From assembly GCA_964485625.1 (NCBI GenBank), contig CAZAJM010000001.1, positions 29,803-93,802 of the forward strand: a DNA stretch of 64,000 bases. The letters run 5' to 3'. Positions within the stretch are counted from its first letter, which is position 1; every line of letters starts with the position of its first letter. The stretch comes from an uncultured Candidatus Saccharibacteria bacterium (GTDB taxonomy: Bacteria; Patescibacteriota; UBA1384; JAGGWG01; CAZAJM01). This document shows, one piece after another, positions 1-64,000 of this stretch. The position numbers and the translations under genes were made by a program. The notes beneath the pieces are model-generated. The model was not told where the DNA came from, did no database searches, and was given only the letters and a program-made list of their open reading frames with translations.

Positions 1-462
1 TTGCCTGACATCATCTATGGATATGTTTTCCGATCTACCAGTAATGTAGTGGTAGTATCTTTGCTGATGTGTTTGGGCCTCTTTTTGCTTTTCTCTGACC
101 CAATCATCATCCATGAGATCAATAAATTTGATCTCTAGTCTATCAGCAAGTGAATGGAATAAGAAGGTTGCTTGAGGTACTGCCAGTCTTGTTTGACAAG
201 ACTGAAGGACTACGTTAGCCATTGACTTGCAAACCCTAACTACCAGACCAGTAACATTTCCATGAGCTTGAATTGCGTTGGCAAGCGAGTAGCCTATTTG
301 GCAGTTTCCTCCAATAGAGTCAATGAGTAAAAGGACCTTTTTGCCAGGATCAAGTAATTCGGTTATCAGTCTTGAATCTGCCTCCCCGGCTTCAGGAATT
401 TCCCCAAGAGACATTATTTGGTGATCCAGAAAATAGATTCCCGTCTCGTCTTTTTCGGTCAT
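1..462 (-). CDS. ClpP-like serine protease (S14 family), partial; C-terminus lies outside the window
   Basis: Minus-strand translation from the ATG at 462 reads MTEKDETGIYFLDH...IDSIGGNCQIGYSLANAIQ...VRVCKSMANVVLQSC...ATFLFHS. These match the ClpP motifs INSPGG, catalytic Ser in xSMA/G, and His in MIHQP. The ORF runs off the window edge. Confidence 0.55.
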   Translation of the reverse strand, partial: MTEKDETGIYFLDHQIMSLGEIPEAGEADSRLITELLDPGKKVLLLIDSIGGNCQIGYSLANAIQAHGNVTGLVVRVCKSMANVVLQSCQTRLAVPQATFLFHSLADRLEIKFIDLMDDDWVREKQKEAQTHQQRYYHYITGRSENISIDDVRQ

Positions 463-617
463 GATCTACCATCTTCCTTTCTGGGTGCTTGTTCACTAAT
501 TATTATTTACCATATTTTTGTCTCTTAGTCAACTGTTTTGGCCATCTTCCCTTGAAAAAACTTCTTTTCTACCCTATTCTTTACTAAAGAGAAATAGTTT
601 TTAATTTTTTAGTTACT

Positions 618-1370
618 ATGGCAGGACATTCCAAGTGGGCGAATATTAAGCACCGTAAGGGCAGACAAGATAAGAAAAGGGGTAAGCTTTTTAGTAAGCT
701 ATCTAAGATGATATCAACTGCCGCTAGGGAGGGTGGCGGAGATATTGATATGAACCCTAATTTATCTATGGTAGTAGATAAGGCTAAAGAGGCCAATATG
801 CCTAAAAGTAATATTGAGCGAGCGATTAAGAAAGGCACCGGTGAACTAGAAGGCGAAGAGTATAAGTCGGACAGATTAGAGGCCTACGGCTCAGGCGGAG
901 TCGCCATTATTATCAATATCATGACAGATAATCGTAATAGGACATTATCGGACTTGAAAGGAATTTTGCGTGATCATGAGGGCAGTTTGGCAGAGAAAGG
1001 CTCTGTTGCTTGGAAGTTTGAGAAGAAAGGTAAAATGTTGATAGAGGTAGCCAGCGAAGAAGACCGAGATAGATTACTTGAGCCAATTATTGAGTTTGGT
1101 GCAGAGGACTATCAGGAGTTGGATGACGGTCTGTTGGTCTACACTAGCCCCAGCCAGCTTCATGAAGTAAAGCGGAAGTTAGAACAGAACAAGATTAAGG
1201 CTAAAGAAGCTGAGTTTACCTGGGAGCCCAAGATTGAGGTGAAGATAGAGGATAAAAGTACTGCCAAACGAATACTAAACTTGATGGATGAGCTCGAGGA
1301 CCATGATGATGTTGAGTCGGTCTATGCTGATTTTGATATTGAGGATAAAATATTAAATGAAATTAGATGA
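618..1370 (+). CDS. yebC: YebC/PmpR family DNA-binding transcriptional regulator
   Basis: N-terminus MAGHSKWANIKHRKGRQDKKRGKLFSKL is the YebC signature. 250 aa, and immediately upstream of ruvC as in many bacteria. Confidence 0.9.
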   Translation: MAGHSKWANIKHRKGRQDKKRGKLFSKLSKMISTAAREGGGDIDMNPNLSMVVDKAKEANMPKSNIERAIKKGTGELEGEEYKSDRLEAYGSGGVAIIINIMTDNRNRTLSDLKGILRDHEGSLAEKGSVAWKFEKKGKMLIEVASEEDRDRLLEPIIEFGAEDYQELDDGLLVYTSPSQLHEVKRKLEQNKIKAKEAEFTWEPKIEVKIEDKSTAKRILNLMDELEDHDDVESVYADFDIEDKILNEIR

Positions 1371-1837
1371 AGATCTTAGGAATCGACCCCGGTATCGCTA
1401 GGGTAGGATGGGGGTTGGTTGAAAAAAAGGATGGGCAAGAGAAGTACTTAGATTGTGGACTGATTAGTACTAGTAAAAATACTTCTGAACCGGAGAGATT
1501 AAAGAAGATCTACAAGGCCACTTGTGATATAATAAAGGAGAGTCAGCCAGATCTGGTGGCTATTGAGAAACTTTACTTTTTTAAAAACCAGAAAACTGCT
1601 TTTGTAGTTAGTCAGGCCAGAGGAGTGATAGTTCTAGCGGCGGCTAGCAAAAAAAGAAAGATAAAGAGTTTTACACCTCTACAGATCAAACAATCCGTTA
1701 GTGGTTATGGTCAGGCAACTAAGGCTCAGGTTGGCAATATGGTTAAAGCGATTTTATCTTTAGATAAGGTGCCCAAGCCCGATGATGTTGCCGATGGGCT
1801 GGCCTGTGCGATCTGTGCTAGTAGTAGTGTAAGATAA
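1367..1837 (+). CDS. ruvC: Holliday junction resolvase RuvC
   Basis: MKILGIDPGIARVGWG... is the RuvC N-terminal catalytic Asp motif. 156 aa; start overlaps the yebC stop. Confidence 0.9.
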   Translation: MKILGIDPGIARVGWGLVEKKDGQEKYLDCGLISTSKNTSEPERLKKIYKATCDIIKESQPDLVAIEKLYFFKNQKTAFVVSQARGVIVLAAASKKRKIKSFTPLQIKQSVSGYGQATKAQVGNMVKAILSLDKVPKPDDVADGLACAICASSSVR

Positions 1838-1856
1838 AAGAAGGAGGGTTAAGTAA

Positions 1857-2867
1857 GTGCCTAGATTACGTCAAAATATGACTACAGGTGAGTGGGTGGT
1901 AATTGCTCCCGGTAGGTCCAAGCGGCCTCAAGATTTTGTTAGCGCCACCTCTGCTAAGAGAGTCTCTAAAAAAGACTGTCCTTTCTGCATGGAAAACAAT
2001 AAGGCGTATAAGACGTCGATTAAAGAGTATGAGACAGATAATGTCTATGTGATTCCCAACCTCTATCCGGCCTTTGTTAATGAGGATGAGGTAACTGAGC
2101 AAGGCGGGGATTTCTATCCCAGCTACAAGAGTCTGGGCGGTCATGATGTGATTATCTTAAAAGACCATGATAAAGAACTAGAAGATCTAAAAAGATCTAC
2201 TTTAGAAGAGTACTATCATATCTATCAAAAGCGAATTAATTTTTTCAAAAAAAATCCAGTGGTAGAATATGCTATGGTTATCCATAACTTTGGTCCGGAG
2301 TCGGGTGCTAGTATCGTTCATCCTCACTCTCAGCTGATGGCCTCTGCAGTTATTCCGCCTCGGGTAGATCTAGAACTAAAAACTACTAAAAAATATTATC
2401 AAGAACATGGCAGCTGTGTTTATTGTGACTTAATTAAAAACGAACTGGAAGACAAGATTAGAATTATTGGAGAGAATAATAAATTTATTGCCTTTACTTT
2501 CTGGGCGGCCCGTTTCCCTTTTGAGGCCTGGATCATGCCCAAGCGCCATGAGCTTTTCTTTGAGGATATTGGTAGATCAGAGAGATTAGCTTTAGCGGAG
2601 GTCTTTGATCAAGTGCTAACTAAATATGATAAGGCTCTTAACCAGCCACCATATAACTACTATATCCATACTACTCCACCCAGATTAGAGAATGAGCCAC
2701 ACTTAAAAGATTACTATCATTGGCATATTGAGATTACTCCCCGGGTAAGTAACTTTGGTGGCTATGAACTGGGTTCTGGGTTGGTGATCGATGTTGTCTC
2801 TCCGGAAAAAGCGGCTAGTTTTTTAAACAACCCCAAACAAGAAGAAAGTCAGGATTCATTTGCCTAA
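1857..2867 (+). CDS. GalT-like hexose-1-phosphate uridylyl/nucleotidyl transferase (HIT superfamily, branch III)
   Basis: CPFC zinc motif near the N-terminus and an HPHSQ histidine-triad-like active site (GalT HPHxQ). About 336 aa, typical of GalT. Confidence 0.7.
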   Translation: MPRLRQNMTTGEWVVIAPGRSKRPQDFVSATSAKRVSKKDCPFCMENNKAYKTSIKEYETDNVYVIPNLYPAFVNEDEVTEQGGDFYPSYKSLGGHDVIILKDHDKELEDLKRSTLEEYYHIYQKRINFFKKNPVVEYAMVIHNFGPESGASIVHPHSQLMASAVIPPRVDLELKTTKKYYQEHGSCVYCDLIKNELEDKIRIIGENNKFIAFTFWAARFPFEAWIMPKRHELFFEDIGRSERLALAEVFDQVLTKYDKALNQPPYNYYIHTTPPRLENEPHLKDYYHWHIEITPRVSNFGGYELGSGLVIDVVSPEKAASFLNNPKQEESQDSFA

Positions 2868-2918
2868 TCAACTAAATATTGATAGATTAATATATACATT
2901 TAAGAAAAGGAATTAATC

Positions 2919-3641
2919 ATGAATAAAACTGTTCAATACCTAATCTACTTTCTACTTCTAGTCTTAATCTTCTGGCTCTGGCTTAGTGGTGCTCTGGCTA
3001 GAGGGGTTGATTTTGCCCTCAGGTCAGGTGTGCCGGAGAAGACCATGATCTTAGTTCTGGCTCTGCCGATCGTGGTTACTCTTGTCTCATTTTCAAGACA
3101 GGTTATTGGCTTTCGAGTCTTTGGTATCTACCTGCCCTCAATTTTAACCATAATTTTTCTAGACATTGGTATCCAGTACGGCCTAATTCTGTTTATCACT
3201 ATTATCTTGCTAGGTACTTTTATGAGGTTTCTGCTCCAAAAATACCGTCTGCTCTATTTGCCCAGAATGTCGATAACTCTAACCGTAATTGCTCTGGGTA
3301 TGGTTATCTTTCTAGTTCTATCAGGCTACTTTGACTTTACCAATATTGCTCAGGCGACGGTCTTCTCTATGCTTCTAATGATAATTTTAGCTGAGAAGTT
3401 TATTGAGGCGGAGATCGAGAAAGGTTTGCCCGAGACAATCAAGCTTACTTTTGAAACACTAATCATCTCTATCTTAGCCACTCTTCTAGTAAGATGGCCT
3501 CTACTCCAGAACTTCTTGTTGCTCCACCCAGAAAGCATTATTGCAGTTATTATCTTTAATTTAAGTGTGGGCAGATGGACAGGCCTAAGAATTAGAGAGT
3601 ACTTGCGTTTTGGCGATGTAATTAACAAACAGGAGGAATAA
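2919..3641 (+). CDS. Polytopic membrane protein, 7TM type associated with RimK-like ATP-grasp systems (7TM_transglut-like module without a transglutaminase domain)
   Basis: 240 aa, about 7 hydrophobic helices. Immediately upstream of, and translationally coupled to, the ATP-grasp/retropepsin gene (stop TAA directly followed by ATG at 3642). Confidence 0.45.
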   Translation: MNKTVQYLIYFLLLVLIFWLWLSGALARGVDFALRSGVPEKTMILVLALPIVVTLVSFSRQVIGFRVFGIYLPSILTIIFLDIGIQYGLILFITIILLGTFMRFLLQKYRLLYLPRMSITLTVIALGMVIFLVLSGYFDFTNIAQATVFSMLLMIILAEKFIEAEIEKGLPETIKLTFETLIISILATLLVRWPLLQNFLLLHPESIIAVIIFNLSVGRWTGLRIREYLRFGDVINKQEE

Positions 3642-5039
3642 TTGATGGCTAGCCCGGACAAAATCTTAGGGATGAACGCTCGTAATTTGATATATATCCG
3701 TCCTAATAATCTAAAACCGGCAACTAGATTAGCTGATGATAAGCTTGGGCACAAGAAACTCCTAGATGACAATGAGTACCCGGTGCCAAATATTTTTGCT
3801 GAGTTTAAAACTCCAGATGATGTCCAACAGTTTGATTGGAAGAACCTACCCAACTCTTTTGTAATTAAGCCGGCTATGGGTTTTGGCGGAGAGGGTATTA
3901 TGGTTGTCTTTGCTAAGACCAAAGAGGGCTGGATTAGAACCGATGGCTCAACAATTGATATCGAGCAGATGAAGATTCACTGCCTAGATATTCTAGATGG
4001 TTCCTACTCCATGCACTCCACTCCGGATGTGGCCTTTATTGAACAGAAAGTAATTACCCACCCGGTCTTTAAGAAGTATACCTATAAAGGAACTCCTGAT
4101 ATTAGAATTATTGTTTTTAATCAGGTGCCGGTGATGGCCATGCTTCGGGTGCCGACAGAAGAGTCCGATGGCAGAGCCAATCTTCATGCCGGAGCACTAG
4201 GCATTGGTATTGAGATAGCCAGTGGCATTACTACCCATGCTATCTACCACGGTCATGAAGTTTCTCGGTTGCCCAGCAATAACAAGGTTAAGCTTCATGG
4301 GCTTAAGATCCCTTATTGGGACGATATGCTCAAGATGTCTTCTGAAATTCAAAAACTTACCGATATTGGCTATTTGGGTTTGGACTTTGTTCTAGACAAG
4401 AACGAAGGGCCAATGATTTTAGAGCTTAACGCTAGGCCAGGGCTTTCAATTCAAAATGCTAATCTGGCTCCACTGCGAGATAGACTAAGAAGAGTAAAGG
4501 GGCTAAAGATAAAAAACTCAACCAAGGCGGTAAGAATTGCCAAAGAGCTTTTTGGTGGAGAGATTGAAAGAGAGGTTGAGGAGGCAACGGGCAGGCCAAT
4601 GGTTGGTTTTGTAGAGAAGGTCAAGATTGAGGGGAGAAAGAAGAAAAAGGCAGAAGTGAAAGCCAAGATAGATACGGGTGCCGGTTTTAGCTCTGTTGAA
4701 AGGGAGTTGGCTAGAGATCTGGGATACAAAAAGTCGATAGAGTTTTTCGACTCTTTTGATCTACCTGAATCGGTTTCGGCCGATGAGGCTAGAAAAATGT
4801 GTGAAGATTATGAACCTAAAATGTTAAAAGACAAACATATTATAGATGTGGCTATAGTTCACTCATCTCATGGCAGTAGTATAAGGCCTGTGATTAAACC
4901 GAAAATCACTCTTTCGGGAAAAACATTCCATGCCAAAGTAAACATATCTAAAAGAGAGCATTTAATGTATCCAATGATCGTTGGCAGAAGAGACTTGAAA
5001 GGTTTTATTGTTAATCCGGAGAAAAGTTTTGTGAAATGA
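3642..5039 (+). CDS. RimK-related alpha-L-glutamate-ligase-like ATP-grasp fused to a C-terminal retropepsin-like (PF05618 'ATP-dependent Zn protease'-type) domain
   Basis: The N-terminal ~300 aa carry ATP-grasp features (KPAMGFGGEGIMVV, ILELNARPG). The C-terminal ~150 aa carry a DTGA aspartyl motif (KIDTGAGFSS) and a ...MIVGRRDLKGFIVNPEKSF tail, as in PF05618. Confidence 0.7.
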   Translation: MMASPDKILGMNARNLIYIRPNNLKPATRLADDKLGHKKLLDDNEYPVPNIFAEFKTPDDVQQFDWKNLPNSFVIKPAMGFGGEGIMVVFAKTKEGWIRTDGSTIDIEQMKIHCLDILDGSYSMHSTPDVAFIEQKVITHPVFKKYTYKGTPDIRIIVFNQVPVMAMLRVPTEESDGRANLHAGALGIGIEIASGITTHAIYHGHEVSRLPSNNKVKLHGLKIPYWDDMLKMSSEIQKLTDIGYLGLDFVLDKNEGPMILELNARPGLSIQNANLAPLRDRLRRVKGLKIKNSTKAVRIAKELFGGEIEREVEEATGRPMVGFVEKVKIEGRKKKKAEVKAKIDTGAGFSSVERELARDLGYKKSIEFFDSFDLPESVSADEARKMCEDYEPKMLKDKHIIDVAIVHSSHGSSIRPVIKPKITLSGKTFHAKVNISKREHLMYPMIVGRRDLKGFIVNPEKSFVK

Positions 5040-5479
5040 AGGAAGATGTATTAATTAGGATGGGGGAAGACAAGGACTTAGAAGAAGTATTATTTTTAGA
5101 CAATAAGATATTTCCTCAAAACAAGGTTAGTAGAAATAAGCTAAAAAAGAGAGTCGAAAATAATCTAGTTGTTGTGGCGGAGATTGGTAGTGAAATAGCC
5201 GCTTTTTCATTCTACAAGCCTCAAAATAAAAATAGTTGGCTGATGGGTAAGGTAGCCGTTAGTGAAAAACATAGAAGAAAGGGTGTAGGTACTAAGTTAT
5301 TTGATTTTGTTCTTAAACGGGCTAGGCAAAATGGAATTAATAAATTAATCTATCGAGTCAGAAGGGATAATAAGAAGGCAATTAAGATGTATAAGAGAAG
5401 AGGAGCAATTATCGCCAAAGAGATAAAAAGCTTTTATCGAGATGGTCAAAGTGCTTATCAAATGGAAGAGAAGATATAA
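5036..5479 (+). CDS. GNAT family N-acetyltransferase (RimI-like)
   Basis: Acetyl-CoA binding motif HRRKGVGTKLFDFVL. 147 aa. ATGA overlap with the upstream ATP-grasp gene. Confidence 0.8.
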   Translation: MKEDVLIRMGEDKDLEEVLFLDNKIFPQNKVSRNKLKKRVENNLVVVAEIGSEIAAFSFYKPQNKNSWLMGKVAVSEKHRRKGVGTKLFDFVLKRARQNGINKLIYRVRRDNKKAIKMYKRRGAIIAKEIKSFYRDGQSAYQMEEKI

Positions 5480-5495
5480 GCTTGAATGTTCAATT

Positions 5496-6242
5496 ATGAA
5501 TGAATTAGAACCAACTTTAAGACAAAATAATCAAGAAAGAGCAGAAAAGCTTGATAATGAATGGTTTGAAGATTTTATTAAAAACGGCAAAATTGAGCCA
5601 CCCTTACTATTGTCTGGAGAAAAAAAGTATCGAGCTGCTCAAAAAGAGGCTTTTCTTGCTGGTGAGATTGAAAATCCATCATTAGATTATCCGGAGTTTG
5701 ATTTGGATGATTTAGCAAAGAGAGAAGGCAATTTAAGAGAGCTAAAAAGGCAAGTAAGGTTGTCTGTAGATGACACCGATGAAGCGGCTTTTGTAGAGAG
5801 TAGGGAGGCTAGGGTTGTTAGGCAAGCCTATTTATGGCGAATAAATGAGTCTATTGCCTCTATCGGCCTGTTAAGAGCAGCGGCAGAAGGAGAGAAGAGA
5901 GATTTTAGAGGTGTCTATGAAATAATGGAGAAATATTTTTACTTGAGTAATTTATTAAAAGATCAGGATTCGGAGAAAGCTAGGGAAAAAGCTCAAACAA
6001 GTGCTTGGAAACGATGTGTTAGAACCTTCAGGGGTAGCGATTGTAAAACCCCGGGAGTTTGTTTTACTAAAGATATTGCTTATCGAGAAGGTCAGATTGG
6101 AGTTTGGCAGGTAGTGGCTGATAGTCCTGACGAGGTAAGAAGATTTAGTATTGGCAAATATGATCCGGCCAATGATAGGCATATTTGGATATTGGATCAA
6201 CTTGGAATTACGGATGATGATTTGGAGAAATTAGAGAAATAA
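5496..6242 (+). CDS. Hypothetical protein; last gene of the inserted operon between ruvC and ruvA
   Basis: ORF with an ATG at 5496 (MNELEPT...). Charged and probably helical; no recognisable motif. Confidence 0.45.
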   Translation: MNELEPTLRQNNQERAEKLDNEWFEDFIKNGKIEPPLLLSGEKKYRAAQKEAFLAGEIENPSLDYPEFDLDDLAKREGNLRELKRQVRLSVDDTDEAAFVESREARVVRQAYLWRINESIASIGLLRAAAEGEKRDFRGVYEIMEKYFYLSNLLKDQDSEKAREKAQTSAWKRCVRTFRGSDCKTPGVCFTKDIAYREGQIGVWQVVADSPDEVRRFSIGKYDPANDRHIWILDQLGITDDDLEKLEK

Positions 6243-6252
6243 TTAAATATTT

Positions 6253-6834
6253 ATGATCGGATATTTGGCAGGAGAGATTAAAAAAATAGGTGAGGATTAT
6301 CTGGTGGTCTTTGTAGTGACTGCTAAGGGTTTTGGTATTGGATATAAGATAAATGTCAGTGAGAAGCTGATTGATAAGTTTAAGGTTGGTGAAAGAATCG
6401 AGCTATATATTCACCACTACTTAACAGAGCAGAGTGAGGATCTTTACGGCTTCTTAAATATTGGTGAGCTGGATCTGTTTGAGAGCTTGATTGAGGTTTC
6501 CGGGGTTGGCCCTAAAGCAGCTCAGGCCTTACTCTCTTCTTTGAGTGTCTCTTCAATTAAAGATGCTATTAGCGAAGGTAGTGTTGATGTACTTACAGAG
6601 GCTAAGGGAATTGGTAAGAAAGGTGCTCAGAAGATCATCGCTGAACTTTCTGATGTAATTGCTCGGAAGGGAATTGAAGGCTTGGAAGGAAGCGGTCCTA
6701 AGGCAGAGGCCTACGAGGCCTTACTTGAGCTTGGGTATAACCAAGTGGAGGCTAAAACAGCTTTGCGAATGGTTGATAGTGATCTAAAAGATAGTGAAAA
6801 GATTGTTAAGGCGGCTCTCTCTAATATTAGCTAG
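6253..6834 (+). CDS. ruvA: Holliday junction branch-migration protein RuvA
   Basis: MIGYLAGEI... N-terminus, HhH region (GVGPKAAQALL, GIGKKGAQKII), and a C-terminal RuvB-binding domain. 193 aa. Confidence 0.9.
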   Translation: MIGYLAGEIKKIGEDYLVVFVVTAKGFGIGYKINVSEKLIDKFKVGERIELYIHHYLTEQSEDLYGFLNIGELDLFESLIEVSGVGPKAAQALLSSLSVSSIKDAISEGSVDVLTEAKGIGKKGAQKIIAELSDVIARKGIEGLEGSGPKAEAYEALLELGYNQVEAKTALRMVDSDLKDSEKIVKAALSNIS

Positions 6835-6892
6835 TTATACTATCTAAATTATGTTAAACTAAACTTAGTCTATAAGGTTATTTTTTCTAATT

Positions 6893-7921
6893 ATGAGTGA
6901 AGAGATTACGGATCCAAAAGTTACTGACGAGCAGGAGGAGATGATCGATCTGACTCTACGTCCGGAGAGCTTGGAAGAGTTTGTCGGCCAAAGCAGAGTT
7001 AAGGAAAATCTAGATATTTTTATTAGGGCAGCTAAAGGTCGGGATGAAGCCCTAGAGCATATCTTGCTCCACGGTCCGCCTGGTTTGGGTAAGACTACTC
7101 TGGCAAATATCATTGCCAAGGAGACCGGATCGAGCATTCGAATCACCTCCGGTCCGGCTATTGAGCGGGCTGGCGACTTGGCCTCTCTGCTTACCAATAT
7201 TTCCGATGGGGATATTCTTTTTATTGATGAAATTCATCGGCTTAACAAACAGATTGAAGAGGTGCTCTATCCGGCGATGGAAGATAAGGCACTAGATATT
7301 ATTGTTGGCAAGGGGCCATCGGCTCGTACTCTGCGCTTAGATTTGCCCAAGTTTACCATTATTGGCGCTACGACTAAGGCGGCCTCTATCTCCTCTCCTC
7401 TAAGGGATCGGTTCGGCGCTGTTCATCGACTTGTTTTCTATAGTGATGAAGATATCAAGCGGATTGTTAAGCGCTCGGCCGGTATTTTAGAGATGGAGAT
7501 TGATGAGCAGGCAGCAGAGATGCTAGCCACTAGATCAAGGCGGACCCCCCGAATCGCTAACCGGATTTTAAAAAGAGTTAGGGATTATGCTCAAGTAGAA
7601 TCTGATGGGGTGGTTGATAAGGCCACTGCTCAGTCTGCTTTGGAGATGTTGGCAATTGATGAGAAGGGCTTAGATGAGATCGATCGGAGTATAATAGAGG
7701 TAATAATTAATAATTTCTCTGGTGGACCGGTGGGCTTAAAAGCCCTTTCGGCCGCAGTTAGTGAAGAGAAAGAAACAATCGAGGAGGTCTATGAGCCATA
7801 TTTAATGCAGATTGGTTTTTTGGATCGAACCTCTCAGGGTAGGGTAGCGACCAAGAACGCCTATCTTCATTTGGGTAAAAAATTTATTGATCCGGAAGGA
7901 GGTGAGAATAAGTTGATATGA
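6893..7921 (+). CDS. ruvB: Holliday junction ATP-dependent DNA helicase RuvB
   Basis: [12 protein letters not shown]...[16 protein letters not shown] Walker A, DEIHRL Walker B, and a winged-helix C-terminus. 342 aa. Confidence 0.95.
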
Positions 7922-8103
7922 TATTTGTCTTACTTGCATATTTAGCTTTTGTCTTGATCTTTGCTATTTTTAGCTACTTTGCCCTCTATCATATCTGGCG
8001 ATTTGGTTTTGTTGGGGATCTAACTAAAATAGTTGTTTATGGCTATGTTATTTTATCACTATTAATTATTATCATTAGTTTGTTTTTGATTTTTGTAATT
8101 TAA
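7918..8103 (+). CDS. Small hydrophobic membrane peptide (hypothetical)
   Basis: 61-aa, two-TM ORF overlapping the ruvB stop. No motif. Confidence 0.3.
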
Positions 8104-8106
8104 TTT

Positions 8107-8913
8107 ATGAACAATAGAAAAGAGAGAAGAATTCAATTTCCGGGAAGGCAGACTGGGGAGAAGGTTAATCTGTTTTTCCGTCGTCATCCACTTAGTTTTT
8201 TTGGTTTTAGTCTAATCGGATTTATTATGGTTGCTCTGCCCCTGGTGGTTTTTGTTGTAATGATTAATAGTGGTTTTCTGTTATTAGATGGCCCCCTAGA
8301 TTACAAAGTTGCCGTAGCTATAATTAGCGCCTATCTGCTTTTTGTAATGGGGATGATGATTGTTGCCTGGATGAACTTCTATTTAGACGTATACATTGTT
8401 ACAGACAAGAGGCTGATAGATATTCATCAGGCAGGTCTTTTTAGCAGAAATCTCTCGGCTGTTGATTTGGTAGATGTCGAAGATGTTAAGGCCGATGTTA
8501 AAGGCCTGCTGGCGACCTACTTTAATTTTGGAACAGTAGATATCCAGACGGCTGGGGAACTACAAAATGTTCAATTTACTGATGTGCCGGAGCCATATAG
8601 GTTGGCTAGAAAAGTTATGGACTACCATGAAGAAGCGGTTAGAGAGCAGAGGGAGGAGGCTATTAAGAAAGTTGCTCAAGAAGAGAAAGAGGCGGAAGAG
8701 GTGGGGGGTGAAGTCTCTCCAGCCCCAAAAAAATCAGATAGTCAATTGGAGGCCAATGTCGATTCAGGTGAGGTTAAGATAGAGAAAGAACCAGACTCGA
8801 CTAAAATTGAGGAGATTGATAGTGATGTTGGGCCCAAACAAGGCCAAGACGAACAAGAAGATAGGCAGGTTAATAACAAGGAGCTAAAAGAGGGGGGTGA
8901 GATAGATCTTTAG
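8107..8913 (+). CDS. Membrane protein with a bacterial PH-like (bPH_2/YdbT-like) domain and an acidic C-terminal tail
   Basis: Two N-terminal TM helices, then YLDVYIVTDKRLIDI...FGTVDIQTAG typical of bPH_2. D/E-rich C-terminus. Confidence 0.55.
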   Translation: MNNRKERRIQFPGRQTGEKVNLFFRRHPLSFFGFSLIGFIMVALPLVVFVVMINSGFLLLDGPLDYKVAVAIISAYLLFVMGMMIVAWMNFYLDVYIVTDKRLIDIHQAGLFSRNLSAVDLVDVEDVKADVKGLLATYFNFGTVDIQTAGELQNVQFTDVPEPYRLARKVMDYHEEAVREQREEAIKKVAQEEKEAEEVGGEVSPAPKKSDSQLEANVDSGEVKIEKEPDSTKIEEIDSDVGPKQGQDEQEDRQVNNKELKEGGEIDL

Positions 8914-8948
8914 TTGTGTTATAATAAAGTTGAATTAAAATTTTTAGC

Positions 8949-11900
8949 ATGAGAAATAGATTAAAATCTTTTCTTTTTCTGTGCGGCTTTTTCCTTGTCT
9001 TAGTCGCTGCTTACTTTATTTTCCCCTTATTTACGACCGCCGATGCAGGGGAGGATATTACGATCTCTACAGATACTACCTGGTCAGCCGGTGAGTATAC
9101 CTATCAGGATATAACTATTACTAATAATGCTACGCTAACCTTAGAGGCAGATACAGGTACGGATACAGGTGTAACAATAAATGCCCGTAATATTAATATT
9201 GAGTCGGGTTCTTCAATTTCTGCTGACAGCCAAGGTTATCCAGCTGTGTCTGGTACTGCACCAGGTACAACTTGGATTGGCCGAGGAGGTGGAGGAGCTT
9301 ATGGAGGTAACGGTGGTAATGCTAGTATTGTTTCAGGTGATTCTGGTTTAGGTGGGATTAGTTTTGGCTCAAATTTTAACCCCAACTCTTTAGGTTCGGG
9401 TGGCGGCAGAGACCCCGAAGGCGGTAGTGGGGGTGGATTAATAAAGTTAGATCTTTCGGGGGACCTTTCAGTTGAAGGAATATTATCTGCTGATGGAGGT
9501 GACGGTACTCATGGTAGAGCAGGTGGCGGATCAGGTGGTGGAATTTATATTAAAGCAGATGAAGTTATTGGCGGGGGAGATATTTCTGCCAATGGCGGTT
9601 CATCTCCTGCTTCTGGCGGTGGTGGTGGAGGCGGGCGAATAGCTATCTATTATTCTTCCGGTCTTACTCTTGCCTCGGAAAATATCATTGTAGGTGGTGG
9701 CTCTGGGGGCGGTGACAGTGACAGAGATGGTCAGGCGGGTTCGATTTTTATTTTTGATAGTTCATCGAGAAACCTTACTGTTGATGAAGATTTAAGTTTG
9801 ACAACTAACTGGGGTTTTGATGAGAGTGGTAACCCCACTAGCGATGGTGAGTATAATCTAAATAATTTGACAGTAACTAATAATTCAACCTTAATTCTTG
9901 AGGGCTATCACACTGATGATTCTGATGGTGTGGGAGTTACAATCAATTTGGATGGCGATCTTGATGTAGATTCTGGCTCAACAATATCTGCTGACGAACA
10001 AGGCTATTCTGCTGAATATGGTCCTGGCAAAGGCCAGACTGATTCTGGTAGAAATGGCGGTGCTGGTTATGGCGGTGATGGTCAACATTGGAGATATGGA
10101 GATATTGGTGTTGGTACAGCTGGTATTAGTTACGGTAATACCATGATGCCCAATGATTTAGGATCTGGTGGTGGCGGAGTTGGTTATGGCGGAGATGGAG
10201 GTGGAATGGTTAAAATATTGGCTGAAGGTAGTGTTGATATTAATGGTACTATGTCTGCTAATGGCGGAAATGGGAGTTATTATAGTGGGTCAAGAGGTGG
10301 TGGTGGGAGTGGCGGCACAGTTTTCATAAGAGCTGATAGTGTCACGGGCAACGGATCGATCGAAGCTGATGGTGGTAATGGTGAGGCAGGAGGTTTTTCA
10401 GGTGGTGGTTCTGGAGGTCGAGTGGCGATATATTCTGCTACGATATCTATAAATTCGGCTAATATTAGTGCTGATGCAGGCACAAACAACGAAGGTACTC
10501 CAGCTGAGGATGGCACAATTTTCCTTTACAACACAACCACAGGTGATGTAACAGTAGAGAACGACGTTACTTTTAGTGGTGATCAAGGCGTTAATCGAGA
10601 TGGTACTTCCAGAACAGATGGCGTTTACTATTTTAATAACTTAACAATTTCAGATAGCTCAACAGTGACCCTTGAGAGCTACTTTACTGATAGTAGTGAT
10701 GGCAGAGGTGTGACAATAAACTTGGACGGTGATCTCACCCTGGGAGCTGGCTCTACTATTACTGCCTCGGGTCAAGGTTATACGGCTGGCTATGGCCAAG
10801 GGAAAGGCAACTGGGCTGGCGGTCTCCAGAGTGGATCGGGAGGTAGTTATGGAGGCGAAGGTGGATTTTCAGAACCTGCCGGCAATCCTACAAGTCCCGG
10901 TACTGTTTATGGTGAAAATCAAAAATATTATCCTTACTTTTTAGGTTCTCCAGGGGGCAGTACTCATGGGGCTGATGGTAATGCTGCTACTGGCGGAGGG
11001 GCAATCGCTATTAGAGCTTTAGGAGATATAGTTATTAATGGAGATATTAAGGCTAATGGAGAAGGGGGGGTAAATGGAACTTCAAATTATGGTGGTGGTG
11101 GTGGAAGCGGTGGAAGTATTTTTATGTCGGCTAACAATTTTAGTGGTAGTGGTAATATTCAAGCTAACGGTGGGGGTTTAGGGGTTGGCAATGGGTTTAG
11201 AGCTGGAGGCGGAGGTGGTGGCAGGATATCTATTGCCTACTTTGATAGTTTTACAATAGATGATAATAATGTTATTGCTACGGGGGGAAGTGGAGATGGT
11301 AGTGATAGAGATGGTAGTGACGGAACAGTCTATATCAGAAAGATGGAACTTCCTGAGGCTGATTTTAATCTCAAAAATCCAAATAATAACTCAACACAAT
11401 ATACTAATAGTAGGAATGTAAATATTGAGCCGGAGGACGAAGATGCTGATGAGTACTATGAATCTAGTAATGGTGATCCAACCCCAGCTTTCTATATATC
11501 AGGTTGGCATAAAGTAAGCGAAGGCAAGCAGCTGGATTCAGCTGAAGGAACAAAACAAGTAAGGGCTTGGATTAAAGACTCAAATGCTTTGATTTCATCT
11601 AGTGTTGGCACAGCCAATATTGTTCTTGATCAGACTAAACCAACTATCAACCTATCTACTAAGAACTCTTCTACCGCTAACAGCAAGATTAAGATTAAAG
11701 GTGTAATTTATGATCAGCTTTCAGGGGCCGACTATATTCAGATAAACGGCACCTCTCATAGTTTAAGTACTAATAATTTTTGCTTGATGATGAGTGGTCG
11801 GGAGAATGGATCAGGCAATACTGCCACAGATCAATCTTTTGAAGCGGATGTTAGTTTAGCCAACGGTTTAAATACTTTCACTTTAATTGCTTTTGATCGA

Positions 11901-12500
11901 GCTGGTAATAGCCAGATGGCTAGCTTAGAAATTACTAAGGAGGAGGGTTCTCAAGACAGTGATCAGGACCCCTGGTCTGATGTTCCAGAGTATATTGGTG
12001 GAGATGAGGCTGAAGATGATGAAATTGATTCTAATGGTGATAAACAGAATGAGGATGTTGATGTTGGCATTGTTGATTTGGATAAAATAGAGGAAGACTA
12101 TGATGAAGATTTTGATTACGATGAAGATGGGAATAAGCTTATATTTAATAATAGAAATCCTGTTATTAGAGGTAATTCTGATCCGGAAGCAGAGATAGTG
12201 CTAGTTATTGATGGCCAAGAACATAGAACTAGTGCTGATAGTGAGGGCAATTGGTCTTACCAATTTAGCAATCTTGAAGTTGGTGAGTATAGTTTAAATA
12301 TTAGTGAATATACTAAGGAGGGGGAGCTAGTAAGATCTCAAGACTATATTTTAGAAATTAAAGATCAAGATCAGCAAGATAAGAGTATCTTCTATAGTTA
12401 CTGGTGGCTCTGGTTAATAATTTTAGCAATTATTGTTACCATTATATATTACTATCTAAAAAAGAAAGATAATTTTGGAGATAGCAGTACTAGTAATTAG
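8949..12500 (+). CDS. Giant (1183 aa) secreted, C-terminally membrane-anchored, Gly-rich beta-helix-like surface protein with three internal ~270-aa repeats
   Basis: N-terminal signal peptide. The module ...GVTINLDGDL..GSTISA..QGY...GGGGSGG...GGRIAIYYS is repeated three times, approximately nt 9100-9700, 9900-10450 and 10690-11250. D/E-rich spacer, then a C-terminal TM (WWLWLIILAIIVTIIYYYLKKK). Confidence 0.8.
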   Translation: MRNRLKSFLFLCGFFLVLVAAYFIFPLFTTADAGEDITISTDTTWSAGEYTYQDITITNNATLTLEADTGTDTGVTINARNINIESGSSISADSQGYPAVSGTAPGTTWIGRGGGGAYGGNGGNASIVSGDSGLGGISFGSNFNPNSLGSGGGRDPEGGSGGGLIKLDLSGDLSVEGILSADGGDGTHGRAGGGSGGGIYIKADEVIGGGDISANGGSSPASGGGGGGGRIAIYYSSGLTLASENIIVGGGSGGGDSDRDGQAGSIFIFDSSSRNLTVDEDLSLTTNWGFDESGNPTSDGEYNLNNLTVTNNSTLILEGYHTDDSDGVGVTINLDGDLDVDSGSTISADEQGYSAEYGPGKGQTDSGRNGGAGYGGDGQHWRYGDIGVGTAGISYGNTMMPNDLGSGGGGVGYGGDGGGMVKILAEGSVDINGTMSANGGNGSYYSGSRGGGGSGGTVFIRADSVTGNGSIEADGGNGEAGGFSGGGSGGRVAIYSATISINSANISADAGTNNEGTPAEDGTIFLYNTTTGDVTVENDVTFSGDQGVNRDGTSRTDGVYYFNNLTISDSSTVTLESYFTDSSDGRGVTINLDGDLTLGAGSTITASGQGYTAGYGQGKGNWAGGLQSGSGGSYGGEGGFSEPAGNPTSPGTVYGENQKYYPYFLGSPGGSTHGADGNAATGGGAIAIRALGDIVINGDIKANGEGGVNGTSNYGGGGGSGGSIFMSANNFSGSGNIQANGGGLGVGNGFRAGGGGGGRISIAYFDSFTIDDNNVIATGGSGDGSDRDGSDGTVYIRKMELPEADFNLKNPNNNSTQYTNSRNVNIEPEDEDADEYYESSNGDPTPAFYISGWHKVSEGKQLDSAEGTKQVRAWIKDSNALISSSVGTANIVLDQTKPTINLSTKNSSTANSKIKIKGVIYDQLSGADYIQINGTSHSLSTNNFCLMMSGRENGSGNTATDQSFEADVSLANGLNTFTLIAFDRAGNSQMASLEITKEEGSQDSDQDPWSDVPEYIGGDEAEDDEIDSNGDKQNEDVDVGIVDLDKIEEDYDEDFDYDEDGNKLIFNNRNPVIRGNSDPEAEIVLVIDGQEHRTSADSEGNWSYQFSNLEVGEYSLNISEYTKEGELVRSQDYILEIKDQDQQDKSIFYSYWWLWLIILAIIVTIIYYYLKKKDNFGDSSTSN

Positions 12501-12960
12501 CCTGTTAATGATGGTATCCGGCTTTGCCGGTGTTATATTGCCGTTTTTACCTGACATGCTTCTTATCTTCGCCGGGGCCCTAACCTACGCTCTATTCAAT
12601 GGTTTTTCGGTTATAACCCCTACTGTGTTGTTAGTTATTGCTGGGCTGACGATCTTCTCTTTTCTAGTTGATATTATCTCCTCTACTTTAGGGGCCAAGA
12701 CTCAACAAGCAAGTAAATATGGCCAGTTTGGTGCTGTTATTGGGGCAGTTATTGGTATCTTTACATCAGGATTTCTGGGTATTATTCTAGGTCCAGTTTT
12801 GGGAGTTATTTTGTTTGAGATGATCTTTGCTAAGAAGAAGTTTGACCGGGCTTTTCAAGCAGGTTTGGGTTCATTAGTGGGCTTTATTTTTGGCTCCCTC
12901 TTAAAGCTGATTATTGCTGGCTTTACCATAGCTTGGTTTGTTAAATTGGTATTATTTTAG
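12475..12960 (+). CDS. DUF456-like small polytopic membrane protein
   Basis: MEIAVLVISLLMMVSGFAGVILPFLPDMLL resembles the DUF456 N-terminus. Four TM helices. The true start may be the internal Met near 12508, because the ORF start overlaps the preceding gene. Confidence 0.5.
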   Translation: MEIAVLVISLLMMVSGFAGVILPFLPDMLLIFAGALTYALFNGFSVITPTVLLVIAGLTIFSFLVDIISSTLGAKTQQASKYGQFGAVIGAVIGIFTSGFLGIILGPVLGVILFEMIFAKKKFDRAFQAGLGSLVGFIFGSLLKLIIAGFTIAWFVKLVLF

Positions 12961-12984
12961 AATATTGGCTATAATAGGCCTAGT

Positions 12985-15009
12985 ATGGAGGGGGTAGTAA
13001 ATAATATTCCAAAGTATTTTTTCCTAGCACTGCTGGTAGTTTTTCTTCTGCCGGTTTTTTGTTTAGCCGGAGAGAAGAGCTTGGTTATTAACGAGGTTTA
13101 TTATGATACCATCGGCATAGATAGCAAGGAAGAGTTTGTAGAGATATATAACCAAACCGGAGAGGTTGTAGATCTGAACAACTGGAGACTTGAAGATAAT
13201 TCTAATAGTGGTAGATATGTTTTTGAAGACATATCTATACCAGGTGAGGGTTTTCTTATTTTGGCCAGAGATAGGGCGGGCTTTCAAGAGCTATTTAATT
13301 TTGATCCTGATCTAGCCAATCTAAAGATAAATTTAAATAATAGTGGAGACTATCTAGAACTATACAACCCAGATAATAATCTTGTTGATAAGATAAGCTG
13401 GGAGTTAAAGGAAGATGATCCAAGTGCTAAGACGGGAGAGAGTATAGAGAGATCACCGGCCGGTTCGGATAATATTACTATCAGTGTCCAGCCTACTCCA
13501 GGTCTTGGTCTGATTTCACCCCCAAAGATCAAAGATATTAAGGTTAGTCAGGAAGTAGCGGAGATAGATTATTATGCTCCAAATTCAGCAGAATTTGACC
13601 GTCTTGAAGTCTATCTTGATGATGGTAGTGGTTTTAAATTAGAGAAGAGTTATTTAAGTCAGCCAAATAGAATAATTATCGATAATTTAGAACTAGCTAG
13701 TAACTATATTGTTAAGATTAATCTAGTGTTAATCTACCAATCAAAAGAGTATGGTTTTGAATCCCAACCCAAACAGTTTAAAACAGATTTTGACTACAGT
13801 GATCAAGTAGTAATTAGTGAGCTCTACCCTAATCCAGAAGAGGGGGAGGAAGAATTTATTGAGCTATATAACAGTTCGAGCAGGACCGTAAGTCTAGATG
13901 GCTGGAGTCTAGAAGATAATGCTAAGTCCTATTATCTAGATGGCCATAAAATTGCTCCGGGAGAGTATTATTTATTAACTAAATCTCAAACCGGTATAAG
14001 CTTAAATAATAGTGGGGACAAGCTGAGCCTTATTTATCCGGATGGCTCAATTAGTGATCAGACAGAGTACCAGTTAATTGATAGAGGCATTTCGTGGTCG
14101 AGAAATGCAAAAAATAGTTTCTCTAAGACCTCAAAACCGACGCCTGGCACAGAAAATATTTATTCTAACCTTGAGCAGAACGAAGAAAGACCTATCTTAG
14201 ACTTAACAATTGCTCAGTCTCTAAAAGTAGATGATGGTCGGTTGGTTAGAATTAGAGGAAAGTTAAGTGTTAGTAGAAATGTTTTTGGCAAGCAGTACCT
14301 ATATCTCCAGGATAATACGGCGGGCATCCAGCTATATAACTATCATGGTCGGTGGCCTAAACTTAAGCTGGGAGATAAAATTGAGGTTATTGGAGAGCTA
14401 TCAAGCGTCCGCGGTGAGCGAAGAATTAAGATTACAAGTATTGATAATATCAGTATTATTGGCAGAAATAACAAGATTAGGCCTTGTCGACTTAATTGGT
14501 CTAACCCAGACCGACAGATTGGCAAACTAGTTAGAACCAAAGCAGAAGTCTCCGGGTCAGCAGGCAGCACATTCTATTTAGCCAATAAAAATCATGAGAT
14601 AAAAGTATATATCAAAGGCTCAACCGGAATCAATAAGCCAAAAACCTACAAAGGCAGTTTAGTGGAAGTTGTAGGCATTCTTACTAAGACAAGTGTCGGA
14701 TACAAGATTCTGCCAAGAAAGAATATGGACATTACTCTTATCCAGAGCCCAGCTGATCAGGCAACAAGTGACAAATATAGTTTAGCTTCGTACTCTAAGA
14801 ATGGTGAAGCTGTAAGTCTTGCTAATAAGGCTAGTCCTCGGGTTGCTGGGAGTATAGATATGCCCAACCCGGTCGACTATAGAGATAAATTTAATAACAA
14901 TAGCCAAGCTAAACAATTCCAATTTGCCTATCTTTTGATTGCCTTTGGCTTGCTTGGCCTATTTGGTCTGGGAGGATATAGCTACTTAGAGCAGTATCTT
15001 GAAATCTAA
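12985..15009 (+). CDS. Lamin-tail-domain (LTD) protein with two LTDs, an OB-fold-like domain and a C-terminal TM anchor
   Basis: Two copies of the LTD signature (LVINEVYYD...EFVEIYN...DLNNWRLED and VVISELYPNP...EFIELYN...LDGWSLED). Signal peptide. C-terminal hydrophobic anchor. Confidence 0.8.
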   Translation: MEGVVNNIPKYFFLALLVVFLLPVFCLAGEKSLVINEVYYDTIGIDSKEEFVEIYNQTGEVVDLNNWRLEDNSNSGRYVFEDISIPGEGFLILARDRAGFQELFNFDPDLANLKINLNNSGDYLELYNPDNNLVDKISWELKEDDPSAKTGESIERSPAGSDNITISVQPTPGLGLISPPKIKDIKVSQEVAEIDYYAPNSAEFDRLEVYLDDGSGFKLEKSYLSQPNRIIIDNLELASNYIVKINLVLIYQSKEYGFESQPKQFKTDFDYSDQVVISELYPNPEEGEEEFIELYNSSSRTVSLDGWSLEDNAKSYYLDGHKIAPGEYYLLTKSQTGISLNNSGDKLSLIYPDGSISDQTEYQLIDRGISWSRNAKNSFSKTSKPTPGTENIYSNLEQNEERPILDLTIAQSLKVDDGRLVRIRGKLSVSRNVFGKQYLYLQDNTAGIQLYNYHGRWPKLKLGDKIEVIGELSSVRGERRIKITSIDNISIIGRNNKIRPCRLNWSNPDRQIGKLVRTKAEVSGSAGSTFYLANKNHEIKVYIKGSTGINKPKTYKGSLVEVVGILTKTSVGYKILPRKNMDITLIQSPADQATSDKYSLASYSKNGEAVSLANKASPRVAGSIDMPNPVDYRDKFNNNSQAKQFQFAYLLIAFGLLGLFGLGGYSYLEQYLEI

Positions 15010-15469
15010 GTTGTTTGCCAGTATAGTTGAGGCCAATATGGATAAAATAATTACTGGTAGCAACCTGGAAACTAAAAATTTTGCCAAGAAGCTGGCCCCT
15101 AGTTTAAAGGGTGGTAGTTTGGTCTGTCTCTATGGCGACTTAGGTGCCGGCAAGACAGTATTTGCCAAAGGCATTGCCCAGGCTTTAGGGATAGAAGAGG
15201 AAGTCAACAGTCCCAGCTATACTATCTTGAAGATATACAGACTTAAAGAAAAAAAGTTCGACTTAGCTCATTTTGATTTCTACCGCTTAAAAGACCACGA
15301 GCTTAACTACCCTCCAGCTGATCTTCAAGATTATCTAACTAAAGATTATCTGGTTCTGATAGAATGGCCTGAGAGGGTTGAGAAATTTCTGCCCAAAAGC
15401 AAAGGTAGAGTTAATATTGTTATTAAAAATATTGGTGATAATAAAAGGGAGCTAAAGTTTAAAAAATGA
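14999..15469 (+). CDS. tsaE: tRNA threonylcarbamoyladenosine biosynthesis ATPase TsaE
   Basis: LYGDLGAGKTVFAKGIAQALGI...NSPSYTI is the TsaE/YjeE signature. 156 aa. Confidence 0.85.
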   Translation: MKSKLFASIVEANMDKIITGSNLETKNFAKKLAPSLKGGSLVCLYGDLGAGKTVFAKGIAQALGIEEEVNSPSYTILKIYRLKEKKFDLAHFDFYRLKDHELNYPPADLQDYLTKDYLVLIEWPERVEKFLPKSKGRVNIVIKNIGDNKRELKFKK

Positions 15470-15894
15470 AATTAGCAATAGATACTAGTAGTAAGGATAG
15501 TCAGATAATATTACTTAATGAGAGTAACGAAGTTGTTGATCGGATTAATTGGTCTAAGAAGTCTAGTCAGTCAGAGTTGACTTTAAAGAATATCGATAAA
15601 ATTCTAAAAAACAGTCACTCCAGTATCTCTAAAATTAAGGCCATATTTGTTAATAAGGGACCTCTAACTGAGCCTGGCGAAGAAGCCTCATTTACAGGCC
15701 TAAAAATTGGAGTTACTGTGGCCAATAGTTTAGCTTTTTCTTTAAAAATACCTGTCTATGGTGTATCATTGTCTAGTCGGTCATTTTTAGATGAGATTAA
15801 AAATTTAAAAATAGATAGAACAAAAAATAAAGAGAAATATGTCCAACCGGTCTATCCCAAGGAGCCTAATATTCAGTTAAAAAATGAAAAGTAA
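15466..15894 (+). CDS. tsaB: TsaB-like (inactive Kae1/YeaZ homologue), short form
   Basis: MKLAIDTSS... then a GPLTEPGEEASFTGLKIGVTVANSLAF-type motif. Only 142 aa, so the C-terminal half of canonical TsaB is missing. Overlaps the tsaE stop. Confidence 0.65.
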   Translation: MKLAIDTSSKDSQIILLNESNEVVDRINWSKKSSQSELTLKNIDKILKNSHSSISKIKAIFVNKGPLTEPGEEASFTGLKIGVTVANSLAFSLKIPVYGVSLSSRSFLDEIKNLKIDRTKNKEKYVQPVYPKEPNIQLKNEK

Positions 15895-17254
15895 GAATAA
15901 AAAAGAAAAAAAGAAGAAGATTTTAAAGAAGACTAATCGTTCTAAGAGAGGATTTAAGAAGTCTTGGTGGAAGTACCTGATTGGGATACTTATTTTTGCT
16001 GTTATTGGCTACCTAGGTTACCAAGCCTGGGGTGTTTTTAATTCAATTTGGACAGAGAACAAGACGGGAGAGTCGCCATTTTTAAAGCTCTTTGGTAATG
16101 TCGAGGCAGGGGAGTTAAGAGGAGAAGGTGATGGGCGGATAAATATATTACTTCTAGGTATTCCTGGCGGTAACCATAATGGCAATACTCTTTCTGATAC
16201 AAATATTGTTGCCAGCATTGATCCGATTAATAACAAGGCGGCCATGCTCTCACTACCCAGGGATATGTGGGTTAACAACCCTGATACGGGCGGCTCCTCC
16301 AAATTAAATGCCATTCACGCTTACGGAGAGATGCAGGAAGAAGGCTATGGGCCTACTCTCTCTAAGAAAACCATCAGCGAAATTTTGGATATACCCCTCC
16401 ATTACTATATCAGAGCGGATTTTAGAGGAGTTGAAAAACTGATTGATGCCTTGGGTGGAATTGAAGTGGAGGTAGAGAAGGATATATATGATCCATATTT
16501 TCCTGATCAATACGGTACTGGCTACCAAGCCTACTCAATTGAAGAGGGGACCCATAAATTATCAGGACCAGAGACTCTAAAGTTTACCCGTTCTCGCTAC
16601 ACCACCTCTGATTTTGATCGAGCTGGACGTCAGCAACAAGTATTAATGGCGGCTAAGGATAAGATGAGTAAGCGTGAGCTATTTGTTCAACCAGAGAAAG
16701 TTTTAGATATATTAGGGATTGCTAAAGATCATCTTCGAACAGATTTGCAGCCTGATGAGATAAAAAGATTGATGACTATTGTTGAGCAGATAAATACCGA
16801 CGAAATTGTTTCAAAAGTGCTTGATAATTCTGCTAACGGTCTGCTCTACTCTAGTAGTATTAATGGTGCTTCTGTTCTGCTTCCTGTTGGCGATGACTTT
16901 ACTAGAATCCAGGCCCTAGCTCATCGAATATTTGTTGAGCCCTATCTAAAACAAGAAGATGCTAAAATTGAGATAAGAAACGGTACCACAACTGCCGGGC
17001 TAGCTACTCAGACAAGTGAGATTTTAACTGACTTTGGTTACAATATCAGCAAAGTGGATGATGCTAAGCAGAAGGACTATAGCCAAACGATAATTGTCGA
17101 CTATAGCCATGGTGACAAGCCCCATACTTTAGATTTACTGAAGAAAAGAATGGTTGGAGCCAAAACCATGACCGATGGATTTGCTAAAACAGAGGCCGAT
17201 ATTTTGATTGTTCTAGGTAGTGATTTTACTATTGACGAGCTATATCGGGATTAG
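15884..17254 (+). CDS. LytR-CpsA-Psr (LCP) family cell-envelope phosphotransferase with a LytR_C domain
   Basis: K-rich N-terminus plus TM. LCP core (DTNIVASIDP...SLPRDMWV, YYIRADFRGVEKLIDALGGIEV). A C-terminal LytR_C-like region. Confidence 0.85.
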   Translation: MKSKNKKEKKKKILKKTNRSKRGFKKSWWKYLIGILIFAVIGYLGYQAWGVFNSIWTENKTGESPFLKLFGNVEAGELRGEGDGRINILLLGIPGGNHNGNTLSDTNIVASIDPINNKAAMLSLPRDMWVNNPDTGGSSKLNAIHAYGEMQEEGYGPTLSKKTISEILDIPLHYYIRADFRGVEKLIDALGGIEVEVEKDIYDPYFPDQYGTGYQAYSIEEGTHKLSGPETLKFTRSRYTTSDFDRAGRQQQVLMAAKDKMSKRELFVQPEKVLDILGIAKDHLRTDLQPDEIKRLMTIVEQINTDEIVSKVLDNSANGLLYSSSINGASVLLPVGDDFTRIQALAHRIFVEPYLKQEDAKIEIRNGTTTAGLATQTSEILTDFGYNISKVDDAKQKDYSQTIIVDYSHGDKPHTLDLLKKRMVGAKTMTDGFAKTEADILIVLGSDFTIDELYRD

Positions 17255-17369
17255 TTAATTTGAAGCCAATAACAGAGACTATTATCCTGCCTAAACGTTA
17301 TTTGTTTTTCTATTATTTGTCTGATAAGATTAATCATATAATTTAGTCAAGAACAATAAACTATTAATA

Positions 17370-18437
17370 ATGGATAAAATCAAGAATTTTTTCAGTAGAT
17401 TAATATCAAAAGTTAAGAACTTTTTTAGAAGAAATAGATCCGAGTCAGCGGATAAAACCGACCAAGAATCCGATCTATCAGAGAGGTTCCAAGAGAATGA
17501 CAGCCAATCTGAAAAAACTGGTCCAAACTATGGCCGGATAGCGGTCTATGCTTTGGGAGTATTGGTTGGAGTATTTTTAGTAACTAGTGCCGTGTTCGCC
17601 GTTGGGATATATAGATACGATTGGGATAATCGACCAACAAATATTGCCAAGGAGACCTTTCCTTATCCGGCTGCCATGGTTGGACTTAAATCGATCACTA
17701 TAAATCAGGTTGAGCAAGAAGCCGACCGATTGGAACACTTTTTCTCCCAAACCGATCAAGGCCAAGAGGCTCCAGATGAAGCAGTGATGAAGAACCAGAT
17801 ACTGGAAAGGCTGATTGAAGGTCAGGTAGTAAAAAATTTGGCTCAAAAATATAGCGTTTCTGTTAGCAGCGACGAGGTGGATAAACAGTACCAAACAATA
17901 GCCGAGCAGAATGGAGGTGATGAAAAACTAGAGAAGCTTCTAAACGAGCTATATAATCTCACACCTGTCGAGTTTAAGGAATTAATTTTACGTCAACTAA
18001 GAATGGAGCAGTTAAAGCAGAAGTTTGATAACGAATTACGAAAGATGATCAAAGCAAGACATATTTTAGTTAAGGTTGATCAGGATGCTAATAAAAAGCA
18101 AGTTAATAAGGCGAGGAAAGAAGCAGAAGATATTTTAAAACGAGTTAACAAAGAAGGTACAGACTTTGCCAACATCGCCAAAAAGTTTAGCCAAGATAAG
18201 GCCTCAAAAGACGATGGTGGCCAACTACCTTGGTTTGGCAGAGGCGATATGGTGGAGAATTTTGAGGAAGCAGCTTTTAATATGGAGATTGGGGAGACTA
18301 GTGAGCTGGTAGAGAGCCAATATGGTTTTCATATAATCAAGTTAGAAGACAGAAGAGGTGAAATTGAGAAAGATTTTACCGGATGGATAGAGGAGATGAC
18401 AGAAAAGTGGTTTGTTCATAAGTTTATCGTTTTCTAA
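17370..18437 (+). CDS. Membrane-anchored parvulin-type peptidyl-prolyl cis-trans isomerase (PpiC/PrsA/SurA-like)
   Basis: ARHILVKV...GGQLPWFGRGDMVENFEEAAF...YGFHIIKLEDRR parvulin domain. N-terminal TM. Confidence 0.85.
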   Translation: MDKIKNFFSRLISKVKNFFRRNRSESADKTDQESDLSERFQENDSQSEKTGPNYGRIAVYALGVLVGVFLVTSAVFAVGIYRYDWDNRPTNIAKETFPYPAAMVGLKSITINQVEQEADRLEHFFSQTDQGQEAPDEAVMKNQILERLIEGQVVKNLAQKYSVSVSSDEVDKQYQTIAEQNGGDEKLEKLLNELYNLTPVEFKELILRQLRMEQLKQKFDNELRKMIKARHILVKVDQDANKKQVNKARKEAEDILKRVNKEGTDFANIAKKFSQDKASKDDGGQLPWFGRGDMVENFEEAAFNMEIGETSELVESQYGFHIIKLEDRRGEIEKDFTGWIEEMTEKWFVHKFIVF

Positions 18438-18447
18438 GAGCTAAGAT

Positions 18448-19071
18448 ATGAAGCAACAAACTAAAAAGGAGGTTTGGTACTGGCTAATTATTGGCATTGG
18501 CATTCTTTTGGTAATGACAATTGGCTATGGTGCTAAAAAAGATGCCAGTAACAAAAAATCAACCAATGACAAAGAAGATAGCTCTCAACAAGCTCAAGTT
18601 GATCAAGAAGAGGATATAGAGGAGGAAAATCAAAGCCATCCTGACCAAAGTGACGATACAGAAGCGATTGGTGGGGCGACTCAGGATAATTATCAGACCA
18701 ATCAATCCGGGGGGCAACTAGGTCAATCATGTCTACTCGATGATGTTGAGCTTAGCAGTAGTAGTAATCTTGATAAAATAAAAATTAATCTACTACCAGA
18801 GGATGAGACCAATCTGCCTAAGTGGCAAGCCAGTCAAGAGGATGACAAGATAAACCTATCTATAAGCGATACTAGCAACTATGATATTGTAACTGGTTCT
18901 AAGACCTACCAAGGAGATGATGTGATCAGAGGAGATCGAAGGGTAGAGAAAATAACTATCGATACTTCTAGTGGCGGTCAGGTTTCACTCAGGATTAATT
19001 TAGATCAAGGAAGAGCCTATCAAGTTAGTAAATCTACTAACCCGTTAAGATTAATTATCAAAATATATTAA
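18448..19071 (+). CDS. Hypothetical membrane-anchored acidic protein
   Basis: N-terminal TM, a D/E/Q-rich low-complexity region, and a C-terminal beta-rich domain. No motif. Confidence 0.45.
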   Translation: MKQQTKKEVWYWLIIGIGILLVMTIGYGAKKDASNKKSTNDKEDSSQQAQVDQEEDIEEENQSHPDQSDDTEAIGGATQDNYQTNQSGGQLGQSCLLDDVELSSSSNLDKIKINLLPEDETNLPKWQASQEDDKINLSISDTSNYDIVTGSKTYQGDDVIRGDRRVEKITIDTSSGGQVSLRINLDQGRAYQVSKSTNPLRLIIKIY

Positions 19072-19079
19072 TAAGCTAA

Positions 19080-19871
19080 ATGATAAAAAGAACTAGCCTA
19101 ATACTATTATTAATCTCTCTAATATTTTTAACAGGGTGTAATCTACCTTTCTCTACGGCTTCTAGAGTAAGTAGTTACACCAGTAAAGTTGAAGAGATTT
19201 TTAAAGAAAGCCAATCTAGACTTGATCAAGTTGGAGAAAATCTAACTATAAAAGAATTTAATCAAGAGAAACTTCAGGAAGATGTTAGTAGCTTAGAAGA
19301 AGCAATCAGCCAGGAACAAGCTAGCTATAACCAAATAAAGAATCTCAATCCTCCCCAGCCGGCTAAAGAGCTAGAGTCAAAGCTAGATCAATACTACAAA
19401 GAAGAACTAGAAGCCCTTAATGACTCTAAAGACCTCTATAGCTACCTACTTTCAACTGAAGAGTATTGGAACCAAGATCCAGCCTATATTTCCAAGTTAG
19501 AAAACCTAAACTATAGCAGTTTGGACCAACTAGCGACTAAACTAGAAAATCTAGCTGAACAGGCCAGAGACGATTTAAGAGAACTAAGAAATATTGAAGC
19601 CAATAAGACTACCCAGGGTTATCATGAGCAATTAATTAAGATATATAAGGGCACTAGTGATTTTTTCAGTGATCTAGTCCAGGCAGTAGAAGACGAGGAT
19701 GTTTCTCAAATTGAATCGGCTGCTGATAGGTTAGAAGAAGTAGCCACCTCGGCCTCTAATGCTTTTAGTGATTTAAAGTTATCCGAGCAATTTAGCAACT
19801 ACTCAGAAGAATTAAATAGCTTAAGCAACCAGATCAATAGTGAGATAGATAGATTAAAGAAAGAGTACTAA
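19080..19871 (+). CDS. Putative lipoprotein with a coiled-coil region
   Basis: Signal peptide with an LTGC lipobox (LIFLTGCNLP). E/L/K-rich heptad-like sequence. Confidence 0.5.
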   Translation: MIKRTSLILLLISLIFLTGCNLPFSTASRVSSYTSKVEEIFKESQSRLDQVGENLTIKEFNQEKLQEDVSSLEEAISQEQASYNQIKNLNPPQPAKELESKLDQYYKEELEALNDSKDLYSYLLSTEEYWNQDPAYISKLENLNYSSLDQLATKLENLAEQARDDLRELRNIEANKTTQGYHEQLIKIYKGTSDFFSDLVQAVEDEDVSQIESAADRLEEVATSASNAFSDLKLSEQFSNYSEELNSLSNQINSEIDRLKKEY

Positions 19872-19917
19872 AAAAGAGAAAAAAAGAGCGGCAGATAAGA
19901 ATAAAAATAGATTAATC

Positions 19918-20442
19918 TTAAGCTGTCGCTTTTTGATTGAAACCGGTTCCATCGCAAAAGGGGCATTTTCTTGCTGTCATATCTTCGTTAATCCCAAATA
20001 TTTTAGTTCCTCCACAGATGGGGCAGACTTGATCGAAAGCTAGTTTTCTACCACTTTCCATAGCAATCCAACCAGAACCACAGCAAGTCCGACAACTATA
20101 GTCAGGCTCTTCCCGACCACAATCGGGGCAATCCACAATTTCTGCGTAATAGATAATCTTAAGGCAGTCTCTGTTGAAGCCTAGATATTTAGCTTCAGAA
20201 AACATATGGTCATTTTTAAACCAGTTTGCAGCTTTAATTGACCTTGTCTCTAATATAGCTAAAGCAACCTTTTTGGGTACATTAATTGTCATGCCAGGAA
20301 GTAGAATCGTTTTTTTCTCCAGATCAAACATTACAATGAAATCGCTAATTACATCAGGAATTTCTAAGCCAATCCACTGCCTTTTAATATCAACTGGCGC
20401 ACGACCATCAGGAATAGATTCTATTACAATCGACCTGCTCAT
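19918..20442 (-). CDS. Hypothetical protein with a C-terminal DnaJ-type CxxCxGxG zinc-finger cluster
   Basis: C-terminal motifs CPDCG, CRTCCGSGW, CPICGGTK, CPFCDGTGF. N-terminal domain unknown. Confidence 0.5.
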   Translation of the reverse strand: MSRSIVIESIPDGRAPVDIKRQWIGLEIPDVISDFIVMFDLEKKTILLPGMTINVPKKVALAILETRSIKAANWFKNDHMFSEAKYLGFNRDCLKIIYYAEIVDCPDCGREEPDYSCRTCCGSGWIAMESGRKLAFDQVCPICGGTKIFGINEDMTARKCPFCDGTGFNQKATA

Positions 20443-20534
20443 TGCTTGACCTCCTCTTCAAGCTGCACTTAGCTCTAATTTTTAGTTTAAATTAAAAAAA
20501 CCTTTTGTCAAAGATGCAAAAATTATAGAAAAAT

Positions 20535-20759
20535 CTAATCGCAAGCTACTCCATTAGAGTCTGTATCGAGATCATGGATATCTAAGCCGGTTGATTGTGT
20601 GCAGTAATCTAATATCTCTTGAGCTTTCTCTTGATTAAGCTCATCACAATCATATATATCACTAGTGCAATCGTATCTGATTGGTAAACAACCAAACATA
20701 ATTAAGCCAATTAGAATAACACCAGTTATTATCCCACTAATTGTATACCTATTGTTCAT
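20535..20759 (-). CDS. Small secreted Excalibur (extracellular Ca-binding) domain protein
   Basis: Signal/TM N-terminus. The C-terminus DLDTDSNGVACD fits the Excalibur DxDxDGxxCE motif. 74 aa. Confidence 0.55.
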   Translation of the reverse strand: MNNRYTISGIITGVILIGLIMFGCLPIRYDCTSDIYDCDELNQEKAQEILDYCTQSTGLDIHDLDTDSNGVACD

Positions 20760-20822
20760 CCTAAATACATTTTAGCATATTTGCTTAAGTATATGTTTGA
20801 CCAGTCCCATCTTGACTCATAT

Positions 20823-20930
20823 TTGTTCAAATCCATCCAGATTAAACACAGTAAAAAAGTATACTCCACAAGGGAGTAATTTTTCTACGGACTCTACCGT
20901 ATAAACTTCTAACTTTGGTGTTTGGGATTT
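20823..20930. repeat. 3'-flanking module copy 1 (~110 nt), paralogous to 22204-22313. Contains the conserved box GGACTCTACCGTATAAACTT(C/T)TAACTTT(G/A)GTGTTTGGG and a hairpin terminator.
   Basis: Compared by eye: ttgttcaaat(c/t)c...cagat(t/c)aaacac...ggactctaccgtataaactt...gtgtttggg(a/g)ttt is shared between the regions downstream of the minus-strand genes at 20970 and 22379. Confidence 0.7.
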
Positions 20931-20969
20931 GAGTAAAGAAAAAAATCGCTATAAACTTAAAATCATAAT

Positions 20970-21563
20970 TTATTCTTTGGGATATAACGATTTGAACACT
21001 ATTACGTCTCTAGTGTAACAGTGGTGGCAACCTGCCTGTATTTTTCCCTCTATCATTTCTGCTACTAAACGAAGTTCTCTAACCGCTCTTTCAATTTCAT
21101 AGTCAAACAAGGCGATGGAAATATTTGGGTCTCCATCATGCATGGTCCCGGGAGTCGGAATATTCAGGAAATAATCATACCTAATAAACTGCCTCTGTGC
21201 AGCAAATTCTCCGCCATACCTGTCGATTAGCCAACTGCCATAATGTTCTTTATTCCATCTGATTATGTCTTCATCTGATACTTCCATAAATAGTTCTGGA
21301 CAAAAAGCAATAGCGAGTTCTTCAGGCGTCATTTCGACTACTCCATTTACTTGAGAAATTGGAGAGTGTTGGATATCCCAATCAACAATGTATCCGGGGT
21401 GATGAGTGGGCTGGTCATCTCTAGAATGCTGAATCCTCAACCTTGCAGCGTTAGAAGCTATATTTATTGAACCAACGTCTGAGCTTTTAACCATTAATTT
21501 ATCCCCGTGATTGTGGAACCAGTCAGGTCCTAAACCAGACATTATCGGCTTTTTAAGATACAT
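20970..21563 (-). CDS. Hypothetical protein (orphan X1) in the tRNA-Asp-adjacent islet
   Basis: 197-aa ORF with its own promoter/RBS (GGTGAGGTGAAAAG-ATG). His/Cys-containing (HHPGY, CHHC). No recognisable family. Confidence 0.5.
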   Translation of the reverse strand: MYLKKPIMSGLGPDWFHNHGDKLMVKSSDVGSINIASNAARLRIQHSRDDQPTHHPGYIVDWDIQHSPISQVNGVVEMTPEELAIAFCPELFMEVSDEDIIRWNKEHYGSWLIDRYGGEFAAQRQFIRYDYFLNIPTPGTMHDGDPNISIALFDYEIERAVRELRLVAEMIEGKIQAGCHHCYTRDVIVFKSLYPKE

Positions 21564-21604
21564 CTTTTCACCTCACAAGGTGCAAGAGTGTTCACTCATT
21601 AAAT

Positions 21605-21658
21605 ATATTAAACTAACCTTTAGTTTTAATCAAATAAAAAACCACCTTTTCGGGTGGC
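21605..21658 (-). promoter_or_regulatory. Terminator-promoter module upstream of X1: minus-strand hairpin GCCACCCGAAAAGGTGG+T-run, then TTGATT-N17-TAATAT
   Basis: Read on the minus strand. -35 is at 21633-21628, -10 at 21610-21605, and the hairpin at 21658-21636. A paralogous module sits upstream of X2. Confidence 0.55.
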
Positions 21659-22063
21659 AATGTTCAAAGTAGAATTCAGGCTAATTAATTACTCTAAATA
21701 GTTTTTAAGAAGCTTAGTTATTGTTCTCCTACCCCATCCGCTCTTGAGGTATTTTTCTCTACTCTTGGCATCTTTCTTATTTAAAAAGACCTCGTAATAG
21801 ATTAATTTAAGAGGTCTTTTATGTTTGGTTTAGTTTGAATTTCCTTTTCTATGGCTCTCTATCCTCTTTTTAAGTTTAGTCGAGTAGCCAATATATAAGC
21901 TATTGTCTTTCTTGCTTTGTAATATATAGACGTAATACATATTTAAACACGTTCGCGTAATAAATCTTAGATTTACACGCGACACGCCACGTTTAATTTT
22001 TTATTGTCTAAAAATTATTACGTGGCGGGGCTTGCCGGAATTTCACTGTCCCCATAGGGCTTC

Positions 22064-22105
22064 CCCGCCTGCCATCGCCTGCGGCTTAGCCAATGGCGGG
22101 CACGG
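22064..22105. repeat. GC-rich miniature repeat, copy A (CCCCGCCTGCCATCGCCTGCGGCTTAGCCAATGGCGGGCACGG)
   Basis: Member of the CCTGCCCGCC...GGCAGGCGGG family seen at five sites. Sits in an otherwise AT-rich intergenic region. A perfect GC palindrome CTCCCGCCGTGGCGGGAG lies at about 22163-22182. Confidence 0.6.
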
Positions 22106-22203
22106 CGCCCTCTGGCCTTCTCTTTTTGATAATATCAAAAAATAGATAGGTCACCCTCCCGCCGTGGCGGGAGAAAACATTGTGTTTTCCCGACCCCTTT
22201 CCT

Positions 22204-22313
22204 TGTTCAAATTCGCCCAGATCAAACACTGCCAAAATAAAACCGCCCTTAAAAGGGCGAACTTATTCTGGCGGACTCTACCGTATAAACTTTTAACTTT
22301 AGTGTTTGGGGTT
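22204..22313. repeat. 3'-flanking module copy 2 (paralogue of 20823-20930), including a minus-strand intrinsic terminator (hairpin 22244-22259 plus T-run)
   Basis: Same conserved box ggactctaccgtataaactt and flanks as copy 1. Hairpin CGCCC-TTAAAA-GGGCG flanked by an A/T run. Confidence 0.7.
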
Positions 22314-22378
22314 TAATAAAAAAGACCAGAAAAGACTCGGGAGAGGCCTAACTGGCCTTTAAGTTCTGGAGACTAGTG

Positions 22379-22939
22379 TTAGGAGGATTGCAGGCATTTT
22401 TTCTGAACATTATCAAAAAGGATAAACTGAAAGCCTTCAATTTCCCTAACGGGGAGAATGCTTTTAGACCGAAGTTGACTGATATGCTCCATATGTTCGG
22501 CGATGGGGCAGGACAGAGGGGAGCTATATCCTTCTAAAATACACATTCCATACTCACCACTGCCATCTTGGGTCTCGTTACCACAGATATATTCTTGTCT
22601 GCTGCTCTGGCTGAGTCTTTCACATTCTGGAAGTTCAATTATGGTATTTGAGTCATCTATCCGTAGTGCTTTGCTTTCAGGTAATTCTCCCCCTGTGTTT
22701 GCTCCGTCCCATTCGCTTTGGAAAGTACTAATAACATCTTCAGGCCTGTTTGCTTCGACTATACAGTGAGTTCTTTTTCTAGCAATCAGTGCCCTTCTGA
22801 TATTACTTGGGTCTAGCTCCTCTTTGTTGTCATATTTCACGAACAAGCCTACATTGTCTACAGCTATAATGATTTCATGAAAGCCATTAGTCCCAACTCT
22901 TGCAGATCTTTTCCATAAAGGCACTTGATAGAGTGGCAT
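22379..22939 (-). CDS. Hypothetical protein (orphan X2) in the tRNA-Asp-adjacent islet
   Basis: 186-aa ORF with an AGGAGG RBS and a strong upstream promoter. Cys-rich C-terminal half. No recognisable family. Not similar to X1 despite shared flanks. Confidence 0.5.
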   Translation of the reverse strand: MPLYQVPLWKRSARVGTNGFHEIIIAVDNVGLFVKYDNKEELDPSNIRRALIARKRTHCIVEANRPEDVISTFQSEWDGANTGGELPESKALRIDDSNTIIELPECERLSQSSRQEYICGNETQDGSGEYGMCILEGYSSPLSCPIAEHMEHISQLRSKSILPVREIEGFQFILFDNVQKKCLQSS

Positions 22940-22979
22940 GAGATATCTCCTCCTAATTTTGTGGTAGGTGCGTGAATTG

Positions 22980-23034
22980 ATGATAAATTAAACTTTAATT
23001 ATTTTCAACCTAAAAACCACCTTTTCAGGTGGCT
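22980..23034 (-). promoter_or_regulatory. Terminator-promoter module upstream of X2: minus-strand hairpin GCCACCTGAAAAGGTGG+T-run, then TTGAAA-N17-TATCAT
   Basis: -35 at 23008-23003, -10 at 22985-22980, hairpin at 23034-23013. Paralogous to the module at 21605-21658. Confidence 0.6.
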
Positions 23035-23056
23035 AGGGTAGAGTATAACTAAACTT

Positions 23057-23130
23057 CGGGGCTGACCGGATTTGAACCGGCGGTCTCCTGCGTGACAGGC
23101 AGGCGCTTTAAACCACTAAGCTACAGCCCC
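23057..23130 (-). tRNA. tRNA-Asp (anticodon GTC)
   Basis: Minus-strand sequence GGGGCTGTAGCTTAGTGGTTTAAAGCGCCTGCCTGTCACGCAGGAGACCGCCGGTTCAAATCCGGTCAGCCCCG folds as a cloverleaf. Anticodon loop is CTGTCAC. No encoded CCA. Confidence 0.85.
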
Positions 23131-23156
23131 AAAAATAAATTGTTAAAATTGATAAA

Positions 23157-23325
23157 CCCCATGTTCTCCAAGCCTCTTTAAGGATCTGAACCGGCTTGGT
23201 CTGTCCGGTGGACACCGGACCGCTTTAAACCACCCCGCCTGCCAAAGACTAAAGCTGGTGACCTGCCCGCTAGTGCCTGAGCACAGCAATGGCAGGCGGG
23301 TGGCGGGCAGGTAAGCTACAGCCCC
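23157..23325 (-). pseudogene. Degenerate tRNA-Asp-like copy interrupted in the D-loop by a 78-nt GC-rich repeat element (23234-23311)
   Basis: The minus strand begins GGGGCTGTAGCTTA (identical to the tRNA-Asp 5' end), then the 78-nt insert, then GTGGTTTAAAGCG (identical D-loop). It then diverges into a degenerate anticodon/T-arm (anticodon loop TGTCCAC lacks U33), and the acceptor 3' strand is not complementary. Confidence 0.55.
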
Positions 23326-23385
23326 ATACAATCAGATATAAGAAAAAGATACCACAGAATATCTCTTTTTTCAACCTCTAATAAT

Positions 23386-25299
23386 CTAATAGTTCTTTTT
23401 GAGGAGCTTATCAAGTTCAATTTCTGCAACACCAATTACCTTATCTGCTCCTCCGTAATATATTAATACCTTATCGTCTTTAAGTATTTTGCCACAAGGG
23501 AATACAACATTATTTACAAACCCTTCTTTTTCCCAATTTTCCGTTGGCTCGAGTATGGGATATTTACTTCTGTAGATTACTTCCTCTGGTCTTTCTAGGT
23601 CTAAGAGTAAGGTTCCCACCCTATACTGACCATCTTTACTACTAACACCATGATAGAGTACTAGCCAGCCTTTTTTGGTTTTTAGTGGGGTAGTGTTGAT
23701 GCCAATCTTCTTATCATCCCACATGCCTGCTCTAGGACCAATCATACCTTCTTTCTCTAACCACTCATTATCTTCAAATATTAGGTCGTCTAAGTAGTCT
23801 ATAGCGACCTCTCTACCTCCCACCCGGTGGAAGAGCAAGTATCTACCATTAATTTTTTCCGGGAAGAGACAGGCATCTTTATCGTCTGTGTTAGGGGGAG
23901 AGACTATTTTTGGCTCTGACCAGTTCCAATTCTTGCTATAGAAATCTTTTGTTTTAATATAGCTCATCGCTACTCTGGGTGGATTGACTCCATCAAAGGC
24001 AGTGTAGAGGAGGTAATATCTATCTCCAATTTTAGTAATTCTGGGATCTTCACAGCCTGAGAAGCAGTTTGGTTTTTTCTTCTTCTCAAAATCGGCTCTT
24101 GGAGTGTAGATTGGCTGATCGTATCTTTTAAAATTGTAACCGTCATTGCTAGTTGCCAGGCCAATAGTTGAGGTGTTGTTCTTTGAGAATGCCCGATAGA
24201 GCATATAGGTGGTGCCTTCATGTTCAACTGCGGCTGGGTTAAAGACTGCTTCAGCCTCCCAGTCATTTGTCTCTAATGGTTTTAGGATTGGGTTATGTTG
24301 GTACTTTTTTACCTTGAGTGCTTTTTTGACCTGGTTGTTTTTCATCTCTCGGAGTAGCTTCTCCACCCTTATACTCGCCCTAGCACAGTGGGTATCGGCA
24401 GCGCCATAGTAGATATCTATTGAACTATTGTTCTTGATTGCTCCACTTGGGAAGACGACATTTTTAATTACCCCCTCTCTTTCGTAGGGTTCTTCTGGCA
24501 GTAGGAGAGGATTGTCTGTTCGGGAGATTATCTTTTTAGGATTATTTTTATCTAATAAGACCGCTTCTATGCCAAATATTCGATCGTCGTGGTAGTAGTT
24601 TTTAATATGAGAGTAGATTAGTAGCCAGCCTTGTTCTAGCTCAATTGGCCTGGCTCCAATCTCTGTTTGATCGCTATTTAATCTTTTTAGATTGAGGGTC
24701 TTTTTATCTAAATTTTGATACCACTTCTGCCAAAGATCTTGATCCCACATCTCCTCAATTGTTTCAAAGCTTCTTAAGGCAGTTTTTGACGGAGGTAAGT
24801 CTGTGTTGGCTGAGAGGATAGATAAATATTTGCCATTCACTTTTTCTGGGAATAGCGTCATCGCCTTGGCGTTGAAGGGAGTTACTAGATGTTTCTCCTC
24901 AACTGTTTTTAGGTCTTTTGAGATTGCTAGACCAACTTTGATGCTATCTGGCCTGGGTGGCCAGGCAGAGAGAGCGGTATAGAAAATATAGTATTTGCTA
25001 TCTATTTTAGTGACTCTAGGGTCTTCACAGCCAAATAGGTCCCAGTTGGTGCTGGGAGCAATTAGTTGCATTGGAGTACTAAATTTTTTGCCGTCTTTGC
25101 TTCTGGTTATGCCAATAGTGGAGAGAGATAATTTCTGACCCTGAACCTCTATCTCATTTGAAAGAGCTCTAAAAAGAAGAACTGTTTTGTCATCTTTTTC
25201 TATAGCGCTAGGATTAAAAGTAGCTTGGGCCTGCCAAGCATCTTCTGGGTTAGGTGAGATTAGCGGATTGTTTTTACTTTTTTTTGCTAGGTTTGTCAT
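23386..25299 (-). CDS. Tandem two-domain GH130-like glycoside phosphorylase (beta-mannoside-phosphorylase family 5-bladed beta-propeller)
   Basis: Two copies of the GH130 core (FNPSAIEKDDKTVLLFRA...GITRSKDG and FNPAAVEHEGTTYMLYRA...GLATSNDG, each followed by CEDPR). 637 aa. Confidence 0.75.
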   Translation of the reverse strand: MTNLAKKSKNNPLISPNPEDAWQAQATFNPSAIEKDDKTVLLFRALSNEIEVQGQKLSLSTIGITRSKDGKKFSTPMQLIAPSTNWDLFGCEDPRVTKIDSKYYIFYTALSAWPPRPDSIKVGLAISKDLKTVEEKHLVTPFNAKAMTLFPEKVNGKYLSILSANTDLPPSKTALRSFETIEEMWDQDLWQKWYQNLDKKTLNLKRLNSDQTEIGARPIELEQGWLLIYSHIKNYYHDDRIFGIEAVLLDKNNPKKIISRTDNPLLLPEEPYEREGVIKNVVFPSGAIKNNSSIDIYYGAADTHCARASIRVEKLLREMKNNQVKKALKVKKYQHNPILKPLETNDWEAEAVFNPAAVEHEGTTYMLYRAFSKNNTSTIGLATSNDGYNFKRYDQPIYTPRADFEKKKKPNCFSGCEDPRITKIGDRYYLLYTAFDGVNPPRVAMSYIKTKDFYSKNWNWSEPKIVSPPNTDDKDACLFPEKINGRYLLFHRVGGREVAIDYLDDLIFEDNEWLEKEGMIGPRAGMWDDKKIGINTTPLKTKKGWLVLYHGVSSKDGQYRVGTLLLDLERPEEVIYRSKYPILEPTENWEKEGFVNNVVFPCGKILKDDKVLIYYGGADKVIGVAEIELDKLLKKNY

Positions 25300-26926
25300 C
25301 TTTTTTTATCTTGGCCGGCTCAATTTCCGGTTTACCGGTACTTTTTAGTTGACCTAAAAATTTATCTAAATTAGAGGTTGCTACACAGACATGAGAGTCT
25401 GCCCCACCATAGTAGACAAAGAGGGTATTATCAATTATGACCGCTCCGCAAGGATAGACTACTCCCGCCTTGAAGCCCTCGTTATCATACCACATATCTG
25501 GTTCAATTATGGGTGATTTTGAGCGGTAGAGTACCTTGGTAGGGTCCTCTAGATCGAGTAGCATAGCTCCAACTAAATACTTGCCACTATCTTTATCATC
25601 TACTGCTTGGTAAATTAGCAGCCAGCCCTCATCTGTTTTAAGGGGTGGAGCTCCGGCACCGATCTTACGGCTATCCCAGTACATATTCGATCTTGGTTGG
25701 ATCTTGTGCTCACCTTTAAGATACTGACCTCTTTTGAAATTAAGGCTATCGACAAAGTCTATCAGTATGTTTGGGAATATTCGATGGAAGATTACATATT
25801 TACCTCTAACCTTTTCCGGTAAGATGCAGGCGCTCTTGTCGACTACGCCTGGTGGGGAGATTAATATTGGTTTCTCCCAGAGCCAACGATGGCTTAGGAA
25901 GTCTTCTAAGCTAATTGAGGTTAGGGCTATCCTAGGTTCGCTATACCCGTCGAAGTGAACATAGGTCATATATACTCGGCCATCGATTATGGTTGCTCTA
26001 GGGTCTTCACAGCCTCCAAAGCCACCGCCTGAGACAAAGTCATAATTTATGTCTCTGTTGTGTTTATTAATATCTAGGCTCGCTCTAAAAGCTGGTTGAT
26101 CTAGGCGCTTATCTATATTAACTCCATCTTTGGAGCTGGCATAACCAACGGAGGAGATGTAATCATAGCCTTGGGCCCGGTAGAGAATATGGACCTCTCC
26201 TTGGGCATGGACGGCGGCAGGGTTGAAGGTGGTAAAGTTCTCCCACTCGTTCTCTTGCTTGGGAGTGATAAGAGGATTATTATCATGTTTGTCTATCTTC
26301 AATTCTTCTGCTTCTTTGGTAGCTAGGCCAATCTTAAAGCCCGGATAGATAGCAGCATAGATACCGCTTGTCTCTGAGTGCCAGTAGGAGATATATTGGC
26401 CTTGGTGGAAGATGGTGTTAATAAAGGTGTGTCTGTCTTTGCGCCAGGATTCCGGACTCTGCCAGATAGGATGTGAGTGTCGCCAGATAGGATTATCTTC
26501 GTTATCAAAAAGGAGAGCACCGATCTGGTAGTCTCCTTCATCGTTTTGGTAATGGTAGAAGAGCAGGTGACCGTGACTAGTCTGGAAAACGTTTTGAATA
26601 GAGATTTTATCTTGGTCGATATTCTCCGCTCCGGCAGCAATTTTTTCTTTGTATAGGTTTTTTAACTCTTCTCTTCTTTTAAAAATTCTCCTGGCTTTCT
26701 CTTCGACTGGCCGGTACTGACAGATCTCAAAATTAAAACCTTTCTTTGACTGGGCTAATGTGGTCTGGCCTCCCTCGTCTTTAAATGCTAAATATACTTT
26801 TTGATCTTCTTTAAAAACTGAAACATTTTGTTCAGGCAAACTTTCTGGCTCAGCCGACGATCTCTTGGCTGGTCTTTTTTTCTCCTTTTTTGGTTTCTTA
26901 CTTTTATTTATCCACTGCCAGAACAT
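25274..26926 (-). CDS. GH130-like glycoside phosphorylase with a K-rich N-terminal extension
   Basis: FNPAAVHAQGEVHILYRA...GYASSKDG...GGCEDPR core in the C-terminal half. Basic N-terminus. 3' end overlaps the downstream paralogue. Confidence 0.75.
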   Translation of the reverse strand: MFWQWINKSKKPKKEKKRPAKRSSAEPESLPEQNVSVFKEDQKVYLAFKDEGGQTTLAQSKKGFNFEICQYRPVEEKARRIFKRREELKNLYKEKIAAGAENIDQDKISIQNVFQTSHGHLLFYHYQNDEGDYQIGALLFDNEDNPIWRHSHPIWQSPESWRKDRHTFINTIFHQGQYISYWHSETSGIYAAIYPGFKIGLATKEAEELKIDKHDNNPLITPKQENEWENFTTFNPAAVHAQGEVHILYRAQGYDYISSVGYASSKDGVNIDKRLDQPAFRASLDINKHNRDINYDFVSGGGFGGCEDPRATIIDGRVYMTYVHFDGYSEPRIALTSISLEDFLSHRWLWEKPILISPPGVVDKSACILPEKVRGKYVIFHRIFPNILIDFVDSLNFKRGQYLKGEHKIQPRSNMYWDSRKIGAGAPPLKTDEGWLLIYQAVDDKDSGKYLVGAMLLDLEDPTKVLYRSKSPIIEPDMWYDNEGFKAGVVYPCGAVIIDNTLFVYYGGADSHVCVATSNLDKFLGQLKSTGKPEIEPAKIKKDDKPSKKK

Positions 26927-27096
26927 AATACTTCCTTAATAAAACTATTATTACCATTTTAACATATCGGCTAAACTAAGGGCAAATATTATTAGCTAAA
27001 ATTATATATATTTGACCATCTAATCTGGCTTTTTTAGGTATTTTCTGATAGTTTGATAGAGTAATAGCTTCTTATTTACTAAATACTTTTAAAGCA

Positions 27097-28728
27097 ATGT
27101 CTTTCTACGACGAGCCCTATCCAAACAAAAGACTCTATGAGATTATCCCCGCAAGTGTTAGTTGGTCTATTTTACTTACTCCGATAGTACTTTCTTTTTT
27201 AAGGCCGACATATATCGCCATCTTTATGATCCTTTTCGATCTCTACTGGTTGCTAAAGGCGGTATATATGGGTTCTAGGTTAATAACAGGTTACTTGCAT
27301 ATGAAAAGAGAGACTAAGATCAACTGGCTCTCTCGGCTTAAGGAATTAGAAGACTTTGATCATCATTACAAGGTGGTTAGAGAGAGTTTGGAAAATGCTC
27401 AAGGTTGGTGGCAGAGAAGGTATTTTAGAAGAGAGCTAGATCAACTGAAAGCCATTAAGTCTCGGCAGAACTTACTTAAAGATTGGAACGAGGTCTACCA
27501 TGTAGTAATGCTGCCAACCTACAAAGAGCCTTATGAGGTTCTAGCAAAATCTATACGGGCCATAGATAAGAGTTTCTATCCTAACAAAAAAATGATTGTT
27601 GTCTTGGCTCTAGAAGAGAGGGCTGGCAAAGAAAGAGTAGATTTAGGCAACAAGTTAAAAGAGGAGTTTGGAAATTTGTTCAAAGAGTTTCTCATCACAG
27701 TCCACCCCGATGGCATAGAGGGTGAGCTTAAGGCTAAAGGGGCTAATGTTACTTGGGCTGGTAAGAGAGTGAAAGAATATATTGATGATCAAGAAGATAT
27801 TAACTACGAAGATGTAATCGTCTCGGCCTTTGACTGTGATACTAGGCCCTCGCCTCAGTACTTTGCCTCTCTAACCTACAAGTATGTTACCAACCCCAAC
27901 CGGCTTAGGAGATCGTTTCAGCCGATCCCTATATTTGCCAATAACATTTGGGATATACCTCTAATTAATAGATTGGTCTCCTTCGGCTCCACTTTCTGGC
28001 AAGTGATTGAGTCGACCAGGCCCTGGCACTTGGTTAATTTTTCCTCGCAGGCGATGAGCTTAAAGACATTAATAGATATTGATTACTGGGATACAGGTGT
28101 GGTTAGTGAAGACTCTAAGCAGTACTATCGAGCTTTCTTTAAATTTAAGGGTGATCATCAATGTATCTCTATTTTTACCCCAGTCTATATGGATGCTATG
28201 CAGGGTCAGAACTTCTGGCAGGCCTTAATTAATCAGTATAAGCAGAAAAGACGTTGGGCTTGGGGAGTGGAACATATTCCTTACCTGCTAAGAGAGTTGC
28301 CAAAGTACAAGGAGATATCGCTTTGGCAGAGATGGGTAATTTTCTACCGGGTCTTCGATGCTCATGTCTCTCAAGCTACAGCCTCACTTTTGATTGCTTT
28401 TGCTGCTTGGATGCCGCTGCTTCTAAACCCTGGCTTTAGAGATACCGTTCTTGCCTACAACTTGCCCTATATGGCTCGGGTTTTGCTAGGCATCTCTTGG
28501 ATCGGTATTATCGTCTCTGGTTTTGTCTCGGTGCTCTTACTAACTCAGATTCCAAGAGGTAAAATCAATAGGGTAAAATATATTACTACTTTTGGTATGT
28601 GGTTTTTAGTTGCTCTCTCGGCCCTTTTCTTCGGCTCTATACCAGCCTTAGAATCTCAGACTAGATTGATGCTGGGCAAGTACCTAGGTTTCTGGGTTAC
28701 TCCTAAAGAGGCTAGCAGGACTAGTTAA
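27097..28728 (+). CDS. Processive family-2 glycosyltransferase (cellulose/chitin-synthase-like) integral membrane protein
   Basis: DCD (SAFDCDTRP), SEDSK (TED-like) and QKRRWAWG (QxxRW) motifs. TM helices at both ends. 543 aa. Confidence 0.7.
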   Translation: MSFYDEPYPNKRLYEIIPASVSWSILLTPIVLSFLRPTYIAIFMILFDLYWLLKAVYMGSRLITGYLHMKRETKINWLSRLKELEDFDHHYKVVRESLENAQGWWQRRYFRRELDQLKAIKSRQNLLKDWNEVYHVVMLPTYKEPYEVLAKSIRAIDKSFYPNKKMIVVLALEERAGKERVDLGNKLKEEFGNLFKEFLITVHPDGIEGELKAKGANVTWAGKRVKEYIDDQEDINYEDVIVSAFDCDTRPSPQYFASLTYKYVTNPNRLRRSFQPIPIFANNIWDIPLINRLVSFGSTFWQVIESTRPWHLVNFSSQAMSLKTLIDIDYWDTGVVSEDSKQYYRAFFKFKGDHQCISIFTPVYMDAMQGQNFWQALINQYKQKRRWAWGVEHIPYLLRELPKYKEISLWQRWVIFYRVFDAHVSQATASLLIAFAAWMPLLLNPGFRDTVLAYNLPYMARVLLGISWIGIIVSGFVSVLLLTQIPRGKINRVKYITTFGMWFLVALSALFFGSIPALESQTRLMLGKYLGFWVTPKEASRTS

Positions 28729-28794
28729 ATAAAAAAGAACGCTAAAATTAGAAAATCATATTAAGCTATGATAACCTAAATAGCGTTTTTTAAA

Positions 28795-29337
28795 TTATTC
28801 TAGATCGATACAGACAAGAAACTTGTCAGCGCCAATATGCTCAATTCCCCAAAGATCGTGATCTGTAAAGTCTGATGTCAGCCGGCGGCAATTTACTTCT
28901 GATTCTAGCCGAGCCTTCTTAACCCTAGTTGCTCCAGTGTTGGCAGAATTAGTTCGAGGGCAATATCGGATAGAATTTGCCTGCTGGATTGAAGATAGTA
29001 GAATAGAATTGTCTTTCTGGGTTGGTATTCCATCTTCTAGCTCAGCTTGGCTCATATCAAGTAGTAATTCAAGAGTAAAAGGAGAGTAACAAGGTAGGGA
29101 GACTAAGACGATAAAGGCATATCCACTTTCGTAGTTGCTAGCGCAGATCCAAGGTATGGGTGCTGTTTGCCAAAGATTGCTAAGAAGATCAAAAGCATTA
29201 TTGAATTCATCTGACCTATCAATATTTCTAAATCTCTCAGTTCTGGGTGGATCATGATCAACAAAAATTGCTAATTGAGATGTGGTGTCGATAACTAATT
29301 CGCCAGCGTTACGATCAACTGTTTCTGCTACAGCCAT
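28795..29337 (-). CDS. Hypothetical protein
   Basis: 180-aa ORF downstream of the Nudix gene. No motif recognised. Confidence 0.4.
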   Translation of the reverse strand: MAVAETVDRNAGELVIDTTSQLAIFVDHDPPRTERFRNIDRSDEFNNAFDLLSNLWQTAPIPWICASNYESGYAFIVLVSLPCYSPFTLELLLDMSQAELEDGIPTQKDNSILLSSIQQANSIRYCPRTNSANTGATRVKKARLESEVNCRRLTSDFTDHDLWGIEHIGADKFLVCIDLE

Positions 29338-29412
29338 TCTTCTTCCTCCTTATCAAGCTGCGTTTAGTCCCTATAGCTTAACTGATTTATTTAATATTTC
29401 AAGAGCCTGTTT

Positions 29413-29817
29413 TTAAATTAAAAATAATTTTCTAATTTTTGATAGTGACTTCTTTTGATTGGGATAGCTGAGAGTTTCTTCTAATTCATTAATAGAGCAC
29501 CAGAGATGCTTCTCTTTACCATTGAGATATTTTACATCTTGATTGGGGATTTTAACTAGAAAAGAATATTCAGTAGATATTTTACTGTCACTTTCTAATA
29601 TTACCGTGCTTTTAACTTTAAGATCAGTAACTTTAATCGGTTCTACCTCTATTTCTTCCTTAACCTCCCTAATTGCAGTCTCCTTAGGTCTCTCCCCTTT
29701 TTCTACGTGGCCGGTTAAGACTACTTTGTCTCCAGCCTTTCTATCTAGAACAAAAAATTCTTCTTTGCCGTTCTTCTCTCTATAGACAAACATCATTGCT
29801 TTTTCAACTTTTTTCAT
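29413..29817 (-). CDS. NUDIX hydrolase
   Basis: Nudix box GHVEKGERPKETAIREVKEEIEV (GX5EX7REUXEEXGU). 134 aa. Confidence 0.8.
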   Translation of the reverse strand: MKKVEKAMMFVYREKNGKEEFFVLDRKAGDKVVLTGHVEKGERPKETAIREVKEEIEVEPIKVTDLKVKSTVILESDSKISTEYSFLVKIPNQDVKYLNGKEKHLWCSINELEETLSYPNQKKSLSKIRKLFLI

Positions 29818-30218
29818 CTGATTTTACTTAAGTCGTTGTTAATAACAAGCGGATTCATAGCTTCTACTTCTTCACTATAGTTTAGTCCATTAGGGATAGG
29901 GTTGAGCAAGAATATTTTCTTTTCTAAAACATAGGCAAAAGCCATTTCGATTAAACTATTGCCACCCAAGTAATTATCTATTCCGTTTTTTTCTTTATTG
30001 ATCACCAATATACCATCACAGTTTTTGATTTCTTGGTAGTAGTTTTTTATTACATCAGCATCAATTTTTTCCCATTTATTTTCAACACTTTTCTCTCCCG
30101 AAGCGTAACCTTCAATGTTGGTAGGCAGTATTACTTGGTGACCATCTTCAATAAGTTTTTGCTTAGTATCAACTGCATCTTTAGCAAAAGACATACTACT
30201 GCAAATTACAATTTTCAT
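29814..30218 (-). CDS. Nucleoside 2-deoxyribosyltransferase / DNPH1(Rcl)-like protein (paralogue of 57671-58087)
   Basis: N-terminal Rossmann start MKIVICSSMSF, and a catalytic-Glu region GGNSLIEMAFAYVL (cf. NDT/DNPH1 SGTAFELGFA). 3' end overlaps the Nudix start. About 35% identical to the second copy by eye. Confidence 0.6.
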   Translation of the reverse strand: MKIVICSSMSFAKDAVDTKQKLIEDGHQVILPTNIEGYASGEKSVENKWEKIDADVIKNYYQEIKNCDGILVINKEKNGIDNYLGGNSLIEMAFAYVLEKKIFLLNPIPNGLNYSEEVEAMNPLVINNDLSKIR

Positions 30219-30373
30219 ATTTATAACTAATTAATCGTTGACTACATTTTACCAAAACCATCAATCAAAAAAAAGTCCCGCCTTGGTGGGATGAGGTAAT
30301 TTGGAACAGGGTATAGGGTTGGATTAATGACTCTATACAGGTTTCAAATATAAATAGAGCCAAAGATACAATA

Positions 30374-30889
30374 TTATTGTTCTATCAATGACTCTTTGAA
30401 TGGACATTCGTTATTGCTATCAAAACATTGTCGCTGATCTAAGAAGGAAGAAGCAATTCCTTCAGAGACACATACCCAGTCCGGAAGAGATAATTTAACT
30501 TCCCAGCCTGTAGGCTCCTGGGCTAGAATAATTCCAAACAAAGTTAATTGTTCATTGTCCAATTGCCAGCTGTGATGATAAGCTACTAGTCTTTTCTGTA
30601 TGGAGTTTTTGGGGTAACAGTATTGGTAGGCTGCAATATCTCTTGTTGTATACTGATAAGACTCTCTACTATTTTTATCCAATACGGGGCACACTCTTCT
30701 TTGATCAATAACAACTTCAAATCCTGTGTTTATTGGATCTGGGTTAACCGGAGAAGTAAGAACAGCAAATCTACAATTGATACAGTTAGGGGGCAGATTT
30801 TCTATGAATATAATTGATTCAGTTCCTAGTTTCATCTTGATCCAATCTTGTGTCGGTTCTGGTTTTATAGTTACAACCTCCTTTCTCAT
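30374..30889 (-). CDS. Hypothetical Cys-containing protein
   Basis: 171-aa ORF. No motif recognised. Confidence 0.4.
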   Translation of the reverse strand: MRKEVVTIKPEPTQDWIKMKLGTESIIFIENLPPNCINCRFAVLTSPVNPDPINTGFEVVIDQRRVCPVLDKNSRESYQYTTRDIAAYQYCYPKNSIQKRLVAYHHSWQLDNEQLTLFGIILAQEPTGWEVKLSLPDWVCVSEGIASSFLDQRQCFDSNNECPFKESLIEQ

Positions 30890-30945
30890 TCGAATTGCAT
30901 ACTCAACTAGATTTTATACTATTAATAAGATAAATCAAAAAAGCA

Positions 30946-30992
30946 GCCCTCCACCTATCATCGTCTGCGGCTTCAGTTGTTGGCAGGCGGGG
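30946..30992. repeat. GC-rich miniature repeat, copy C (degenerate left arm; ...CATCGTCTGCGGCTTCAGTTGTTGGCAGGCGGGG)
   Basis: The core GCGGCTTCAGT(T/C)GTTGGCAGGCGGG is nearly identical to copy E at 53845-53886. Confidence 0.55.
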
Positions 30993-31132
30993 TTTCTTGA
31001 TGTGCGAAGCATTGGCGAAGTATGGTCAAACCAATTTAGCTCTTACCCCATATCCTAGCTCTATATAGTTTTGGTTAAATAAAGAAGGCGAAATAGCTTG
31101 TTTTGGCTAAACGCCTAAGATCAATATTTAAT

Positions 31133-31492
31133 TTATTCCAATTCAAGTCCGCCTCTAGTTTCTACTCTTTTTAGTAGAAGTACTGCATCAATGTCTACTC
31201 CTTTAACCTCTTCTTTGCCCATTGTTATATTCAATTCAGAAATTGAACTGAATATATCTTCGATAGTAGAATGAAATACTATGCTAATTATTCGAAGTTG
31301 ATCCTCTGTAAGCTCTAAGCCACTATATTTTTCACGACTGAGAATTTCTTCCAGTTTGTCTCTAATCACATCGGGACTATCTAAGACACTATCTGGGTCA
31401 GAGGATCCTTCACTATAACTTGTCAATATCGTTACAGTTAATTCATCTACTAACTCTTGAGGTAATTTAGGAAGGCCTTGTTCGTTGGACAT
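31133..31492 (-). CDS. Hypothetical acidic protein
   Basis: 119-aa ORF, D/E-rich. No motif. Confidence 0.35.
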   Translation of the reverse strand: MSNEQGLPKLPQELVDELTVTILTSYSEGSSDPDSVLDSPDVIRDKLEEILSREKYSGLELTEDQLRIISIVFHSTIEDIFSSISELNITMGKEEVKGVDIDAVLLLKRVETRGGLELE

Positions 31493-31724
31493 TCTAATGT
31501 CCTTTCAGGTGCTGAGTTGTGTACTTTTAATACCATATATTAAAATTGGTAATTAGTCAATCAAAAAAGGGTACATTCTAGTTCGAAGTGCAATAAAGCA
31601 TTGGTTTTAATCTTTGAGTGATTTAGTTGTGTCCCTGAATTAGCTCTAGCAATTAAGATCATAATAGCTAAATATACTAATTGGTAGTTTCCAAGATTTC
31701 TAAGTATGTGGTAAAATATAGTGG

Positions 31725-32168
31725 ATGAATAAAGAGAAATATGTCTCTAGAAAGACAGGAGGGCAGTTTCTAAAGTTTGCCACAGTTGGTGTCTCTAATA
31801 CTTTGGTTGATATTGGTGTTCTGAATTTGTTGATGTATCTAAGCGGGGTCTATCAGGGGACATCGATTATTGTATTTAACATTATCTCTGTCTCTCTAGC
31901 CATTATTAACAGCTATATCTGGAACAAGTACTGGACATTTGGCTCCAAAGAGAAAGATAATCAAGCTCAGGAGTTTGGCACTTTTGTGGCAGTTAGTTTA
32001 GGTGGTGCCTTAATCAATACTTTTGTTGTCTATAGCCTAACCACCTTTCTTGATCCGGCTTTTGGTCTGGGCAAGGAGCTCTGGGCCAATGCGGCTAAAG
32101 TCTTGGCAATCGGTTTGGCTTGGTTGTGGAACTTTAATGGCTATAAATTCTTTGTCTTTAAGAAATAG
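31725..32168 (+). CDS. GtrA family membrane protein (polyprenol-phosphate-sugar flippase-associated)
   Basis: FLKFATVGVSNTLVDIGVLNLLMY is the GtrA signature. 4 TM, 147 aa. Confidence 0.8.
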   Translation: MNKEKYVSRKTGGQFLKFATVGVSNTLVDIGVLNLLMYLSGVYQGTSIIVFNIISVSLAIINSYIWNKYWTFGSKEKDNQAQEFGTFVAVSLGGALINTFVVYSLTTFLDPAFGLGKELWANAAKVLAIGLAWLWNFNGYKFFVFKK

Positions 32169-32173
32169 GTTTT

Positions 32174-33751
32174 ATGGAAAAAAGGAGGCTATATAGTTTA
32201 ATTGCTTTAGCGTTGCTTGCTCTAACGGCAATCTATTATTTTATCTACATTAAATTTGTTCCCGGAGGTATTTTCCCTGATGCTGCTGCCAATGGCCTGG
32301 ATGCTAATCTGATCTTAGATGGCCAGCACCAACCATTCTTTCCACGGGGAAATGGCAGAGAGGCGCTTTTCTTCTACTTAATGGCGGGATCAATCGCTCT
32401 TTTTGGAGTTAACCATTGGTCTATACTTATTCCTGGGGTTTTGGTAGCAATTCTTACTATCTGGGGAGTGTATAAGCTGGCGAGCTTGGTCTTCAATCAA
32501 AAAGTTGGCTTAGTGGCAATGATAATGACCAGTGTCTCATACTGGCTCTTTATTATCTCCCGGAGTGGTTTTAGGGCAATACTGATGCCGATGTTTCTGG
32601 TCTTCTTTCTCTACTTTCTTTTTTTAGCTATAAAACAAGTTAGGTACCGTTGGCTTTGGGCCAGTCTGTCCGGACTAATGTTTGGCTTAGGCTTCTACTC
32701 TTACATTGCTTATAGGATGGTCTTGGCGTGGCCGGTCTTCTTTATATTCCTTCTAATAGTATCAAAAATAAGTGGGCGCAAAAAATACTCCCAGTACGCT
32801 AAGATAGGCTGGTATTTTATCTTGTTTAGTATATTGGCTCTGATTCCACTAGGAATATATTTTGCATATAACCCGGAGGCAGTGGTTGGTAGAGCAGGGC
32901 AGGTTTCAATTTTTAGTCCCGAGCTTAACCAAGGTGATCTTATTGGCACGTTGATTGAACAAGTAAAAGTAAATTTCTTCGCTTTTTGGAGTGAGGGCGA
33001 TCTTAACTGGCGGCACAATATCTCCGGCTGGTCTCTTTTTGATCCATTAACCGGAGTCTTCTTAATCGGTGGGCTGGTCTTCTTCTTTATTAAATCTATC
33101 CAATTTATTGGTAACTTGTTTAGCAGACTTAGTTTTAAAGGTATAGAGTACTTTATGATCTTAGTTACCTTCTTGCTCTTGCTAGTGCCGGCGATTATGT
33201 CTCCTGAAGGAGCACCCCATGCTCTGCGGCTAATAGGTTGTCTGCCATTTGCTACGATTATGGCCGGTTGGTTCTTGGTGGCTCTCTTCGAGCTCTTTAG
33301 TCGCTCTAAAAACCCAGGCTTTAATATCTTTAGCAAGATTTTAATTGCAGGTTCAGTAGCTTTTATTCTAATTTTTAACATTACTAGCTTCTGGACTGTG
33401 GCGGCTACAGATAGTGACTACTACCATGCCTTTAGAAAAGATTTAACCTATGCTAGTCAGTACTTAAACGAGCGTAGTGATCGAGATAATACTTATTTAG
33501 CTCTGGATGAGTACTCTCTTCAAACACCTGAGTTTCTAACTTCCATCAACAACCAACCATATATCCCAGCTGATTTAGATAAGCTTGATAGTCTCAGGCT
33601 GCTACCTGATCAGCAGATTGTTTTCACTCTATCAACTCTTGAGTTAGCAGAGCGCTTTGAGGAGTTTCATCCGAAAGTAGAGATTGTTAGGCAAGAGTTT
33701 AACCAATTAAGTGAGGAGGGGGAGGAACTAATTAGAGTTTATGAAAGATAG
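32174..33751 (+). CDS. GT-C fold glycosyltransferase, PMT/ArnT (GT39/GT83) family
   Basis: About 525 aa and polytopic. N-terminal loop with a DA...D/E motif region typical of the PMT_2 family. Directly downstream of gtrA. Confidence 0.7.
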   Translation: MEKRRLYSLIALALLALTAIYYFIYIKFVPGGIFPDAAANGLDANLILDGQHQPFFPRGNGREALFFYLMAGSIALFGVNHWSILIPGVLVAILTIWGVYKLASLVFNQKVGLVAMIMTSVSYWLFIISRSGFRAILMPMFLVFFLYFLFLAIKQVRYRWLWASLSGLMFGLGFYSYIAYRMVLAWPVFFIFLLIVSKISGRKKYSQYAKIGWYFILFSILALIPLGIYFAYNPEAVVGRAGQVSIFSPELNQGDLIGTLIEQVKVNFFAFWSEGDLNWRHNISGWSLFDPLTGVFLIGGLVFFFIKSIQFIGNLFSRLSFKGIEYFMILVTFLLLLVPAIMSPEGAPHALRLIGCLPFATIMAGWFLVALFELFSRSKNPGFNIFSKILIAGSVAFILIFNITSFWTVAATDSDYYHAFRKDLTYASQYLNERSDRDNTYLALDEYSLQTPEFLTSINNQPYIPADLDKLDSLRLLPDQQIVFTLSTLELAERFEEFHPKVEIVRQEFNQLSEEGEELIRVYER

Positions 33752-35267
33752 TGGTAGAAAAAACTGGCTTTATCTTACACCTGTAATTATTCTTTCAGTT
33801 ATCTTGCGCTACTGGAACTTGAGCGCTATTGCCCTCTGGCATGATGAGGCCTTCTCTGTACTAATGCCTGAGTACCCAGTTAGTGAGATGCTGGCTCGCT
33901 TGGCCTTAGATGTTCACCCACCTCTTTATTACTTGCTCTACTATGGCTGGAAAGAGATCTTTGGCAACACTGTCTTTGATTTAAGAATGTTCTCAGTCTT
34001 TTTCGGTATTCTTGGTTTAATAGGAATATATTTGCTTGTCAGAAAGACTTTTGAGGATAACAAACTAGCTCTATGGGCAATTTTTCTCTCGGCCGTTAAT
34101 CCATTTCTAATACTTTACGCTCAAGAAGGAAGAATGTATGCCCTGGGGCTCTTTTTAGCTATCTTTGCTAATTACTTTCTAATTAAAGCGATCAGAAGAA
34201 AGCAGATTAGTGATTGGTTCTTCTTTATTGTCTTTGCTAGCGCTGCTACCTACACCCACTACTATCTGCTTTTCTCGGTCTTTGCCATGATGCTCTTTAT
34301 CGCCTACAAAGCAGTAGCAGACAGAGAGCAGAGGAGTTACTTTATTCGCTCTTTTTTAACTAGCGGTGCCTTTCTGGTGCTGCTATATCTACCCTGGCTA
34401 AGGCAGTTCTTTGACCAACTCAGCCAAGTCCAAGAAAACTACTGGATTCCCGAGATGACTCTCTGGTCTGTACCTAATACCTTGATTAACCTACTGACCG
34501 GAGGAGTGGTCTCGATAGGGGAGAGCAATTGGTGGCTAGGGGTGATCTTTATCGGTTTAATTCTCTTCCTCTTTATTAGGGGGCTGGGCTATCTAAAGAA
34601 AAGATCGACTGAGGGCATGGTCTTAATTATTCTTAATTTTCTAACCCCTTTTATTCTGGCGATACTACTCTCTTTTAAACAATCTCTTTATCTAGATCGC
34701 TACTTTATCTTTATTGTTCCTTTCTATCTCATTGTTCTTACCGCCGGTATCTACTCTCTTAAACCCAAAAATCTTAGAAGAGCAATTATGCTTATCTTTG
34801 CCGCCGTTATGGCCTTCTCATATATTAACTACTGGCAGACAAGTAATATTAATCAAAAGCCCGGCATGAGAGGTGCTTCTACATACCTAAATAATAGTTA
34901 TGGGGAAGATGATAAAATATTAGTAACTTCCAGCTTTGTTTACTTTACCTTCAAGCACTACAATCAGACAGGTCAGGAACCAATTCTCTATGCCCCAGGA
35001 GAGCTCTCTCATTTCTCCGGTACTGCTCTGCTAGATGAGGATGATATTGCCAAAAACTTTGAAAAGTTTGGAGAAGAGGGCGATACTATCTGGCTTATCT
35101 CAACCAGTGGTTTTGGTAACTTTAGACCGGAGTTGCCTAGTGACTGGCATAAGCTGAGTGAGCAGGAGTACCCAGACTCCAATAGCGTGAAAGGAAGTAT
35201 CTTTATTGAAAAGTATCAAATATTTAGTGAAGACCTAACGGGTATGATAAAATATATGGGAGAGTAA
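33741..35267 (+). CDS. GT-C fold glycosyltransferase, PMT/ArnT (GT39/GT83) family, paralogue
   Basis: YLTPVIILSVILRYWNLSAIALWHDEAF... PMT_2-like N-terminus. 508 aa. Start overlaps the previous gene. Confidence 0.7.
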   Translation: MKDSGRKNWLYLTPVIILSVILRYWNLSAIALWHDEAFSVLMPEYPVSEMLARLALDVHPPLYYLLYYGWKEIFGNTVFDLRMFSVFFGILGLIGIYLLVRKTFEDNKLALWAIFLSAVNPFLILYAQEGRMYALGLFLAIFANYFLIKAIRRKQISDWFFFIVFASAATYTHYYLLFSVFAMMLFIAYKAVADREQRSYFIRSFLTSGAFLVLLYLPWLRQFFDQLSQVQENYWIPEMTLWSVPNTLINLLTGGVVSIGESNWWLGVIFIGLILFLFIRGLGYLKKRSTEGMVLIILNFLTPFILAILLSFKQSLYLDRYFIFIVPFYLIVLTAGIYSLKPKNLRRAIMLIFAAVMAFSYINYWQTSNINQKPGMRGASTYLNNSYGEDDKILVTSSFVYFTFKHYNQTGQEPILYAPGELSHFSGTALLDEDDIAKNFEKFGEEGDTIWLISTSGFGNFRPELPSDWHKLSEQEYPDSNSVKGSIFIEKYQIFSEDLTGMIKYMGE

Positions 35268-35283
35268 TATTAAAGGAGGTAAA

Positions 35284-35907
35284 ATGGATATTAAAAAAGT
35301 TAATGTAAAAAACATGAACGAAACAAAAACGTCAACTAAGATTTTAATGGTAGCTCTAGTGTTAATTCTAGCTACAGGCATGCTCCTGGCCGGCTACTAC
35401 TATGGCAGGAGCAGTGTGGTCTGTAAGCATGATTCAAACAGGTGCTATCAGCAAGAGCAGACAAGCACTACTGATGAGGTAGTAGAGGATGAAGAGACAG
35501 GGGAAGAAGTAGATAATGAGGTAGCTTCAGTTTCTGTTAGAGATGTTGATTTCGAAGAGGTTTTTATTGAGGAAATTGAGCCAACAAGCGATAGTTATGA
35601 AACTATTGGAGAGATAGAATACGCTGACCTAACAGGTGATGGAGAAGAAGAGGCTATATTTTTGGCTATGACCGGTGGTAGCGGCGCAGGAATGGGAGTA
35701 TTTGTTTATGGCTATCAAAACGGTGACCTAAAACAGCTTCACAAAGAGAGTGGTTATTCTAGTTACCAGTTTGAGATAAGAAATCAGAATAGGCTTAAGA
35801 TCACAGCAGTTAATATGGGTTCCAGCCAAAACAGAAATAAAGCCCATGCTGAGATGGCTAGAGATGTAGATAAAACGTATAGCTACCAAAACGGAGAGTT
35901 TGAATAG
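35284..35907 (+). CDS. Hypothetical membrane-anchored protein
   Basis: N-terminal TM, an acidic linker, and a C-terminal globular region. No motif. Confidence 0.45.
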   Translation: MDIKKVNVKNMNETKTSTKILMVALVLILATGMLLAGYYYGRSSVVCKHDSNRCYQQEQTSTTDEVVEDEETGEEVDNEVASVSVRDVDFEEVFIEEIEPTSDSYETIGEIEYADLTGDGEEEAIFLAMTGGSGAGMGVFVYGYQNGDLKQLHKESGYSSYQFEIRNQNRLKITAVNMGSSQNRNKAHAEMARDVDKTYSYQNGEFE

Positions 35908-35912
35908 ATTTA

Positions 35913-36545
35913 ATGACTAAAGACTCCAAGACAAATTGGCTGGTATTTGCCATAATAATTGCTTTAGGGCTGTTGGTTTATGGCGGATATTTGTTGACCA
36001 AATCTGCTAGTAATCATTCGTACGATGACTCTACAGTTGAGCCTTCCGATCTTCTGAAAGATTCAGAAAGTGACAACGACTGCCAGTCTTGCCAAGAGCA
36101 AGAAGTGGATGCTAGTGAGCAAGAGGCAAGAGATGTGCTTGACCAGTTTCAAAGCTATCAGACTGATAGGCAGGCAAGTAGGGTTCTTTCTATGATGACT
36201 GAACCAGAGACTGTTAATGAGGAGAATGATTTAGCTACAATTGTTCTGGGTATTGAAGATGGAGAAGAGATCTATCGACTCTACTCTGCCAATGAGCTAA
36301 CTTTTAACCTCCTTAGCTATGAGGTAACTAGTAGCGAAAAGATAGATGATGAAGAGTACTGGCTCTATGTTAGCGAAACCAGAGAGCTTTGGGACAGGAC
36401 AACAGGGGATTGGAGCGATGAGCAAAGTCAGGTTGAAAGAAAATTTGAGATAATAAAAATAGATGATCATTGGAAAGTTAGAAAATATACTACTGTTGAG
36501 GGCAATGGTAAATATGATGGATTTAGTAATGTAAATAATATTTAA
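35913..36545 (+). CDS. Hypothetical membrane-anchored protein
   Basis: N-terminal TM, an acidic linker, and a C-terminal domain. No motif. Confidence 0.45.
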   Translation: MTKDSKTNWLVFAIIIALGLLVYGGYLLTKSASNHSYDDSTVEPSDLLKDSESDNDCQSCQEQEVDASEQEARDVLDQFQSYQTDRQASRVLSMMTEPETVNEENDLATIVLGIEDGEEIYRLYSANELTFNLLSYEVTSSEKIDDEEYWLYVSETRELWDRTTGDWSDEQSQVERKFEIIKIDDHWKVRKYTTVEGNGKYDGFSNVNNI

Positions 36546-36555
36546 TGCAATTATT

Positions 36556-37272
36556 ATGCCTAAATTAAGCGTTGTTATCCCGGCTTACAATGAATCTAAA
36601 AGAATTACTCCAACTCTGGAGGCCACTAGAAAATATTTAGAGGGTCAAGACTATGATTATGAAGTTTTAATTGTTAATGATGGTTCTACTGATAATACTG
36701 CTCAGGTGGTAAATGGGGTTATAGAGAATTGGTCTGAGTTTAAGCTAATAGATAACAGGAAGAATAAAGGCAAGGGTGGTGTGGTTAAGCAAGGCATGCT
36801 AGAGGCCAAGGGAGATTGGCGACTGTTTATGGATGCCGATAACTCAACTCCAGTCAGTGAGGTGGAGAAGTTTTGGCCATATACTAATCGCTATGAGATC
36901 ATTATTGGTTCTCGTTACTCCCATGGCGGAGAGGTAACAGAGGCTCAGCCATTAAGTCGGCGAGTGATGTCTCGGTTGGGTAATTTTCTTATTCAAGTGA
37001 TGGTGGCTTGGGGGATGAAAGATACACAGTGTGGCTTTAAGATGTTCTCGGCCAAAGCAACTGAAGAGATCTTTCCTTATCAGACTATGCAGATGTGGTC
37101 TTTTGATATTGAGCTAATTGCTATTGCCAAACGTCATAAGTACAAGATAGCTCAGGAAGGTATTGTCTGGCGTAATGAAGGAGATAGCAAGGTAGGTTCG
37201 GACGCTGCTATGAGAACTTTTAAGAACTTGTTTCGTATTAAGTGGAATCTTATCACTGGTAAGTATAGCTAA
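36556..37272 (+). CDS. Polyprenol-phosphate glycosyltransferase (DPM1/GtrB-like GT2)
   Basis: LSVVIPAYNESKRI...VNDGSTDNT and a DAD motif (FMDADNS). 238 aa, soluble. Classic dolichyl/undecaprenyl-phosphate mannose/glucose synthase architecture. Confidence 0.85.
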   Translation: MPKLSVVIPAYNESKRITPTLEATRKYLEGQDYDYEVLIVNDGSTDNTAQVVNGVIENWSEFKLIDNRKNKGKGGVVKQGMLEAKGDWRLFMDADNSTPVSEVEKFWPYTNRYEIIIGSRYSHGGEVTEAQPLSRRVMSRLGNFLIQVMVAWGMKDTQCGFKMFSAKATEEIFPYQTMQMWSFDIELIAIAKRHKYKIAQEGIVWRNEGDSKVGSDAAMRTFKNLFRIKWNLITGKYS

Positions 37273-37320
37273 AAAGAAAAAGAGGGCCTTAAAATTATAA
37301 GTTTTATTTAAGGCTCCTTT

Positions 37321-38673
37321 TTAATGGAGCAGTTTTAGGTTCCAGATCTCAATATCATCGATATCACCATAGCCATTCTTGCCAATCTGAATTGAGATGG
37401 TATTGCTGCCTCTTCTAAATATTTTACCGGGCAGCTCTCTTTCTACCTTTCTGCCATTATCTTGGGTAGAGTTTGGCTGGAGTTGGAACTGATGGCCGTT
37501 AATAGTACAAGTACTGTTCTCCACTCCTCTAGAGTTATATACCAAAGTTAGGCTAGGTGGAACTGATTCTAGCTCGAATGTAGTCTGCCAGCTGCTAGCG
37601 TTAGCTTTCTGGCTAAAGTTACTATTAACCTCTCCCTGATAGAAGTTATTACCTAGCCGAATATGCCCTTCCTCAATTACTAGCTCTTGATTGTTGCCTC
37701 CGTAAGGAGTAATCGGCCAGTCTCCTGTCTTAAAGCTTATCTGCCAATTGATTGACCCCTGGCCACTACTTGGGCGTAAGTTATTAAGACTTAAGCTGTA
37801 TCTCTGATTGGCATTGAAGGTAACACCCCAAGCTCTAATTAAACTCTTATCATCTTGATGGGGGTAGTCAAATATACCGTGATTAACAAGTAGGTATGGC
37901 TTAAGCTCAACTGCCCGATCAAAGTCTTCTAGCTCAACTGGCTGACTGAATCGAATCAGGATATGCTTAACAGGGCTGACTCCGGTCTCTCCATCACCAA
38001 CATTGCATCTTACTACTCTAAACTGGTTGCCAAACGAATTCTCAAGCTCGGGTTCAATTGGGAAGATATCAGCAAAGACTTTAGAGGCCTGCCTTATCTC
38101 CTGGTCTGTCTTGCGTATAAGTTTTGCTCTAACTGCCGGAATAGGCGGACTGCCTTTCCAGAGACAATATTGCTTATTCTCCAGATTAACTTTCTCTCCT
38201 TTATACCTCAGGCATAGGTGTAGGTGGGTACCTGTAGAGTAGCCACTGTTGCCCATCTTGCCAATAATGTCTCCAGCTCGAACAATATCACCAGCCCTGA
38301 CTAGACTAACAGAGAAGTGAGAGTAGCTGCTCTCTAGGTTGCCATGGTTTATCTTAACGTAGTTTCCACCAATATATTGATGTGGGTACGTGTTGCCAAA
38401 ACCATTGGTCGCTTCTACAACCACTCCATCCATAACCGCTCTTACGGGTTGGCCTGGTCTGCCAACATAGTCGTTAGCTCCATGCCAGACCCCACCATAT
38501 TGGTAGCAGTAGAAACCACAGTGAGTAGGAATATATTCATCAAGAGGGAAGTAGAGACAATGGCCATACTCATTGAAGGCCCTAGCCTCAACAGAAAGAC
38601 CGTCGCTATTTGACTGGTAAGTAAGAGTAAGGAACAGAAAGACTAGAAATATGATTAGCCAGTTTAGCCTCAC
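37321..38673 (-). CDS. Secreted M23 (LytM) family metallopeptidase with a C-terminal beta-rich domain
   Basis: Signal peptide. HGANDYVG (HxxxD) and GTHLHLCLR (HxH) motifs. Confidence 0.85.
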   Translation of the reverse strand: MRLNWLIIFLVFLFLTLTYQSNSDGLSVEARAFNEYGHCLYFPLDEYIPTHCGFYCYQYGGVWHGANDYVGRPGQPVRAVMDGVVVEATNGFGNTYPHQYIGGNYVKINHGNLESSYSHFSVSLVRAGDIVRAGDIIGKMGNSGYSTGTHLHLCLRYKGEKVNLENKQYCLWKGSPPIPAVRAKLIRKTDQEIRQASKVFADIFPIEPELENSFGNQFRVVRCNVGDGETGVSPVKHILIRFSQPVELEDFDRAVELKPYLLVNHGIFDYPHQDDKSLIRAWGVTFNANQRYSLSLNNLRPSSGQGSINWQISFKTGDWPITPYGGNNQELVIEEGHIRLGNNFYQGEVNSNFSQKANASSWQTTFELESVPPSLTLVYNSRGVENSTCTINGHQFQLQPNSTQDNGRKVERELPGKIFRRGSNTISIQIGKNGYGDIDDIEIWNLKLLH

Positions 38674-38777
38674 CTGTCTTCGCCTCCTTCTTTGTTTGTC
38701 AAAGTACTAGCACGTAGAAAGCTAGTTTAATTCTAGATTAATAAGGGCAAAAAGGCAAAATAAAAAGGCCTAAGCGG

Positions 38778-39161
38778 TTAGTATCTGTTGATCTGGTGAA
38801 GTAACCACTTAAGCTTGCGAAGGTGACCATAGTTATTGAAAAGAGTTTCAGACTCTTCCATAATCTCGTTAAGGCCACACATAAACTCATCTTCTCGAGC
38901 TTCCTCTCTGCCTGACCAAGGATTAACTCTGTCTTGTGTTTGATTGGTTGAGGAAAATAGGCCGGCCCGGATCTTATCAATTATTTCTACAACTTCATCT
39001 GTATTTTTATGTCTTAGCTGCCAATATTCATCCAGGGTGATTATCCCCTGATCTACTAAGAACATAAACATATCCATGATCTGCCTTTCAATGTTGTAGA
39101 TCTGAGCTAGCTCCCTATCTCTGTTCATGCTCTCCTCCTTCCCTTGGTACGCGTTAGACAA
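38778..39161 (-). CDS. Hypothetical protein
   Basis: 127-aa ORF. No motif. Confidence 0.4.
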   Translation of the reverse strand: MSNAYQGKEESMNRDRELAQIYNIERQIMDMFMFLVDQGIITLDEYWQLRHKNTDEVVEIIDKIRAGLFSSTNQTQDRVNPWSGREEAREDEFMCGLNEIMEESETLFNNYGHLRKLKWLLHQINRY

Positions 39162-39208
39162 AGCTTATCAATAATTAGTTGTTTAGTCAAAATAAAAAGG
39201 CGCAAATC

Positions 39209-39859
39209 TTAGAAGCTGTAGCTGCCTCCAAGGCGCCAGTTAATATCTCCAATGAAATATTCAAGGGAGAGTTGGTAGTCGTCTTGATCAATTATTGCTA
39301 TTGGGCCAATCCCATATCGCTTAATGTACTTATCGTTTGTACCAGTAGCAGATATGCCAAATCTAGTTCTGTCTCCTCTAAGGTAGGCCAGTCTTTCAAC
39401 TTGAATACCCCAGTCCATATCTGTGATAAAGAGTCTAACCTGGCCATCAATAATTAGACTGTTTCTTTGGTGGCTATTATCAAGACCTAGAATGAAGAAT
39501 AGGTCTGACTCTGGATCGTAGTTTTCGTGCTTCTGCCTATCTTCTTGATAGCCGCCCATGCCAATTTTTAGCCACTGGGCGCTATCAATAGTATTGGCAG
39601 TAAAGTCAATCTGGTAATAGTCTGAACCATCTAGATGGAAAACATTATCTCTAAAGTTAAGCTCTGGTCTGCCGGCACCTTCACTAACAATAGCAGAGAG
39701 ATTTCTCTGCAGTATGCCACTATTATAGCTTTCCAAACCAATGCCAATATCCCATGAACTAAGGCCCTGGGAGTTACAATCAGCTTGGCTTAGAATAACA
39801 AAAACAATAATTATCACTGTTAGGATGAGCAGATGAGTTCGTTTGGATACCTTTTTCAA
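39209..39859 (-). CDS. Secreted beta-strand-rich protein ending in a C-terminal Phe (porin/beta-barrel-like)
   Basis: Signal/TM N-terminus. Alternating hydrophobic pattern. C-terminus ...RLGGSYSF. Confidence 0.45.
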   Translation of the reverse strand: MKKVSKRTHLLILTVIIIVFVILSQADCNSQGLSSWDIGIGLESYNSGILQRNLSAIVSEGAGRPELNFRDNVFHLDGSDYYQIDFTANTIDSAQWLKIGMGGYQEDRQKHENYDPESDLFFILGLDNSHQRNSLIIDGQVRLFITDMDWGIQVERLAYLRGDRTRFGISATGTNDKYIKRYGIGPIAIIDQDDYQLSLEYFIGDINWRLGGSYSF

Positions 39860-39916
39860 GGTACGTCACCTTCCTTTCTAGTACAAATATATTACTCTTT
39901 GCCTAGGTTTGTCAAT

Positions 39917-40723
39917 CTAGACAGAGATATCTCGGCTCTTAAATACTTGCCAAGCGACTACTGAGGTTAATACTATCACTCCGCCAAAGACCAGGTAGGT
40001 ATAGTCTAATACCTCTCCTCTGCCTAGAAGGCTGGTTGGATCAAAGTAGTGGAAAAAGGAGATATATTTTAGATCTTCAAGAGAGTCTTTGAGAGTTGAG
40101 ACAATATTGGCAACATACATCAAAATAATTACACCTACTGAGATAAAACTTACCAGGCCTTTTTTAGATGAAAGAGAGGAGATTAGTATGCCGATGCAGT
40201 AGATGCTCCAGGAAAAGAGCAGTGCTACTAAGGCAAAGGTAAGGTAATTCTCGGTCTGGTAATTAACATCATAGAGAATTGAGAGAGGAATAATTGAGTA
40301 GATAGTAACAAAGACAAAGATAATTAGATTAAAGAGGCCTGACAAGTACTTGGCTAAGAAAAGCTTGGTTCTAGAGATTGGCTGGGCTAGAATAGTCTCG
40401 ATAGTGTTTTTTTCTATCTCTCCGGCAATAGCCGATCCAGCAATGCCGACTCCAATAGCGATGATCATAATGGGCCAGACGAAACTGAACATTTCTGTAG
40501 CCAAGAAATTTTCTACCGAGTCAAAGAACAAACCCCCTTCAAAACCAAAGGCTTCCATGAAGCCATCTGGGAAGGTCTCTAGTAGCTTCTCAAACTCTGG
40601 GGCTTGCTGGGCAAAAGTAGGGAAGAGGCCAACATACATCCAAATAAAAGCGATGGCTGAGGCGATATAGATGCCCAGAGACAGTAACCGGTCTTTAATG
40701 TTTGAAATTAAAATCGGAATCAT
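39917..40723 (-). CDS. ABC-2 type transporter permease
   Basis: 6 TM, 268 aa. Overlaps and lies downstream of the ABC ATPase gene. Confidence 0.7.
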   Translation of the reverse strand: MIPILISNIKDRLLSLGIYIASAIAFIWMYVGLFPTFAQQAPEFEKLLETFPDGFMEAFGFEGGLFFDSVENFLATEMFSFVWPIMIIAIGVGIAGSAIAGEIEKNTIETILAQPISRTKLFLAKYLSGLFNLIIFVFVTIYSIIPLSILYDVNYQTENYLTFALVALLFSWSIYCIGILISSLSSKKGLVSFISVGVIILMYVANIVSTLKDSLEDLKYISFFHYFDPTSLLGRGEVLDYTYLVFGGVIVLTSVVAWQVFKSRDISV

Positions 40724-41595
40724 TTGTAAAATTCTAAAAATATTTTCTCTAAATCAGCATGGTTTATCTCAACGTCTTTGATCTTCTCTTTAGCTAAGAC
40801 TTTTAGCAGAGGGTTAATATCTCCCTTAACGGCTAGATTCATTCGGTGGTCATATTTTTTCTCTACCTTGACGTTTTTTAAGTTGGAGTAGTTAGTTGGC
40901 TTGAAATCTTTTTTAAAATCAATCCTTACCGTGTAGATATGTTTTTTCTTAATCTCGCTTACTTCTTCGATAGCGGCTATCTTGCCCTGTTTGATAATTA
41001 CTACTCGATCACAGATCTTCTCAACTTCATGAAGGTTGTGGGAAGAGAGGAAGATGGTCTTTTTCTCTTCCTTTAGTTCTTCTAGTATTTCATAGATAGC
41101 GTTTTGGAGAATGGGATCTAAACCCAGAGTTGGCTCATCCATAATCATTAAGTCCGGGTCGCTCATCAAGCTTAAAATTAGAGCTAGTTTCTGCTTATTC
41201 CCAGTAGACAGGTTAGCTACTTTCAAGTTGGGGTCAAAATTAAGCCGAGAGATTAGCTCTTTGGGATCTTTTATAATATCTCTAATTTCCTTAATTAGAT
41301 CAATGTGTCTTCTGCCCGTCCAACTCTCATAGAGTCTGGGGCCAGAGGCTAGGTAGCCGATCCTTTCTTTTAAGTTAGTAGTATTAGTTAAAACATCTTT
41401 GCCAAAGATCTCTACGCTTCCACTATTTGGCCTGATAAAATCTAACATACATCTTATGGTAGTAGTCTTGCCAGCACCATTGGGACCTAGAAAACCTAAA
41501 ATCTCACCTTTCTTAACGTCAAAACTAACTCCATCAACGGCCTTTACTTTGCCAAAATGTTTCTTAAGGTCTTTAATTTTAACCACTTCTTTCAT
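40720..41595 (-). CDS. ABC transporter ATP-binding protein
   Basis: Walker A GPNGAGKTT, signature LSTGNKQKL, Walker B IMDEPTLGLD. Confidence 0.9.
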   Translation of the reverse strand: MKEVVKIKDLKKHFGKVKAVDGVSFDVKKGEILGFLGPNGAGKTTTIRCMLDFIRPNSGSVEIFGKDVLTNTTNLKERIGYLASGPRLYESWTGRRHIDLIKEIRDIIKDPKELISRLNFDPNLKVANLSTGNKQKLALILSLMSDPDLMIMDEPTLGLDPILQNAIYEILEELKEEKKTIFLSSHNLHEVEKICDRVVIIKQGKIAAIEEVSEIKKKHIYTVRIDFKKDFKPTNYSNLKNVKVEKKYDHRMNLAVKGDINPLLKVLAKEKIKDVEINHADLEKIFLEFYK

Positions 41596-41706
41596 ACTGA
41601 TAATAATATTACTAAGAAAAGGTTAGTTTGTAAATATCTTCTGTTAGAGGTAAAATTAATTTAAGCAGTACCCAGACAAAATATGAAGAACAAGGAGTGG
41701 GATCCG

Positions 41707-41847
41707 ATGAGCTCTATGCCGGAGACAAAACCAAATGAATATATTCCCCAAATATATACCAAGTGTCCAAATCCTCATTGTGATTATGTTAACAGCTCCA
41801 ATAGGGATCGTTGTCCAAGGTGCAAGAGAGACCTTAAGAGGATATGA
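41707..41847 (+). CDS. Zinc-ribbon micro-protein (46 aa); not in the supplied ORF track
   Basis: AAGGAG RBS 11 nt upstream. MSSMPETKPNEYIPQIYTKCPNPHCDYVNSSNRDRCPRCKRDLKRI with CxxxC...CxxC. Its TGA overlaps the next ATG (ATATGA). Confidence 0.45.
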   Translation: MSSMPETKPNEYIPQIYTKCPNPHCDYVNSSNRDRCPRCKRDLKRI

Positions 41848-42017
41848 GCAGACTTTGCAGTAACTGTGGCTCATATATCACAAATGTCTTAGATAAATAC
41901 TGCTATGGTTGTGGTGCTGAAATAGCAAGCAGGGCAAGCACTAGGAATTGCCCAAGTTGTGGTAATAGCAACTATGTTAGTGACAGCTACTGTAGGGGAT
42001 GTGGTAGGAAGCTTTGA
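41844..42017 (+). CDS. Double zinc-ribbon micro-protein (57 aa); not in the supplied ORF track
   Basis: MSRLCSNCGSYITNVLDKYCYGCGAEIASRASTRNCPSCGNSNYVSDSYCRGCGRKL has four CxxC pairs in the DZR pattern. Confidence 0.5.
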   Translation: MSRLCSNCGSYITNVLDKYCYGCGAEIASRASTRNCPSCGNSNYVSDSYCRGCGRKL

Positions 42018-42082
42018 CAAGTAGTATAATAGCTGTTAGACTCTAGGTCCGTAAAACAACGCACCAGCGGAGGGATGAGCAG

Positions 42083-42208
42083 ATGAACGGCAGCGAGAAG
42101 ATCAGATGCAGGGTTTGTGGGGGACAGATCAATCAGGGGGAGTGCAGTGTTTGCGGGGGATACAATAATAGCAAGCCAGAGCCTCATCCGGATCAGAATT
42201 ACAAGTAG
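42083..42208 (+). CDS. Zinc-ribbon micro-protein (41 aa); not in the supplied ORF track
   Basis: MNGSEKIRCRVCGGQINQGECSVCGGYNNSKPEPHPDQNYK with CxxC...CxxC. Confidence 0.4.
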   Translation: MNGSEKIRCRVCGGQINQGECSVCGGYNNSKPEPHPDQNYK

Positions 42209-42317
42209 CTTAAGTTAAGTAACATTATCTAGACCGAATCATTAGTTCTTTGTTAGCATTCAATACTTGAACTTTTGAACACATTTATTTCGGTCTTCTT
42301 TTTTTTAGACAATATTG

Positions 42318-42623
42318 TTACTCGTTCTTTTTTATAAACTGTTTTAGAGAATCTAGAGCCTGGGCGCCGACCAGCCTATCTACCTCTTTGCCTTTATCAT
42401 AAATAATGAAGGTTGGCACGCCCATAATATTTTCTTGCTCAGAGATGTTGGGGTTTCGGTTAATATTTAGCTTGTAAACTTCAATATCAACCTCTTTTTT
42501 CAATTGTTCTACCACCGGCTCCATCTGCTTGCAAGGTATGCACCATGAACCCCAAAAATCTACTAGAATTTTTTTCTTTGATTCCAGAACCTTCTCTTGG
42601 AAAGTTTTTGAGTTTAATTCCAT
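42318..42623 (-). CDS. Thioredoxin
   Basis: WGSWCIPCKQM active site (WCxPC). 101 aa. Start/stop abuts the SQD1-like gene. Confidence 0.85.
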   Translation of the reverse strand: MELNSKTFQEKVLESKKKILVDFWGSWCIPCKQMEPVVEQLKKEVDIEVYKLNINRNPNISEQENIMGVPTFIIYDKGKEVDRLVGAQALDSLKQFIKKNE

Positions 42624-44161
42624 TACTTGTCAATTAATTTACCCTGGTAGCCTTTCTTCTTTTTCTTTTTATCGGTTTTAACAATCTCTAAAACTTCTGA
42701 ATCTTTCTTCTCTCCCGACCATCTAGTTTTAGGCATTATGGTATGTTTTTTCTCTTTCATTCTGCTAACAATTTCGGGTTTGGTTAGTAGTTTGAAGGTC
42801 TCAGTTATCTCTTCTTCTAGGCCAATCGTTGGTTTAAAGCCAAATCTGTTAGGTAGATTACGAGAGACCACCTCTAAGGGATGGTTCTCGGCTTCTACTC
42901 GAGGGTTTTCTAATCTCTGAATTTTTACATTCTTTTTGAACTTTTTGCCAACCTTAGCGATTGTTTGAGCTAGATCGTTAATTTTGTAGAGGCCTGATAC
43001 CTGATTTACGACATCATACTGGCCCGGTTCAGGAGGTGAGAAGATTAATCTGGCCATACAGTCCATGGCGTCTCTTAAGGCAATAAAGCCTCTTATCTGT
43101 TCGCCACCACCATATACCGTTAAAGGCAGGCCAAGGATGGCTTGAGCAACGAAACGATTAATAACTGTGCCGAACCATTCGTCAATATCGAATCTTGTTC
43201 TTAAGTTTTTATCTTTAGCAACCTCATCGGTGTGGACTCCGTAGATCACTCCCTGCATAACATCATAACTTCTAAGCCACCAATACTTACAGGCCTCATA
43301 AACATTGAAGGTGTCCTGAACTTTTGAGCAATGGTAGAAGCTAACCGGATCTCTGGGAGTTATCTCTCCTCCTAAACTCCACTCTCGGTCATCCCACTTT
43401 AAGGTAGCATCAGAAGGGAACGTACCCTCAAAAAGCGGTCGACCAGTCAGGGGCCCACCGTACTCCCCCATGGTTCCAAGCTTAACCAACGAGCTTTCGG
43501 GCACGATGTCTTTCATCGCCCAGAGCAAGCCCAAGGTGCCTAAGGTGTTGTTGTTTTGGGTCTCTATAGCATGCTCGGCATCGACCATTGAATAAGGAGC
43601 AGAAGGGATTTCTGCATAATGAACAACTGCCTCAGGCTTAACCTCTTCCATAAATTCTCTTAAGTTGTCACCATCCCTAATATCCATCTTACGGAAGTTG
43701 ATATTAATCCCTAATTTTTTTTGAGCGGTATGGAGCCTTTCGGTCATTCTGGCAATAGGAACGATAGTATGGGCGCCTTTTTCCATAACGCAGTCTCGGC
43801 GGGTATAGTTATCGATACCCGATACTTGGCAGCCTAGCTTACCTAGCTTAAGAGCTAGAGTCCAGCCTAAATAACCGTCAACCCCCAAGATCATCACCTT
43901 CATATTTTTAAGCTGATAGCCGTAAGGGCCTTTCTGCCATTGAGGACATTGTTTAAAAGTAATGGTTGGTTCAAAGTGACCTAAATCAGGTCTTCTTCGA
44001 CATTCAATCATAACCTGTTGATCTTTTTGATCTTTGATTTTCTCTCTTGACTGGCCACAGGCAGTAAAGTCTACGTTGCCGATAATTTTTGCTGCCGGGC
44101 AGTTCCAGCAAGTCTTGTTAGCATTTTTTGCCACTGTACTTTTCTTTTTTCTTTTTGCCAT
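42623..44161 (-). CDS. UDP-sulfoquinovose synthase (SQD1/Agl3)-like SDR with a Cys-rich, Lys-rich N-terminal extension
   Basis: SQD1-specific block SFYHCSKVQDTFNVYEACKYWWLRSYDVMQGVIYGV (cf. plant SQD1 [36 protein letters not shown]) and NPRVEAENH (SQD1 NPRVEAEEH). GxxGxxG Rossmann ILGVDGYLG. N-terminal ~85 aa carry CWNC...C...C...C. K-rich C-terminal tail. Confidence 0.8.
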   Translation of the reverse strand: MAKRKKKSTVAKNANKTCWNCPAAKIIGNVDFTACGQSREKIKDQKDQQVMIECRRRPDLGHFEPTITFKQCPQWQKGPYGYQLKNMKVMILGVDGYLGWTLALKLGKLGCQVSGIDNYTRRDCVMEKGAHTIVPIARMTERLHTAQKKLGININFRKMDIRDGDNLREFMEEVKPEAVVHYAEIPSAPYSMVDAEHAIETQNNNTLGTLGLLWAMKDIVPESSLVKLGTMGEYGGPLTGRPLFEGTFPSDATLKWDDREWSLGGEITPRDPVSFYHCSKVQDTFNVYEACKYWWLRSYDVMQGVIYGVHTDEVAKDKNLRTRFDIDEWFGTVINRFVAQAILGLPLTVYGGGEQIRGFIALRDAMDCMARLIFSPPEPGQYDVVNQVSGLYKINDLAQTIAKVGKKFKKNVKIQRLENPRVEAENHPLEVVSRNLPNRFGFKPTIGLEEEITETFKLLTKPEIVSRMKEKKHTIMPKTRWSGEKKDSEVLEIVKTDKKKKKKGYQGKLIDK

Positions 44162-44172
44162 AAGATGATTTA

Positions 44173-45456
44173 TTAGATTCTATTTATTATTGAAACTATA
44201 TCTTCTACTTGGGGCTTGTCGATTACTTTAATTTTTTTTGATCTGACCAACAGAAAAGCCTGGCTGTTATGTACTCCTGTAAGAAAAGGTCTGGAATATT
44301 TTTGATTGTCTAGTTTGGCTAGGAGATTGAAACCTCGGTTTGGGACCAAGATTAAATCAGGGGCAGATCCTACTTGATCACCTCTATAGATCTCTTCCTT
44401 TCTATATATCTTCTTAATTACCTTCCTGTCCTTGACCTCTATTTTATCAAATAATTGTTCTAATTTATTGATAATTGTCAACCTCTGGTCCCCATTTTTA
44501 ACCTGGCCGGAGGGGTAGTTATCAGCATAATGAAGATATATTCTGCCATGCTCTAGGGCAAAAGCTTGTGAGTTAGCTTTGATGTCAGTTAGGCTAGAGC
44601 CTGAACCGATATCTAGAAAACCGGTTTCTATTAAGTACTGGTTTAGATTAACATCATAGTCGGCATTTTCCATACCGTGATCGGACAAGATTAAAAGAGG
44701 AGTGTTGGCAGAACTTCGTTCAACAATTTTTTTAATAGTTTGATCAACTAGTTTGAAATACTTAAGAAAACTTTGATGGTAGTCACTCTGTTTGCCTTCC
44801 CAATCATGCCAACGGTGATGGCCAAGTCGATCGCTGCCTGTGATAACGTACATTAGAATTTGAGGAGATAGCTTATCCAGATAGTTAAAAAGAGTTTCTT
44901 CTCGCTTAAGATGTACCTTTTCTAGTTGATTATATAGCAGGTAGGGTGATTGCCTTACTTTCTCTGAATCTAAGTCAACTTGGTAGTCAATCTTTTTTAG
45001 ATAACTAAGTTCACTACTTGGATAGACTGCTTTTTTCAAAGTGGGTGAGACAAAACCTGAAATATGAATACCATTTATTTTTTGAGCCGGATAGGTGGCA
45101 GGGACGTTGATAATTAGATATTTTTTGTCTTTTCTTTCTTGCCAAAAAGGTTTGGCTTTTAAAGATAGAAAATTAGGAAAGGAGGTAGTGTAGGTACCCG
45201 GGATTATACCCGTAAAACCAAAGATTCCGTGTTCTCCGGGATTCTTGCCGGTAATGATTGAGCTCCAGGAGACAGAAGAGATAAAAGGAATGGAAGAGTC
45301 CATTTTTGAAAAAAGCGACTCTTTCTTAAGCTTAGAGAAAAATGGCATCACTCCCTGATCAGAGAGCCTGTCAATTAAGCTATATGGAACACCATCGATG
45401 CCAATAATGATCTTTTCCAGATTATCCATACGAACATTATATCTTCTTAGAAACAA
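44173..45456 (-). CDS. Alkaline-phosphatase-superfamily type I phosphodiesterase/nucleotide pyrophosphatase-like protein
   Basis: IIGIDGVPYSLI metal-site motif near the N-terminus and a later His-rich region (GHHRWHDW). 427 aa. The true start may be an internal Met (MDNLEKII). Confidence 0.7.
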   Translation of the reverse strand: MFLRRYNVRMDNLEKIIIGIDGVPYSLIDRLSDQGVMPFFSKLKKESLFSKMDSSIPFISSVSWSSIITGKNPGEHGIFGFTGIIPGTYTTSFPNFLSLKAKPFWQERKDKKYLIINVPATYPAQKINGIHISGFVSPTLKKAVYPSSELSYLKKIDYQVDLDSEKVRQSPYLLYNQLEKVHLKREETLFNYLDKLSPQILMYVITGSDRLGHHRWHDWEGKQSDYHQSFLKYFKLVDQTIKKIVERSSANTPLLILSDHGMENADYDVNLNQYLIETGFLDIGSGSSLTDIKANSQAFALEHGRIYLHYADNYPSGQVKNGDQRLTIINKLEQLFDKIEVKDRKVIKKIYRKEEIYRGDQVGSAPDLILVPNRGFNLLAKLDNQKYSRPFLTGVHNSQAFLLVRSKKIKVIDKPQVEDIVSIINRI

Positions 45457-45562
45457 AAAAGAAACGGAAATAGCAGTATGGGGTTATGATTATCAAAGAT
45501 ATTTAAAATAATAGTTAGATCTATGATATGATAAAGGCAATATATATTGACAGCAAACTATT

Positions 45563-45874
45563 ATGTCTAAACCAAAAGTAGGGTTTAATAAAGAGAACAT
45601 CGACAAATGTATCTGCCCAGATTGTCCGGTTCAGGGAGAGTGTATGGAAGAGGCAAGGGCTAAGCTAAAAGTGAAGAAAGAAAAGGGTGTCAAACCGGAA
45701 CCAAAAGATTTAAAGCCAATTGGTATGTACTGCGCTCAGGCGGTAGGAACAACGAGTTGTGACGATTTGGATGAAGACAAAGGTTGTATCTGCCCCAGCT
45801 GTCCGCTCTGGAGTGAGAACGACTTACAAGAAACTTACTACTGTTTTAAAGAAGAGGCCGATAGAACTAAATAG
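45563..45874 (+). CDS. Small Cys-rich protein with duplicated CICPxCP motif (DUF2769-like)
   Basis: CICPDCPVQGEC and CICPSCPLWSEN are repeated. 103 aa. Confidence 0.45.
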   Translation: MSKPKVGFNKENIDKCICPDCPVQGECMEEARAKLKVKKEKGVKPEPKDLKPIGMYCAQAVGTTSCDDLDEDKGCICPSCPLWSENDLQETYYCFKEEADRTK

Positions 45875-46068
45875 CTCTTATCAGAGGCTACTTAGTTTGT
45901 AGCGAAAGTTGATAAGTACAATTAGAAACAAAGCTATATCAATATACGCTAGAGTTAGTTTGAAGTTTCTTAAGTTTGAGTATATAGGCGTAATACATAA
46001 ATCTGTTTTACATTGAGCCCTACTTCGCAAAAGCTTGGCAGGGCTATTTTATACCTAACTAATGAATA

Positions 46069-46142
46069 GGTGACCGACGGGAATCGAACCCGCATCGCCG
46101 ACGCCACAGGTCGGAGTTCTAAGCCATTGAACTACGGCCACC
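46069..46142 (-). tRNA. tRNA-His (anticodon GTG) with encoded G-1
   Basis: Minus strand reads G-GTGGCCGTAGTTCAATGGC...CCGACCTGTGGCGTCGG...GGGTTCGATTCCCGTCGGTCAC-C. An 8-bp acceptor stem including G-1:C73 is the hallmark of tRNA-His. Confidence 0.8.
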
Positions 46143-46150
46143 ATAAATAT

Positions 46151-46501
46151 CTAACAAATTTTACTACCCGGTTTAATTTTGTCTTTTGGGGTTATCAATT
46201 TCACATTACCATCTTTATCCTCAGCGCAGAGAAGCATGCCTTCTGATTTTTCTCCGGCAAACTCAGCTTCTTCTAGGTTTACTAACACAACAATCTCTTT
46301 ATCTTCTAACTCACTTTGTTTGTAGTAGGGTGCTAAGCCAGAGACAATCTGAATCTGATTATCTTCACCAATATCTACTTGAAGCTTATATAGCTTATCA
46401 GTATTTTCTACTCTCTCTACTTTATTTACTTTACCAACTCGTATATCCAGTTCTTGCCACTTATCAAATGGTATTTTATTCATATATGGGGATTGTAGCA
46501 A
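46151..46501 (-). CDS. tRNA-binding OB-fold protein (CsaA/Trbp111/Myf domain)
   Basis: LDIRVGKV..VE...KLYKLQVDIGE...IVSGLA...LVNLEEAEFAGEKSEGML is a tRNA_bind domain. 116 aa. Confidence 0.8.
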   Translation of the reverse strand: MLQSPYMNKIPFDKWQELDIRVGKVNKVERVENTDKLYKLQVDIGEDNQIQIVSGLAPYYKQSELEDKEIVVLVNLEEAEFAGEKSEGMLLCAEDKDGNVKLITPKDKIKPGSKIC

Positions 46502-46516
46502 GAATTAGGGTTAATT

Positions 46517-47398
46517 TCAACCCTTATTAATAATACCTATAAAATCCTGCTTAAACTTAGCTTCATCTATATCAACAGCTACATTTATTTGGCTACCGTC
46601 TTTACTGATTTCCGTTTTACCTCTTTTTTCTCCACTAGTGGTAACAGTTAATTTAGTGTTTTCGGTTCTGTAGGCTTGTTTGTTAATTAGATAATAGACT
46701 GTTAGGGGATCGTACATTGGCGCACCATTGATGCCTTGTTTGTGATTGTTTTTGATATACTCTCTAACGATATTGGTAACTAATTCTCTAAGATCCTTAT
46801 CCTTAATTCTTCTAAAAAATTTCTCTTTTAAAATAACTTGATGACAGACTTTTAGTGGGACCAAGGTTTTTTTAATTTTTGAGTTAAAAACAATTTGGGT
46901 TGCTTCTGGGTCTACATAGATATTAAACTCTGCTTCGGGGGTGATATTGCCAGGAGAGTTCACCGCTCCTCCCATGATAATAATCTGGTTGATCTGGTTC
47001 TCTAGCTCAGGCGAGGTTTTTAGTATTTCAGCAATGTTGGTTAGAGGCCCCAGAGTAACAATTGTATTAATATTTTGCTTCTCTATAGTTGATATTATCT
47101 TGGCAATATTTGAGCTAATATTAACTGGCTTAATATCAATAGTGCCAAGCCCGTTTTTGCCATGAACCGGAGCGGTAACCAAATCATTCTCAAGTGGTTT
47201 TTGGGCCCCTGGAATTGGTTTAATCCCACTCTTTAGCTTTGAAAGTAGATATTGGGCATTGGCTTGAGCTTGGCCCAGGCCAACATTGCCGGCGACAGTG
47301 CTAATAGCTTTAATATCTAAATTGCTTTTTAGAGCCAGGATTAAGGCTAGAGCGTCATCTATGCCCGGATCTGTATCAATTATAATTCTTTCATTCAT
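46517..47398 (-). CDS. Inosine-uridine-preferring nucleoside hydrolase (IU-NH)
   Basis: N-terminal IIIDTDPGIDDALALILAL (DxDxxxDD) motif. 293 aa. Confidence 0.85.
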   Translation of the reverse strand: MNERIIIDTDPGIDDALALILALKSNLDIKAISTVAGNVGLGQAQANAQYLLSKLKSGIKPIPGAQKPLENDLVTAPVHGKNGLGTIDIKPVNISSNIAKIISTIEKQNINTIVTLGPLTNIAEILKTSPELENQINQIIIMGGAVNSPGNITPEAEFNIYVDPEATQIVFNSKIKKTLVPLKVCHQVILKEKFFRRIKDKDLRELVTNIVREYIKNNHKQGINGAPMYDPLTVYYLINKQAYRTENTKLTVTTSGEKRGKTEISKDGSQINVAVDIDEAKFKQDFIGIINKG

Positions 47399-47457
47399 TA
47401 GCTATATTATATCAGAAAAAAAAGGAGGTTCATAATTGAACCCCTATAACTACCTTG

Positions 47458-47532
47458 TGGAGCGGGTGACGGGGGTCGAACCCGTATTGCGAGATTGGAA
47501 ATCTCGAGTAATAGCCATTATACCACACCCGC
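47458..47532 (-). tRNA. tRNA-Gly (anticodon TCC) with encoded CCA
   Basis: Minus strand GCGGGTGTGGTATAATGGCTATTACTCGAGATTTCCAATCTCGCAATACGGGTTCGACCCCCGTCACCCGCTCCA. Anticodon loop TTTCCAA. Confidence 0.8.
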
Positions 47533-47625
47533 GCGTCCGCTAAATTTGTTCTAAAACTGACTTAATCCAGCCCATAATTTTACGATGTAATTTTACACCA
47601 AGGTCCGGGTTATTGCAAGCCTTGG

Positions 47626-48546
47626 CTAATATGATTTTCTCTCCCAAGCACTATTAACTAAGGTCTTTAAGAACTCTTTGAATGAGTAACCGGCTGCTTG
47701 AGCTGATTTGGGCAGTAAGCTTTCATCTGTCATGCCCGGGATTGTGTTGATCTCTAAAATATATGGTCGGTCTTCATTATCTACCATAAAATCAACCCTA
47801 GCAAAATCTCTGGCTCCGACTAGCTTGAATACTTTTTTGGCTAGTTTCTGAACCTGTTTGGCTAGTTTCTTATCAATTGGTGCCGGTACTATCTCTTCTG
47901 TGCTACCATCATATTTAGCCTGATAATCAAAGAAGCCATTTTTAGGTACTATCTTAATAACGGCTAGGGCTTTAGTCTCTCCTGTTTCTTCCATCACTCC
48001 TACGGTTAGCTCCATGCCTTTAATCTCTTCTTCAATATGAACAATATCATCAAACTCAGAAGCTTCTCTAACTGCTTCTTTTAAGGTTTTACTGTCTTTA
48101 GCCAGACTTACTCCTAGACTAGAACCCTCTTTGTTGGGTTTGATAAACCAAGGCGGATTAAAGCTAGGTAGAGTTATTGGTTTGTTCTTGTTTACCAGTT
48201 TAGTCTTAGGGTAGGGCAGACCTTCAGACTTTAAAAGTTTTTTAAATACTTTTTTGTCAATGCCAATGGCTGAGGCTAGTACTCCAGAGCCGATATATGG
48301 AATATTTAGTAGTTCTAAAAAACCCTGGATTGTCCCATCTTCTCCTAGCCGACCGTGGAGTATAGGGAAGGCTATGTCGATACTATCTTTATCATCAATT
48401 AATTTCTCTAAATCATCTTTGGGATCATAGACCTCTAGATTAAACTCGTCTTTTAGGGCTTTTTCTACCTGTTGGCCTGACTTTAAAGAGACCTCTCTTT
48501 CTCTAGAGACACCACCATAAATTAGAGCTAAGTTAATGTTTTTCAT
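47626..48546 (-). CDS. ddl: D-alanine--D-alanine ligase
   Basis: MKNINLALIYGGVSREREVS N-terminus. ATP-grasp central domain, EINTIPGMT C-terminal motif. The track ORF extends to 48621 and would overlap the upstream gene, so the Met at 48546 is preferred. Confidence 0.85.
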   Translation of the reverse strand: MKNINLALIYGGVSREREVSLKSGQQVEKALKDEFNLEVYDPKDDLEKLIDDKDSIDIAFPILHGRLGEDGTIQGFLELLNIPYIGSGVLASAIGIDKKVFKKLLKSEGLPYPKTKLVNKNKPITLPSFNPPWFIKPNKEGSSLGVSLAKDSKTLKEAVREASEFDDIVHIEEEIKGMELTVGVMEETGETKALAVIKIVPKNGFFDYQAKYDGSTEEIVPAPIDKKLAKQVQKLAKKVFKLVGARDFARVDFMVDNEDRPYILEINTIPGMTDESLLPKSAQAAGYSFKEFLKTLVNSAWERKSY

Positions 48547-49276
48547 AACCGGTAAAGTTCTCTGATTTGATATTGGCATCGTTGACTCCGGCTTTTTTGA
48601 CTTCTTTCTCGACTGCTCCAACCATGCCTGGTGGGCCGGCTATCATGAAGTAGTAGTTGTCTAATTTGGTAAAGTAATCTGTTATAAACTCTTTGTCTAT
48701 TCTCCTGCTCTCCTCTTGCCACTTATTTGATGAGGTCATAGTAAAAATTACATTCAGATTATCCATCTGATCGTTGAGTTCTTTTAGTCTATCAAAGTAT
48801 ACAGTCGACTCTTGGTCTCGGTTGGAGTAAACAAGTTCTATCTCATAGTCTAGGTTTTGGTTTTTAACATGCTCAATCATTGACTTAAAAGGTGTGATAC
48901 CAATGCCCCCAGCGATAAAGACTAGAGTTTTATCGATTTTACCCGGCAGAGTAAAAGTGCCGGCGACATTATCTATCTCCACCTCTTCTCCAATTTCAAG
49001 TTTCTCCAAGGCCTGTTTGTACGGACTACCTGTTAGGCGGGTGGCCATAGTGATGGTTTGGCTGTTTTCAGGCGGGTTGACAATAGAGAAATGTTTACGG
49101 TTCCCTCCTTTAATTTCTTTGAACATGCGCAAGAAAAAGTACTGGCCGGCCTCAAAGTCAATTTTTTTCTCAAGCTTAAAAGTAAGCTCTAAGGTTCTTT
49201 TGGCAACTAGATTTTTGTTTTTCAGCTTTGCTTTCATATTTAAGATTATTATCTCAATTTGACCGTCTTCTGTCAA
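48533..49276 (-). CDS. Ferredoxin-NADP(+)-reductase-like FAD/NAD(P)-binding oxidoreductase
   Basis: RxFS FAD motif (RKHFSIVN) and GGIGITP NAD(P)-binding motif. 247 aa; the start may be the Met at 49237. Confidence 0.65.
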   Translation of the reverse strand: MTEDGQIEIIILNMKAKLKNKNLVAKRTLELTFKLEKKIDFEAGQYFFLRMFKEIKGGNRKHFSIVNPPENSQTITMATRLTGSPYKQALEKLEIGEEVEIDNVAGTFTLPGKIDKTLVFIAGGIGITPFKSMIEHVKNQNLDYEIELVYSNRDQESTVYFDRLKELNDQMDNLNVIFTMTSSNKWQEESRRIDKEFITDYFTKLDNYYFMIAGPPGMVGAVEKEVKKAGVNDANIKSENFTGYEKH

Positions 49277-49356
49277 TTGACTAATAATTTCTAGGTAATA
49301 TCATTAACAAAGTAGCGTAGCTTGACATGTAGTGCAGTGAGGAAGGAGGAGTGAGG

Positions 49357-49950
49357 ATGGCTGGTGAAGGTGTAGCTTTAAGACATTGTTTGGGATTATT
49401 TGATCTGAGTATAGAAGATCTTTTTGTGATAAAGCGCAATAAAGAGAAAACTGACCCAGATGTATTGAGTAAATTCGCAAAATTTTTGAGTTGGTTAAGC
49501 AGACACTTCATTAGTTTTACCAGTGAAGATGGGAAAAAAGATTGCAATGATGAAGATTTTGCTTTCCGAATGAATGTTTTTGTTTCTTTAGTGAGGCTGG
49601 CCCCTCAGGGAAGGTGTATTGGTTTTGGTGGTGTGGTTAATCAAATAGAAGAAGAGCTGGATCATGATGGTAGTATATCTAGCAGGGTGATAAGTATAGC
49701 TATTGGAAGACTGACTAAGAGATATGAAGATAGTAGTAAGGGGGTAAGTCCTTCTAAAATGAGAGAATTTGTTCAAAATTTAATTATTGTTTATGCTGTA
49801 TTTAGGTATCTTAAGAGTTTTTTTTATCCATTAAGAAGTATTAACGAGATTGAAGAAAGTGAAAAAAAGAAGTTAATTCTAAAAATGATTGCCTTAATAA
49901 ATGCACTACTAGAAGGAGCTGGTTTATCGACGTCGCTTTTTAAAGGGTAG
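49357..49950 (+). CDS. Hypothetical protein
   Basis: ORF preceded by a GGAGGAG RBS. No motif. Confidence 0.4.
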   Translation: MAGEGVALRHCLGLFDLSIEDLFVIKRNKEKTDPDVLSKFAKFLSWLSRHFISFTSEDGKKDCNDEDFAFRMNVFVSLVRLAPQGRCIGFGGVVNQIEEELDHDGSISSRVISIAIGRLTKRYEDSSKGVSPSKMREFVQNLIIVYAVFRYLKSFFYPLRSINEIEESEKKKLILKMIALINALLEGAGLSTSLFKG

Positions 49951-49986
49951 TATGCCCAATATTTAGCCGCGTCTTTTTTTTAACAA

Positions 49987-51156
49987 TTACCTAATTTTAT
50001 CAATCTTTCTTTTGGAGAACTTTTTGGCAAATCGGTGGGCTTCGTCTCTTACTTTCTGAAAAACTCTCTTGTTGCCTTTAATAATCTTTTTTAGATCTTT
50101 GTCTAGGTTTTTAAAGATAAGCTTATCTTTATTATCCCTGCCTTTAGCTAGGCCTACTACGGGTATACCCAAGCTATTTTGTTTGACTATCTGGAAAGCT
50201 TGATTTACCTGGCCTCTACCGCCATCAATTAGAATAATATCAGGAAAGGGCCACTCATTGTGCTTGACTCTTCTAGCTAGAACCTCTTTTAGAGCGCCAA
50301 CATCGTCTTTTTGTTTGGCCTTTTTTATCTTAAAAAGCCGATAATCTTGCTTGCTTGGTTTATTGTTCTCAAAAACTACCATCGAGCCGTATGTTCCTTT
50401 GCCGGCAAAATGAGATATATCATAACCCTCTATTCTCATAAACTCAGTCGCTAGGTGTTCGCCAATACTTTCTCTGCTAATTAGAGCACTGTCTCGGACT
50501 TGTTTTAAACTCTCTATTTTTTCCGGATTTCCTTTTTTCAATCTTTTGTAAAGCCTCTTCTTCTCCCCTCTTAAGAATAGACGCAGGTTTTTAATGTTTC
50601 TTTGGTACTCTTGCTTGCTAACACTATCTGTACAAGCGCCGGGGCAGAGTCCAATCTGGCTATGAAAACAAGGTCGACCTAAATCTGGCTTATTACAATA
50701 GGGGAAAATTTTTCTAAGCATCTCTAGAGCATCTCTGGCAATACTATAGGTTCTATATGGCCCAAAAATGCTAAAGTTTCGGCTAGGATATTTTTTGATA
50801 AACTGCCCTCTAATAATGAAGGGGGCCGGGTAATCTTGGTAATTTAGTTTCGGGATAGCGATATAGGCAAAAGATTTATTGTCTTTACCTTTAACATTAA
50901 AAAATGGCCAATGTTTTTTGATTAGATTAGTTTCCAACATCAACGCTTCCAGAACAGAGTCAGAAACGATATGATCTATTTTGCTAGATTGATTAAGTAG
51001 TTGCTGGACCTTGCTGTTATCGTTGTAGAAATAGCTCATTACCCGGCTACGTAAGTTGCCAGCTTTGCCAATATAAAGGATATCTTCTTTTGATTTAAAG
51101 AGATAGACTCCTGGCTTCTCAGGTAAATTTTTGGCTTGTTCTTTTAAAGTTTTCAT
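49987..51156 (-). CDS. uvrC: Excinuclease ABC subunit C, compact form (GIY-YIG + RNase-H-like endonuclease; no UVR or (HhH)2 region)
   Basis: GIY-YIG N-terminus (GVYLFKSKEDILYIGKAGNLRSRV). C-terminal IDGGRGQV motif (cf. E. coli IDGGKGQL). Only 389 aa. Confidence 0.8.
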   Translation of the reverse strand: MKTLKEQAKNLPEKPGVYLFKSKEDILYIGKAGNLRSRVMSYFYNDNSKVQQLLNQSSKIDHIVSDSVLEALMLETNLIKKHWPFFNVKGKDNKSFAYIAIPKLNYQDYPAPFIIRGQFIKKYPSRNFSIFGPYRTYSIARDALEMLRKIFPYCNKPDLGRPCFHSQIGLCPGACTDSVSKQEYQRNIKNLRLFLRGEKKRLYKRLKKGNPEKIESLKQVRDSALISRESIGEHLATEFMRIEGYDISHFAGKGTYGSMVVFENNKPSKQDYRLFKIKKAKQKDDVGALKEVLARRVKHNEWPFPDIILIDGGRGQVNQAFQIVKQNSLGIPVVGLAKGRDNKDKLIFKNLDKDLKKIIKGNKRVFQKVRDEAHRFAKKFSKRKIDKIR

Positions 51157-51171
51157 ATTCTATCAATATTC

Positions 51172-51241
51172 GGTATTCGGAAGTCCGACCCGCCTGCCAA
51201 AGACTGAAGCTTTGCTGATGGCGGGCAGGCTTCCGAATATT
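51172..51241. repeat. GC-rich miniature repeat, copy D, nested inside the hairpin arms ATTCGGAAG...CTTCCGAAT
   Basis: attcggaagtccgacCCGCCTGCCaaagactgaagctttgctgaTGGCGGGCAGGcttccgaat. The core is the reverse-complement orientation of copy E. Confidence 0.6.
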
Positions 51242-51282
51242 ATTAATGATTTAATAGTAATTTATCAGGTTGTGTACAAAAT

Positions 51283-51309
51283 CGGAAGTCCGACTTCCGA
51301 TTTTAGGAA
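51283..51309. terminator. Perfect 13-bp-stem palindrome AAAATCGGAAGTC-CGA-GACTTCCGATTTT just 3' of uvrA; probable bidirectional intrinsic terminator and core-less relative of repeat D
   Basis: Inverted repeat read directly from the sequence. A/T runs on both sides. Confidence 0.6.
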
Positions 51310-53822
51310 AGTTCTTTTTTTAGGTATTTGGCGGTCTCTGATTCGTCGGTGTATTTGGCCACCTCTTTAGGTTGGCCTTCTACTACAACTTTGCCGCCTG
51401 ATTTGCCGCCATCCGGGCCTAAGTCGATTATCCAGTCGGCATTTTTAATTACATCTAAATTATGCTCAATAACCATGACTGAGTTGCCTCGATCAACCAG
51501 GGACTGAAGGACTTCTAGCAGCATCTCGACATCGTAGTAGTGTAGGCCGACGGTCGGTTCATCTAGCAAGTAGAGAGTATTACGTGAGTTTTTGGTAAGC
51601 TCTCTGGCTAGTTTAAGTCTTTGAGCCTCGCCGCCTGAAAGAGTGGTGGCAGACTGGCCTAGTTCTAAATAGCCCAAACCTACTTCTTTGAGCATTAGCA
51701 GCTTTTCGCTAATAGTTGGAATATCTTTAAAGAAACTGTAGGCCTCATCTATAGTCATCTTAAGTACTTGAGCGATATTCTTAGCTTCATATTTAATCTC
51801 AAGTGTCTCTTTGTTAAACCTCTTGCCTTTACAGATCTCACACTCTACTTCGACAGAAGGGAGAAAGTGAAGCTCAACCTCTTTGTAACCGGCTCCACTA
51901 CAAGCCTGGCATCTGCCCGCGTCGACATTAAAAGAGAATCTAGATTTAGAGTAACCTCTCTCTCGGCTAGCCTCTTGGTTGGCAAAGAGATCTCTAATTG
52001 GAGTGAAGGCACCTGAGTAAGTAGCAGGATTGGAGCGGCTCGATCGGCCGATTGGTGATTGATTGATCTCGACCATATTAACTAGCCTCTCACTGCCCTC
52101 AATTTTGCTCAAATTTGTAAGTTGGGGGTGATTGCCGGGGTCTTTCTTGAAGTACTTTGGTAGGTTCTTGGTAATAGTTTTAAAGAGGGTCGATTTGCCT
52201 GAGCCCGATACCCCAGTCAGAGTAACTAATTTACCTAAAGGCAACTCAATATCAATGTTTTTTAGGTTGTTGGCCGTGGCCCCTTTAAAAATTAGCTTAT
52301 CTTTAACTTTGGTTCTAACCTTATCTGTTTCTATCTCTTTCTTGCCTCTTAGATAGTTGAGAGTTAAAGTGGCTTCTTCTGAGTTTAAAAGCTCTTTGAC
52401 CTTACCACTGCTAACAATCTCGCCGCCCTGCTTGCCCGGGCCCGGGCCTAGATCGACTAGATAATCTGATTGTCTGATCACATTTGGATCATGTTCTACC
52501 ACAATAACGGTGTTGCCCAGATCTCGAATATTTTTTAAAGTGTTCATCAACCTGTTAGTATCACGGGCATGGAGACCGATGGTCGGCTCATCTAGAATGT
52601 AGAGAGCACCAGAGAGTTTAGAGCCCATTTGAGAAGCCAGTCTAATTCTTTGAGCTTCACCGCCAGCCAATGTTCCGGCCTTTCTGTCTAAGTTAAGATA
52701 GTCTAGCCCAACCTCTTCTAGAAAAGTTAGCCGAGAAATAATCTCTTCTAGTAGGTTATAGGCGATTTCAAACTGGGAGTTTTCTAGCTTGTTGGATAAC
52801 TTAGTAAAAAATTCCCCGGCCTGTTTAATAGTTAGGCTAGTAATCTCATCGATATTTTTACCTTCAATTTTAACCGATAGGGCTTCTTTGGAGAGCCGCT
52901 TGCCTTTACAGTCTGGGCAAGGTTTATCTGACCATTTATGAGTAGTGCCTAAACCCTCGCAAGTTGGGCAGGCGCCAAAAGGTGAGTTAAAAGAGAAGAG
53001 TCGGGGCTCAATTTCGGGGAAGGAGAAACCGTCTTTGGGACAGGTTCGTGAGGTTGAGAGCATCAGCTCCTTGGCTAGTTTTCCTCGATGGTCATCGGTG
53101 TAGTAGAGAACATTGACCAAGCCTTCAGAGAGCTCAATTGCCATCTCGACTGCCTCAAATAGTCTGGTCTGATCGACCATGTCGAGCTGATCGACTACAA
53201 TTTCAATAGTGTGGTTTTTGTAGCGTTCTAATCTAATTTGGTCATGTAGGCTGGCAAACTCACCATCGATGCGTGCCTCGTCAAAGCCTTTATTTAAGTG
53301 ATCATATAGTAGTTGATAATAGTCTCCTTTTCTACCTAAAACAACCGGGGAGGTAATGACCATCCGTTTGGCCTTAGACTCCTTGAAGTTTGTTTTTATG
53401 ATATCGACCATTTCGTCTGTAGATAGCTTCTCTATCTCATCGCCACATTCTAAGCAATATGGTTTACCAATCCGGGCATAGAGCACCCTCAAGTAGTCAT
53501 ATATCTCAGTTAAGGTAGCGACATTTGACCTAGGGTTGGAGGACATTGCTTTTTGGTTGATTGCTATAGCTGGGGAGAGGCCACTAATCTCATCTACTTC
53601 GGGTTTTTTCATCTCTCCCAGAAACTGCCGGGCGTAAGGAGAGAGAGATTCAATGTACCTTCTCTGGCCTTCGGCAAAGATAGTATCGAAAGCTAAAGAC
53701 GATTTACCCGAACCGGAGACTCCGGTAACGGCAATAATCTTATTTTTAGGCAGCTTAAGATCGATGTTTTTTAAGTTATGCATCCTAGCCCCTTTTATTG
53801 TAATAGTATCTTTTTCACTCAT
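51303..53822 (-). CDS. uvrA: Excinuclease ABC subunit A
   Basis: Two ABC modules (GVSGSGKSSLAF, GVSGSGKSTL) and zinc-finger CxxC pairs. 839 aa, shorter than the ~940-aa canonical form. Confidence 0.95.
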   Translation of the reverse strand: MSEKDTITIKGARMHNLKNIDLKLPKNKIIAVTGVSGSGKSSLAFDTIFAEGQRRYIESLSPYARQFLGEMKKPEVDEISGLSPAIAINQKAMSSNPRSNVATLTEIYDYLRVLYARIGKPYCLECGDEIEKLSTDEMVDIIKTNFKESKAKRMVITSPVVLGRKGDYYQLLYDHLNKGFDEARIDGEFASLHDQIRLERYKNHTIEIVVDQLDMVDQTRLFEAVEMAIELSEGLVNVLYYTDDHRGKLAKELMLSTSRTCPKDGFSFPEIEPRLFSFNSPFGACPTCEGLGTTHKWSDKPCPDCKGKRLSKEALSVKIEGKNIDEITSLTIKQAGEFFTKLSNKLENSQFEIAYNLLEEIISRLTFLEEVGLDYLNLDRKAGTLAGGEAQRIRLASQMGSKLSGALYILDEPTIGLHARDTNRLMNTLKNIRDLGNTVIVVEHDPNVIRQSDYLVDLGPGPGKQGGEIVSSGKVKELLNSEEATLTLNYLRGKKEIETDKVRTKVKDKLIFKGATANNLKNIDIELPLGKLVTLTGVSGSGKSTLFKTITKNLPKYFKKDPGNHPQLTNLSKIEGSERLVNMVEINQSPIGRSSRSNPATYSGAFTPIRDLFANQEASRERGYSKSRFSFNVDAGRCQACSGAGYKEVELHFLPSVEVECEICKGKRFNKETLEIKYEAKNIAQVLKMTIDEAYSFFKDIPTISEKLLMLKEVGLGYLELGQSATTLSGGEAQRLKLARELTKNSRNTLYLLDEPTVGLHYYDVEMLLEVLQSLVDRGNSVMVIEHNLDVIKNADWIIDLGPDGGKSGGKVVVEGQPKEVAKYTDESETAKYLKKELS

Positions 53823-53833
53823 GATATTTATCT

Positions 53834-53900
53834 AAATCGGAAGGCCTGCCCGCCATTGCCTACGGCTTCAGTCGTTGGCAGGCGGGTTACCTTCAGAATT
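53834..53900. repeat. GC-rich miniature repeat, copy E (CCTGCCCGCCATTGCCTACGGCTTCAGTCGTTGGCAGGCGGG at 53845-53886), flanked by TCGGAAGG/CCTTCAGA partial inverted arms
   Basis: Sits in the 45-nt uvrB-uvrA intergenic spacer. Termini CCTGCCCGCC/GGCAGGCGGG. Confidence 0.6.
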
Positions 53901-55748
53901 GGTTTTTTTAGTTAATTCTTCTAAGTCTATTAAAGGTTTAATATCTTTTTTTATTGTTTTCGGTTTTTTGCCGTGTTTACGGTTGTACTCCAGTTGGATC
54001 TTTCTTCTTCTATTTACCTCATCGATCGCTCTTTTCATAGAACCGGTTACCTTATCAGCATAAAGTATCACTCGGCCTTTAATATTTCTAGCTGCCCGGC
54101 CCATAGTCTGAATAAATGAGGTCTCGGAACGTAGAAAGCCCTCTTGGTCTGCCTCCAGAATTGCGACTAGAGAGACTTCGGGTAAATCTAAGCCCTCTCT
54201 AAGCAGATTAACTCCGACTAAGACATTAAATTGGCCCTCTCTAAACTCAGTTAATATCTCCGAGCGCTCCACTGTGCCTGTATCGGAGTGCATGAACTTA
54301 GATTTAATGCCGTTTTCGTTAAAATAGCTTGAAAGCTCCTCGGCATTTTTCTTAGTAAGAGCGTTGACTAAGACCCGTTCTTCTCTATTTATCACCTTTG
54401 CAATTTCTTTCTCTAGATCATCAATTTGAGAGGTATCGGTCTTTTTATTGTAAACTTTCTTAATCTCAATCTCTGGATCAACTAGATAGGTTGGTCTGAT
54501 TATCTGCTGGGCAATAACAGAAGATTTTGTTCTCTCATAGTCAGATGGTGTAGCTGAAGTATAGATTATTTGGTCAACTCTCTCGTCAAATTCAGAAAAG
54601 TTTAATGGTCTATTGTCTATAGCTGAGGGCAGTCGCCAGCCATGATTGATTAGAGTTTTCTTTCTGGCCTGATCTCCTCGGTACATACCCTTGATTTGAG
54701 GCACGGCAATATGGGACTCATCGATAATAGTAAGAAAGTCCGGTTTGCCGTTTTCGTCTTTGGGGAAATATGATATCAGGGTTTCCGGCGGTTGACCCGG
54801 TAGTTGTCCGGTGAGGTGGCGGGAGTAGTTTTCTATGCCGTTACAGTAGCCAACCGATTTGATCATCGCTAGATCATTCTTAACTACTCTTTCCAGTCTC
54901 TCTGCAGCTAAATATTTATTGTTATCTTTAAAATACTTAAGCCGCTCGTCTAGTTCTTGGCGGATTGTTTTAGCTGCCTCCTCAATATCTTCTTCTTTGC
55001 GAATAAAGTGCTTGGCCGGAAAGATAACCAATTGATCCATCTCCTCAATTGTTGATCTGGTTGTCTTATCAACTACTGAAAGCCTGGCAATTTTCTGGTC
55101 TTTTAGTTCTATTCGATAGGCAAGATCTTTGCTGGGTGGGACAATCTCAATTACATCTCCTCGAGCTCTAAACTTGCCTCGATCCAGATCGAAGCTATTT
55201 CGCTCATATTGCAGTTTGATTAGTTGATTAATGAGATCGCTGCGAGTAATTACATCTCCTAGGTTTAAGTATATTGCTTGTTCAAAATAGTCTGTCGGCA
55301 CCCCCAAGTTATATATACAGGAGACACTGGCAACGACGATCACATCGCTGCGAGTCTGTAAGGCCTCTGTTGCTTCGTGACGAAACTTCTCTATCTCCTC
55401 ATTGATGCTAGCCTCTTTTTGAATGTAGGTATCAGTCGTTGGCAGGTAGGCTTCCGGCTGATAGTAATCGTAGTAGGAGACAAAGAACGCCACCTTGTTA
55501 TCGGGAAAGTAGTTCTTATACTCCCGATAGAGCTGAGCTGCCAGCACTTTGTTTGGCGAGATAACCAATGTAGGTCTATTAATCTTCTCAATTAAATTGG
55601 CAACGCTAAAAGTCTTGCCACTACCGGTTACTCCCAGAAGGGTCATCTTCTCAGCTCCAGATCGGTAGCCTTTTAAAAGCTTTTTAATCGCCTTGGGCTG
55701 GTCTCCGGTCGGAGAGTATTTTGATGAAAGTTTGAATTTATTTGCCAT
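53868..55748 (-). CDS. uvrB: Excinuclease ABC subunit B
   Basis: GVTGSGKT Walker A, helicase motifs, and a C-terminal UVR region. 626 aa. Confidence 0.95.
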   Translation of the reverse strand: MANKFKLSSKYSPTGDQPKAIKKLLKGYRSGAEKMTLLGVTGSGKTFSVANLIEKINRPTLVISPNKVLAAQLYREYKNYFPDNKVAFFVSYYDYYQPEAYLPTTDTYIQKEASINEEIEKFRHEATEALQTRSDVIVVASVSCIYNLGVPTDYFEQAIYLNLGDVITRSDLINQLIKLQYERNSFDLDRGKFRARGDVIEIVPPSKDLAYRIELKDQKIARLSVVDKTTRSTIEEMDQLVIFPAKHFIRKEEDIEEAAKTIRQELDERLKYFKDNNKYLAAERLERVVKNDLAMIKSVGYCNGIENYSRHLTGQLPGQPPETLISYFPKDENGKPDFLTIIDESHIAVPQIKGMYRGDQARKKTLINHGWRLPSAIDNRPLNFSEFDERVDQIIYTSATPSDYERTKSSVIAQQIIRPTYLVDPEIEIKKVYNKKTDTSQIDDLEKEIAKVINREERVLVNALTKKNAEELSSYFNENGIKSKFMHSDTGTVERSEILTEFREGQFNVLVGVNLLREGLDLPEVSLVAILEADQEGFLRSETSFIQTMGRAARNIKGRVILYADKVTGSMKRAIDEVNRRRKIQLEYNRKHGKKPKTIKKDIKPLIDLEELTKKTNSEGNPPAND

Positions 55749-56536
55749 ATCGAGAAATATCCCCTAGCAACTACTTACTTAGGGGTTGGTGAGTTAATAT
55801 ATATTGATTGTTTACCTGGCAAGCTAAGTTTAGTCTGCTAGGCAAGATCATTATACAGCTTGAGATAATTTTGGTCAAGGGTTGAAAAAAGTAAGAAAAT
55901 GAACTAATATTTACTTATCACCGACTAGAACCACCATAACCAAACAGAAAGGAGAAACAACTATGGACGCAGTCTGGTTTGTTGGATCGCTTTTGATTAT
56001 TCTTCTTTTCTGGAGACTGATAAGTTCTAGGAGAAAATCCGGAGGAAGAACAGTCTCTTTCTTCAATGTACATAAGAGCTCAGGAAGGAGAGAGTAAATT
56101 GAACCATTGGACCGATGAAGCTGTTATTACCATGATTGTTACCGGCCAGGAGGTTGCCGATGACATTAAAACGAAACAGGATCCAACAATAGTGAGTTGC
56201 CCTGATTGCGGCGCAGAGCATGATTATAGGGAGAGGTGTCCAGGATAATGTCAGTTGCTGAAAGAATCACAGGTTTATCTGTAATAGAATTATGCAATTA
56301 CTCTTTTCCAAGAATTACCAGATCAGATCAAGTTAGACCGACAAGAGCTTTTCAGTCCACCGGAGATAGCAGGCTTGATAGAATGAGAGTTATTGGTAAC
56401 GGTGATTTGGAAGTTATGAGAGAAAGAGAGCATTTGTTAGAACCACTGTCTAATTTTCTTCGCGAATAGAAGCGAGGATATTCTTAGGCAGTTTTTAATT
56501 AAAAAAGACTCAAAATATTTTAATAATCATATATAA

Positions 56537-57133
56537 TTATGAGTCTTGATCTGGGTTAATATATTCTGGATTGACGGCCACAAACTTAACTGGCTTGCAA
56601 TCTTGTCTAACCATCTTAGCAACCCATTCTTGTTCGTTGAATTCTTCCCCCAAACTACATGTCTCTATAACTCCAAAAATTTCCAAGCCTTCTTTTTGTA
56701 TGGGATAACAGTTCATAATAACATTTCTATCTGAGTTTCCATCTCTATGAATTGCTGGCGATCTATTTGACGCAGAGTTAGCGGTGACTGTGGTTATATT
56801 AGGCAATGAATCCCATCTGGAAACGATTGACAACATTTCTTTATCCCTTGAATATAGATAAATGTGAGTGCCATTGAATGGATGAGCTGAACTAATAGCC
56901 CAATCTAAGGATTTAAATAAGTAAGTTTTAGTCCCATCATAATCAATAGTAATAGCGTGTCGTCCAGTAGGCAAGCCATTTTCATCTTCCTCGCTTACTC
57001 CATCAATTATTCTTATTGGGCCTCCCATGCTCGGTGCGTGTTCTAACGAATCAAAATCAATCTCATCTTCAGGTGAGGCAGGAGTAAATAGAAATATTAG
57101 TCTTTGAAATCTAAACACATCTTGGTTTTCCAT
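56537..57133 (-). CDS. Hypothetical protein
   Basis: 198-aa ORF. No motif. Confidence 0.4.
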   Translation of the reverse strand: MENQDVFRFQRLIFLFTPASPEDEIDFDSLEHAPSMGGPIRIIDGVSEEDENGLPTGRHAITIDYDGTKTYLFKSLDWAISSAHPFNGTHIYLYSRDKEMLSIVSRWDSLPNITTVTANSASNRSPAIHRDGNSDRNVIMNCYPIQKEGLEIFGVIETCSLGEEFNEQEWVAKMVRQDCKPVKFVAVNPEYINPDQDS

Positions 57134-57207
57134 GGCTGCTACTCCTTTTCAAGGTTCTTGAGTACGCAAAAACATCATATCATACATAATATTTGTTTTA
57201 CAATTAT

Positions 57208-57663
57208 TTAGATCAAATATTTTTCAAAATCCTTAACTATCGGTGCTTTCGTCTTGTAGCCACTATCAACAATTTTGAATCCTTCCCTCTCTAAAAGTTT
57301 AATCTGCTTTGAAGGCTGGCCCATATATTTTTCGTAGACCTGGCCATCAGGTTTTATCACCCTCCAGTAGGGGGTTAGGTTCTTTCTGCCTTCTTCTCTG
57401 TCCTCTTCGGTTTTGTTGGCAGCAATACCGATAAATATACCTGTAGTTAGTTGGCAGGTAAAATCTACTTGGTGTTTCTTGTTAAGTTTTTCCACGATCT
57501 GTTTGGTAGTAATTAGCTTACCTTTAGGAACTTTACTGATAATTTGAGATATCTCCATCGGGCAAGAGATATACATCAGGCCTCTGTCTGTCTCTTTCTT
57601 GCTCATAAAACCTTCTTTTTCTTCACTAAATTTTTTTTGCCAAGACTTTTTTGTTTTAGTCAT
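57208..57663 (-). CDS. Alkyltransferase-like (ATL) protein: MGMT DNA-binding fold without the active-site Cys
   Basis: ISKVPKGKLITTKQIVEKL HTH region and TPYWRVI in place of the MGMT PCHRV motif (Cys replaced by an aromatic residue, as in ATL PWHRV). 151 aa. Confidence 0.55.
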   Translation of the reverse strand: MTKTKKSWQKKFSEEKEGFMSKKETDRGLMYISCPMEISQIISKVPKGKLITTKQIVEKLNKKHQVDFTCQLTTGIFIGIAANKTEEDREEGRKNLTPYWRVIKPDGQVYEKYMGQPSKQIKLLEREGFKIVDSGYKTKAPIVKDFEKYLI

Positions 57664-57670
57664 TTTTTAA

Positions 57671-58087
57671 TTATTTAGGTATTTTCCCCAAATCTCCATT
57701 AATTACTTTTGGCTTCATGGCAATAATCTCGGTTCTATACAACTCATTATTTGGAACTGGATTTAGGAGGTAAATTTTTTGATCTAATATGTGGGCAAAG
57801 CCCATCTCCAAGAAAGTATTGCCACCGATATAGTTTTTAGTTCCATTTTTATCCCAATTACAGACCAAAACCGCATCGGTACCCTGCATCTGTTGCCAGA
57901 AAGACCGGATGGCATCTTTGTTGTATTTCTGTTCTAATTTGATCCGCTCTTTATCCTCAGGGCTCTTACCGGCGATGTTTTTAGCAAGCTTTGTAATAAA
58001 AGCCTCATGCCCCAACCTGTTAAGTTGGTCTTTGCTCTTAATCATCTCATCAGTAAAATTCATTGAACCAATTACTCCAATTCTCAT
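57671..58087 (-). CDS. Nucleoside 2-deoxyribosyltransferase / DNPH1(Rcl)-like protein (paralogue of 29814-30218)
   Basis: MRIGVIGSMNF and GGNTFLEMGFAHILDQKIYLLNP align with MKIVICSSMSF and GGNSLIEMAFAYVLEKKIFLLNP of the first copy. 8 nt upstream of the ATL gene. Confidence 0.6.
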   Translation of the reverse strand: MRIGVIGSMNFTDEMIKSKDQLNRLGHEAFITKLAKNIAGKSPEDKERIKLEQKYNKDAIRSFWQQMQGTDAVLVCNWDKNGTKNYIGGNTFLEMGFAHILDQKIYLLNPVPNNELYRTEIIAMKPKVINGDLGKIPK

Positions 58088-58231
58088 GGTAGCTTAATTT
58101 TAAGAATTAACTAGAAAAAAGGCAAATTAATAATTGTCTAATATTGACTAAGGTGTAACACTGTGATATTATGTAACCACTTTGTACCTATCGGTTGGTA
58201 GAACCAAAAAACTGCCAGGAGGTAGTCGACT

Positions 58232-59068
58232 ATGTCTGAACAGACAAAAGTCGTTGTCCTCAACGAGGCCCCCCATAATAGGATAGAGAAGGGCCTTGCC
58301 TGCTTGGCCAATGCTGGGGTAACCAGTGACCATTGGCAGCAGGCCACCATCGATGACCCGATCGCCCGAAGGTGTGTCGCCTCAGCTCTCAAGGGCGAGG
58401 TAGCTACTCCAATCACTCAAGACGATTGGTTGGAGCGTGAGGCTGAGATCCTCAGCCAGATCTGCGATAGTGGGAAGGGCTCAGGCATGTTCAGTGTCGA
58501 GTCCCTCCGTCCCGCACTGAACCGGGCAGTTGAGGAATGGGGAGAACCCACTGAGCACTGGCGGGTAATCCCCGGTGCCTACACCCTCCCCGACTTGTTC
58601 GAGATTCTCTACCGCTTGGAAGACAAGTGGCAGGAGGATCACAGCGGCAAGAGCTTCCTCTGCGGGAGGCGCAAAGAGGAGTGGTGGCGGACCAGTGACA
58701 CGTACCAGCCTATCGCCACTGAGCTTGGTGTCATGGTCTGCAACCTCGAGACCTGCGCTAACCCGACTGATCTGGACGGTGCCCCCTACTACCTCAACCG
58801 TGAGGAGCAGGAGGCCTGGGTCAAGACCCAGGGAGCGGAGGAAATGATGAGCGCTGAAGAGGTTATCTACCTCTTCATCCGCTCTATTATGGGGCTAAGC
58901 CGCCCTCTCTGGCCTGCCGGTACCATGCGCTGCCGAAACAACACCGGTTCGGGCGGCTCGCTCAGCGTCTATTGGCACGCGCGCGATGGCTTGAGCGTCA
59001 GCGGCTGGCACGATGTTGGTCCGAGTTGGTGCATCGGTGCTCTCCCCCGGAAGTTGGTTTTGGCCTAG
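58232..59068 (+). CDS. DGR variable (target) protein with a C-terminal VR in a CLec/FGE-like fold; strongly GC-rich gene
   Basis: The C-terminal ~36 codons are the VR. The whole ORF is about 55-58% GC against ~38% flanks. GGAGG RBS. No signal peptide or TM. The VR-encoded tail ...GSGGSLSVYWHARDGLSVSGWHDVGPSWCIGALPRK. Confidence 0.8.
   Translation: MSEQTKVVVLNEAPHNRIEKGLACLANAGVTSDHWQQATIDDPIARRCVASALKGEVATPITQDDWLEREAEILSQICDSGKGSGMFSVESLRPALNRAVEEWGEPTEHWRVIPGAYTLPDLFEILYRLEDKWQEDHSGKSFLCGRRKEEWWRTSDTYQPIATELGVMVCNLETCANPTDLDGAPYYLNREEQEAWVKTQGAEEMMSAEEVIYLFIRSIMGLSRPLWPAGTMRCRNNTGSGGSLSVYWHARDGLSVSGWHDVGPSWCIGALPRKLVLA
58945..59053 (+). repeat. DGR variable repeat (VR), 109 nt
   Basis: Identical to the TR at 59417-59525 at all 92 non-mismatched positions. 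All 17 mismatches fall where the TR has A (VR has G/C/T). A GC palindrome GGCCTAGGCC (59062-59071) lies immediately 3'. Confidence 0.85.
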
Positions 59069-59416
59069 GCCCTTGGGGTCTGGGATCTATTGGGTGTTAG
59101 CTCTTGGTTTTTCCGCTCTGCGGATCACCTTGGACTAACGCCCATCTTTTTTTAAATAAAAATATGGTAGAATATAGTTAAGATAGCAATGAATTGGAGT
59201 TTACGGATTCCAATCGCTATCTTCCTGATCTCTTGGAGACAGAGTCCTTAATTTGAATCTGAATTAAGGGGAGTTTTTAAAAAGGGATTAGAGACTTCTT
59301 ACTGTCTGTTTGGCAGGGTTTTGGTAGCTTGAATACTTGCCACATAAAATACAGGGAGGAGTAGCCTTATTTGAGGTCTCAACTCCTGGTGGTTGCAGAG
59401 GACAGATAGTAAATTA

Positions 59417-59525
59417 CGGTTCGGGCAACTCGCTCAACGTCAATTGGAACGCGAACGATGGCTTGAACGTCAACAACTGGCACGATGATGATCCGAATTG
59501 GAACATCGGTGCTCTCCCCCGGAAG
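59417..59525 (+). repeat. DGR template repeat (TR), 109 nt, rich in AAC codons
   Basis: cggttcgggcAActcgctcaAcgtcAattggAacgcgAAcgatggcttgaAcgtcaAcAActggcacgatgAtgAtccgaAttggAAcatcggtgctctcccccggaag. Capitals mark TR adenines substituted in the VR. Confidence 0.85.
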
Positions 59526-59544
59526 TCTCTATTTCTTTTGGAAT

Positions 59545-59892
59545 TTATCTGACAGACCTTATCCAACCTCCCAACATTTTGCCAATCTCTTGGAGCATTT
59601 CTTCCAGAGCTAAATATCTTTTAGTCGGAATTGCCTTAATTTCCTCTCCCATTCTAAGAAGAACTTTTAAAAGATCTAATTTAATACTGGCTTTTTTCAA
59701 GTATTTTAACTTTGTTTCTCTATGAGAATTGTTGCTAGCAGTAATTAAGTATTCCATAATCTCTAATGTAATGTCATCTGTTTTTTGCCCTAGGGTGTAT
59801 TTATTTCTTTTTGGCATTTTTTCAACTACAAACATTAATTCTCGATAGAAATTGTAAGTTTTGGTAACAATAGGAGCTTCTTGATTGCTCAT
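59545..59892 (-). CDS. avd: DGR accessory variability determinant (Avd), four-helix-bundle family, encoded antisense between TR and RT
   Basis: 115 aa. Resembles 23S-rRNA-IVS/Avd four-helix-bundle proteins (YTLGQKTDD..., KLDLLKVLLRMGEEIKAI, C-terminus EIGKMLGGWIRSVR cf. ...VAKMLSGLIRSR). Its ATG overlaps the RT ATG in the palindrome CATG at 59890-59893. Confidence 0.65.
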   Translation of the reverse strand: MSNQEAPIVTKTYNFYRELMFVVEKMPKRNKYTLGQKTDDITLEIMEYLITASNNSHRETKLKYLKKASIKLDLLKVLLRMGEEIKAIPTKRYLALEEMLQEIGKMLGGWIRSVR

Positions 59893-60880
59893 GGCTAAAC
59901 TAATTAATGATATTACTAGTATTGAAAACTTGTTTTTAAGCTGGAAAAATTTTAGAAAAGGCAAACGCCATAAACCGGATGTGCAGCAGTTCGAACGGTA
60001 CCTTGAAGATAATCTATTCCAACTTCGTCAAGAGTTTAAAACGGGCAGCTACAGACATGGTAATTATATCAGCTTCAATATTACTGACCCAAAATCAAGA
60101 TTGATTCACAAGGCTAAAGTTAGGGATCGAGTAGTACATCACGGAGTATACCGTCAACTTTATCCAATCTTTGATAAAGGCTTTATTTTTGACAGCTACT
60201 CTTGTAGAAATAACAAAGGAACTCATAGGGCGATAAAGAGGTTAAGAAAATTTACTATCAAGGTATCCAAAAACAATATAAGAGTCTGTTGGGCTTTGAA
60301 GCTTGATGTTAAAAAGTTTTTTAATAGTGTAGATCAGCAAATTCTGTTAAAGCTTATCTCTAAGAAAATTAAAGACAGAAAAGCTCTAAGTTTAATTGAT
60401 GAAATAATCGGTAGTTTTTCTGTGGATAAAAAATCTCAGAGAGAGAGAGAGAGAGAGTTAAGGGGTCTGCCGATTGGCAATTTGACTTCTCAACTTTTTG
60501 CAAATATCTACCTAAATCCCTTGGATCAGTTTGTAAAGCATGAGTTAAAAGAAAAATATTATCTTCGTTACTGTGATGACTTTGTTATTCTTAGTAAAGA
60601 CAGAAAGCATCTGATTAAGCGTATTTTTAAGATCGAGAAGTTTTTAAGCAAGAAATTAAAATTAAATTTACATCCTGATAAAATAATTCTAACAAAACTA
60701 AAACAGGGCATAGACTTTTTAGGTTACGTTGTTTTGCCACATTCAATTGTTCTGCGAACTAAAACTAAAAAAAGGATGTTAAATATGATTAACGAGAGTA
60801 ACAAAGACTCGTACTTAGGACTGCTCAAGCATTGTGATAGTTATAAATTGAAACAAAGAATAAGAAGTATTTTTGATTGA
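59891..60880 (+). CDS. DGR reverse transcriptase
   Basis: RT motifs: GLPIGNLTSQLFANIYL (the DGR-specific IGxxxSQ replacing group-II QGxxSP) and YLRYCDDFVIL (YxDD). About 330 aa, the size typical of DGR RTs. The track ORF starts at a TTG at 59885. Confidence 0.9.
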   Translation: MAKLINDITSIENLFLSWKNFRKGKRHKPDVQQFERYLEDNLFQLRQEFKTGSYRHGNYISFNITDPKSRLIHKAKVRDRVVHHGVYRQLYPIFDKGFIFDSYSCRNNKGTHRAIKRLRKFTIKVSKNNIRVCWALKLDVKKFFNSVDQQILLKLISKKIKDRKALSLIDEIIGSFSVDKKSQRERERELRGLPIGNLTSQLFANIYLNPLDQFVKHELKEKYYLRYCDDFVILSKDRKHLIKRIFKIEKFLSKKLKLNLHPDKIILTKLKQGIDFLGYVVLPHSIVLRTKTKKRMLNMINESNKDSYLGLLKHCDSYKLKQRIRSIFD

Positions 60881-60922
60881 GAACATTACATTTTTAACTA
60901 TCTGTTTTTTTAACTAAAAAAA

Positions 60923-60997
60923 TCGGGGCACTCGGACTTGAACCGAGAATCTCCACGTCCCAAACGTGGCGCCTTAAGCCAATTAGGCCATGCCCCG
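60923..60997 (-). tRNA. tRNA-Pro (anticodon TGG)
   Basis: Minus strand CGGGGCATGGCCTAATTGGCTTAAGGCGCCACGTTTGGGACGTGGAGATTCTCGGTTCAAGTCCGAGTGCCCCGA. Anticodon loop TTTGGGA. Confidence 0.8.
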
Positions 60998-61068
60998 ATC
61001 TAGAAATAATATAGCAGAAGCTAGGCCATATTTCAATATCTAGTTATTTTGATATAATATAGACACAT

Positions 61069-61983
61069 ATGAATCTAGATTTTGTTCAAATTGTTAAAAA
61101 GACTTGGAAGCTGGTCTCCAAGAGGCCCTACTTTTGGCTAGTTGGTATTTTAGCTGGTAGTGGCGGTGGTTTTAGTATTTCTTTGAACTTACCTGCTTGG
61201 GGAGGCAACGCAAATCAAGTTTTTGCTCAGGGTAGTGATTTTAATGGTTTCCAGACTGAACTTACTAGCTTTATTGATTCAAATTGGCTAATAATATTAA
61301 TTATACTGATTATCCTAATATTAATTGGCCTTATCTTTCTAATACTATCTTTTGCTGCTAAGGCTGGTTTAGTTAAAACAGTTTGGGGTATAGAGAAAGA
61401 GGGTAAAGAGAGTGATTTTTTCGCTACAATTGGCAATGGCTTTAAATACTTTTGGCGAGTGGTTGGTCTTAGCTTGCTAGCCTGTCTAACAGTGGCAGTC
61501 GCTATAGTTTTGTTTGCCGCTCCGATCTTTATTCAATCGCTCCTGCCTCTACTGTTTTTCGGTTGGGTTATGATTGGATCAATTCTAGTCTTTGCTCTAG
61601 CTATATTTGTTGAGATCTTCTATGTCCTCTCTCTAAGAGAGATTGCCATTAAAGATATAACCATTGGTGAGGCTCTTAGAAACAGCTGGCAGATCATTAA
61701 AAAAAGAGTTGGCCAGATAGTTCTAGGCCTACTAGTCTTCTACCTTGTTAGTATAGTTTTTGGTCTTGGTTTTGCTATCGTCACTCTTACCTATTTGCTA
61801 ATATCTGCCCTTCTAGTCTGGTTGGCATATATTCTCTCCTCAACCGCCGCAATAATTTTTGGCATCTTCTTAGGGCTGGTTTTAACAATCTTAACTCTAG
61901 TTCTAGTTGGTTTCTTATCGAGCTTTAAGATTAGTTACTGGACATTAATCTATGATAAGATACAATTAAAGAAAGTTAGTTAG
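61069..61983 (+). CDS. Polytopic membrane protein (hypothetical)
   Basis: 304 aa, 6 or more TM helices. No motif. Confidence 0.5.
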   Translation: MNLDFVQIVKKTWKLVSKRPYFWLVGILAGSGGGFSISLNLPAWGGNANQVFAQGSDFNGFQTELTSFIDSNWLIILIILIILILIGLIFLILSFAAKAGLVKTVWGIEKEGKESDFFATIGNGFKYFWRVVGLSLLACLTVAVAIVLFAAPIFIQSLLPLLFFGWVMIGSILVFALAIFVEIFYVLSLREIAIKDITIGEALRNSWQIIKKRVGQIVLGLLVFYLVSIVFGLGFAIVTLTYLLISALLVWLAYILSSTAAIIFGIFLGLVLTILTLVLVGFLSSFKISYWTLIYDKIQLKKVS

Positions 61984-61987
61984 AATT

Positions 61988-62239
61988 ATGGATATTAAAG
62001 ATCAATTAGTAGCAGTCTTGGGTTTAGTAGTAATTGTTTTGGTAGCCGGTTTCCTATACTACGGCAATCAAACAGGGGAGGTAGCCGGAGCAGATACAGT
62101 TGGCGAAAGTAATGTTTTTAAAAATGCTCAAGTCCAGTCTCAGAACATCTCTGATATTGGTCAACAGAAAATAGATCAGTCTATTGGAGCAGAGGTGGAA
62201 GCAGTTAAGAAAGTTGAAGAGGCGTTAAAGAGAAAGTAA
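61988..62239 (+). CDS. Small membrane-anchored protein (hypothetical)
   Basis: 83 aa, one N-terminal TM. Confidence 0.35.
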   Translation: MDIKDQLVAVLGLVVIVLVAGFLYYGNQTGEVAGADTVGESNVFKNAQVQSQNISDIGQQKIDQSIGAEVEAVKKVEEALKRK

Positions 62240-62254
62240 TAACAAGCTTGTAAA

Positions 62255-63283
62255 ATGAGAGAGTTTCTCTTTGAGAAATTTCTAGGAGGGCTAGTAGAGT
62301 TGCTAGTCTTTTTTAATTTTGCCAAGTGGAGTAAGAAAGTAGATTTAAAAACAGTTGATCCTAGAGCCAGATCGATGATAGAGGCAGCAGAAGAATTAAG
62401 TATTAAGATTTATAATTTAAAGTTGAATAACAAGCAGACTGAAATATTTAAAGCCAGAAAAGATAGAAAAACAGTGATATTCAAGCACTTGCCAATAAGA
62501 GTTGGCTACAAGGCTATCTACCAAAAAAAGATAGATGATAAGTTAGTTTCAAAAAGAATATTGATTAAAAAAAACCTCCCTGCCTCAGAGGGTTTCAATG
62601 CCTATCATTACACTAGATTAGTTGAAGAAAGAGCCAAAGAGATTGGCTTTCCGTTAATCGTTAAGCCCAGAAGAGGCTCTCTGTCTAAAAATATTACCAG
62701 AGAAGTTAATGACTTAAATAAACTAAGAAAGATTTTAAATTCTATCAGTACTCAGATGATGATAGAAAAAGAATATCAAGGTAGAGAGTATCGAGTAACA
62801 TTAGTAGCAGGGAAGATGGTAGCTGCTTGCTTGAGAGAACCTGCCAAGATAACGGGAGATGGTAAAAAAACAGTTAATCAGCTAATAAAGGAGAAAAATA
62901 GAGATAAGAATGACCATCGGAGTGCTACAAAAAGAAAGGTAAAGAGAGTAAAAAAGGAGATTGAGCAAGACTATATTCCTGAAAAAAATGAAACAATTTA
63001 TCTTAGTGATAATATTAACTTAAATTCAGGTGCCCAAATTCATGATGTGACACAAACAGTAAACAAAAAAAACAAAAAAATGTTTGAGAAAGTAGCCAAG
63101 CTTTTTAGCACTAGCATTATTGGCCTAGACTATATTTCAAAGGATATCTCAAAACCATATAAAAAAATTGGTGGAGCAATTATTGAACTAAACTCCTTGC
63201 CATATATTAACATGCACGAGTACCCCCATTATGGCGAGCCCCAAGAGGTGGCAAAGAAAATCTGGCAAGAAGTTCTTAGGTAA
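62255..63283 (+). CDS. ATP-grasp domain protein (ligase of unknown specificity)
   Basis: IGFPLIVKPRRGSLSKNI, EYRVTLVAGKMVAAC and GGAIIELNSLP resemble ATP-grasp B/C-domain motifs. 342 aa. Confidence 0.5.
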   Translation: MREFLFEKFLGGLVELLVFFNFAKWSKKVDLKTVDPRARSMIEAAEELSIKIYNLKLNNKQTEIFKARKDRKTVIFKHLPIRVGYKAIYQKKIDDKLVSKRILIKKNLPASEGFNAYHYTRLVEERAKEIGFPLIVKPRRGSLSKNITREVNDLNKLRKILNSISTQMMIEKEYQGREYRVTLVAGKMVAACLREPAKITGDGKKTVNQLIKEKNRDKNDHRSATKRKVKRVKKEIEQDYIPEKNETIYLSDNINLNSGAQIHDVTQTVNKKNKKMFEKVAKLFSTSIIGLDYISKDISKPYKKIGGAIIELNSLPYINMHEYPHYGEPQEVAKKIWQEVLR

Positions 63284-63318
63284 AAAAACACTTAAACAAG
63301 TAGTAATTATGCAATTGA

Positions 63319-63675
63319 TTAAGCCCTATTGTAGTCGTCTTCTATCCTCTCAATATCATCTTCTCCTAAATAATCTCCAGTTTGGACCTCAATAAAAACT
63401 AGATCTTCTCCCCCTTTGTTCTCTACACGGTGGATATCTCCAGGATTAATTATCACCGTCTCTCCTGGCTTCATCTCCCAAGTCTTCTCGTTTAGGGTCA
63501 TATAGCAGCCCTCGTTGATTGTGGTCCAATTCTCTTGTCTTTTTTGGTGTTTCTGTAAACTTAATCTTTCTCCCGGCATAACAGTGATTCTTTTCACCTT
63601 ATAACCATCTCCTAAGGCGATAATTTCCCACTTACCCCAAGGTCTCTCATCGGACATTTTCTCTTTTTTAGCCAT
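63319..63675 (-). CDS. Cupin-fold protein (mannose-6-phosphate-isomerase-type cupin_2)
   Basis: ERPWGKWEII...KRITVMPGERLSLQKHQKRQENW...PGDIHRVEN with two His-containing cupin motifs. 118 aa. Confidence 0.75.
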   Translation of the reverse strand: MAKKEKMSDERPWGKWEIIALGDGYKVKRITVMPGERLSLQKHQKRQENWTTINEGCYMTLNEKTWEMKPGETVIINPGDIHRVENKGGEDLVFIEVQTGDYLGEDDIERIEDDYNRA

Positions 63676-63765
63676 AATAACTATTAATTTATTACTTTGT
63701 ATTACATATATTATACCCTATAGTAGTTGAAAAATCAGAATAATAGTGATATTCTACCTCTATAG

Positions 63766-63839
63766 GCCCTCGTAGCTCAACTGGATAGAGCGCTTGGCTT
63801 CGGACCAGGAGGTTGCAGGTTCGAATCCTGCCGAGGGTA
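63766..63839 (+). tRNA. tRNA-Arg (anticodon TCG)
   Basis: GCCCTCGTAGCTCAACTGGATAGAGCGCTTGGCTTCGGACCAGGAGGTTGCAGGTTCGAATCCTGCCGAGGGTA. Anticodon loop CTTCGGA. No encoded CCA. Confidence 0.8.
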
Positions 63840-64000
63840 CTTACGAGGTAGGTGGAGAACCTGCTGTCTGTCAGATAGAGATAGGTTCGGCTGAAAGCGT
63901 TTCGACTATAGGCAAGCGAAACTTAAACCTAGGCCAATGGAAGAAGGGCTTTAAGCCCATCGAATCCTGCCGAGGGTACTTGCGAGGTAGGTGAAGAACC
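63821..64000 (+). repeat. 41-nt direct repeat (63821-63861 and 63960-64000; 2 mismatches) comprising the last 19 nt of tRNA-Arg plus 22 nt downstream; the second copy reaches the window edge
   Basis: tcgaatcctgccgagggtactt(a/g)cgaggtaggtg(g/a)agaacc occurs twice, 139 nt apart. The sequence preceding the second copy is not tRNA-like. Confidence 0.7.

Follow-up and report, generated by a model that had tools for sequence, protein, structure and literature searches.

The locus analysed here is best compared with rloABC (retropepsin-like osmotic stress tolerance), which was described in Pseudomonas aeruginosa and P. fluorescens (Lormand et al., mBio 2025; PMC12239564). RloA cleaves poly-Glu in vitro, in stretches of 8 or more Glu residues. 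The residues K46, R114 and R137 of RloA bind poly-Glu, D48 is the catalytic Asp, and 9G58 and 9G59 are RloA structures. The rloA1-3 defects of P. aeruginosa, which affect hypo-osmotic growth, sensitivity to beta-lactams and cell shape, are suppressed when rloB/rloC are deleted. Most RloB hits (96%) fall in Proteobacteria (PMC12239564).

The original prediction for the window, the whole stretch of 64,000 nucleotides that was analysed, had described its trio of a 7TM protein, an ATP-grasp ligase and a PF05618 domain as functionally uncharacterised. The trio corresponds to rloABC, for which genetics and biochemistry have been published. The prediction that five co-directional ORFs lie between ruvC and ruvA was borne out; all five are on the + strand, at the coordinates that had been described. 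The features are as follows.

618-1370, + strand: yebC (Pfam PF01709/PF20772)
1367-1837, + strand: ruvC (Pfam PF02075)
1857-2867, + strand: GalT-like HIT nucleotidyltransferase (TIGR00209, PF01087/PF02744)
2919-3641, + strand: RloB-like 7TM membrane protein, 240 aa (PF14402, NF052267)
3642/3645-5039, + strand: fusion of an RloC-type ATP-grasp ligase and an RloA-type retropepsin-like peptidase, 464 aa (TIGR02291, PF14397, PF05618)
3663-4556, + strand: ATP-grasp ligase domain of the fusion, residues 7-304 (TIGR02291, PF14397)
4548-4592, + strand: acidic linker LFGGEIEREVEEATG of the fusion, residues 302-316 (conservation across fused homologues)
4605-5036, + strand: retropepsin-like peptidase domain of the fusion, residues ~321-464 (PF05618, NF052264)
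5036-5479, + strand: GNAT acetyltransferase, 147 aa (PF00583)
5442/5496-6242, + strand: ORF5, MATCAP/DUF1704-family metallocarboxypeptidase gene with an internal deletion (PF08014)
6253-6834, + strand: ruvA, downstream neighbour (Pfam)
6893-7921, + strand: ruvB, downstream neighbour (Pfam)
62255-63283, + strand: stand-alone ATP-grasp ligase, cyanophycin-synthetase G-domain-like (TIGR02068)

The stop codon of the 7TM gene is separated by 3 nt from an ATG at 3645. A Shine-Dalgarno sequence, AGGAGG, lies within the final 7TM codons ahead of this ATG, and its position indicates that the fusion starts at ATG 3645 (464 aa) and not at TTG 3642. The fusion and the GNAT gene are joined by the predicted ATGA overlap. 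Since the remaining junctions of the five-gene block are gaps of 10-51 nt, the translational coupling that had been proposed for all five genes holds at two junctions only. No terminator-like site was found on the + strand in 903-8236, and the genes may be co-transcribed. None of the five proteins matched defence-system components (PADLOC) at E<=1e-3. Just downstream, the window encodes an LCP ligase and large surface proteins.

The fusion protein and its 7TM partner

The domain assignments of the original prediction were correct, with profile scores far beyond chance. TIGR02291 ('alpha-L-glutamate ligase-like') aligned to the ligase domain over its full length (profile positions 11-313 of 317, E=7.6e-82), and the best Pfam model was PF14397 (ATPgrasp_ST; 6e-65, residues 14-286). 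Judging from the profile matches, TIGR02291 is clearly the closest family, with a score (274.8 bits) that lies below the curated equivalog cutoff of 314.2. An alignment of 27 fusion homologues shows invariant Mg/ATP motif residues at D247, E260 and N262, ELNARPG motif included. The AF2 model of the fusion showed a pLDDT of 82.4. The top Foldseek matches for the ligase were ArgX/LysX, RimK, DdlB and cyanophycin synthetase; the structural neighbours ArgX/LysX, RimK and CphA are ligases that extend C-terminal carboxylates. No signal peptide or hydrophobic segment was found in the fusion (maximum 17-residue hydropathy 1.46; N-terminus MASPDKILGMNARN), and the protein is predicted to be cytoplasmic.

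The C-terminal domain of the fusion matched retropepsin-like profiles, as had been anticipated. PF05618 aligned to residues 320-464 (5.8e-11) with 42.9 bits, above its GA of 27, and NF052264 (RloA3) matched the domain with 5e-12. The profile of the protease domain also matched two crystal structures of RloA, 9G58 (8.6e-9) and 9G59 (5.6e-7), and 2PMA. The predicted DTGA motif is present at residues 343-346 (nt 4671-4682). Residues K341, D343, R414 and R437 of the fusion align with K46, D48, R114 and R137 of RloA, respectively. In the alignment of fusion homologues, D343, R414 and R437 are invariant and position 341 is conserved as K/R. The catalytic and poly-Glu-binding residues of RloA are conserved in the fusion.

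The acidic linker falls between the TIGR02291 and RloA profile matches. Its residues F303, G305, E306 and G316 are invariant in the 27 sequences, and conservation reaches at least 90% at L302, G304, E308 and E312; the AF2 pLDDT is below 50 at residues 307-320. Only the fused architecture has this conserved, flexible acidic linker. A role as a pseudosubstrate or a self-cleavage site is conceivable, which is a speculative idea.

The 7TM protein matched PF14402 (4e-24, positions 57-246 of 248) and NF052267 (RloB; 1.8e-20), the latter only at profile positions 312-506 of 508. Its topology, as predicted from hydropathy and the positive-inside pattern, consists of the expected seven-helix core preceded by an additional N-terminal helix, TM0, and followed by a C-terminal tail that is predicted to be cytoplasmic. 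A loop of 14 residues is found where the RloB ectodomain would sit, and the inactive-transglutaminase ectodomain is absent. The invariant residues of the protein concentrate on the cytoplasmic loops and the tail. The pLDDT of its AF2 model was 84.7.

Distribution of the pair and its neighbours

The fusion was found in at least 584 species-representative genomes, the best 80 of which were examined for gene neighbourhood; nearly all of these 80 are labelled Patescibacteria (CPR). The fusion of ligase and retropepsin, which the original prediction had treated as a local feature, is the standard architecture in these at least 584 genomes. All 77 of the 77 testable loci have a 7TM gene as the immediate upstream neighbour of the fusion. 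The 7TM gene is directly preceded by ruvC in 66/77 loci, and ruvC by yebC in 53/63. In most relatives, 0-3 extra ATP-grasp ligases follow the pair, then a class A penicillin-binding protein (PBP1), and sometimes then ruvA; ruvA comes after the module or the PBP1 gene in L010, L011, L018, L019, L025, L037, L050 and L051. The insertion between ruvC and ruvA that the original prediction described is a lineage-wide arrangement. The original prediction had counted a lineage-wide ruv arrangement of genes with unrelated functions against itself, and the first half of this is what was found. In distant loci the order yebC-ruvC-7TM-fusion is mostly shared; GalT is missing there (0/80), and GNAT was found in 1/65.

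PBP1 is encoded within 6 kb downstream in 56/65 loci, with 59 co-directional cases vs 3, and the linkage persists in loci labelled Falkowbacteria, Moranbacteria and Paceibacteria/Parcubacteria. In most CPR genomes the 7TM protein is bare; in the loci labelled Falkowbacteria, PKD domains are attached to it. Separate RimK-family genes adjoin the fusion in 43/76 loci; the accessory ligases beside the fusion are RimK-like and CphA-G-like, that is, of peptide-extending types. A full-length MATCAP gene is present downstream of the fusion in ~10/65 CPR loci and also in L087. At the module site of the window, PBP1 and an extra ligase are absent. The ORF at 62255-63283 matched TIGR02068 (8.3e-58, profile positions 158-468) and is ~27% identical to ligases of the Falkowbacteria clusters. 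This unlinked ligase may correspond to the accessory ligases found beside the fusion elsewhere in Patescibacteria.

The other three genes of the block showed patchy distributions. The GalT-like protein scored 131 bits against TIGR00209 (cutoff 102.1) and carries the HxHxQ and Zn-Cys motifs (CPFC at residue 41, HPHSQ at residue 155). It occurs in L001, L002 and L086 only, and is a neighbour specific to the small clade of the window, not a core component of the module. The GNAT protein matched PF00583 (5e-16, 59.5 bits vs GA 20.7) and has an RRKGVG acetyl-CoA motif; its score against rimI TIGR01575, 61.9 bits, is under the equivalog cutoff of 86.4. The gene lies in a stretch of low GC (0.33-0.35 across 4751-5750). 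An 83%-identical relative (L086) also has it and keeps its ATGA overlap with the fusion; it is absent from L002 and from an 87%-identical relative (L087), where a YdjC-type chitin-disaccharide deacetylase occupies its position. GNAT is a lineage-specific accessory gene and not a conserved partner, and the peptidyl-transferase role that had been suggested for it is without comparative support.

ORF5, previously called hypothetical, is a PF08014 MATCAP gene whose catalytic core has been deleted. MATCAP-family enzymes deglutamylate and, in eukaryotes, also remove the C-terminal Tyr; the catalytic glutamate of their metal-binding HExxxH motif is E281 in human TMCP1. PF08014 matched only the C-terminal part of ORF5 (3.8e-7, 29.8 bits vs GA 27). 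Full-length homologues have 415-476 aa, and the retained parts of ORF5 are 55-83% identical to full-length CPR MATCAP members. A 669-nt in-frame internal deletion was found, with its junction at residues 122-137 (nt 5859-5906). Alignment columns ~139-371 are deleted; the HE(I/V)GTH motif, present in 6/6 aligned full-length homologues, is missing from ORF5, and GEEG is also lost. In a blastn/blastp comparison with the full-length L087 gene, two internal repeats overlap by 24 nt, and no remnants of the deleted segment were found in other reading frames. Since the HExxxH and GEEG core is missing, the product of ORF5 is probably inactive.

The accessory set of the window has thus been decayed or swapped: GNAT was gained, MATCAP was catalytically deleted, and the site has no PBP1 or extra ligase. 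The functional part of the locus is likely to be the 7TM-fusion core only. According to an alternative explanation there is no five-gene system; only the 7TM protein and the fusion cooperate, GalT, GNAT (possibly the RimI-type N-acetyltransferase of the organism) and the MATCAP remnant are passengers, unrelated or in decay, in a tightly packed CPR super-operon, and the ruv/PBP1 context is inherited order without functional meaning. The patchy distributions, the lost core of ORF5 and the low GC of the GNAT region would all fit this explanation, as would the broad conservation of CPR gene order, which includes the unrelated yebC, ruvC and ruvB-bPH genes. However, the fusion-GNAT overlap is kept in L086, the accessory slot always holds enzymes acting on peptides or acyl groups (ligases, carboxypeptidase, GNAT, deacetylase), and PBP1 stays linked across differently labelled groups of loci. 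We consider this explanation quite improbable. The locus of the window is one slightly decayed copy of a pair found at the same spot in hundreds of ultra-small CPR bacteria.

Proposed function and relation to known systems

Our preferred reading, to which we assign a probability of about 0.58, is that the module is a Patescibacteria version of the Rlo system with a two-gene core, a cytoplasmic membrane-docked pair that would build and trim acidic (poly-Glu-type) peptides for the envelope. In an ATP-dependent reaction, the ligase would attach acidic residues in alpha linkage, most likely L-Glu, to an acceptor carboxylate; this carboxylate could belong to free Glu, to an oligo-Glu chain or to the C-terminus of an acceptor molecule. 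The retropepsin domain would dimerise between two fusion protomers and cleave poly-Glu stretches, and this cleavage would limit or recycle the product of the ligase. The 7TM protein would dock the fusion at the membrane via its conserved cytoplasmic face and would probably hand the product on towards the envelope. The general idea of the original prediction, a system that makes and trims a peptide or poly-Glu and is tied to a membrane protein, holds, apart from its GNAT part.

Since in most CPR genomes the pair is co-directional with and adjacent to peptide-extending ligases, sometimes MATCAP, and PBP1, the pathway probably has a link to homeostasis of the cell wall or envelope. On the other hand, the synteny with PBP1 could mirror a generally frozen CPR gene order, and PBP1 is absent from the window.

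The acceptor could be a glycan and not a peptide, since PF14397, the best Pfam model of the ligase, is named for an association with sugar transfer. In that case the ligase would use amino acids to amidate a carboxylate on a wall glycopolymer or peptidoglycan precursor, the 7TM protein would handle the lipid-linked intermediate, the protease would trim the peptide decoration, and GalT, YdjC and PBP1 would act in the same wall pathway. The adjacency of PBP1 in 56/65 loci, the GalT-type transferase directly upstream in the clade of the window, the YdjC-type deacetylase in the accessory slot of L087, the LCP ligase and surface proteins downstream, and the cell-wall phenotypes of Rlo are consistent with such a decoration pathway. 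GalT, however, occurs in 0/80 distant loci and YdjC was seen once only. The protease retains the residues that RloA uses for poly-Glu binding, the accessory ligases are peptide-extending, and the conserved 7TM face is cytoplasmic. We regard glycan decoration as unlikely.

The favoured pathway can be compared with several known systems. The tubulin tail code likewise places ATP-grasp amino-acid ligases (TTL/TTLL) alongside a PF08014 HExxxH carboxypeptidase (MATCAP/TMCP), whereas the CPR system is bacterial, with no tubulin-like substrate evident, and the MATCAP of the window is without a catalytic core. Among ATP-grasp systems for poly-amino acids and dipeptides, which include the NAAG synthetases RIMKLA/B, the accessory ligases and the ORF at 62255-63283 match the G domain of cyanophycin synthetase (CphA) and the ATP-grasp region in N-acetylglutaminylglutamine synthetase (Ngg). 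The CPR loci are, however, without the Mur-ligase-like M domain and cyanophycinase. Ngg, which combines a GNAT with an ATP-grasp ligase, is a precedent for such pairing where N-acetylated acidic peptides are made, but GNAT is not conserved with the CPR module.

RimK and RimB (with RimA) polyglutamylate ribosomal protein S6, whose C-terminus is Glu-Glu; as in the fusion, an ATP-grasp alpha-L-Glu ligase has a retropepsin-like peptidase as its counterpart for the trimming of Glu tails, and both act in the cytoplasm. The fusion might correspondingly add and trim Glu tails on a cytoplasmic protein, e.g. S6, with the 7TM protein only regulating or localising the enzyme. Both catalytic domains are predicted to be cytoplasmic, the closest structural neighbours include RimK, and RimB is homologous to the protease domain. 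Nevertheless, the ligase scored only 39 bits against rimK_fam TIGR00768 (cutoff 143.4) and the protease 17 bits against RimB NF052261 (4e-3, cutoff 200), far less than against the RloC and RloA models. The obligatory 7TM partner has no counterpart in rim loci, and distinct RimK-family genes adjoin the fusion in many genomes. rpsF was not found in the 64-kb window, and none of the neighbouring proteins ends in a conserved acidic C-terminus, so that no S6-like acidic-tail substrate is evident. A Rim-like role therefore seems very improbable to us.

The comparison with RloABC shows both differences and likenesses. In CPR bacteria the ligase and the protease form a single polypeptide with an acidic linker, and the gene order is B-(C::A) vs A-B-C in Pseudomonas. 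RloA has a signal peptide and is secreted, whereas the CPR protease domain has none and is predicted to be cytoplasmic; RloB combines an inactive transglutaminase ectodomain with 7 TM helices, whereas the CPR 7TM protein is without the ectodomain. The compartment logic of Pseudomonas, with its secreted protease, is therefore not transferable. The hosts also differ, being Patescibacteria here and mostly Proteobacteria there. The same three families nevertheless stand side by side in both systems, namely a TIGR02291-type RloC, a PF14402 RloB and a PF05618 RloA. The CPR fusion has kept the poly-Glu-binding K/R residues as well as the catalytic Asp, and the cell wall, which the Rlo phenotypes concern, is also represented by PBP1 beside the pair in most CPR genomes.

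The gene block and the identity of its proteins

The block lies on one strand, from yebC to ruvB.

Genes of the block (window coordinates, strand, identity)
618-1370, +, yebC
1367-1837, +, ruvC
1857-2867, +, GalT-type gene (TIGR00209, above cutoff)
2919-3641, +, 7TM gene, 240 aa (PF14402 7TM_transglut, 4e-24)
3645-5039, +, ligase::protease fusion gene, 464 aa (PF14397, TIGR02291, PF05618)
5036-5479, +, GNAT gene (PF00583)
5496-6242, +, ORF5 (PF08014, TIGR02421)
6253-6834, +, ruvA
6893-7921, +, ruvB

Profile searches bore out every domain call of the original prediction (7TM, ATP-grasp, PF05618, GNAT and GalT), and the DTGA that it had claimed in the C-terminus of the fusion was located at residues 343-346. 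The genes had also been described as coupled. The ATGA overlap between the fusion and GNAT genes is indeed present in the sequence, and the start of the fusion gene (ATG 3645) is served by an AGGAGG Shine-Dalgarno sequence at the 3' end of the 7TM gene (3631-3641), where it is embedded in the codons for Q-E-E. The remaining junctions, however, are short gaps with no overlap. The + strand showed no terminator-like site from 903 to 8236, and the five proteins gave no match to PADLOC-type defence-system models.

The ligase domain of the fusion matched PF14397 ATPgrasp_ST (6e-65) and, over residues 7-304, TIGR02291 (7.6e-82). It retains D247, E260 and N262, including the ELNARPG motif, and in the AF2 model (pLDDT of the fusion, 82.4) its nearest structures by Foldseek are ArgX/LysX, RimK, DdlB and cyanophycin synthetase. 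The protease domain (residues 320-464) matched PF05618 (5.8e-11, 42.9 bits; GA 27). Since the fusion sequence on its own found no match among PDB sequences, a profile of the C-terminal domain of the window family was needed; it matched the crystal structures 9G58 (8.6e-9) and 9G59 (5.6e-7) of RloA, the peptidase of the Pseudomonas aeruginosa rlo operon, and also Legionella 2PMA. Fusion residues K341, D343, R414 and R437 align with RloA K46, D48, R114 and R137, of which D48 is the catalytic Asp and the other three bind poly-Glu (Lormand et al. 2025, PMC12239564). D343, R414 and R437 are invariant across 27 members of the fusion family. Foldseek with the whole fusion model was dominated by ATP-grasp matches and gave no independent fold support for the protease domain. 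The fusion has neither a signal peptide nor a hydrophobic segment, and its protease is therefore cytoplasmic.

The two domains are joined by a nearly invariant linker, LFGGE-I-E-x-x-V-E-E-x-x-G, which is predicted to be disordered (AF2 pLDDT <50, residues 307-320). Neither the RloC nor the RloA profile match reaches it, and it is thus specific to the fusion architecture. The position of an acidic, flexible and conserved linker beside an acid-preferring protease suggests, speculatively, a pseudosubstrate or self-cleavage site. Its Glu residues, however, number merely 5-6 and are interrupted, whereas RloA needs at least 8 consecutive ones.

The 7TM protein lacks a transglutaminase domain, its match to the RloB model being limited to the final ~195 positions. 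Its predicted topology comprises an extra N-terminal helix, a 14-residue outside loop, seven helices and a cytoplasmic tail (AF2 model, pLDDT 84.7). The residues invariant in its family (R60, Q61, Y113-L114-P115, E159, E167, W220, R224, E227, R230 and F231) lie mostly on the predicted cytoplasmic loops and tail, which fits the docking of a cytoplasmic partner. In loci labelled Falkowbacteria (L003-L006, L012, L048, L051, L055 and L057), the 7TM protein is ~517 aa long and carries extracellular N-terminal PKD domains where RloB has its transglutaminase ectodomain; many other loci have a separate large PKD-containing protein a short way upstream of yebC.

A rival reading places the target of the ligase in the cytoplasm, as with S6. 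The window 7TM protein does end in -QEE, like a RimK acceptor, because the Shine-Dalgarno sequence of the next gene encodes these residues. We considered this terminus as an S6-like polyglutamylation acceptor and rejected it, as the 80 orthologues have basic tail ends. No rpsF was found within the 64-kb window, and no conserved acidic C-terminus was found on the neighbours (PBP1, YebC, RuvC, the bacterial-PH-domain protein, the RimK-like protein and RuvA).

Conservation of the module in Patescibacteria

Relatives of the fusion occur in at least 584 species (scan with one genome per species). Among the 120 matches listed, nearly all are fused proteins of ~465 aa with 46-87% identity, and nearly all the named ones are labelled Patescibacteria (Moranbacteria, Falkowbacteria, Parcubacteria). 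The neighbourhood was counted in the best 80 loci, with genes annotated against reference proteins.

Neighbourhood of the fusion gene in the best 80 loci
7TM gene immediately upstream of the fusion: 77/77
ruvC immediately upstream of the 7TM gene: 66/77
yebC ahead of ruvC: 53/63
class A penicillin-binding protein (PBP) within 6 kb downstream: 56/65
PBP orientation: 59 co-directional, 3 opposite
extra ATP-grasp genes between fusion and PBP: none, one, two or three in 14, 22, 23 or 6 loci
full-length MATCAP gene: 10/65
GNAT: 1/65
GalT: 0/80

The module had been taken for a local insertion between ruvC and ruvA. With ruvC preceding the 7TM gene in 66 of 77 loci and ruvA following the block in several (L010, L011, L018, L019, L025, L037, L050 and L051), this place is instead a lineage-wide arrangement. 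A rival explanation holds that the neighbourhood is merely inherited gene order, in which GalT, GNAT and the MATCAP remnant are passengers.

The extra ligases belong to the RimK family or resemble the cyanophycin-synthetase G domain (NCBIfam); their assignment as "Ddl" or "GRASP3" was rejected on the latter resemblance. Because they are not Ddl, adjacency to PBP1 is the sole ground for a link to peptidoglycan. No PBP1 was found anywhere within the 64-kb window. A ligase of the same type as these accessory enzymes is encoded 57 kb from the fusion, at 62255-63283 (+) (TIGR02068, 8e-58, without the M domain), and a true Ddl at 47626-48621.

Of the 80 distant loci, ~40 have ruvB paired with a bacterial-PH-domain gene, mostly a short way 5' of yebC and frequently with the gene of a large surface protein in between. 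In the window, a 61-aa membrane ORF and a bacterial-PH-domain gene follow ruvB (7918-8913), and the pair lies downstream of ruvA instead. Next comes a run of envelope genes (8949-17254, +). Its surface protein is repetitive and Gly-rich, measures 1183 aa and has a Big_13 domain as well as a C-terminal TM anchor; the other products are a lamin-tail-domain protein of 674 aa and an LCP (LytR-CpsA-Psr) ligase for wall polymers. Farther along are two tandem GH130 genes (23386-26926, -; beta-1,4-mannooligosaccharide phosphorylase family), the first with a ~330-aa N-terminal extension, and a uvrC, uvrA, uvrB cluster (49987-55748, -). A 331-aa reverse transcriptase (59885-60880, +; PF00078 RVT_1, 2.3e-23), with a 278-aa ORF upstream that has no Pfam match (58232-59068, +) and tRNA-Pro nearby (60922-60998, -), could be part of a diversity-generating retroelement, of a retron or of a fragmentary group II intron.

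The accessory slot and the MATCAP remnant

Near relatives of the window locus
L002 (67% to the window fusion): yebC-ruvC-GalT-7TM-fusion, then a RimK-like gene, then ruvA-ruvB; no GNAT
L086 (83%): GalT-7TM-fusion-GNAT
L087 (87%): 7TM-fusion, then a YdjC-type deacetylase and a full-length MATCAP gene

ORF5, which had been called hypothetical, belongs to the MATCAP family; its matches to PF08014 (MATCAP) and TIGR02421 (QEGLA) are confined to its C-terminal part. Most of its longer database relatives are annotated as DUF1704 / tyrosine-phenylalanine carboxypeptidase, with lengths of ~415-433 aa, and come from Moranbacteria and Parcubacteria. In the alignment both ends of ORF5 are kept and the middle is gone, including the HE(I/V)GTH and GEEG motifs. 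With the full-length gene of L087 (476 aa) as the reference, ORF5 nt 40-414 correspond to nt 55-430 and nt 391-747 to nt 1075-1431. The 24-nt overlap of the two matches falls in two similar internal segments, IG(M/L)LRAA.EG..R.F and IGLARGLDGEKRDF, and ORF5 thus differs by a 669-nt in-frame deletion between short repeats. No remnants of the deleted core were found in other reading frames. In MATCAP/TMCP enzymes, which remove C-terminal Tyr and also deglutamylate, HExxxH is the metal-binding motif and supplies the catalytic Glu (PMC10499314). Since this core is absent, the ORF5 product is very probably inactive.

The accessory gene sets differ among the window and these three relatives. Genes in the slot behind the fusion are therefore replaced quickly, and the deletion in the MATCAP gene is recent. 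The GC content dips to 0.33-0.35 at 4751-5750, against about 0.40-0.44 in the flanks; the low stretch takes in the 3'-terminal part of the fusion gene, the GNAT gene and the 5' portion of ORF5. The L087 deacetylase (2868-3491) is of the chitin-disaccharide type (NF002559, 4e-32) and occupies the place of the window GNAT, an acetyl-removing enzyme in one locus and an acetyl-adding enzyme in the other.

A build-and-trim reading and the Rlo system

The trio had been described as functionally uncharacterised; this is outdated, for it corresponds to RloABC of P. aeruginosa, and the window proteins matched the NCBIfam models RloA1-3, RloB and RimB. In that operon, RloA is a secreted retropepsin-like peptidase that cuts stretches of at least 8 Glu in vitro, RloB an inactive transglutaminase with a 7TM part, and RloC a cytoplasmic ATP-grasp (PMC12239564). 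In a triple rloA protease mutant, cells are misshapen, biofilm formation is reduced, and there is sensitivity both to hypo-osmotic conditions and to the cell-wall antibiotic ampicillin; these defects are suppressed by deletion of rloB or rloC (PMC12239564).

The best-supported reading is that the pair is a membrane-docked cytoplasmic system that builds and trims an acidic peptide. The RloC-type ligase would add Glu-like residues onto a carboxylate, the retropepsin domain would dimerise and cut poly-Glu, and the 7TM partner would anchor the enzyme and probably hand the product on to the envelope. The substrate is inferred, as are transport by the 7TM protein and the connection to the wall. The conserved presence nearby of a PBP, peptide-extending ligases and a deglutamylase-type carboxypeptidase agrees with the rlo wall phenotypes. 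A glycan or a lipid-linked precursor might be decorated instead. Of the original prediction, the domain identities and the idea of poly-Glu synthesis and trimming thus stand, and its account of the system as uncharacterised, locally inserted and ending in a hypothetical gene does not.

A bolder form of the build-and-trim reading, to which we give roughly one chance in five, is that RloC::RloA with the bare 7TM protein is a core Patescibacteria system making and metering an acidic, poly-alpha-Glu-like wall peptide, either an ancestral or an independently streamlined form of Rlo, with the linker as a switch. On this reading, the module occupies a place in hundreds of species with ruvC on one side and a ligase-PBP1 block on the other, and the invariant, disordered acidic linker LFGGE-x-E-x-x-x-E would act as a pseudosubstrate, or as a site of retrovirus-style self-cleavage, and toggle the enzyme between building and trimming.

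The window instance alone contributes little, its accessories being clade-specific and one of them broken. The module itself is a gene pair of wide occurrence among Patescibacteria. In Pseudomonas, the Rlo system has a bearing on antibiotic tolerance and biofilm formation. The Patescibacteria version is simpler and cytoplasmic, with ligase and protease on one polypeptide, and would lend itself to direct expression and assay; the neighbours that it has almost constantly (peptide-extending ligases, the deglutamylase-type carboxypeptidase and the class A PBP) point to the purpose of the product.

Two defining features of Rlo are absent from the window locus. The protease is secreted in Rlo, whereas here it is fused behind the ligase and cytoplasmic; RloB has a transglutaminase ectodomain, whereas the window 7TM protein has none. 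The system is therefore classed as a variant of Rlo and not as a member. In the literature searched, no paper linked retropepsin-like peptidases to Patescibacteria or the module to Rlo, and the variant is apparently undescribed so far. The window locus, its accessories degenerate, belongs to this very large Patescibacteria variant of Rlo, which is marked by the fused ligase and protease, the ectodomain-free 7TM partner, a fixed place beside ruvC and, usually, a PBP.

What the first reader, a model, noticed from the sequence alone, without database searches (positions are those of the whole stretch)
20823..23034. Cassette-like orphan genes next to tRNA-Asp share duplicated 5' terminator-promoter modules and a duplicated ~110-nt 3' module
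Two unrelated minus-strand ORFs (X1 20970-21563; X2 22379-22939) are each preceded by a near-identical module: an intrinsic terminator hairpin GCCACC(C/T)GAAAAGGTGG+T-run, immediately followed by a near-consensus sigma70-like promoter (TTGATT-N17-TAATAT and TTGAAA-N17-TATCAT) and a strong RBS. Each is followed by a paralogous ~110-nt 3' region containing a 40-nt conserved box (GGACTCTACCGTATAAACTT-TAACTTT-GTGTTTGGG on the + strand), a terminator hairpin and a conserved tail. The same genes are insulated on both sides, as in expression cassettes. The islet (19.9-23.3 kb) also holds an Excalibur Ca-binding mini-protein, a DnaJ-zinc-finger protein, a GC-rich repeat and a disrupted tRNA copy. This is consistent with a modular, exchangeable accessory locus (defence, toxin or niche genes) recombining via the shared flanks.
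Basis: seen in the sequence. Interest (0 to 1): 0.6.

Follow-up and report, generated by a model that had tools for sequence, protein, structure and literature searches.

The report
Two unrelated genes sharing duplicated flanks
Two neighbouring genes from unrelated, uncharacterised protein families sit in near-identical non-coding "shells" (upstream terminator plus promoter, and a ~120-nt downstream element), so a small expression unit was copied and its gene swapped, but nothing shows an active cassette-exchange system.

Summary
Two ~835-nt minus-strand units (20823-21658 and 22203-23033) share a 5' module, made of the terminator hairpin GCCACCYGAAAAGGTGG, a T-run and a promoter. They also share a ~120-nt 3' module: a 41-nt box at 95% identity, a hairpin of different sequence in each copy, and a 27-nt tail. 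All parts lie in register 1375-1384 nt apart, and shuffled sequence gives no such matches.

The transcribed parts between the modules (5'UTR, ORF, own terminator) are unrelated. X1 and X2 are not orphans. An exhaustive HMMER search places each in its own family of small uncharacterised proteins, at up to 48-49% identity. The two families are unrelated (hhalign probability 0.2%).

The modules were found nowhere else: not in the rest of the window, GTDB species genomes, IMG/VR or JGI metagenomes. No recombinase Pfam domain was found among the ORFs scanned across window 1-38.7 kb. The integron attC core motifs are absent. There are no defence, phage or plasmid hits.

The best reading is a duplicated monocistronic expression shell with a swapped cargo gene, in a decaying tRNA-Asp-adjacent junk zone. 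That zone holds a pseudo-tRNA, a GIY-YIG gene with a nonsense codon, and GC-rich repeats. Whether exchange still happens is untested, because the genome has no close relatives in the databases.

The parts
23056..23131 (-). tRNA-Asp (GTC). Its 3' end lies 22 nt upstream of the unit 2 hairpin.
   Evidence: ARAGORN; Rfam tRNA 75.4 bits.
22980..23034 (-). 5' module of unit 2. Terminator hairpin AGCCACCTGAAAAGGTGGTT plus T-run (23015-23034), then -35 TTGAAA (23003-23008), a 17-nt spacer and -10 TATCAT (22980-22985).
   Evidence: (D2).
22379..22939 (-). X2, 186 aa. Member of an uncharacterised family with four invariant Cys residues. The strong RBS AGGAGGAG precedes the start.
   Evidence: No Pfam, PHROG, PADLOC or NCBIfam hit.
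22315..22370 (-). X2's own terminator (CCAGAA...TTCTGG with an inner GGCC...GGCC hairpin, then a T-run). It is part of the non-shared cargo.
   Evidence: Read from the sequence. Not aligned between the units.
22203..22321 (-). 3' module of unit 2. Conserved box (22272-22314), hairpin TCGCCCTTTTAAGGGCGG plus T-run (22243-22260), conserved tail (22203-22229).
   Evidence: (D1, D3).
22021..22190 (.). GC-rich structured segment. It belongs to a dispersed GC-rich repeat family with the motif TGGCAGGCGGG.
   Evidence: D6, D8.
21689..21940 (-). GIY-YIG nuclease gene of 83 codons, with one in-frame TAA at 21830-21832. Probably a pseudogene.
   Evidence: Pfam PF01541 E=1.2e-17.
21602..21658 (-). 5' module of unit 1. 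Terminator hairpin GCCACCCGAAAAGGTGGT plus T-run (21641-21658), then -35 TTGATT (21628-21633), a 17-nt spacer and -10 TAATAT (21605-21610).
   Evidence: (D2); hexamers read.
20970..21563 (-). X1, 197 aa. Member of a second uncharacterised family with the motif FLNIPxPGTxxDGDPN. RBS GAGGTGA. Residues ~167-197 are an extension that most homologues lack.
20823..20937 (-). 3' module of unit 1. Conserved box (20888-20930), hairpin TACTCCCTTGTGGAGTA plus T-run (20862-20878), conserved tail (20823-20849).
23143..23331 (-). Pseudo-tRNA. The 5' part resembles tRNA-Asp, a ~78-nt GC-rich insertion sits in the D-loop, and the 3' acceptor end is lost.
   Evidence: D12; alignment; not called by ARAGORN or Rfam.
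19918..20759 (-). Downstream island genes: a 74-aa small protein (20535-20759) and a 174-aa CxxC-rich protein (19918-20442).

Best explanation
**What it is.** Unit 1 and unit 2 are two copies of one ~0.84-kb monocistronic expression shell, and the transcribed cargo inside them has been exchanged for an unrelated gene.

**How the shell works.**
- An intrinsic terminator stops read-through from the gene upstream. That gene is tRNA-Asp for unit 2 and GIY-YIG for unit 1.
- Its T-run is followed within a few nucleotides by a sigma-70-type promoter.
- After the cargo comes a ~120-nt module: a 41-nt conserved box, a second terminator hairpin and a 27-nt tail.

**What the cargo is.** Each cargo is a 5'UTR with its own RBS, an ORF from one of two unrelated conserved families, and the gene's own terminator.

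**How it probably arose.** One route is tandem duplication of the unit, followed by replacement of the interior. The other is integration of a second unit by recombination in a shared flank. The 532-nt GIY-YIG plus GC-rich segment now sits at the junction between the two units.

**What is shown and what is inferred.**
- Shown: the homology pattern and the unrelatedness of the ORFs.
- Inferred from consensus only: promoter and terminator function.
- Inferred: the order of events.

**Present state.** The units most likely act as two ordinary, independently transcribed accessory genes. The region is a decaying zone next to a tRNA gene. It is not an active exchange system.
For: **The two units are copies of each other.**
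- Three collinear repeats lie in the same order, orientation and register. Each occurs only twice in 64 kb, with zero expected by chance. Two independent dispersed repeat families would not pair up like this.
- The shared segment includes the terminator of the upstream gene and a tail beyond the downstream terminator. Neither is needed for X1 or X2 expression. This points to copying of a DNA segment rather than convergent regulatory signals.

**The cargo was swapped cleanly.**
- Homology ends at the -10 element and resumes at the T-run before the box.
- The cargo lengths are 674 and 665 nt.
- X1 and X2 are real genes of two distinct families. hhalign gives 0.2% probability of relatedness. No cross-family relic is present.

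**Standalone units are normal for these families.** Their homologues in other genomes are also standalone terminator-promoter-RBS-ORF-terminator units set among housekeeping genes. In L004 an X2 homologue is bracketed by a duplicated ~35-nt T-run plus TTGACA promoter module, 814 nt apart.

**The surroundings look like a junk or accessory zone.** They hold a pseudo-tRNA, a nonsense-mutated GIY-YIG gene and GC-rich repeats, at a point where two transcription blocks converge.

**It is not an assembly artefact**.
Against: - There are only two copies in one genome, so no direction or mechanism of the swap can be shown.
- Conservation is uneven: the box is 95% identical, the hairpin about 50%, the tail 85%, and the 5' hairpin matches at 21 of 22 positions. 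The hairpin has been replaced in a way that keeps pairing. This suggests selection on the box and tail, which a plain duplication does not explain.
- The near-equal cargo lengths of two unrelated genes are unexplained. X1 reaches that length only through a C-terminal extension unusual for its family.
- The modules were not seen around any other gene, so the idea of a reusable shell rests on this one pair.
Confidence: 0.45

Rival explanations
1. The 3' module is a functional RNA or cis-regulatory element. It could be a 3'UTR-derived or read-through small RNA, or an attenuator for the next gene. It would be kept by selection in both units, with the shared promoter giving co-regulation.
For: - The box is 95% conserved while the adjacent hairpin has changed sequence but kept its pairing and T-run.
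- A closing helix CAAACAC/GTGTTTR encloses the module, and one outer pair covaries (U-A to C-G).
- Unit 2 folds with z = -3.8.
- The module lies between two terminators, where read-through RNA would exist.
Against: - No Rfam family matches.
- Unit 1 folds with z of only -1.6.
- The conserved tail lies after the T-run.
- No conserved promoter precedes the module on either strand (read).
- The box shows no unusual complementarity to the translation starts of the island genes.
- With two sequences, covariation is only anecdotal.
- This reading does not explain the duplicated upstream terminator.
Confidence: 0.17
2. The modules are small mobile or dispersed repeats. The 3' module would be a MITE- or Correia-like element with imperfect terminal inverted repeats and an internal terminator. 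The 5' hairpin would be a REP-like terminator repeat. Their pairing around X1 and X2 would come from a local duplication.
For: - The ends of the 3' module form an imperfect inverted repeat: CAAATCCCAAACAC ... GTGTTT..GGATTTG.
- This genome does hold a dispersed GC-rich repeat family.
- A related-type genome carries a 23-nt palindromic repeat exactly conserved five times, at or near gene ends.
Against: - Each module has only two copies in 64 kb, and they are always together and in register.
- No target-site duplication or clean terminal inverted repeats are visible at the module borders (read).
- No transposase or RAYT was detected in the ORFs scanned.
Confidence: 0.15
3. This is a site-specific gene-cassette system analogous to an integron array or to pdif modules. 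The tail-to-hairpin junction would be the recombination site, and the recombinase would be encoded elsewhere.
For: - It looks like an array: cargo, structured imperfect palindrome, cargo, structured imperfect palindrome.
- The cargos are unrelated small genes of unknown function, as in chromosomal integrons.
- The 8-nt repeat TTTGAACA lies at the 3' end of both units and directly before the hairpin of unit 1.
- A mobile-looking GIY-YIG plus GC-rich segment sits exactly at that junction.
Against: - The attC core motifs RYYYAAC and GTTRRRY are absent from both modules on both strands (definition from PMC3053210).
- Most of the box has no palindromic partner.
- Each cargo has its own promoter.
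- No tyrosine or serine recombinase domain was found in ORFs across window 1-38.7 kb.
- The module was not found in any collection.
Confidence: 0.1
4. The GIY-YIG gene is, or was, a free-standing homing endonuclease. Double-strand-break repair would have co-converted the flanking DNA, homogenising the non-coding flanks of neighbouring genes.
For: - A GIY-YIG gene lies exactly between 3' module 2 and 5' module 1.
- The 8-nt direct repeat TGTTCAAA (+ strand, 21664-21671 and 22204-22211) brackets the 532-nt segment.
Against: - The 83-aa protein is a bare catalytic domain with no DNA-binding domain, and it is interrupted by a stop codon.
- Co-conversion would homogenise the flanks next to the nuclease gene. 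It would not create a second pair of flanks 0.8 kb further out on each side.
- Homing does not produce target-site duplications.
Confidence: 0.06
5. X1 and X2 are extremely diverged paralogues from a tandem duplication, with conserved UTRs.
For: - The ORF lengths are similar (197 and 186 aa) and the unit lengths almost equal (836 and 831 nt).
Against: - Each protein has its own family with different invariant motifs.
- hhalign gives probability 0.2%.
- Alignment scores are below the shuffle mean.
- No hit credibly covers both halves of the concatenated query. P0066 runs 31 residues past the junction, and P0065 has two matched stretches with only the X2 one shown.
Confidence: 0.03

Closest known systems
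Phage 'morons' (independent transcription units added to a genome; PMC3594210)
   Same: One gene carries its own promoter and terminator and is inserted between other genes. The cargo is of unknown function. Expression is insulated on both sides.
   Different: There is no prophage context. X1 and X2 have no hits in PHROGs, INPHARED phages or plasmids. Only one weak IMG/VR match was found for the X1 family. Morons are not known to share homologous flanks with one another.
Integron gene cassettes, attC sites and CALIN arrays (PMC3053210)
   Same: Unrelated small ORFs are each followed by a ~120-nt conserved, structured, imperfectly palindromic element, and they are arranged head to tail.
   Different: The RYYYAAC and GTTRRRY cores are absent. 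The element is only partly palindromic. Each cassette has its own promoter and an upstream terminator. No integrase was found, and there are only two units.
MITE-like or REP-like intergenic repeats that carry terminators (Correia elements, REP/BIME; from my own knowledge)
   Same: A short structured repeat lies in 3' flanks and contains a hairpin that can terminate or stabilise transcripts. A 23-nt REP-like repeat sits at or near gene ends in another genome that carries an X1 homologue.
   Different: Copy number is two, always paired with the 5' module. No target-site duplication and no associated transposase were seen.
Conserved expression sites with swapped ORFs in small-genome bacteria, such as the Mycoplasma vsp, vlp and vsa loci (from my own knowledge)
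   Same: A highly conserved promoter and upstream region precedes different coding sequences in tandem.
   Different: Those ORFs share signal peptides and repeats, and they switch through site-specific inversion or slippage. Here the ORFs share nothing, and no switch element or recombinase is seen.

Membership tests
Integron cassette array / attC (CALIN) | attC bounded by the inverse core RYYYAAC and the core GTTRRRY | tested here: not met
   A regex scan of both modules on both strands finds no R''/R' pair in either module. The only hits lie in X2's own terminator, outside the shared module. Definition taken from PMC3053210.
Integron cassette array / attC (CALIN) | Imperfect palindrome of 57-141 bp that folds as a hairpin with extrahelical bases | tested here: inconclusive
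   The module is ~115-120 nt with a bulged closing helix. About 35 nt of the box have no pairing partner.
Integron cassette array / attC (CALIN) | Integron integrase nearby (not required for a CALIN), and mostly promoterless cassettes | tested here: not met
   No recombinase domain was found in the ORFs scanned across window 1-38.7 kb. Both units carry their own promoter-like site.
Phage moron | Independent transcription unit with its own promoter and terminator | tested here: met
   Consensus promoter, RBS and terminators flank each ORF. This is a consensus match only, with no expression data.
Phage moron | Located in a phage or prophage genome and absent from related phages | tested here: not met
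   The neighbours are chromosomal genes: GH130, LytR, SurA-like, UvrA/B and RuvABC. X1 and X2 have no PHROG or phage hits.
MITE / Correia-like element (3' module) | Terminal inverted repeats, a target-site duplication, and many dispersed copies | tested here: not met
   The TIR-like helix is imperfect. No TSD is visible. There are only 2 copies in 64 kb and none in the public collections. The rest of the genome could not be searched.
Known RNA families (Rfam 15) | Match at or above a family's gathering score | tested here: not met
   Only tRNAs reach threshold. The best module hit is HrrF at 22.6 bits against a gathering score of 77, E=1.2.
Anti-phage defence or toxin systems | Protein matches a known defence or toxin family | tested here: not met
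   PADLOC, Pfam and NCBIfam give no hit for X1 or X2. Among family members there are only single stray hits.
Tandem paralogues with conserved UTRs | Detectable homology between the two ORFs | tested here: not met
   BLASTP, shuffle test, hhalign 0.2%, and cross-family HMM scan of all six frames.
tRNA-targeted integrative island | Integrase, plus a direct repeat of the tRNA 3' end at the far border | tested here: not met
   No integrase was found. The T-loop-like GTTCAAATCC in the module tails is inverted relative to tRNA-Asp (I17). The extra tRNA copy is a 5' fragment lying upstream.

The most novel reading that the evidence does not exclude
The conserved shell (terminator-promoter, then box-terminator-tail) is the recombination and expression scaffold of a previously undescribed chromosomal gene-cassette system in uncultivated small-genome bacteria, unrelated to integron attC. 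Promoterless RBS-ORF-terminator cargos from many small protein families would be swapped into it, with the 41-nt box or the TTTGAACA junction as the crossover site. The duplicated terminator-promoter modules that bracket an X2 homologue in another genome (L004) would be a second footprint of the same process.
Probability: 0.1. Interest if true: 0.75.

Novelty: new variant of a known kind. Interest (0 to 1): 0.36.

Why it matters
If the shell is reusable, it would show how very small, recombinase-poor genomes add and replace single accessory genes while keeping them transcriptionally insulated. It would also give a sequence handle, the box, for finding more such sites.

As it stands, the finding documents three things:
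- a clean case of non-homologous gene replacement inside conserved non-coding flanks;
- two sizeable protein families (494 combined hits at E<=0.001) with no Pfam, NCBIfam or PHROGs match and no sequence match to any PDB chain;
- a dispersed GC-rich repeat family that has inserted into a tRNA copy.

Its value is limited because there are only two copies in a single genome.

Tried and rejected
**Searches for the modules elsewhere**
- A 20-mer of the box found 0 hits in GTDB species genomes and 0 in IMG/VR. The single JGI metagenome hit lies inside an unrelated coding sequence.
- I looked for syntenic relatives through the GH130 neighbour. None were found. All the proteins checked are singletons at 90% identity.
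- BLASTN and a covariance model of the modules against all loci carrying X1 or X2 homologues gave nothing significant.
- Extending beyond the window through edge proteins returned only short Logan contigs.

**Searches on the proteins**
- Word-indexed protein searches for X1, X2 and a fused family profile returned only self-hits plus one extra protein. This made the genes look like orphans. The exhaustive HMMER search overturned that.
- Single-sequence AlphaFold2 models of X1 and X2 were useless, with pLDDT of 32 and 40.
- Profile searches against PDB sequences gave nothing below E=0.1.
- tblastn against phages and plasmids gave no match. In IMG/VR, the X1-family profile gave one weak hit and the X2 profile was not searchable.

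**Readings of the modules that I rejected**
- attC motif test: negative.
- tRNA-like reading of the module: ARAGORN and Rfam are negative, and the D-loop-like and T-loop-like motifs lie on opposite strands.
- A + strand ORF across the module (22164-22316): rejected, because unit 1 has a stop and no start codon in that frame.
- Pairing between the box and ribosome-binding sites: no signal.
- Relics of the other family inside each unit: none.
Full report
**1.

Read on the minus strand, the locus runs in this order:
- tRNA-Asp (23056-23131)
- unit 2 (23033-22203)
- a 532-nt segment holding a GC-rich element and a GIY-YIG gene
- unit 1 (21658-20823)
- a 74-aa gene and a 174-aa CxxC-rich gene, after which the block meets a + strand operon end to end

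The repeat finder reports three collinear direct repeats between the units. They are 50 nt at 88%, 50 nt at 80% and 35 nt at 80%, spaced 1384, 1375 and 1380 nt apart. Each motif occurs exactly twice in the window even with three mismatches allowed, against 0.00 expected in shuffles. A window-wide repeat scan and a covariance model find no third copy. The same sequence is present at 100% identity in two independent Logan assemblies, so it is not a mis-assembly.

**2. Anatomy**

The 5' module has these parts:
- The hairpin GCCACC(C/T)GAAAAGGTGG plus the first five T of its T-run is identical at 21 of 22 positions.
- A promoter follows within a few nucleotides of the T-run. It is TTGAAA-17-TATCAT in unit 2 (10/12) and TTGATT-17-TAATAT in unit 1 (8/12 by my count, below the scan threshold).
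- Homology stops at the -10 element. The two 5'UTRs are 41 and 40 nt from the -10 to the ATG and are only ~20% identical. Their ribosome-binding sites differ (GAGGTGA and AGGAGGAG).

After each stop codon comes a gene-specific hairpin and a T-run. That hairpin is clear in unit 2 and weak in unit 1. Homology resumes at this T-run.

The 3' module has these parts:
- a 41-nt box, CCCAAACAC...GTCCG, with 39 of 41 positions identical;
- a hairpin plus T-run whose sequence is entirely different in the two copies but which still pairs. Both are scored as terminator-like;
- a 27-nt tail, GTGTTTRATCTGG..ATTTGAACAA, at 85% identity.

CAAACAC in the box pairs with GTGTTTR in the tail, so the module folds as a closed structure. 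Unit 2 folds with z = -3.8 and unit 1 with z = -1.6.

The shared part is therefore a shell: the upstream gene's terminator plus a promoter on one side, and box, terminator and tail on the other. The transcribed cargo differs (674 and 665 nt).

**3. The cargos are real, unrelated and not orphans**

Word-indexed searches returned only the proteins themselves. I then ran an exhaustive HMMER search of a concatenated X1+X2 query against 1.84 billion cluster representatives. It gave 494 hits at E<=0.001.
- Some hits cover only the X2 half, at up to 49% identity (for example P0010-P0028).
- Others cover only the X1 half, at up to 48% identity (for example P0029, P0044, P0052).

The X2 family has four invariant cysteines and a VEAxSPEEAI...EWEGAxIGG core. 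The X1 family has W-HHHG and FLNIPxPGTxxDGDPN motifs.

The two profiles are unrelated: hhalign gives 0.2% probability. Pairwise scores fall below the shuffle mean. Neither unit contains a relic of the other family in any frame.

Neither family matches anything known:
- Pfam, NCBIfam, PHROGs and PADLOC give nothing for X1, X2 or their family members, apart from single stray hits.
- PDB sequences give nothing below E=0.1.
- INPHARED phages and PLSDB plasmids give no match.

Their function stays unknown. The single-sequence AlphaFold models were unusable, at pLDDT 32 and 40.

**4. Context of homologues elsewhere**

Homologues sit as single genes, or in small clusters of unknown genes, among housekeeping genes. 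Examples are GroEL and DnaG, DprA, TopA and Mfd, ClpB and HtrA, and RNase HII. One contig (L005) consists of many small same-strand ORFs and could be viral.

These homologues are also built as terminator, promoter, RBS, ORF, terminator. The T-run is followed within 1-2 nt by the -35 element (L010, L004). That grammar is ordinary for these genomes and explains part of the similarity between the 5' modules. It does not explain the identical hairpin.

Two parallels are worth noting.
- In L004 an X2 homologue is bracketed by a duplicated ~35-nt module, GCGGG-T6/7-ATTTGACATTT, 814 nt apart.
- In L008 a 23-nt palindromic repeat is exactly conserved five times. Four copies directly follow a stop codon, including that of an X1-family gene, and the fifth lies upstream of that gene.

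The X1-family gene in L008 (P0074) is fused to a domain weakly similar to the N-terminus of the window's 174-aa protein (E=0.003).

None of these loci carries the window's own modules.

**5. What it is not**

- **Integron attC.** The core motifs are absent, the palindrome is partial, each unit has its own promoter and no integrase is present.
- **A known RNA family**.
- **A tRNA relic or att site.** The T-loop-like motif is inverted relative to tRNA-Asp (I17).
- **A conserved small ORF.** The + strand ORF 22164-22316 has no counterpart in unit 1.
- **A prophage moron** in the strict sense, because the context is chromosomal.

No recombinase or transposase domain was found in ORFs between window positions 1 and 38.7 kb.

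**6. Interpretation**

The most economical reading is that one small expression unit was copied and its interior replaced by a different gene. Equivalently, a second unit with the same flanks was integrated by recombination in a flank.

Segment copying fits better than convergent regulation. The shared DNA includes an upstream terminator that serves a different gene, and a tail beyond the downstream terminator.

Three things remain unexplained:
- the uneven conservation (box and tail much better conserved than the hairpin between them);
- the compensatory replacement of that hairpin;
- the near-equal cargo lengths.

These keep alive the ideas that the box is a functional RNA or protein-binding site, or a recombination site.

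This lineage has no relatives above 90% protein identity in 5.8 billion clusters.

**7. Verdict**

The repeat structure is genuine and tidy, and moderately interesting. It is best filed as a duplicated, cargo-swapped monocistronic unit in an accessory or decaying zone next to tRNA-Asp. The cassette-exchange reading is possible but unsupported. I score interest at about 0.36.

Noticed in passing
window 22021-22130, 23222-23300, 30959-30998, 53854-53893: A dispersed GC-rich repeat family (motifs TGGCAGGCGGG and CATCGYCTRCGGCTT) in a ~39% GC genome. One copy is a ~78-nt insertion exactly in the D-loop of a tRNA-Asp-like pseudogene. Its nested inverted repeats could form a pseudoknot-like fold.
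   Followed up: partly
window 23143-23331 (-): A pseudo-tRNA directly upstream of the intact tRNA-Asp. Its first 15 nt are identical to tRNA-Asp, the anticodon arm has diverged, the T-arm is half kept and the 3' acceptor end is lost.
   Followed up: partly
window 21689-21940 (-): A GIY-YIG catalytic-domain gene (Pfam E=1e-17) in one reading frame with a single in-frame TAA at 21830-21832. This is a nonsense mutation, not a frameshift.
   Followed up: yes
window 21664-21671, 22204-22211, 20824-20831 (+): The 8-nt direct repeat TGTTCAAA brackets the 532-nt GIY-YIG plus GC-rich segment between the units, and it also ends unit 1. It could be a target-site duplication, a crossover core, or chance.
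   Followed up: partly
window 63821-63861 and 63960-64000: The 3' end of tRNA-Arg plus ~20 nt of downstream sequence is repeated 139 nt further on at 95% identity, right at the window edge. This may be the att repeat of an integrated element, or a second tRNA copy (D7).
   Followed up: no
window 58232-59526: A GC-rich stretch (58331-59080, up to 70% GC) overlaps an ORF of 278 aa with no Pfam hit. A 110-nt repeat (58945-59054 vs 59417-59526, 85%) copies the 3' end of that ORF into the next intergenic region.
   Followed up: no
L008 9079-9101, 9632-9654, 9846-9868, 10792-10814, 15790-15812: The 23-nt imperfect palindrome TGTGGGGTTTACGAAACCGCACA is exactly conserved five times on the same strand. 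Four copies directly follow a stop codon and the fifth is intergenic. It is a REP-like element in a genome that carries an X1-family gene.
   Followed up: partly
L004 1608-1642 and 2422-2456: A duplicated module of terminator 3' arm, T-run and TTGACA promoter brackets an X2-family gene. The first copy lacks the 5' arm of the hairpin, as if a junction had fallen inside the terminator.
   Followed up: partly
P0074 (L008 10001-10789) and window 19918-20442: One X1-family member is fused to an N-terminal domain weakly similar (28% over 79 aa, E=0.003) to the N-terminus of the window's 174-aa CxxC-rich protein. This hints that the island genes are functionally linked.
   Followed up: partly
window 20970-21065 (X1 residues ~167-197): X1 has a ~30-aa C-terminal extension (EGKIQAGCHHCYTRDVIVFKSLYPKE) that is absent from most family members. 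It brings the cargo length to within 9 nt of the X2 cargo.
   Followed up: no
window 20888-20932 and 22272-22316 (+): Read on the + strand, the four substitutions in the box would be two synonymous Leu changes, one Ile/Val change and a stop-to-stop change (RTLPYKLLTLVFG[IV]*). Only unit 2 has a start codon and an open frame (ORF 22164-22316), so this is probably coincidence.
   Followed up: partly

Follow-up and report, generated by a model that had tools for sequence, protein, structure and literature searches.

GC-rich hairpin insertions in a Patescibacteria genome: a probable REP/RPE-like element with a candidate GIY-YIG partner nuclease

The window analysed here is a 64,000-nt stretch of DNA from a tiny-genome Patescibacteria (CPR) bacterium, and it contains six copies of a GC-rich hairpin repeat at five places. 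The element is a GC-rich imperfect palindrome of 39-45 nt, typically ~42 nt, with the ends CCTGCCCGCCA...TGGCAGGCGGG, exact at both termini. We found six occurrences of the exact 11-mer TGGCAGGCGGG in the window (22064-, 23234-, 23290+, 30981+, 51189-, and 53876+). With up to two mismatches there are 22 matches, compared to 5.9±2.5 in shuffled sequences, and 0 of 100 shuffles reach 22. A profile made only from 93 independent metagenome copies recovered precisely the six copies (E from 6e-11 to 0.02); a partial match at 55432-55455 within uvrB was not significant (E=1.2). All five sites given in a preliminary description of this DNA are present. The copies are 63-74% GC compared to 39.8% for the window, so the GC-richness described earlier (65-70% in a 38% background) stands with corrected values. 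The arms are the conserved parts of the repeat; the core GCGGCTTCAGT-GTTGGCAGGCGGG, previously taken as common to all copies, is present in only two to three of those in the window. Both orientations occur, also relative to transcription, and the RNA folds are very stable on either strand. The copies differ from one another by ~15-25% and therefore show no sign of a recent burst. Five of the six lie in the loops of existing hairpins. None is inside a gene body.

Two copies lie at the junctions of uvrB, uvrA, and uvrC. The first, CCTGCCCGCCATTGCCTACGGCTTCAGTCGTTGGCAGGCGGG (53845..53886, + strand, 42 nt; profile E=6e-11), occupies the uvrB/uvrA junction and contributes the stop codon of uvrB (TGA) together with the 6 codons before it; its RNA fold, at -24 kcal/mol (z=-4.1), exemplifies the very stable hairpins obtained for the copies. 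It sits in the loop of a host "TCGGAAG" hairpin (53834..53899; arms AAATCGGAAGG and CCTTCAGAAT, loop TTA), the composite folding at -31 kcal/mol (z=-4.2). The second copy (51189..51229, 41 nt, forward on the - strand; E=1e-8) lies in the uvrA/uvrC spacer, between the loop and the 3′ arm of a second TCGGAAG hairpin, ATTCGGAAGTCCGA ... CTTCCGAAT (51175..51238; composite fold -34 kcal/mol, z=-5.5). A further TCGGAAG hairpin, AAAATCGGAAGTC-C-GACTTCCGATTTT (51278..51304; -14.9 kcal/mol, z=-5.4), overlaps the uvrA stop codon, is unoccupied, and served as the empty-site reference for the two occupied hairpins. This is the core-less palindrome AAAATCGGAAGTCCGACTTCCGATTTT, earlier misplaced at 51283-51309, and what had been counted as three copies in the uvr spacers are two GC copies and this empty hairpin.

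In relatives whose UvrA is 86%, 75%, and 76% identical, the uvrB|uvrA gaps are 5, 0, and 55 nt and hold no hairpin, and uvrA and uvrC overlap by 8 nt, also without a hairpin. The uvrB|uvrA|uvrC junctions of close relatives are tight and hairpin-free, which shows that the uvr copies are insertions. The 53845 copy is absent in three relatives (L128, L129, and L130), the entire ~70-nt block at 53834..53899 is an insertion compared to relatives, and the empty hairpin belongs to an insertion of ~150 nt missing from them. UvrB, which ends in ...ELTNKGDK* in relatives, ends in ...ELTKKTNSEGNPPAND* in the window. The visible effects of the window copies are longer uvrB|uvrA|uvrC junctions, an 11-residue new UvrB tail, and very stable RNA hairpins, and the copies appear to have no demonstrated host function.

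Two more copies are nested at a tRNA-Asp locus. An intact tRNA-Asp(GTC) gene (23056..23131, - strand) lies directly downstream of a tRNA-Asp pseudogene (23160..23325, - strand), which comparison with the intact gene identifies as a degenerate tandem duplicate. ARAGORN makes no call on this pseudogene, even with the hairpins excised. The outer copy (23234..23311, split into 23234-23261 and 23301-23311, - strand) is in the D-loop of the pseudogene, with the precise insertion point GCTTA|GTGG, and once the block is taken out, the pseudogene matches the intact tRNA-Asp exactly over its first 27 nt. The inner copy (23262..23300, + strand, 39 nt; E=6e-3) is in the loop of the outer one, directly 5′ of its 3′ arm, as judged against the uninterrupted 51189 copy. 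The block had been read as a single copy. It had also been said that all copies are intergenic, which does not hold for this block in a tRNA-Asp pseudogene or for the 53845 copy that ends uvrB. The copy at 30946..30991 (+ strand; E=8e-4), between two unknown genes on the - strand and listed in the preliminary description like the others, is decayed: its 5′ arm is degenerate, and only the core and the 3′ arm are preserved. The remaining copy (22064..22105, - strand; E=1e-9) has the arm variant CGTGCCCGCCA, is flanked by an 8-bp host stem, and lies 124 nt upstream of a GIY-YIG nuclease pseudogene (21689..21940, - strand, 83 codons). This pseudogene was found by tblastn and matches Pfam PF01541; it has an in-frame TAA at codon 37 (21830-21832), and its translation with the stop replaced gives E=2e-17.

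The repeat is not restricted to the window, and the family is widespread in Patescibacteria. We observe it in at least 120 metagenome contigs, with hosts of Paceibacteria, Saccharibacteria, and Levybacteria type, Paceibacterota and Saccharibacteria MAGs among them, and copies in independent JGI, ENA, Logan, and NCBI assemblies; the closed genome CP066689.1 carries related variant hairpins of the same superfamily. Sequence comparison shows that the copies are insertions, absent from orthologous, paralogous, and homologous sequences. No target-site duplication was found in 115 copies among the matches listed or at three cases with exact boundaries (the tRNA-Asp pseudogene, the nested copy, and LeuRS), and no conserved target tetranucleotide was found at the copies. 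Copies lie in loops of existing DNA hairpins more often than chance, for example in terminators, in a tRNA D-arm, in TCGGAAG hairpins, or in another copy; among the matches listed, 7 of 115 are flanked by perfect stems of 8 bp or more versus ~0.5 expected. A strong flanking host hairpin is present in only ~10% of the metagenome copies among these matches, and the bias could reflect survival in insertion-tolerant loops rather than targeting. Copies within 150 nt of a tRNA number 7 of 115 (~4 expected), again among the matches listed.

About 20% of family copies are within long ORFs, and the length of these copies is nearly always a multiple of three. Counting a copy as read through when the ORF extends for at least 60 codons on each side of it, we found 25 such cases among the 117 copies in the matches listed. 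Among these matches, 23 of the 25 coding copies have a length divisible by three compared to 29 of 55 non-coding copies (Fisher p=8e-4). The ORF-embedded copies have no stop codon in the host frame and are read through as 13-15 added residues, and the hairpins are read in all six frames. The host genes include those for IF2, RadA, Mfd, and LeuRS. The RadA copy precedes the Walker A motif, and in a Levybacteria-type LeuRS the copy lies at CDKC|GWQ, where removal of 42 nt restores CDKCGWQ as in homologs.

In sequence context, superfamily hairpins accompany a 78-aa GIY-YIG nuclease gene, a link that is a correlation. The gene sits immediately 5′ of tRNA genes, and the hairpin splits a 5′ remnant of the same tRNA. 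The nearest solved relatives of the protein, by PDB matches, are UPF0213 proteins and the structure-specific endonuclease SLX1, and the GIY-YIG residues Y5, Y16, G18, R26, H30, and E62 (alignment numbering) are invariant in a 5-sequence alignment. In a hairpin-centred set, 4 of 6 GIY-YIG genes are ≤205 nt from a copy (p=2e-3). A nuclease-centred set covers 31 kb in 7 independent contexts; of its 9 hairpin sites, 7 are ≤25 nt from the ORF (P=1.6e-7), and a hairpin is present in all 6 leftover tRNA 5′ fragments. On viral contigs, 2 of 6 further GIY-YIG loci (L162 and L165) have a superfamily hairpin, or a short palindrome related to it, that separates the ORF region from a complete or fragmentary tRNA, and at L167 such palindromes lie in tRNA-like pieces downstream of the GIY-YIG ORF. 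The window pseudogene, the only GIY-YIG gene there, is a member of this family. By association, the window holds two units, a decayed one made up of the GIY-YIG pseudogene and the copy at 22064, and one without an ORF that consists of the tRNA-Asp pseudogene, hairpins, and intact tRNA-Asp, the latter an arrangement of broken tRNA 5′ part with hairpin followed by intact tRNA that is also seen at other CPR loci.

We consider it probable that the hairpins are a selfish, non-autonomous element of REP/RPE type that spreads by insertion and belongs to a CPR-wide superfamily, which is associated with the GIY-YIG nuclease and may be mobilised by it in trans. The putative nuclease would cut hairpin or cruciform DNA, and hairpin copies would be installed at the breaks it makes, by analogy with what RAYT is thought to do in trans for REP. 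Points against this include the decayed state of the window's only GIY-YIG gene, the divergence among window copies, the small share of metagenome copies with a strong host hairpin, the location of most solo hairpins away from tRNAs, and the near-identical arms across CPR classes, for which this reading does not account. It is possible, though we think rather unlikely, that the hairpins are mobile and have another mover, an unseen Y1/RAYT-type transposase or template-switching at palindromes, with the nuclease-adjacent hairpins being regulators or survivors in neutral hairpin-forming tRNA fragments. HUH/Y1 single-strand transposition (IS200/IS605, REP/RAYT) leaves no target-site duplication and uses hairpin ends, traits compatible with the CPR copies. 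Most solo copies are also far from GIY-YIG genes, and hairpin subfamily has no obvious co-variation with nuclease sequence. In T4, regulatory hairpins lie directly upstream of homing-endonuclease genes, segB among them (PMC2988022), and by analogy the CPR hairpins could instead regulate expression of the nuclease gene. However, the hairpin position in the tRNA fragment is variable (after positions 0-22) and often >15 nt from the GIY-YIG start codon, and the geometry is therefore unlike RBS sequestration. Moreover, a conserved target tetranucleotide is lacking, and every broken tRNA fragment of the nuclease-centred set is occupied, yet many other hairpins of the window are not. A search for RAYT had been proposed; none of the 57 window ORFs has a Y1/transposase domain, and the small GIY-YIG nuclease is a different candidate partner.

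Functions as terminator, attenuator, or mRNA stabiliser had been suggested, and we regard it as improbable that the hairpins are intrinsic terminators, attenuators, RNase processing sites, or mRNA stabilisers kept for regulation. The stability of the folds on either strand, the two window copies at operon junctions, and family members with T runs (L004, T9) or within bidirectional terminators (L031, L068) agree with such roles. As the reason for the copies they are unsupported: no window copy is followed by a T-tract, and a consensus terminator scan flags 0 of 6 copies, yet flags other hairpins nearby. Copies are found in both orientations, one of those in the window has decayed, the uvr genes of close relatives overlap or are tightly spaced and lack the hairpins, and ~20% of family copies are in frame within ORFs, essential genes included. 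That copies in genes are removed from the RNA like introns or bypassed by the ribosome could explain such strong hairpins within conserved motifs of essential proteins (RadA, LeuRS), but it is very improbable given the lengths divisible by three and absent in-frame stops described above; by hand count, excision joins the frames in 3 of 8 copies of other lengths with long flanking ORFs, which is chance level. That the motif is a DNA-uptake or protein-binding sequence accumulated by point mutation, or an assembly artefact, is hardly credible even though the same arms occur in many genomes and CPR bacteria are believed to rely on taking up DNA, since it is already contradicted by clean insertions relative to homologous sequences, by copies in independent assemblies, and by variant hairpins in a closed genome.

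The selfish-element reading has parallels in several known systems. GC clusters of yeast mitochondrial DNA and the GC-rich palindromes or double-hairpin elements of fungal mtDNA are short mobile elements of an AT-rich reduced genome, found in spacers, beside tRNA genes, nested, and occasionally in frame in genes. The CPR hairpins share these traits of mobility and location, whereas sequence and host are unrelated, and to our knowledge no nuclease partner is established for the mitochondrial clusters. Bacterial MITEs (Correia, ERIC, Chunjie, QMITE) are likewise small non-autonomous hairpin-forming insertions that can enter operons, but they have terminal inverted repeats and target-site duplications and are IS-derived, usually AT-rich, and >100 bp (PMC10969869), whereas the CPR hairpins are GC-rich and ~42 nt. 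The earlier label "REP/MITE-like" is therefore right as to the kind, small palindromic insertions absent at orthologous sites; they are not strict MITEs, as target-site duplications are absent and no parent IS turned up, and they depart from REP on two counts, as ~20% of copies are within ORFs and copies occur singly or nested rather than as inverted REPIN doublets. Like REP/REPIN with RAYT (PMC3116915, PMC3337134), they are short GC-rich imperfect palindromes, many in number, non-autonomous, without target-site duplication, and tied to one small nuclease-type gene that has the repeat on its own flanks. Unlike REP/REPIN, they have no GTAG-like 5′ tetranucleotide and also occur outside extragenic DNA, their partner candidate is a tRNA-tied GIY-YIG nuclease with no Y1/HUH gene found, and their arms are near-identical across classes of the superphylum where REP is species-specific. 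Rickettsia palindromic elements (RPE; PMC10969869) are also palindromic selfish DNA of a reduced genome, with insertions in non-coding DNA, in RNA genes, and, in frame, in protein genes that are unrelated to one another and can even be essential; however, RPE are ~100-150 bp and encode a recognisable peptide, in contrast to 39-45 nt read in six frames, and no sequence similarity of the CPR hairpins to RPE was found.

The candidate nuclease resembles free-standing GIY-YIG homing endonucleases such as T4 SegB in a tRNA gene cluster (PMC2988022, PMC13096335), in that a GIY-YIG ORF is wedged beside tRNA genes with a hairpin just upstream. Unlike SegB, the CPR protein is a ~78-aa catalytic domain only, without a DNA-binding domain and closest to UPF0213/SLX1, its ORF lies next to a duplicate of the neighbouring tRNA's 5′ part, and its hairpin also has many solo copies elsewhere in the genome. 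CPR rRNA genes are reported to contain uncharacterised short ORF-less insertions, most of which sit where a stem-loop begins or at its tip (base or top), and non-intron insertions that carry GIY-YIG ORFs (PMC11270868); that paper concerns the same organisms and describes no palindromic repeat family, tRNA fragments, or coding-region copies. We conclude that the CPR hairpin is probably a REP/RPE-like selfish element with a candidate new partner enzyme, which may move it in trans.

The repeat unit is an imperfect palindrome of about 42 nt, which in its forward form reads CCTGCCCGCCA, a variable core of 16-24 nt, and TGGCAGGCGGG. Using a profile built from 93 copies from other metagenomes only, with the window copies left out, we recovered exactly six copies in the window: 53845-53886 (+), 22064-22102 (-), 51189-51229 (-), 30959-30991 (+), 23262-23300 (+), and a split copy at 23234-23257/23294-23311 (-) that encloses the preceding one. 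Element lengths in the profile search range from 38 to 45 nt. A seventh profile match, inside uvrB (55432-55455), is a chance match (E=1.2, not significant). The exact 3′ arm also occurs six times, and at ≤2 mismatches it gives 22 matches vs 5.9±2.5 in shuffled sequence, with none of 100 shuffles reaching 22. The repeats exist as the preliminary description reported them, with small corrections. The main ones are that its single copy at 23234-23311 is a nested pair, and that the core-less palindrome that it placed at 51283-51309 lies at 51278-51304.

The copies are 63-74% GC vs 39.8% for the window. Their arms are 11 nt each and pair with one fixed T·G pair and one fixed C·A mismatch, so that the two strands of the hairpin can be distinguished; the core is variable and forms an inner stem in most cases. 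RNA folding of each copy, suggested earlier as a check, yields strong structures of -24 to -42 kcal/mol alone or with flanks, and z-scores reach -5.5 for copies nested in TCGGAAG hairpins. Orientation is balanced, with 3 vs 3 in the window and 14 vs 11 in ORFs among the copies listed. At gathering score, Rfam found only tRNAs in the window, and a permissive Rfam scan of 21.5-23.45 kb found nothing besides tRNA-Asp and a chance sRNA match.

At the level of sequence comparison, the copies are shown to be insertions whose ends are exact and which lack a target-site duplication. In contigs of three relatives (UvrA 86%, 75%, and 76% identical), the uvrB-uvrA gaps are 5, 0, and 55 nt and uvrA and uvrC overlap by 8 nt. 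Both the GC hairpin and the TCGGAAG hairpin are absent from these junctions, and no GC hairpin copy occurs anywhere in the 36.9 kb fetched from the relatives. The window carries an extra block of ~70 nt at uvrB-uvrA and of ~150 nt at uvrA-uvrC. The UvrB C-terminus has changed from ...ELTNKGDK* to ...ELTKKTNSEGNPPAND*, with the stop codon now within the hairpin. The earlier claim that all copies are intergenic holds in that no window copy lies inside a gene body, but it fails for uvrB, whose 3′ end is formed by one copy. The TCGGAAG hairpin was also considered as a second genome-wide family and rejected, as its occurrences are confined to the two uvr junctions and the heptamer is about as frequent as chance predicts.

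Next to tRNA-Asp lies a degenerate tandem duplicate of it, the "pseudo-tRNA". With 23234-23311 removed, its first 27 nt are identical to tRNA-Asp, which places the insertion exactly between GCTTA and GTGG of the D-loop. ARAGORN called no tRNA here after excision of the hairpins with 81 boundary variants, so the duplicate is a true pseudogene. Within the nested pair, the outer copy is interrupted exactly where its loop meets its 3′ arm, and the inner copy occupies this position. Altogether, five of the six window copies lie in hairpin loops, the hosts being two TCGGAAG hairpins (a third is empty), another copy, the tRNA D-arm, and an 8-bp stem. Among the matches listed, perfect flanking stems of ≥8 bp surround 7 of 115 copies vs ~0.5 expected, and these cases include obvious bidirectional terminators (locus L031; L-numbers denote loci or contigs fetched from other genomes, metagenomes or viral contigs). 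A T-purine preference at positions -2/-1 before the element is weak. General proximity of solo hairpins to tRNAs was weak as well (7/115 vs ~4 expected, among the matches listed) and was set aside.

The family is not restricted to the window. With a loop-specific pattern we located the element in a Paceibacterota MAG, where it is also nested, and in a Saccharibacteria MAG, and an arms-only pattern found it in at least 120 metagenome contigs from groundwater and sediment; three viral contigs matched the arms-only pattern. Some of these copies are coding: among the matches listed, ORFs continue through 25 of 117 distinct copies, with ≥60 codons on either side. Their length is divisible by three in 23 of 25 cases vs 29 of 55 clearly non-coding copies (Fisher p=8e-4; among the matches listed). 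The host genes include IF2, RadA, Mfd, and LeuRS, and the copies are read in all frames and both orientations, which would yield peptides such as ARLPSSRGEASGGQ. In a Levybacteria-type LeuRS the DNA reads TGTGATAAATGCG, 42 nt, GTTGGCAG; the insertion is exact, and excising the 42 nt yields CDKCGWQ as in homologs. We found no support for splicing or bypass among the ORF-embedded copies.

CPR LeuRS proteins range from 805 to 1134 aa (L075 4067-6748; homologs P0122, P0138, and P0187). Other LeuRS inserts are of low complexity and resemble translated repeats (SGQAGQA, VIASEAKQSN/IASLPEAPSSRGG, IRSTSSGQE, KSKIKNQKSKI), and they suggest that several repeat families populate CPR coding regions. In two viral contigs (L005 1459-1503 and L006 3252-3296) we observed a compound copy with each arm doubled, laid out as CCTGCCCGCC gaaca CCTGCCCGCCA gggct TGGCAGGCGGG aattctt TGGCAGGCGGG, which looks like a minimal 27-nt hairpin nested within another.

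Among known systems, REP-like selfish DNA is a sound assignment; the preliminary description had likened the repeats to REP/MITE-like elements. Like REP/REPIN-RAYT repeats, the element is a short palindrome (20-40 nt in REPs) with stable folds and many copies, here six in 64 kb. REPs, however, are extragenic only, whereas this family occurs in long ORFs (25/117 among the matches listed), has inserted exactly into LeuRS, and forms the uvrB 3′ end. REPINs move as inverted doublets, whereas we find singletons or nested copies and no regularly spaced inverted pairs. REPs also have a Y1/HUH RAYT gene flanked by the repeat. The preliminary description proposed a search for an associated transposase; in the window, Pfam/NCBIfam searches of the 57 ORFs ≥100 aa found no transposase, integrase or Y1/HUH domain. 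IS200/IS605 PATEs insert 3′ of a fixed tetra- or pentanucleotide without target-site duplication and have hairpin ends and a Y1 TnpA. The hairpin ends and lack of duplication of the element fit this pattern, its T-purine preference is only weak, and the window ORFs searched include no Y1 gene. Rickettsia palindromic elements (RPEs) insert in frame in protein genes, as does this family (the window copies do not, the uvrB tail excepted), but RPEs span ~100-150 bp and encode a conserved peptide, whereas the hairpins are far smaller and have no conserved peptide. MITEs carry terminal inverted repeats that match a parent IS and are flanked by target-site duplications. The GC hairpin is itself a palindrome, its 2-5 nt direct repeats are at chance level (among the 115 copies listed), and three exact empty/filled comparisons reveal no duplication. 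In the 0.9 Mb of fetched loci, what lies between arm pairs spaced by 100-4000 nt is ordinary genes, Mfd among them, and no convincing parent element. The behavior is REP-like (PMC3116915) and RPE-like (PMC10969869), yet defining features of each are missing. The regulatory functions also proposed earlier found no support: intrinsic terminators combine a GC stem-loop with a T-tract downstream of a sense gene, a pattern that none of the six window copies fits, their flanks being free of T runs and a consensus terminator scan flagging none of them while flagging other hairpins in the same regions. The literature searched contained no description of the motif in this context or of a CPR palindromic repeat family, and no reported link between GIY-YIG proteins and REP-like repeats.

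The hairpins are statistically associated with a tRNA-linked GIY-YIG nuclease gene. In the window, the 22064 copy is followed 124 nt downstream by a GIY-YIG ORF (21689-21940, -), a pseudogene interrupted by an in-frame stop codon. The 0.9 Mb of loci fetched through hairpin matches contain only six GIY-YIG genes, four of them within 205 nt of a copy (p=2e-3). Three of these loci (L002 Lys, L100 Met, and L045 Thr) share one architecture: a tRNA 5′ fragment split by the hairpin, the GIY-YIG ORF, and an intact tRNA of the same identity. Starting instead from the protein family, which has >7,700 homologs, the named ones from CPR lineages, we found the architecture in five of seven independent contexts: L131 Thr (two fragments), L135 Gln, L144 Asn (in the closed Roizmanbacteria genome CP066689.1), L150 Ile, and L159 Asn. 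At L146 Lys the hairpin abuts the tRNA 5′ end, and at L153 it is 205 nt away. An objective GC-hairpin scan of this nuclease-centered set placed seven of nine superfamily sites ≤25 nt from the ORF (P=1.6e-7), and all six leftover tRNA fragments carry a hairpin. Hairpins of the window family itself occur near the nuclease at L002, L100, and L150 and as the inner copy in L159; others are close variants (CCCGCCCGC..., CCGCGCCCGCC...).

In viral contigs L162 and L165, the ORF is separated from a tRNA or tRNA fragment by a hairpin or short palindrome, and a related 20-nt palindrome family occurs in viral-contig GIY-YIG loci. Short perfect palindromes of a second family (CCTGCCTGCCGGCAGGCAGG, CCTGCCTGTCGGCAGACAGG, CCTGCCTACCGGTAGGCAGG) sit in tRNA fragments beside GIY-YIG genes at L165 ~480-560 and L167 ~255-345, on contigs classed as viral. 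Versions without the ORF, in which a broken tRNA with a hairpin is followed by an intact tRNA, are found in the window, L112, L113, and L013. At L013 1337-1709 and L113 975-1348 an intact tRNA-Thr (GGT) lies inside a broken tRNA-Thr, which carries GC hairpins in the D- and T-loops in L013 and one in the D-loop in L113. The interrupted tRNA of L112 was considered as a split functional tRNA and rejected, as it is a 5′ fragment only. At L025 513-904, a hairpin element holds an entire tRNA-Glu in its loop.

The GIY-YIG proteins are 78-86 aa long, match PF01541 with E from 1e-15 to 1e-20, and have invariant catalytic columns (Y, Y-x-G, R, H, E). Among solved structures, the closest to them are those of UPF0213 proteins and of SLX1, a structure-specific endonuclease. 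Free-standing GIY-YIG homing endonucleases likewise have intact catalytic motifs (the window gene being a pseudogene), but they gain specificity from a separate DNA-binding domain, whereas the CPR proteins consist of the catalytic domain only. Homing cassettes cleave the ORF-less allele and spread by gene conversion; what can be read from these loci is a static architecture beside tRNA genes.

We infer a mechanism in which the nuclease would cut hairpin or cruciform DNA and hairpin copies would be installed at the resulting breaks, much as RAYTs are supposed to serve REPs. In a broader reading, possible if rather unlikely, the GC hairpins and the 78-aa tRNA-linked GIY-YIG nuclease form an undescribed two-component selfish system of CPR bacteria. 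Here the DNA that is cut would also include tRNA genes, in their D- and T-arm regions. A cassette of the nuclease gene and a functional tRNA 5′ part (or whole tRNA) would displace the resident tRNA and leave hairpin-marked tRNA wrecks behind. Throughout the superphylum, terminators, operon junctions, and essential genes (these in frame) would receive hairpins through the same activity. In a more speculative variant, the hairpin and flanking tRNA fragment would guide the nuclease. Alternatively, the hairpins beside the nuclease gene may regulate that gene, as hairpins do at the homing-endonuclease genes T4 segB and I-TevI (PMC2988022), or another, unseen enzyme may move the hairpins.

The window encodes short-form uvrB, uvrA, and uvrC, GH130 enzymes, glycosyltransferases, and RuvABC, among others, and the closest named UvrA homologs are from Patescibacteria/Paceibacterota; a search for an identical UvrA protein found none on record. 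The uvr products (49987-55748) are UvrB 626, UvrA 839, and UvrC 389 aa vs models of 653, 943, and ~600; UvrB lacks the C-terminal UVR domain region of its model, and relatives share the short lengths. A tandem duplication (20823-21658 and 22203-23033) comprises a gene without family matches (ORFs 20970-21563 and 22379-22939), its flanks, and a terminator, with the GIY-YIG pseudogene ahead of one unit and tRNA-Asp ahead of the other. At the window edge, the tRNA-Arg(TCG) 3′ end plus 21 nt (63821-63861) recurs 139 nt downstream (63960-64000) at 95% identity, with a small hairpin, GGGCTTTAAGCCC, before it, and may be another broken-tRNA remnant or an attachment-site duplication. A diversity-generating retroelement at 58232-60880 comprises a target ORF (58232-59068, +), a candidate VR (58945-59054) and TR (59417-59526) of 110 nt that are 85% identical, a bAvd ORF (59545-59964, -; PF22296), and a reverse transcriptase (59885-60880, +; PF00078). 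A 1183-aa ORF (8949-12500), which contains repeats of a glycine-rich GGTGGTGG-type segment and weakly matches an Ig-like domain, adjoins a lamin-tail-domain protein, and both are probably surface proteins.

The hairpin family is real. Although CPR/Patescibacteria genomes are among the smallest of bacteria, they accommodate a mobile hairpin, through which tight operons become longer, protein termini are altered, and proteins including IF2, RadA, Mfd, and LeuRS gain 13-15 internal residues. Part of the protein length variation and low-complexity inserts of CPR bacteria may be due to this element. A study of CPR rRNA genes reported uncharacterized short insertions at stem-loops together with GIY-YIG ORFs (PMC11270868); these may be related to the family, and the short rRNA insertions might come from the element. 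As markers, the hairpins could reveal recent genome change, and they could also give rise to annotation errors. The association also offers a testable candidate enzyme, not a tyrosine transposase, for a REP-like element, and the repeated occurrence of a nuclease gene together with a broken and an intact tRNA suggests that selfish cassettes are replacing tRNA genes.
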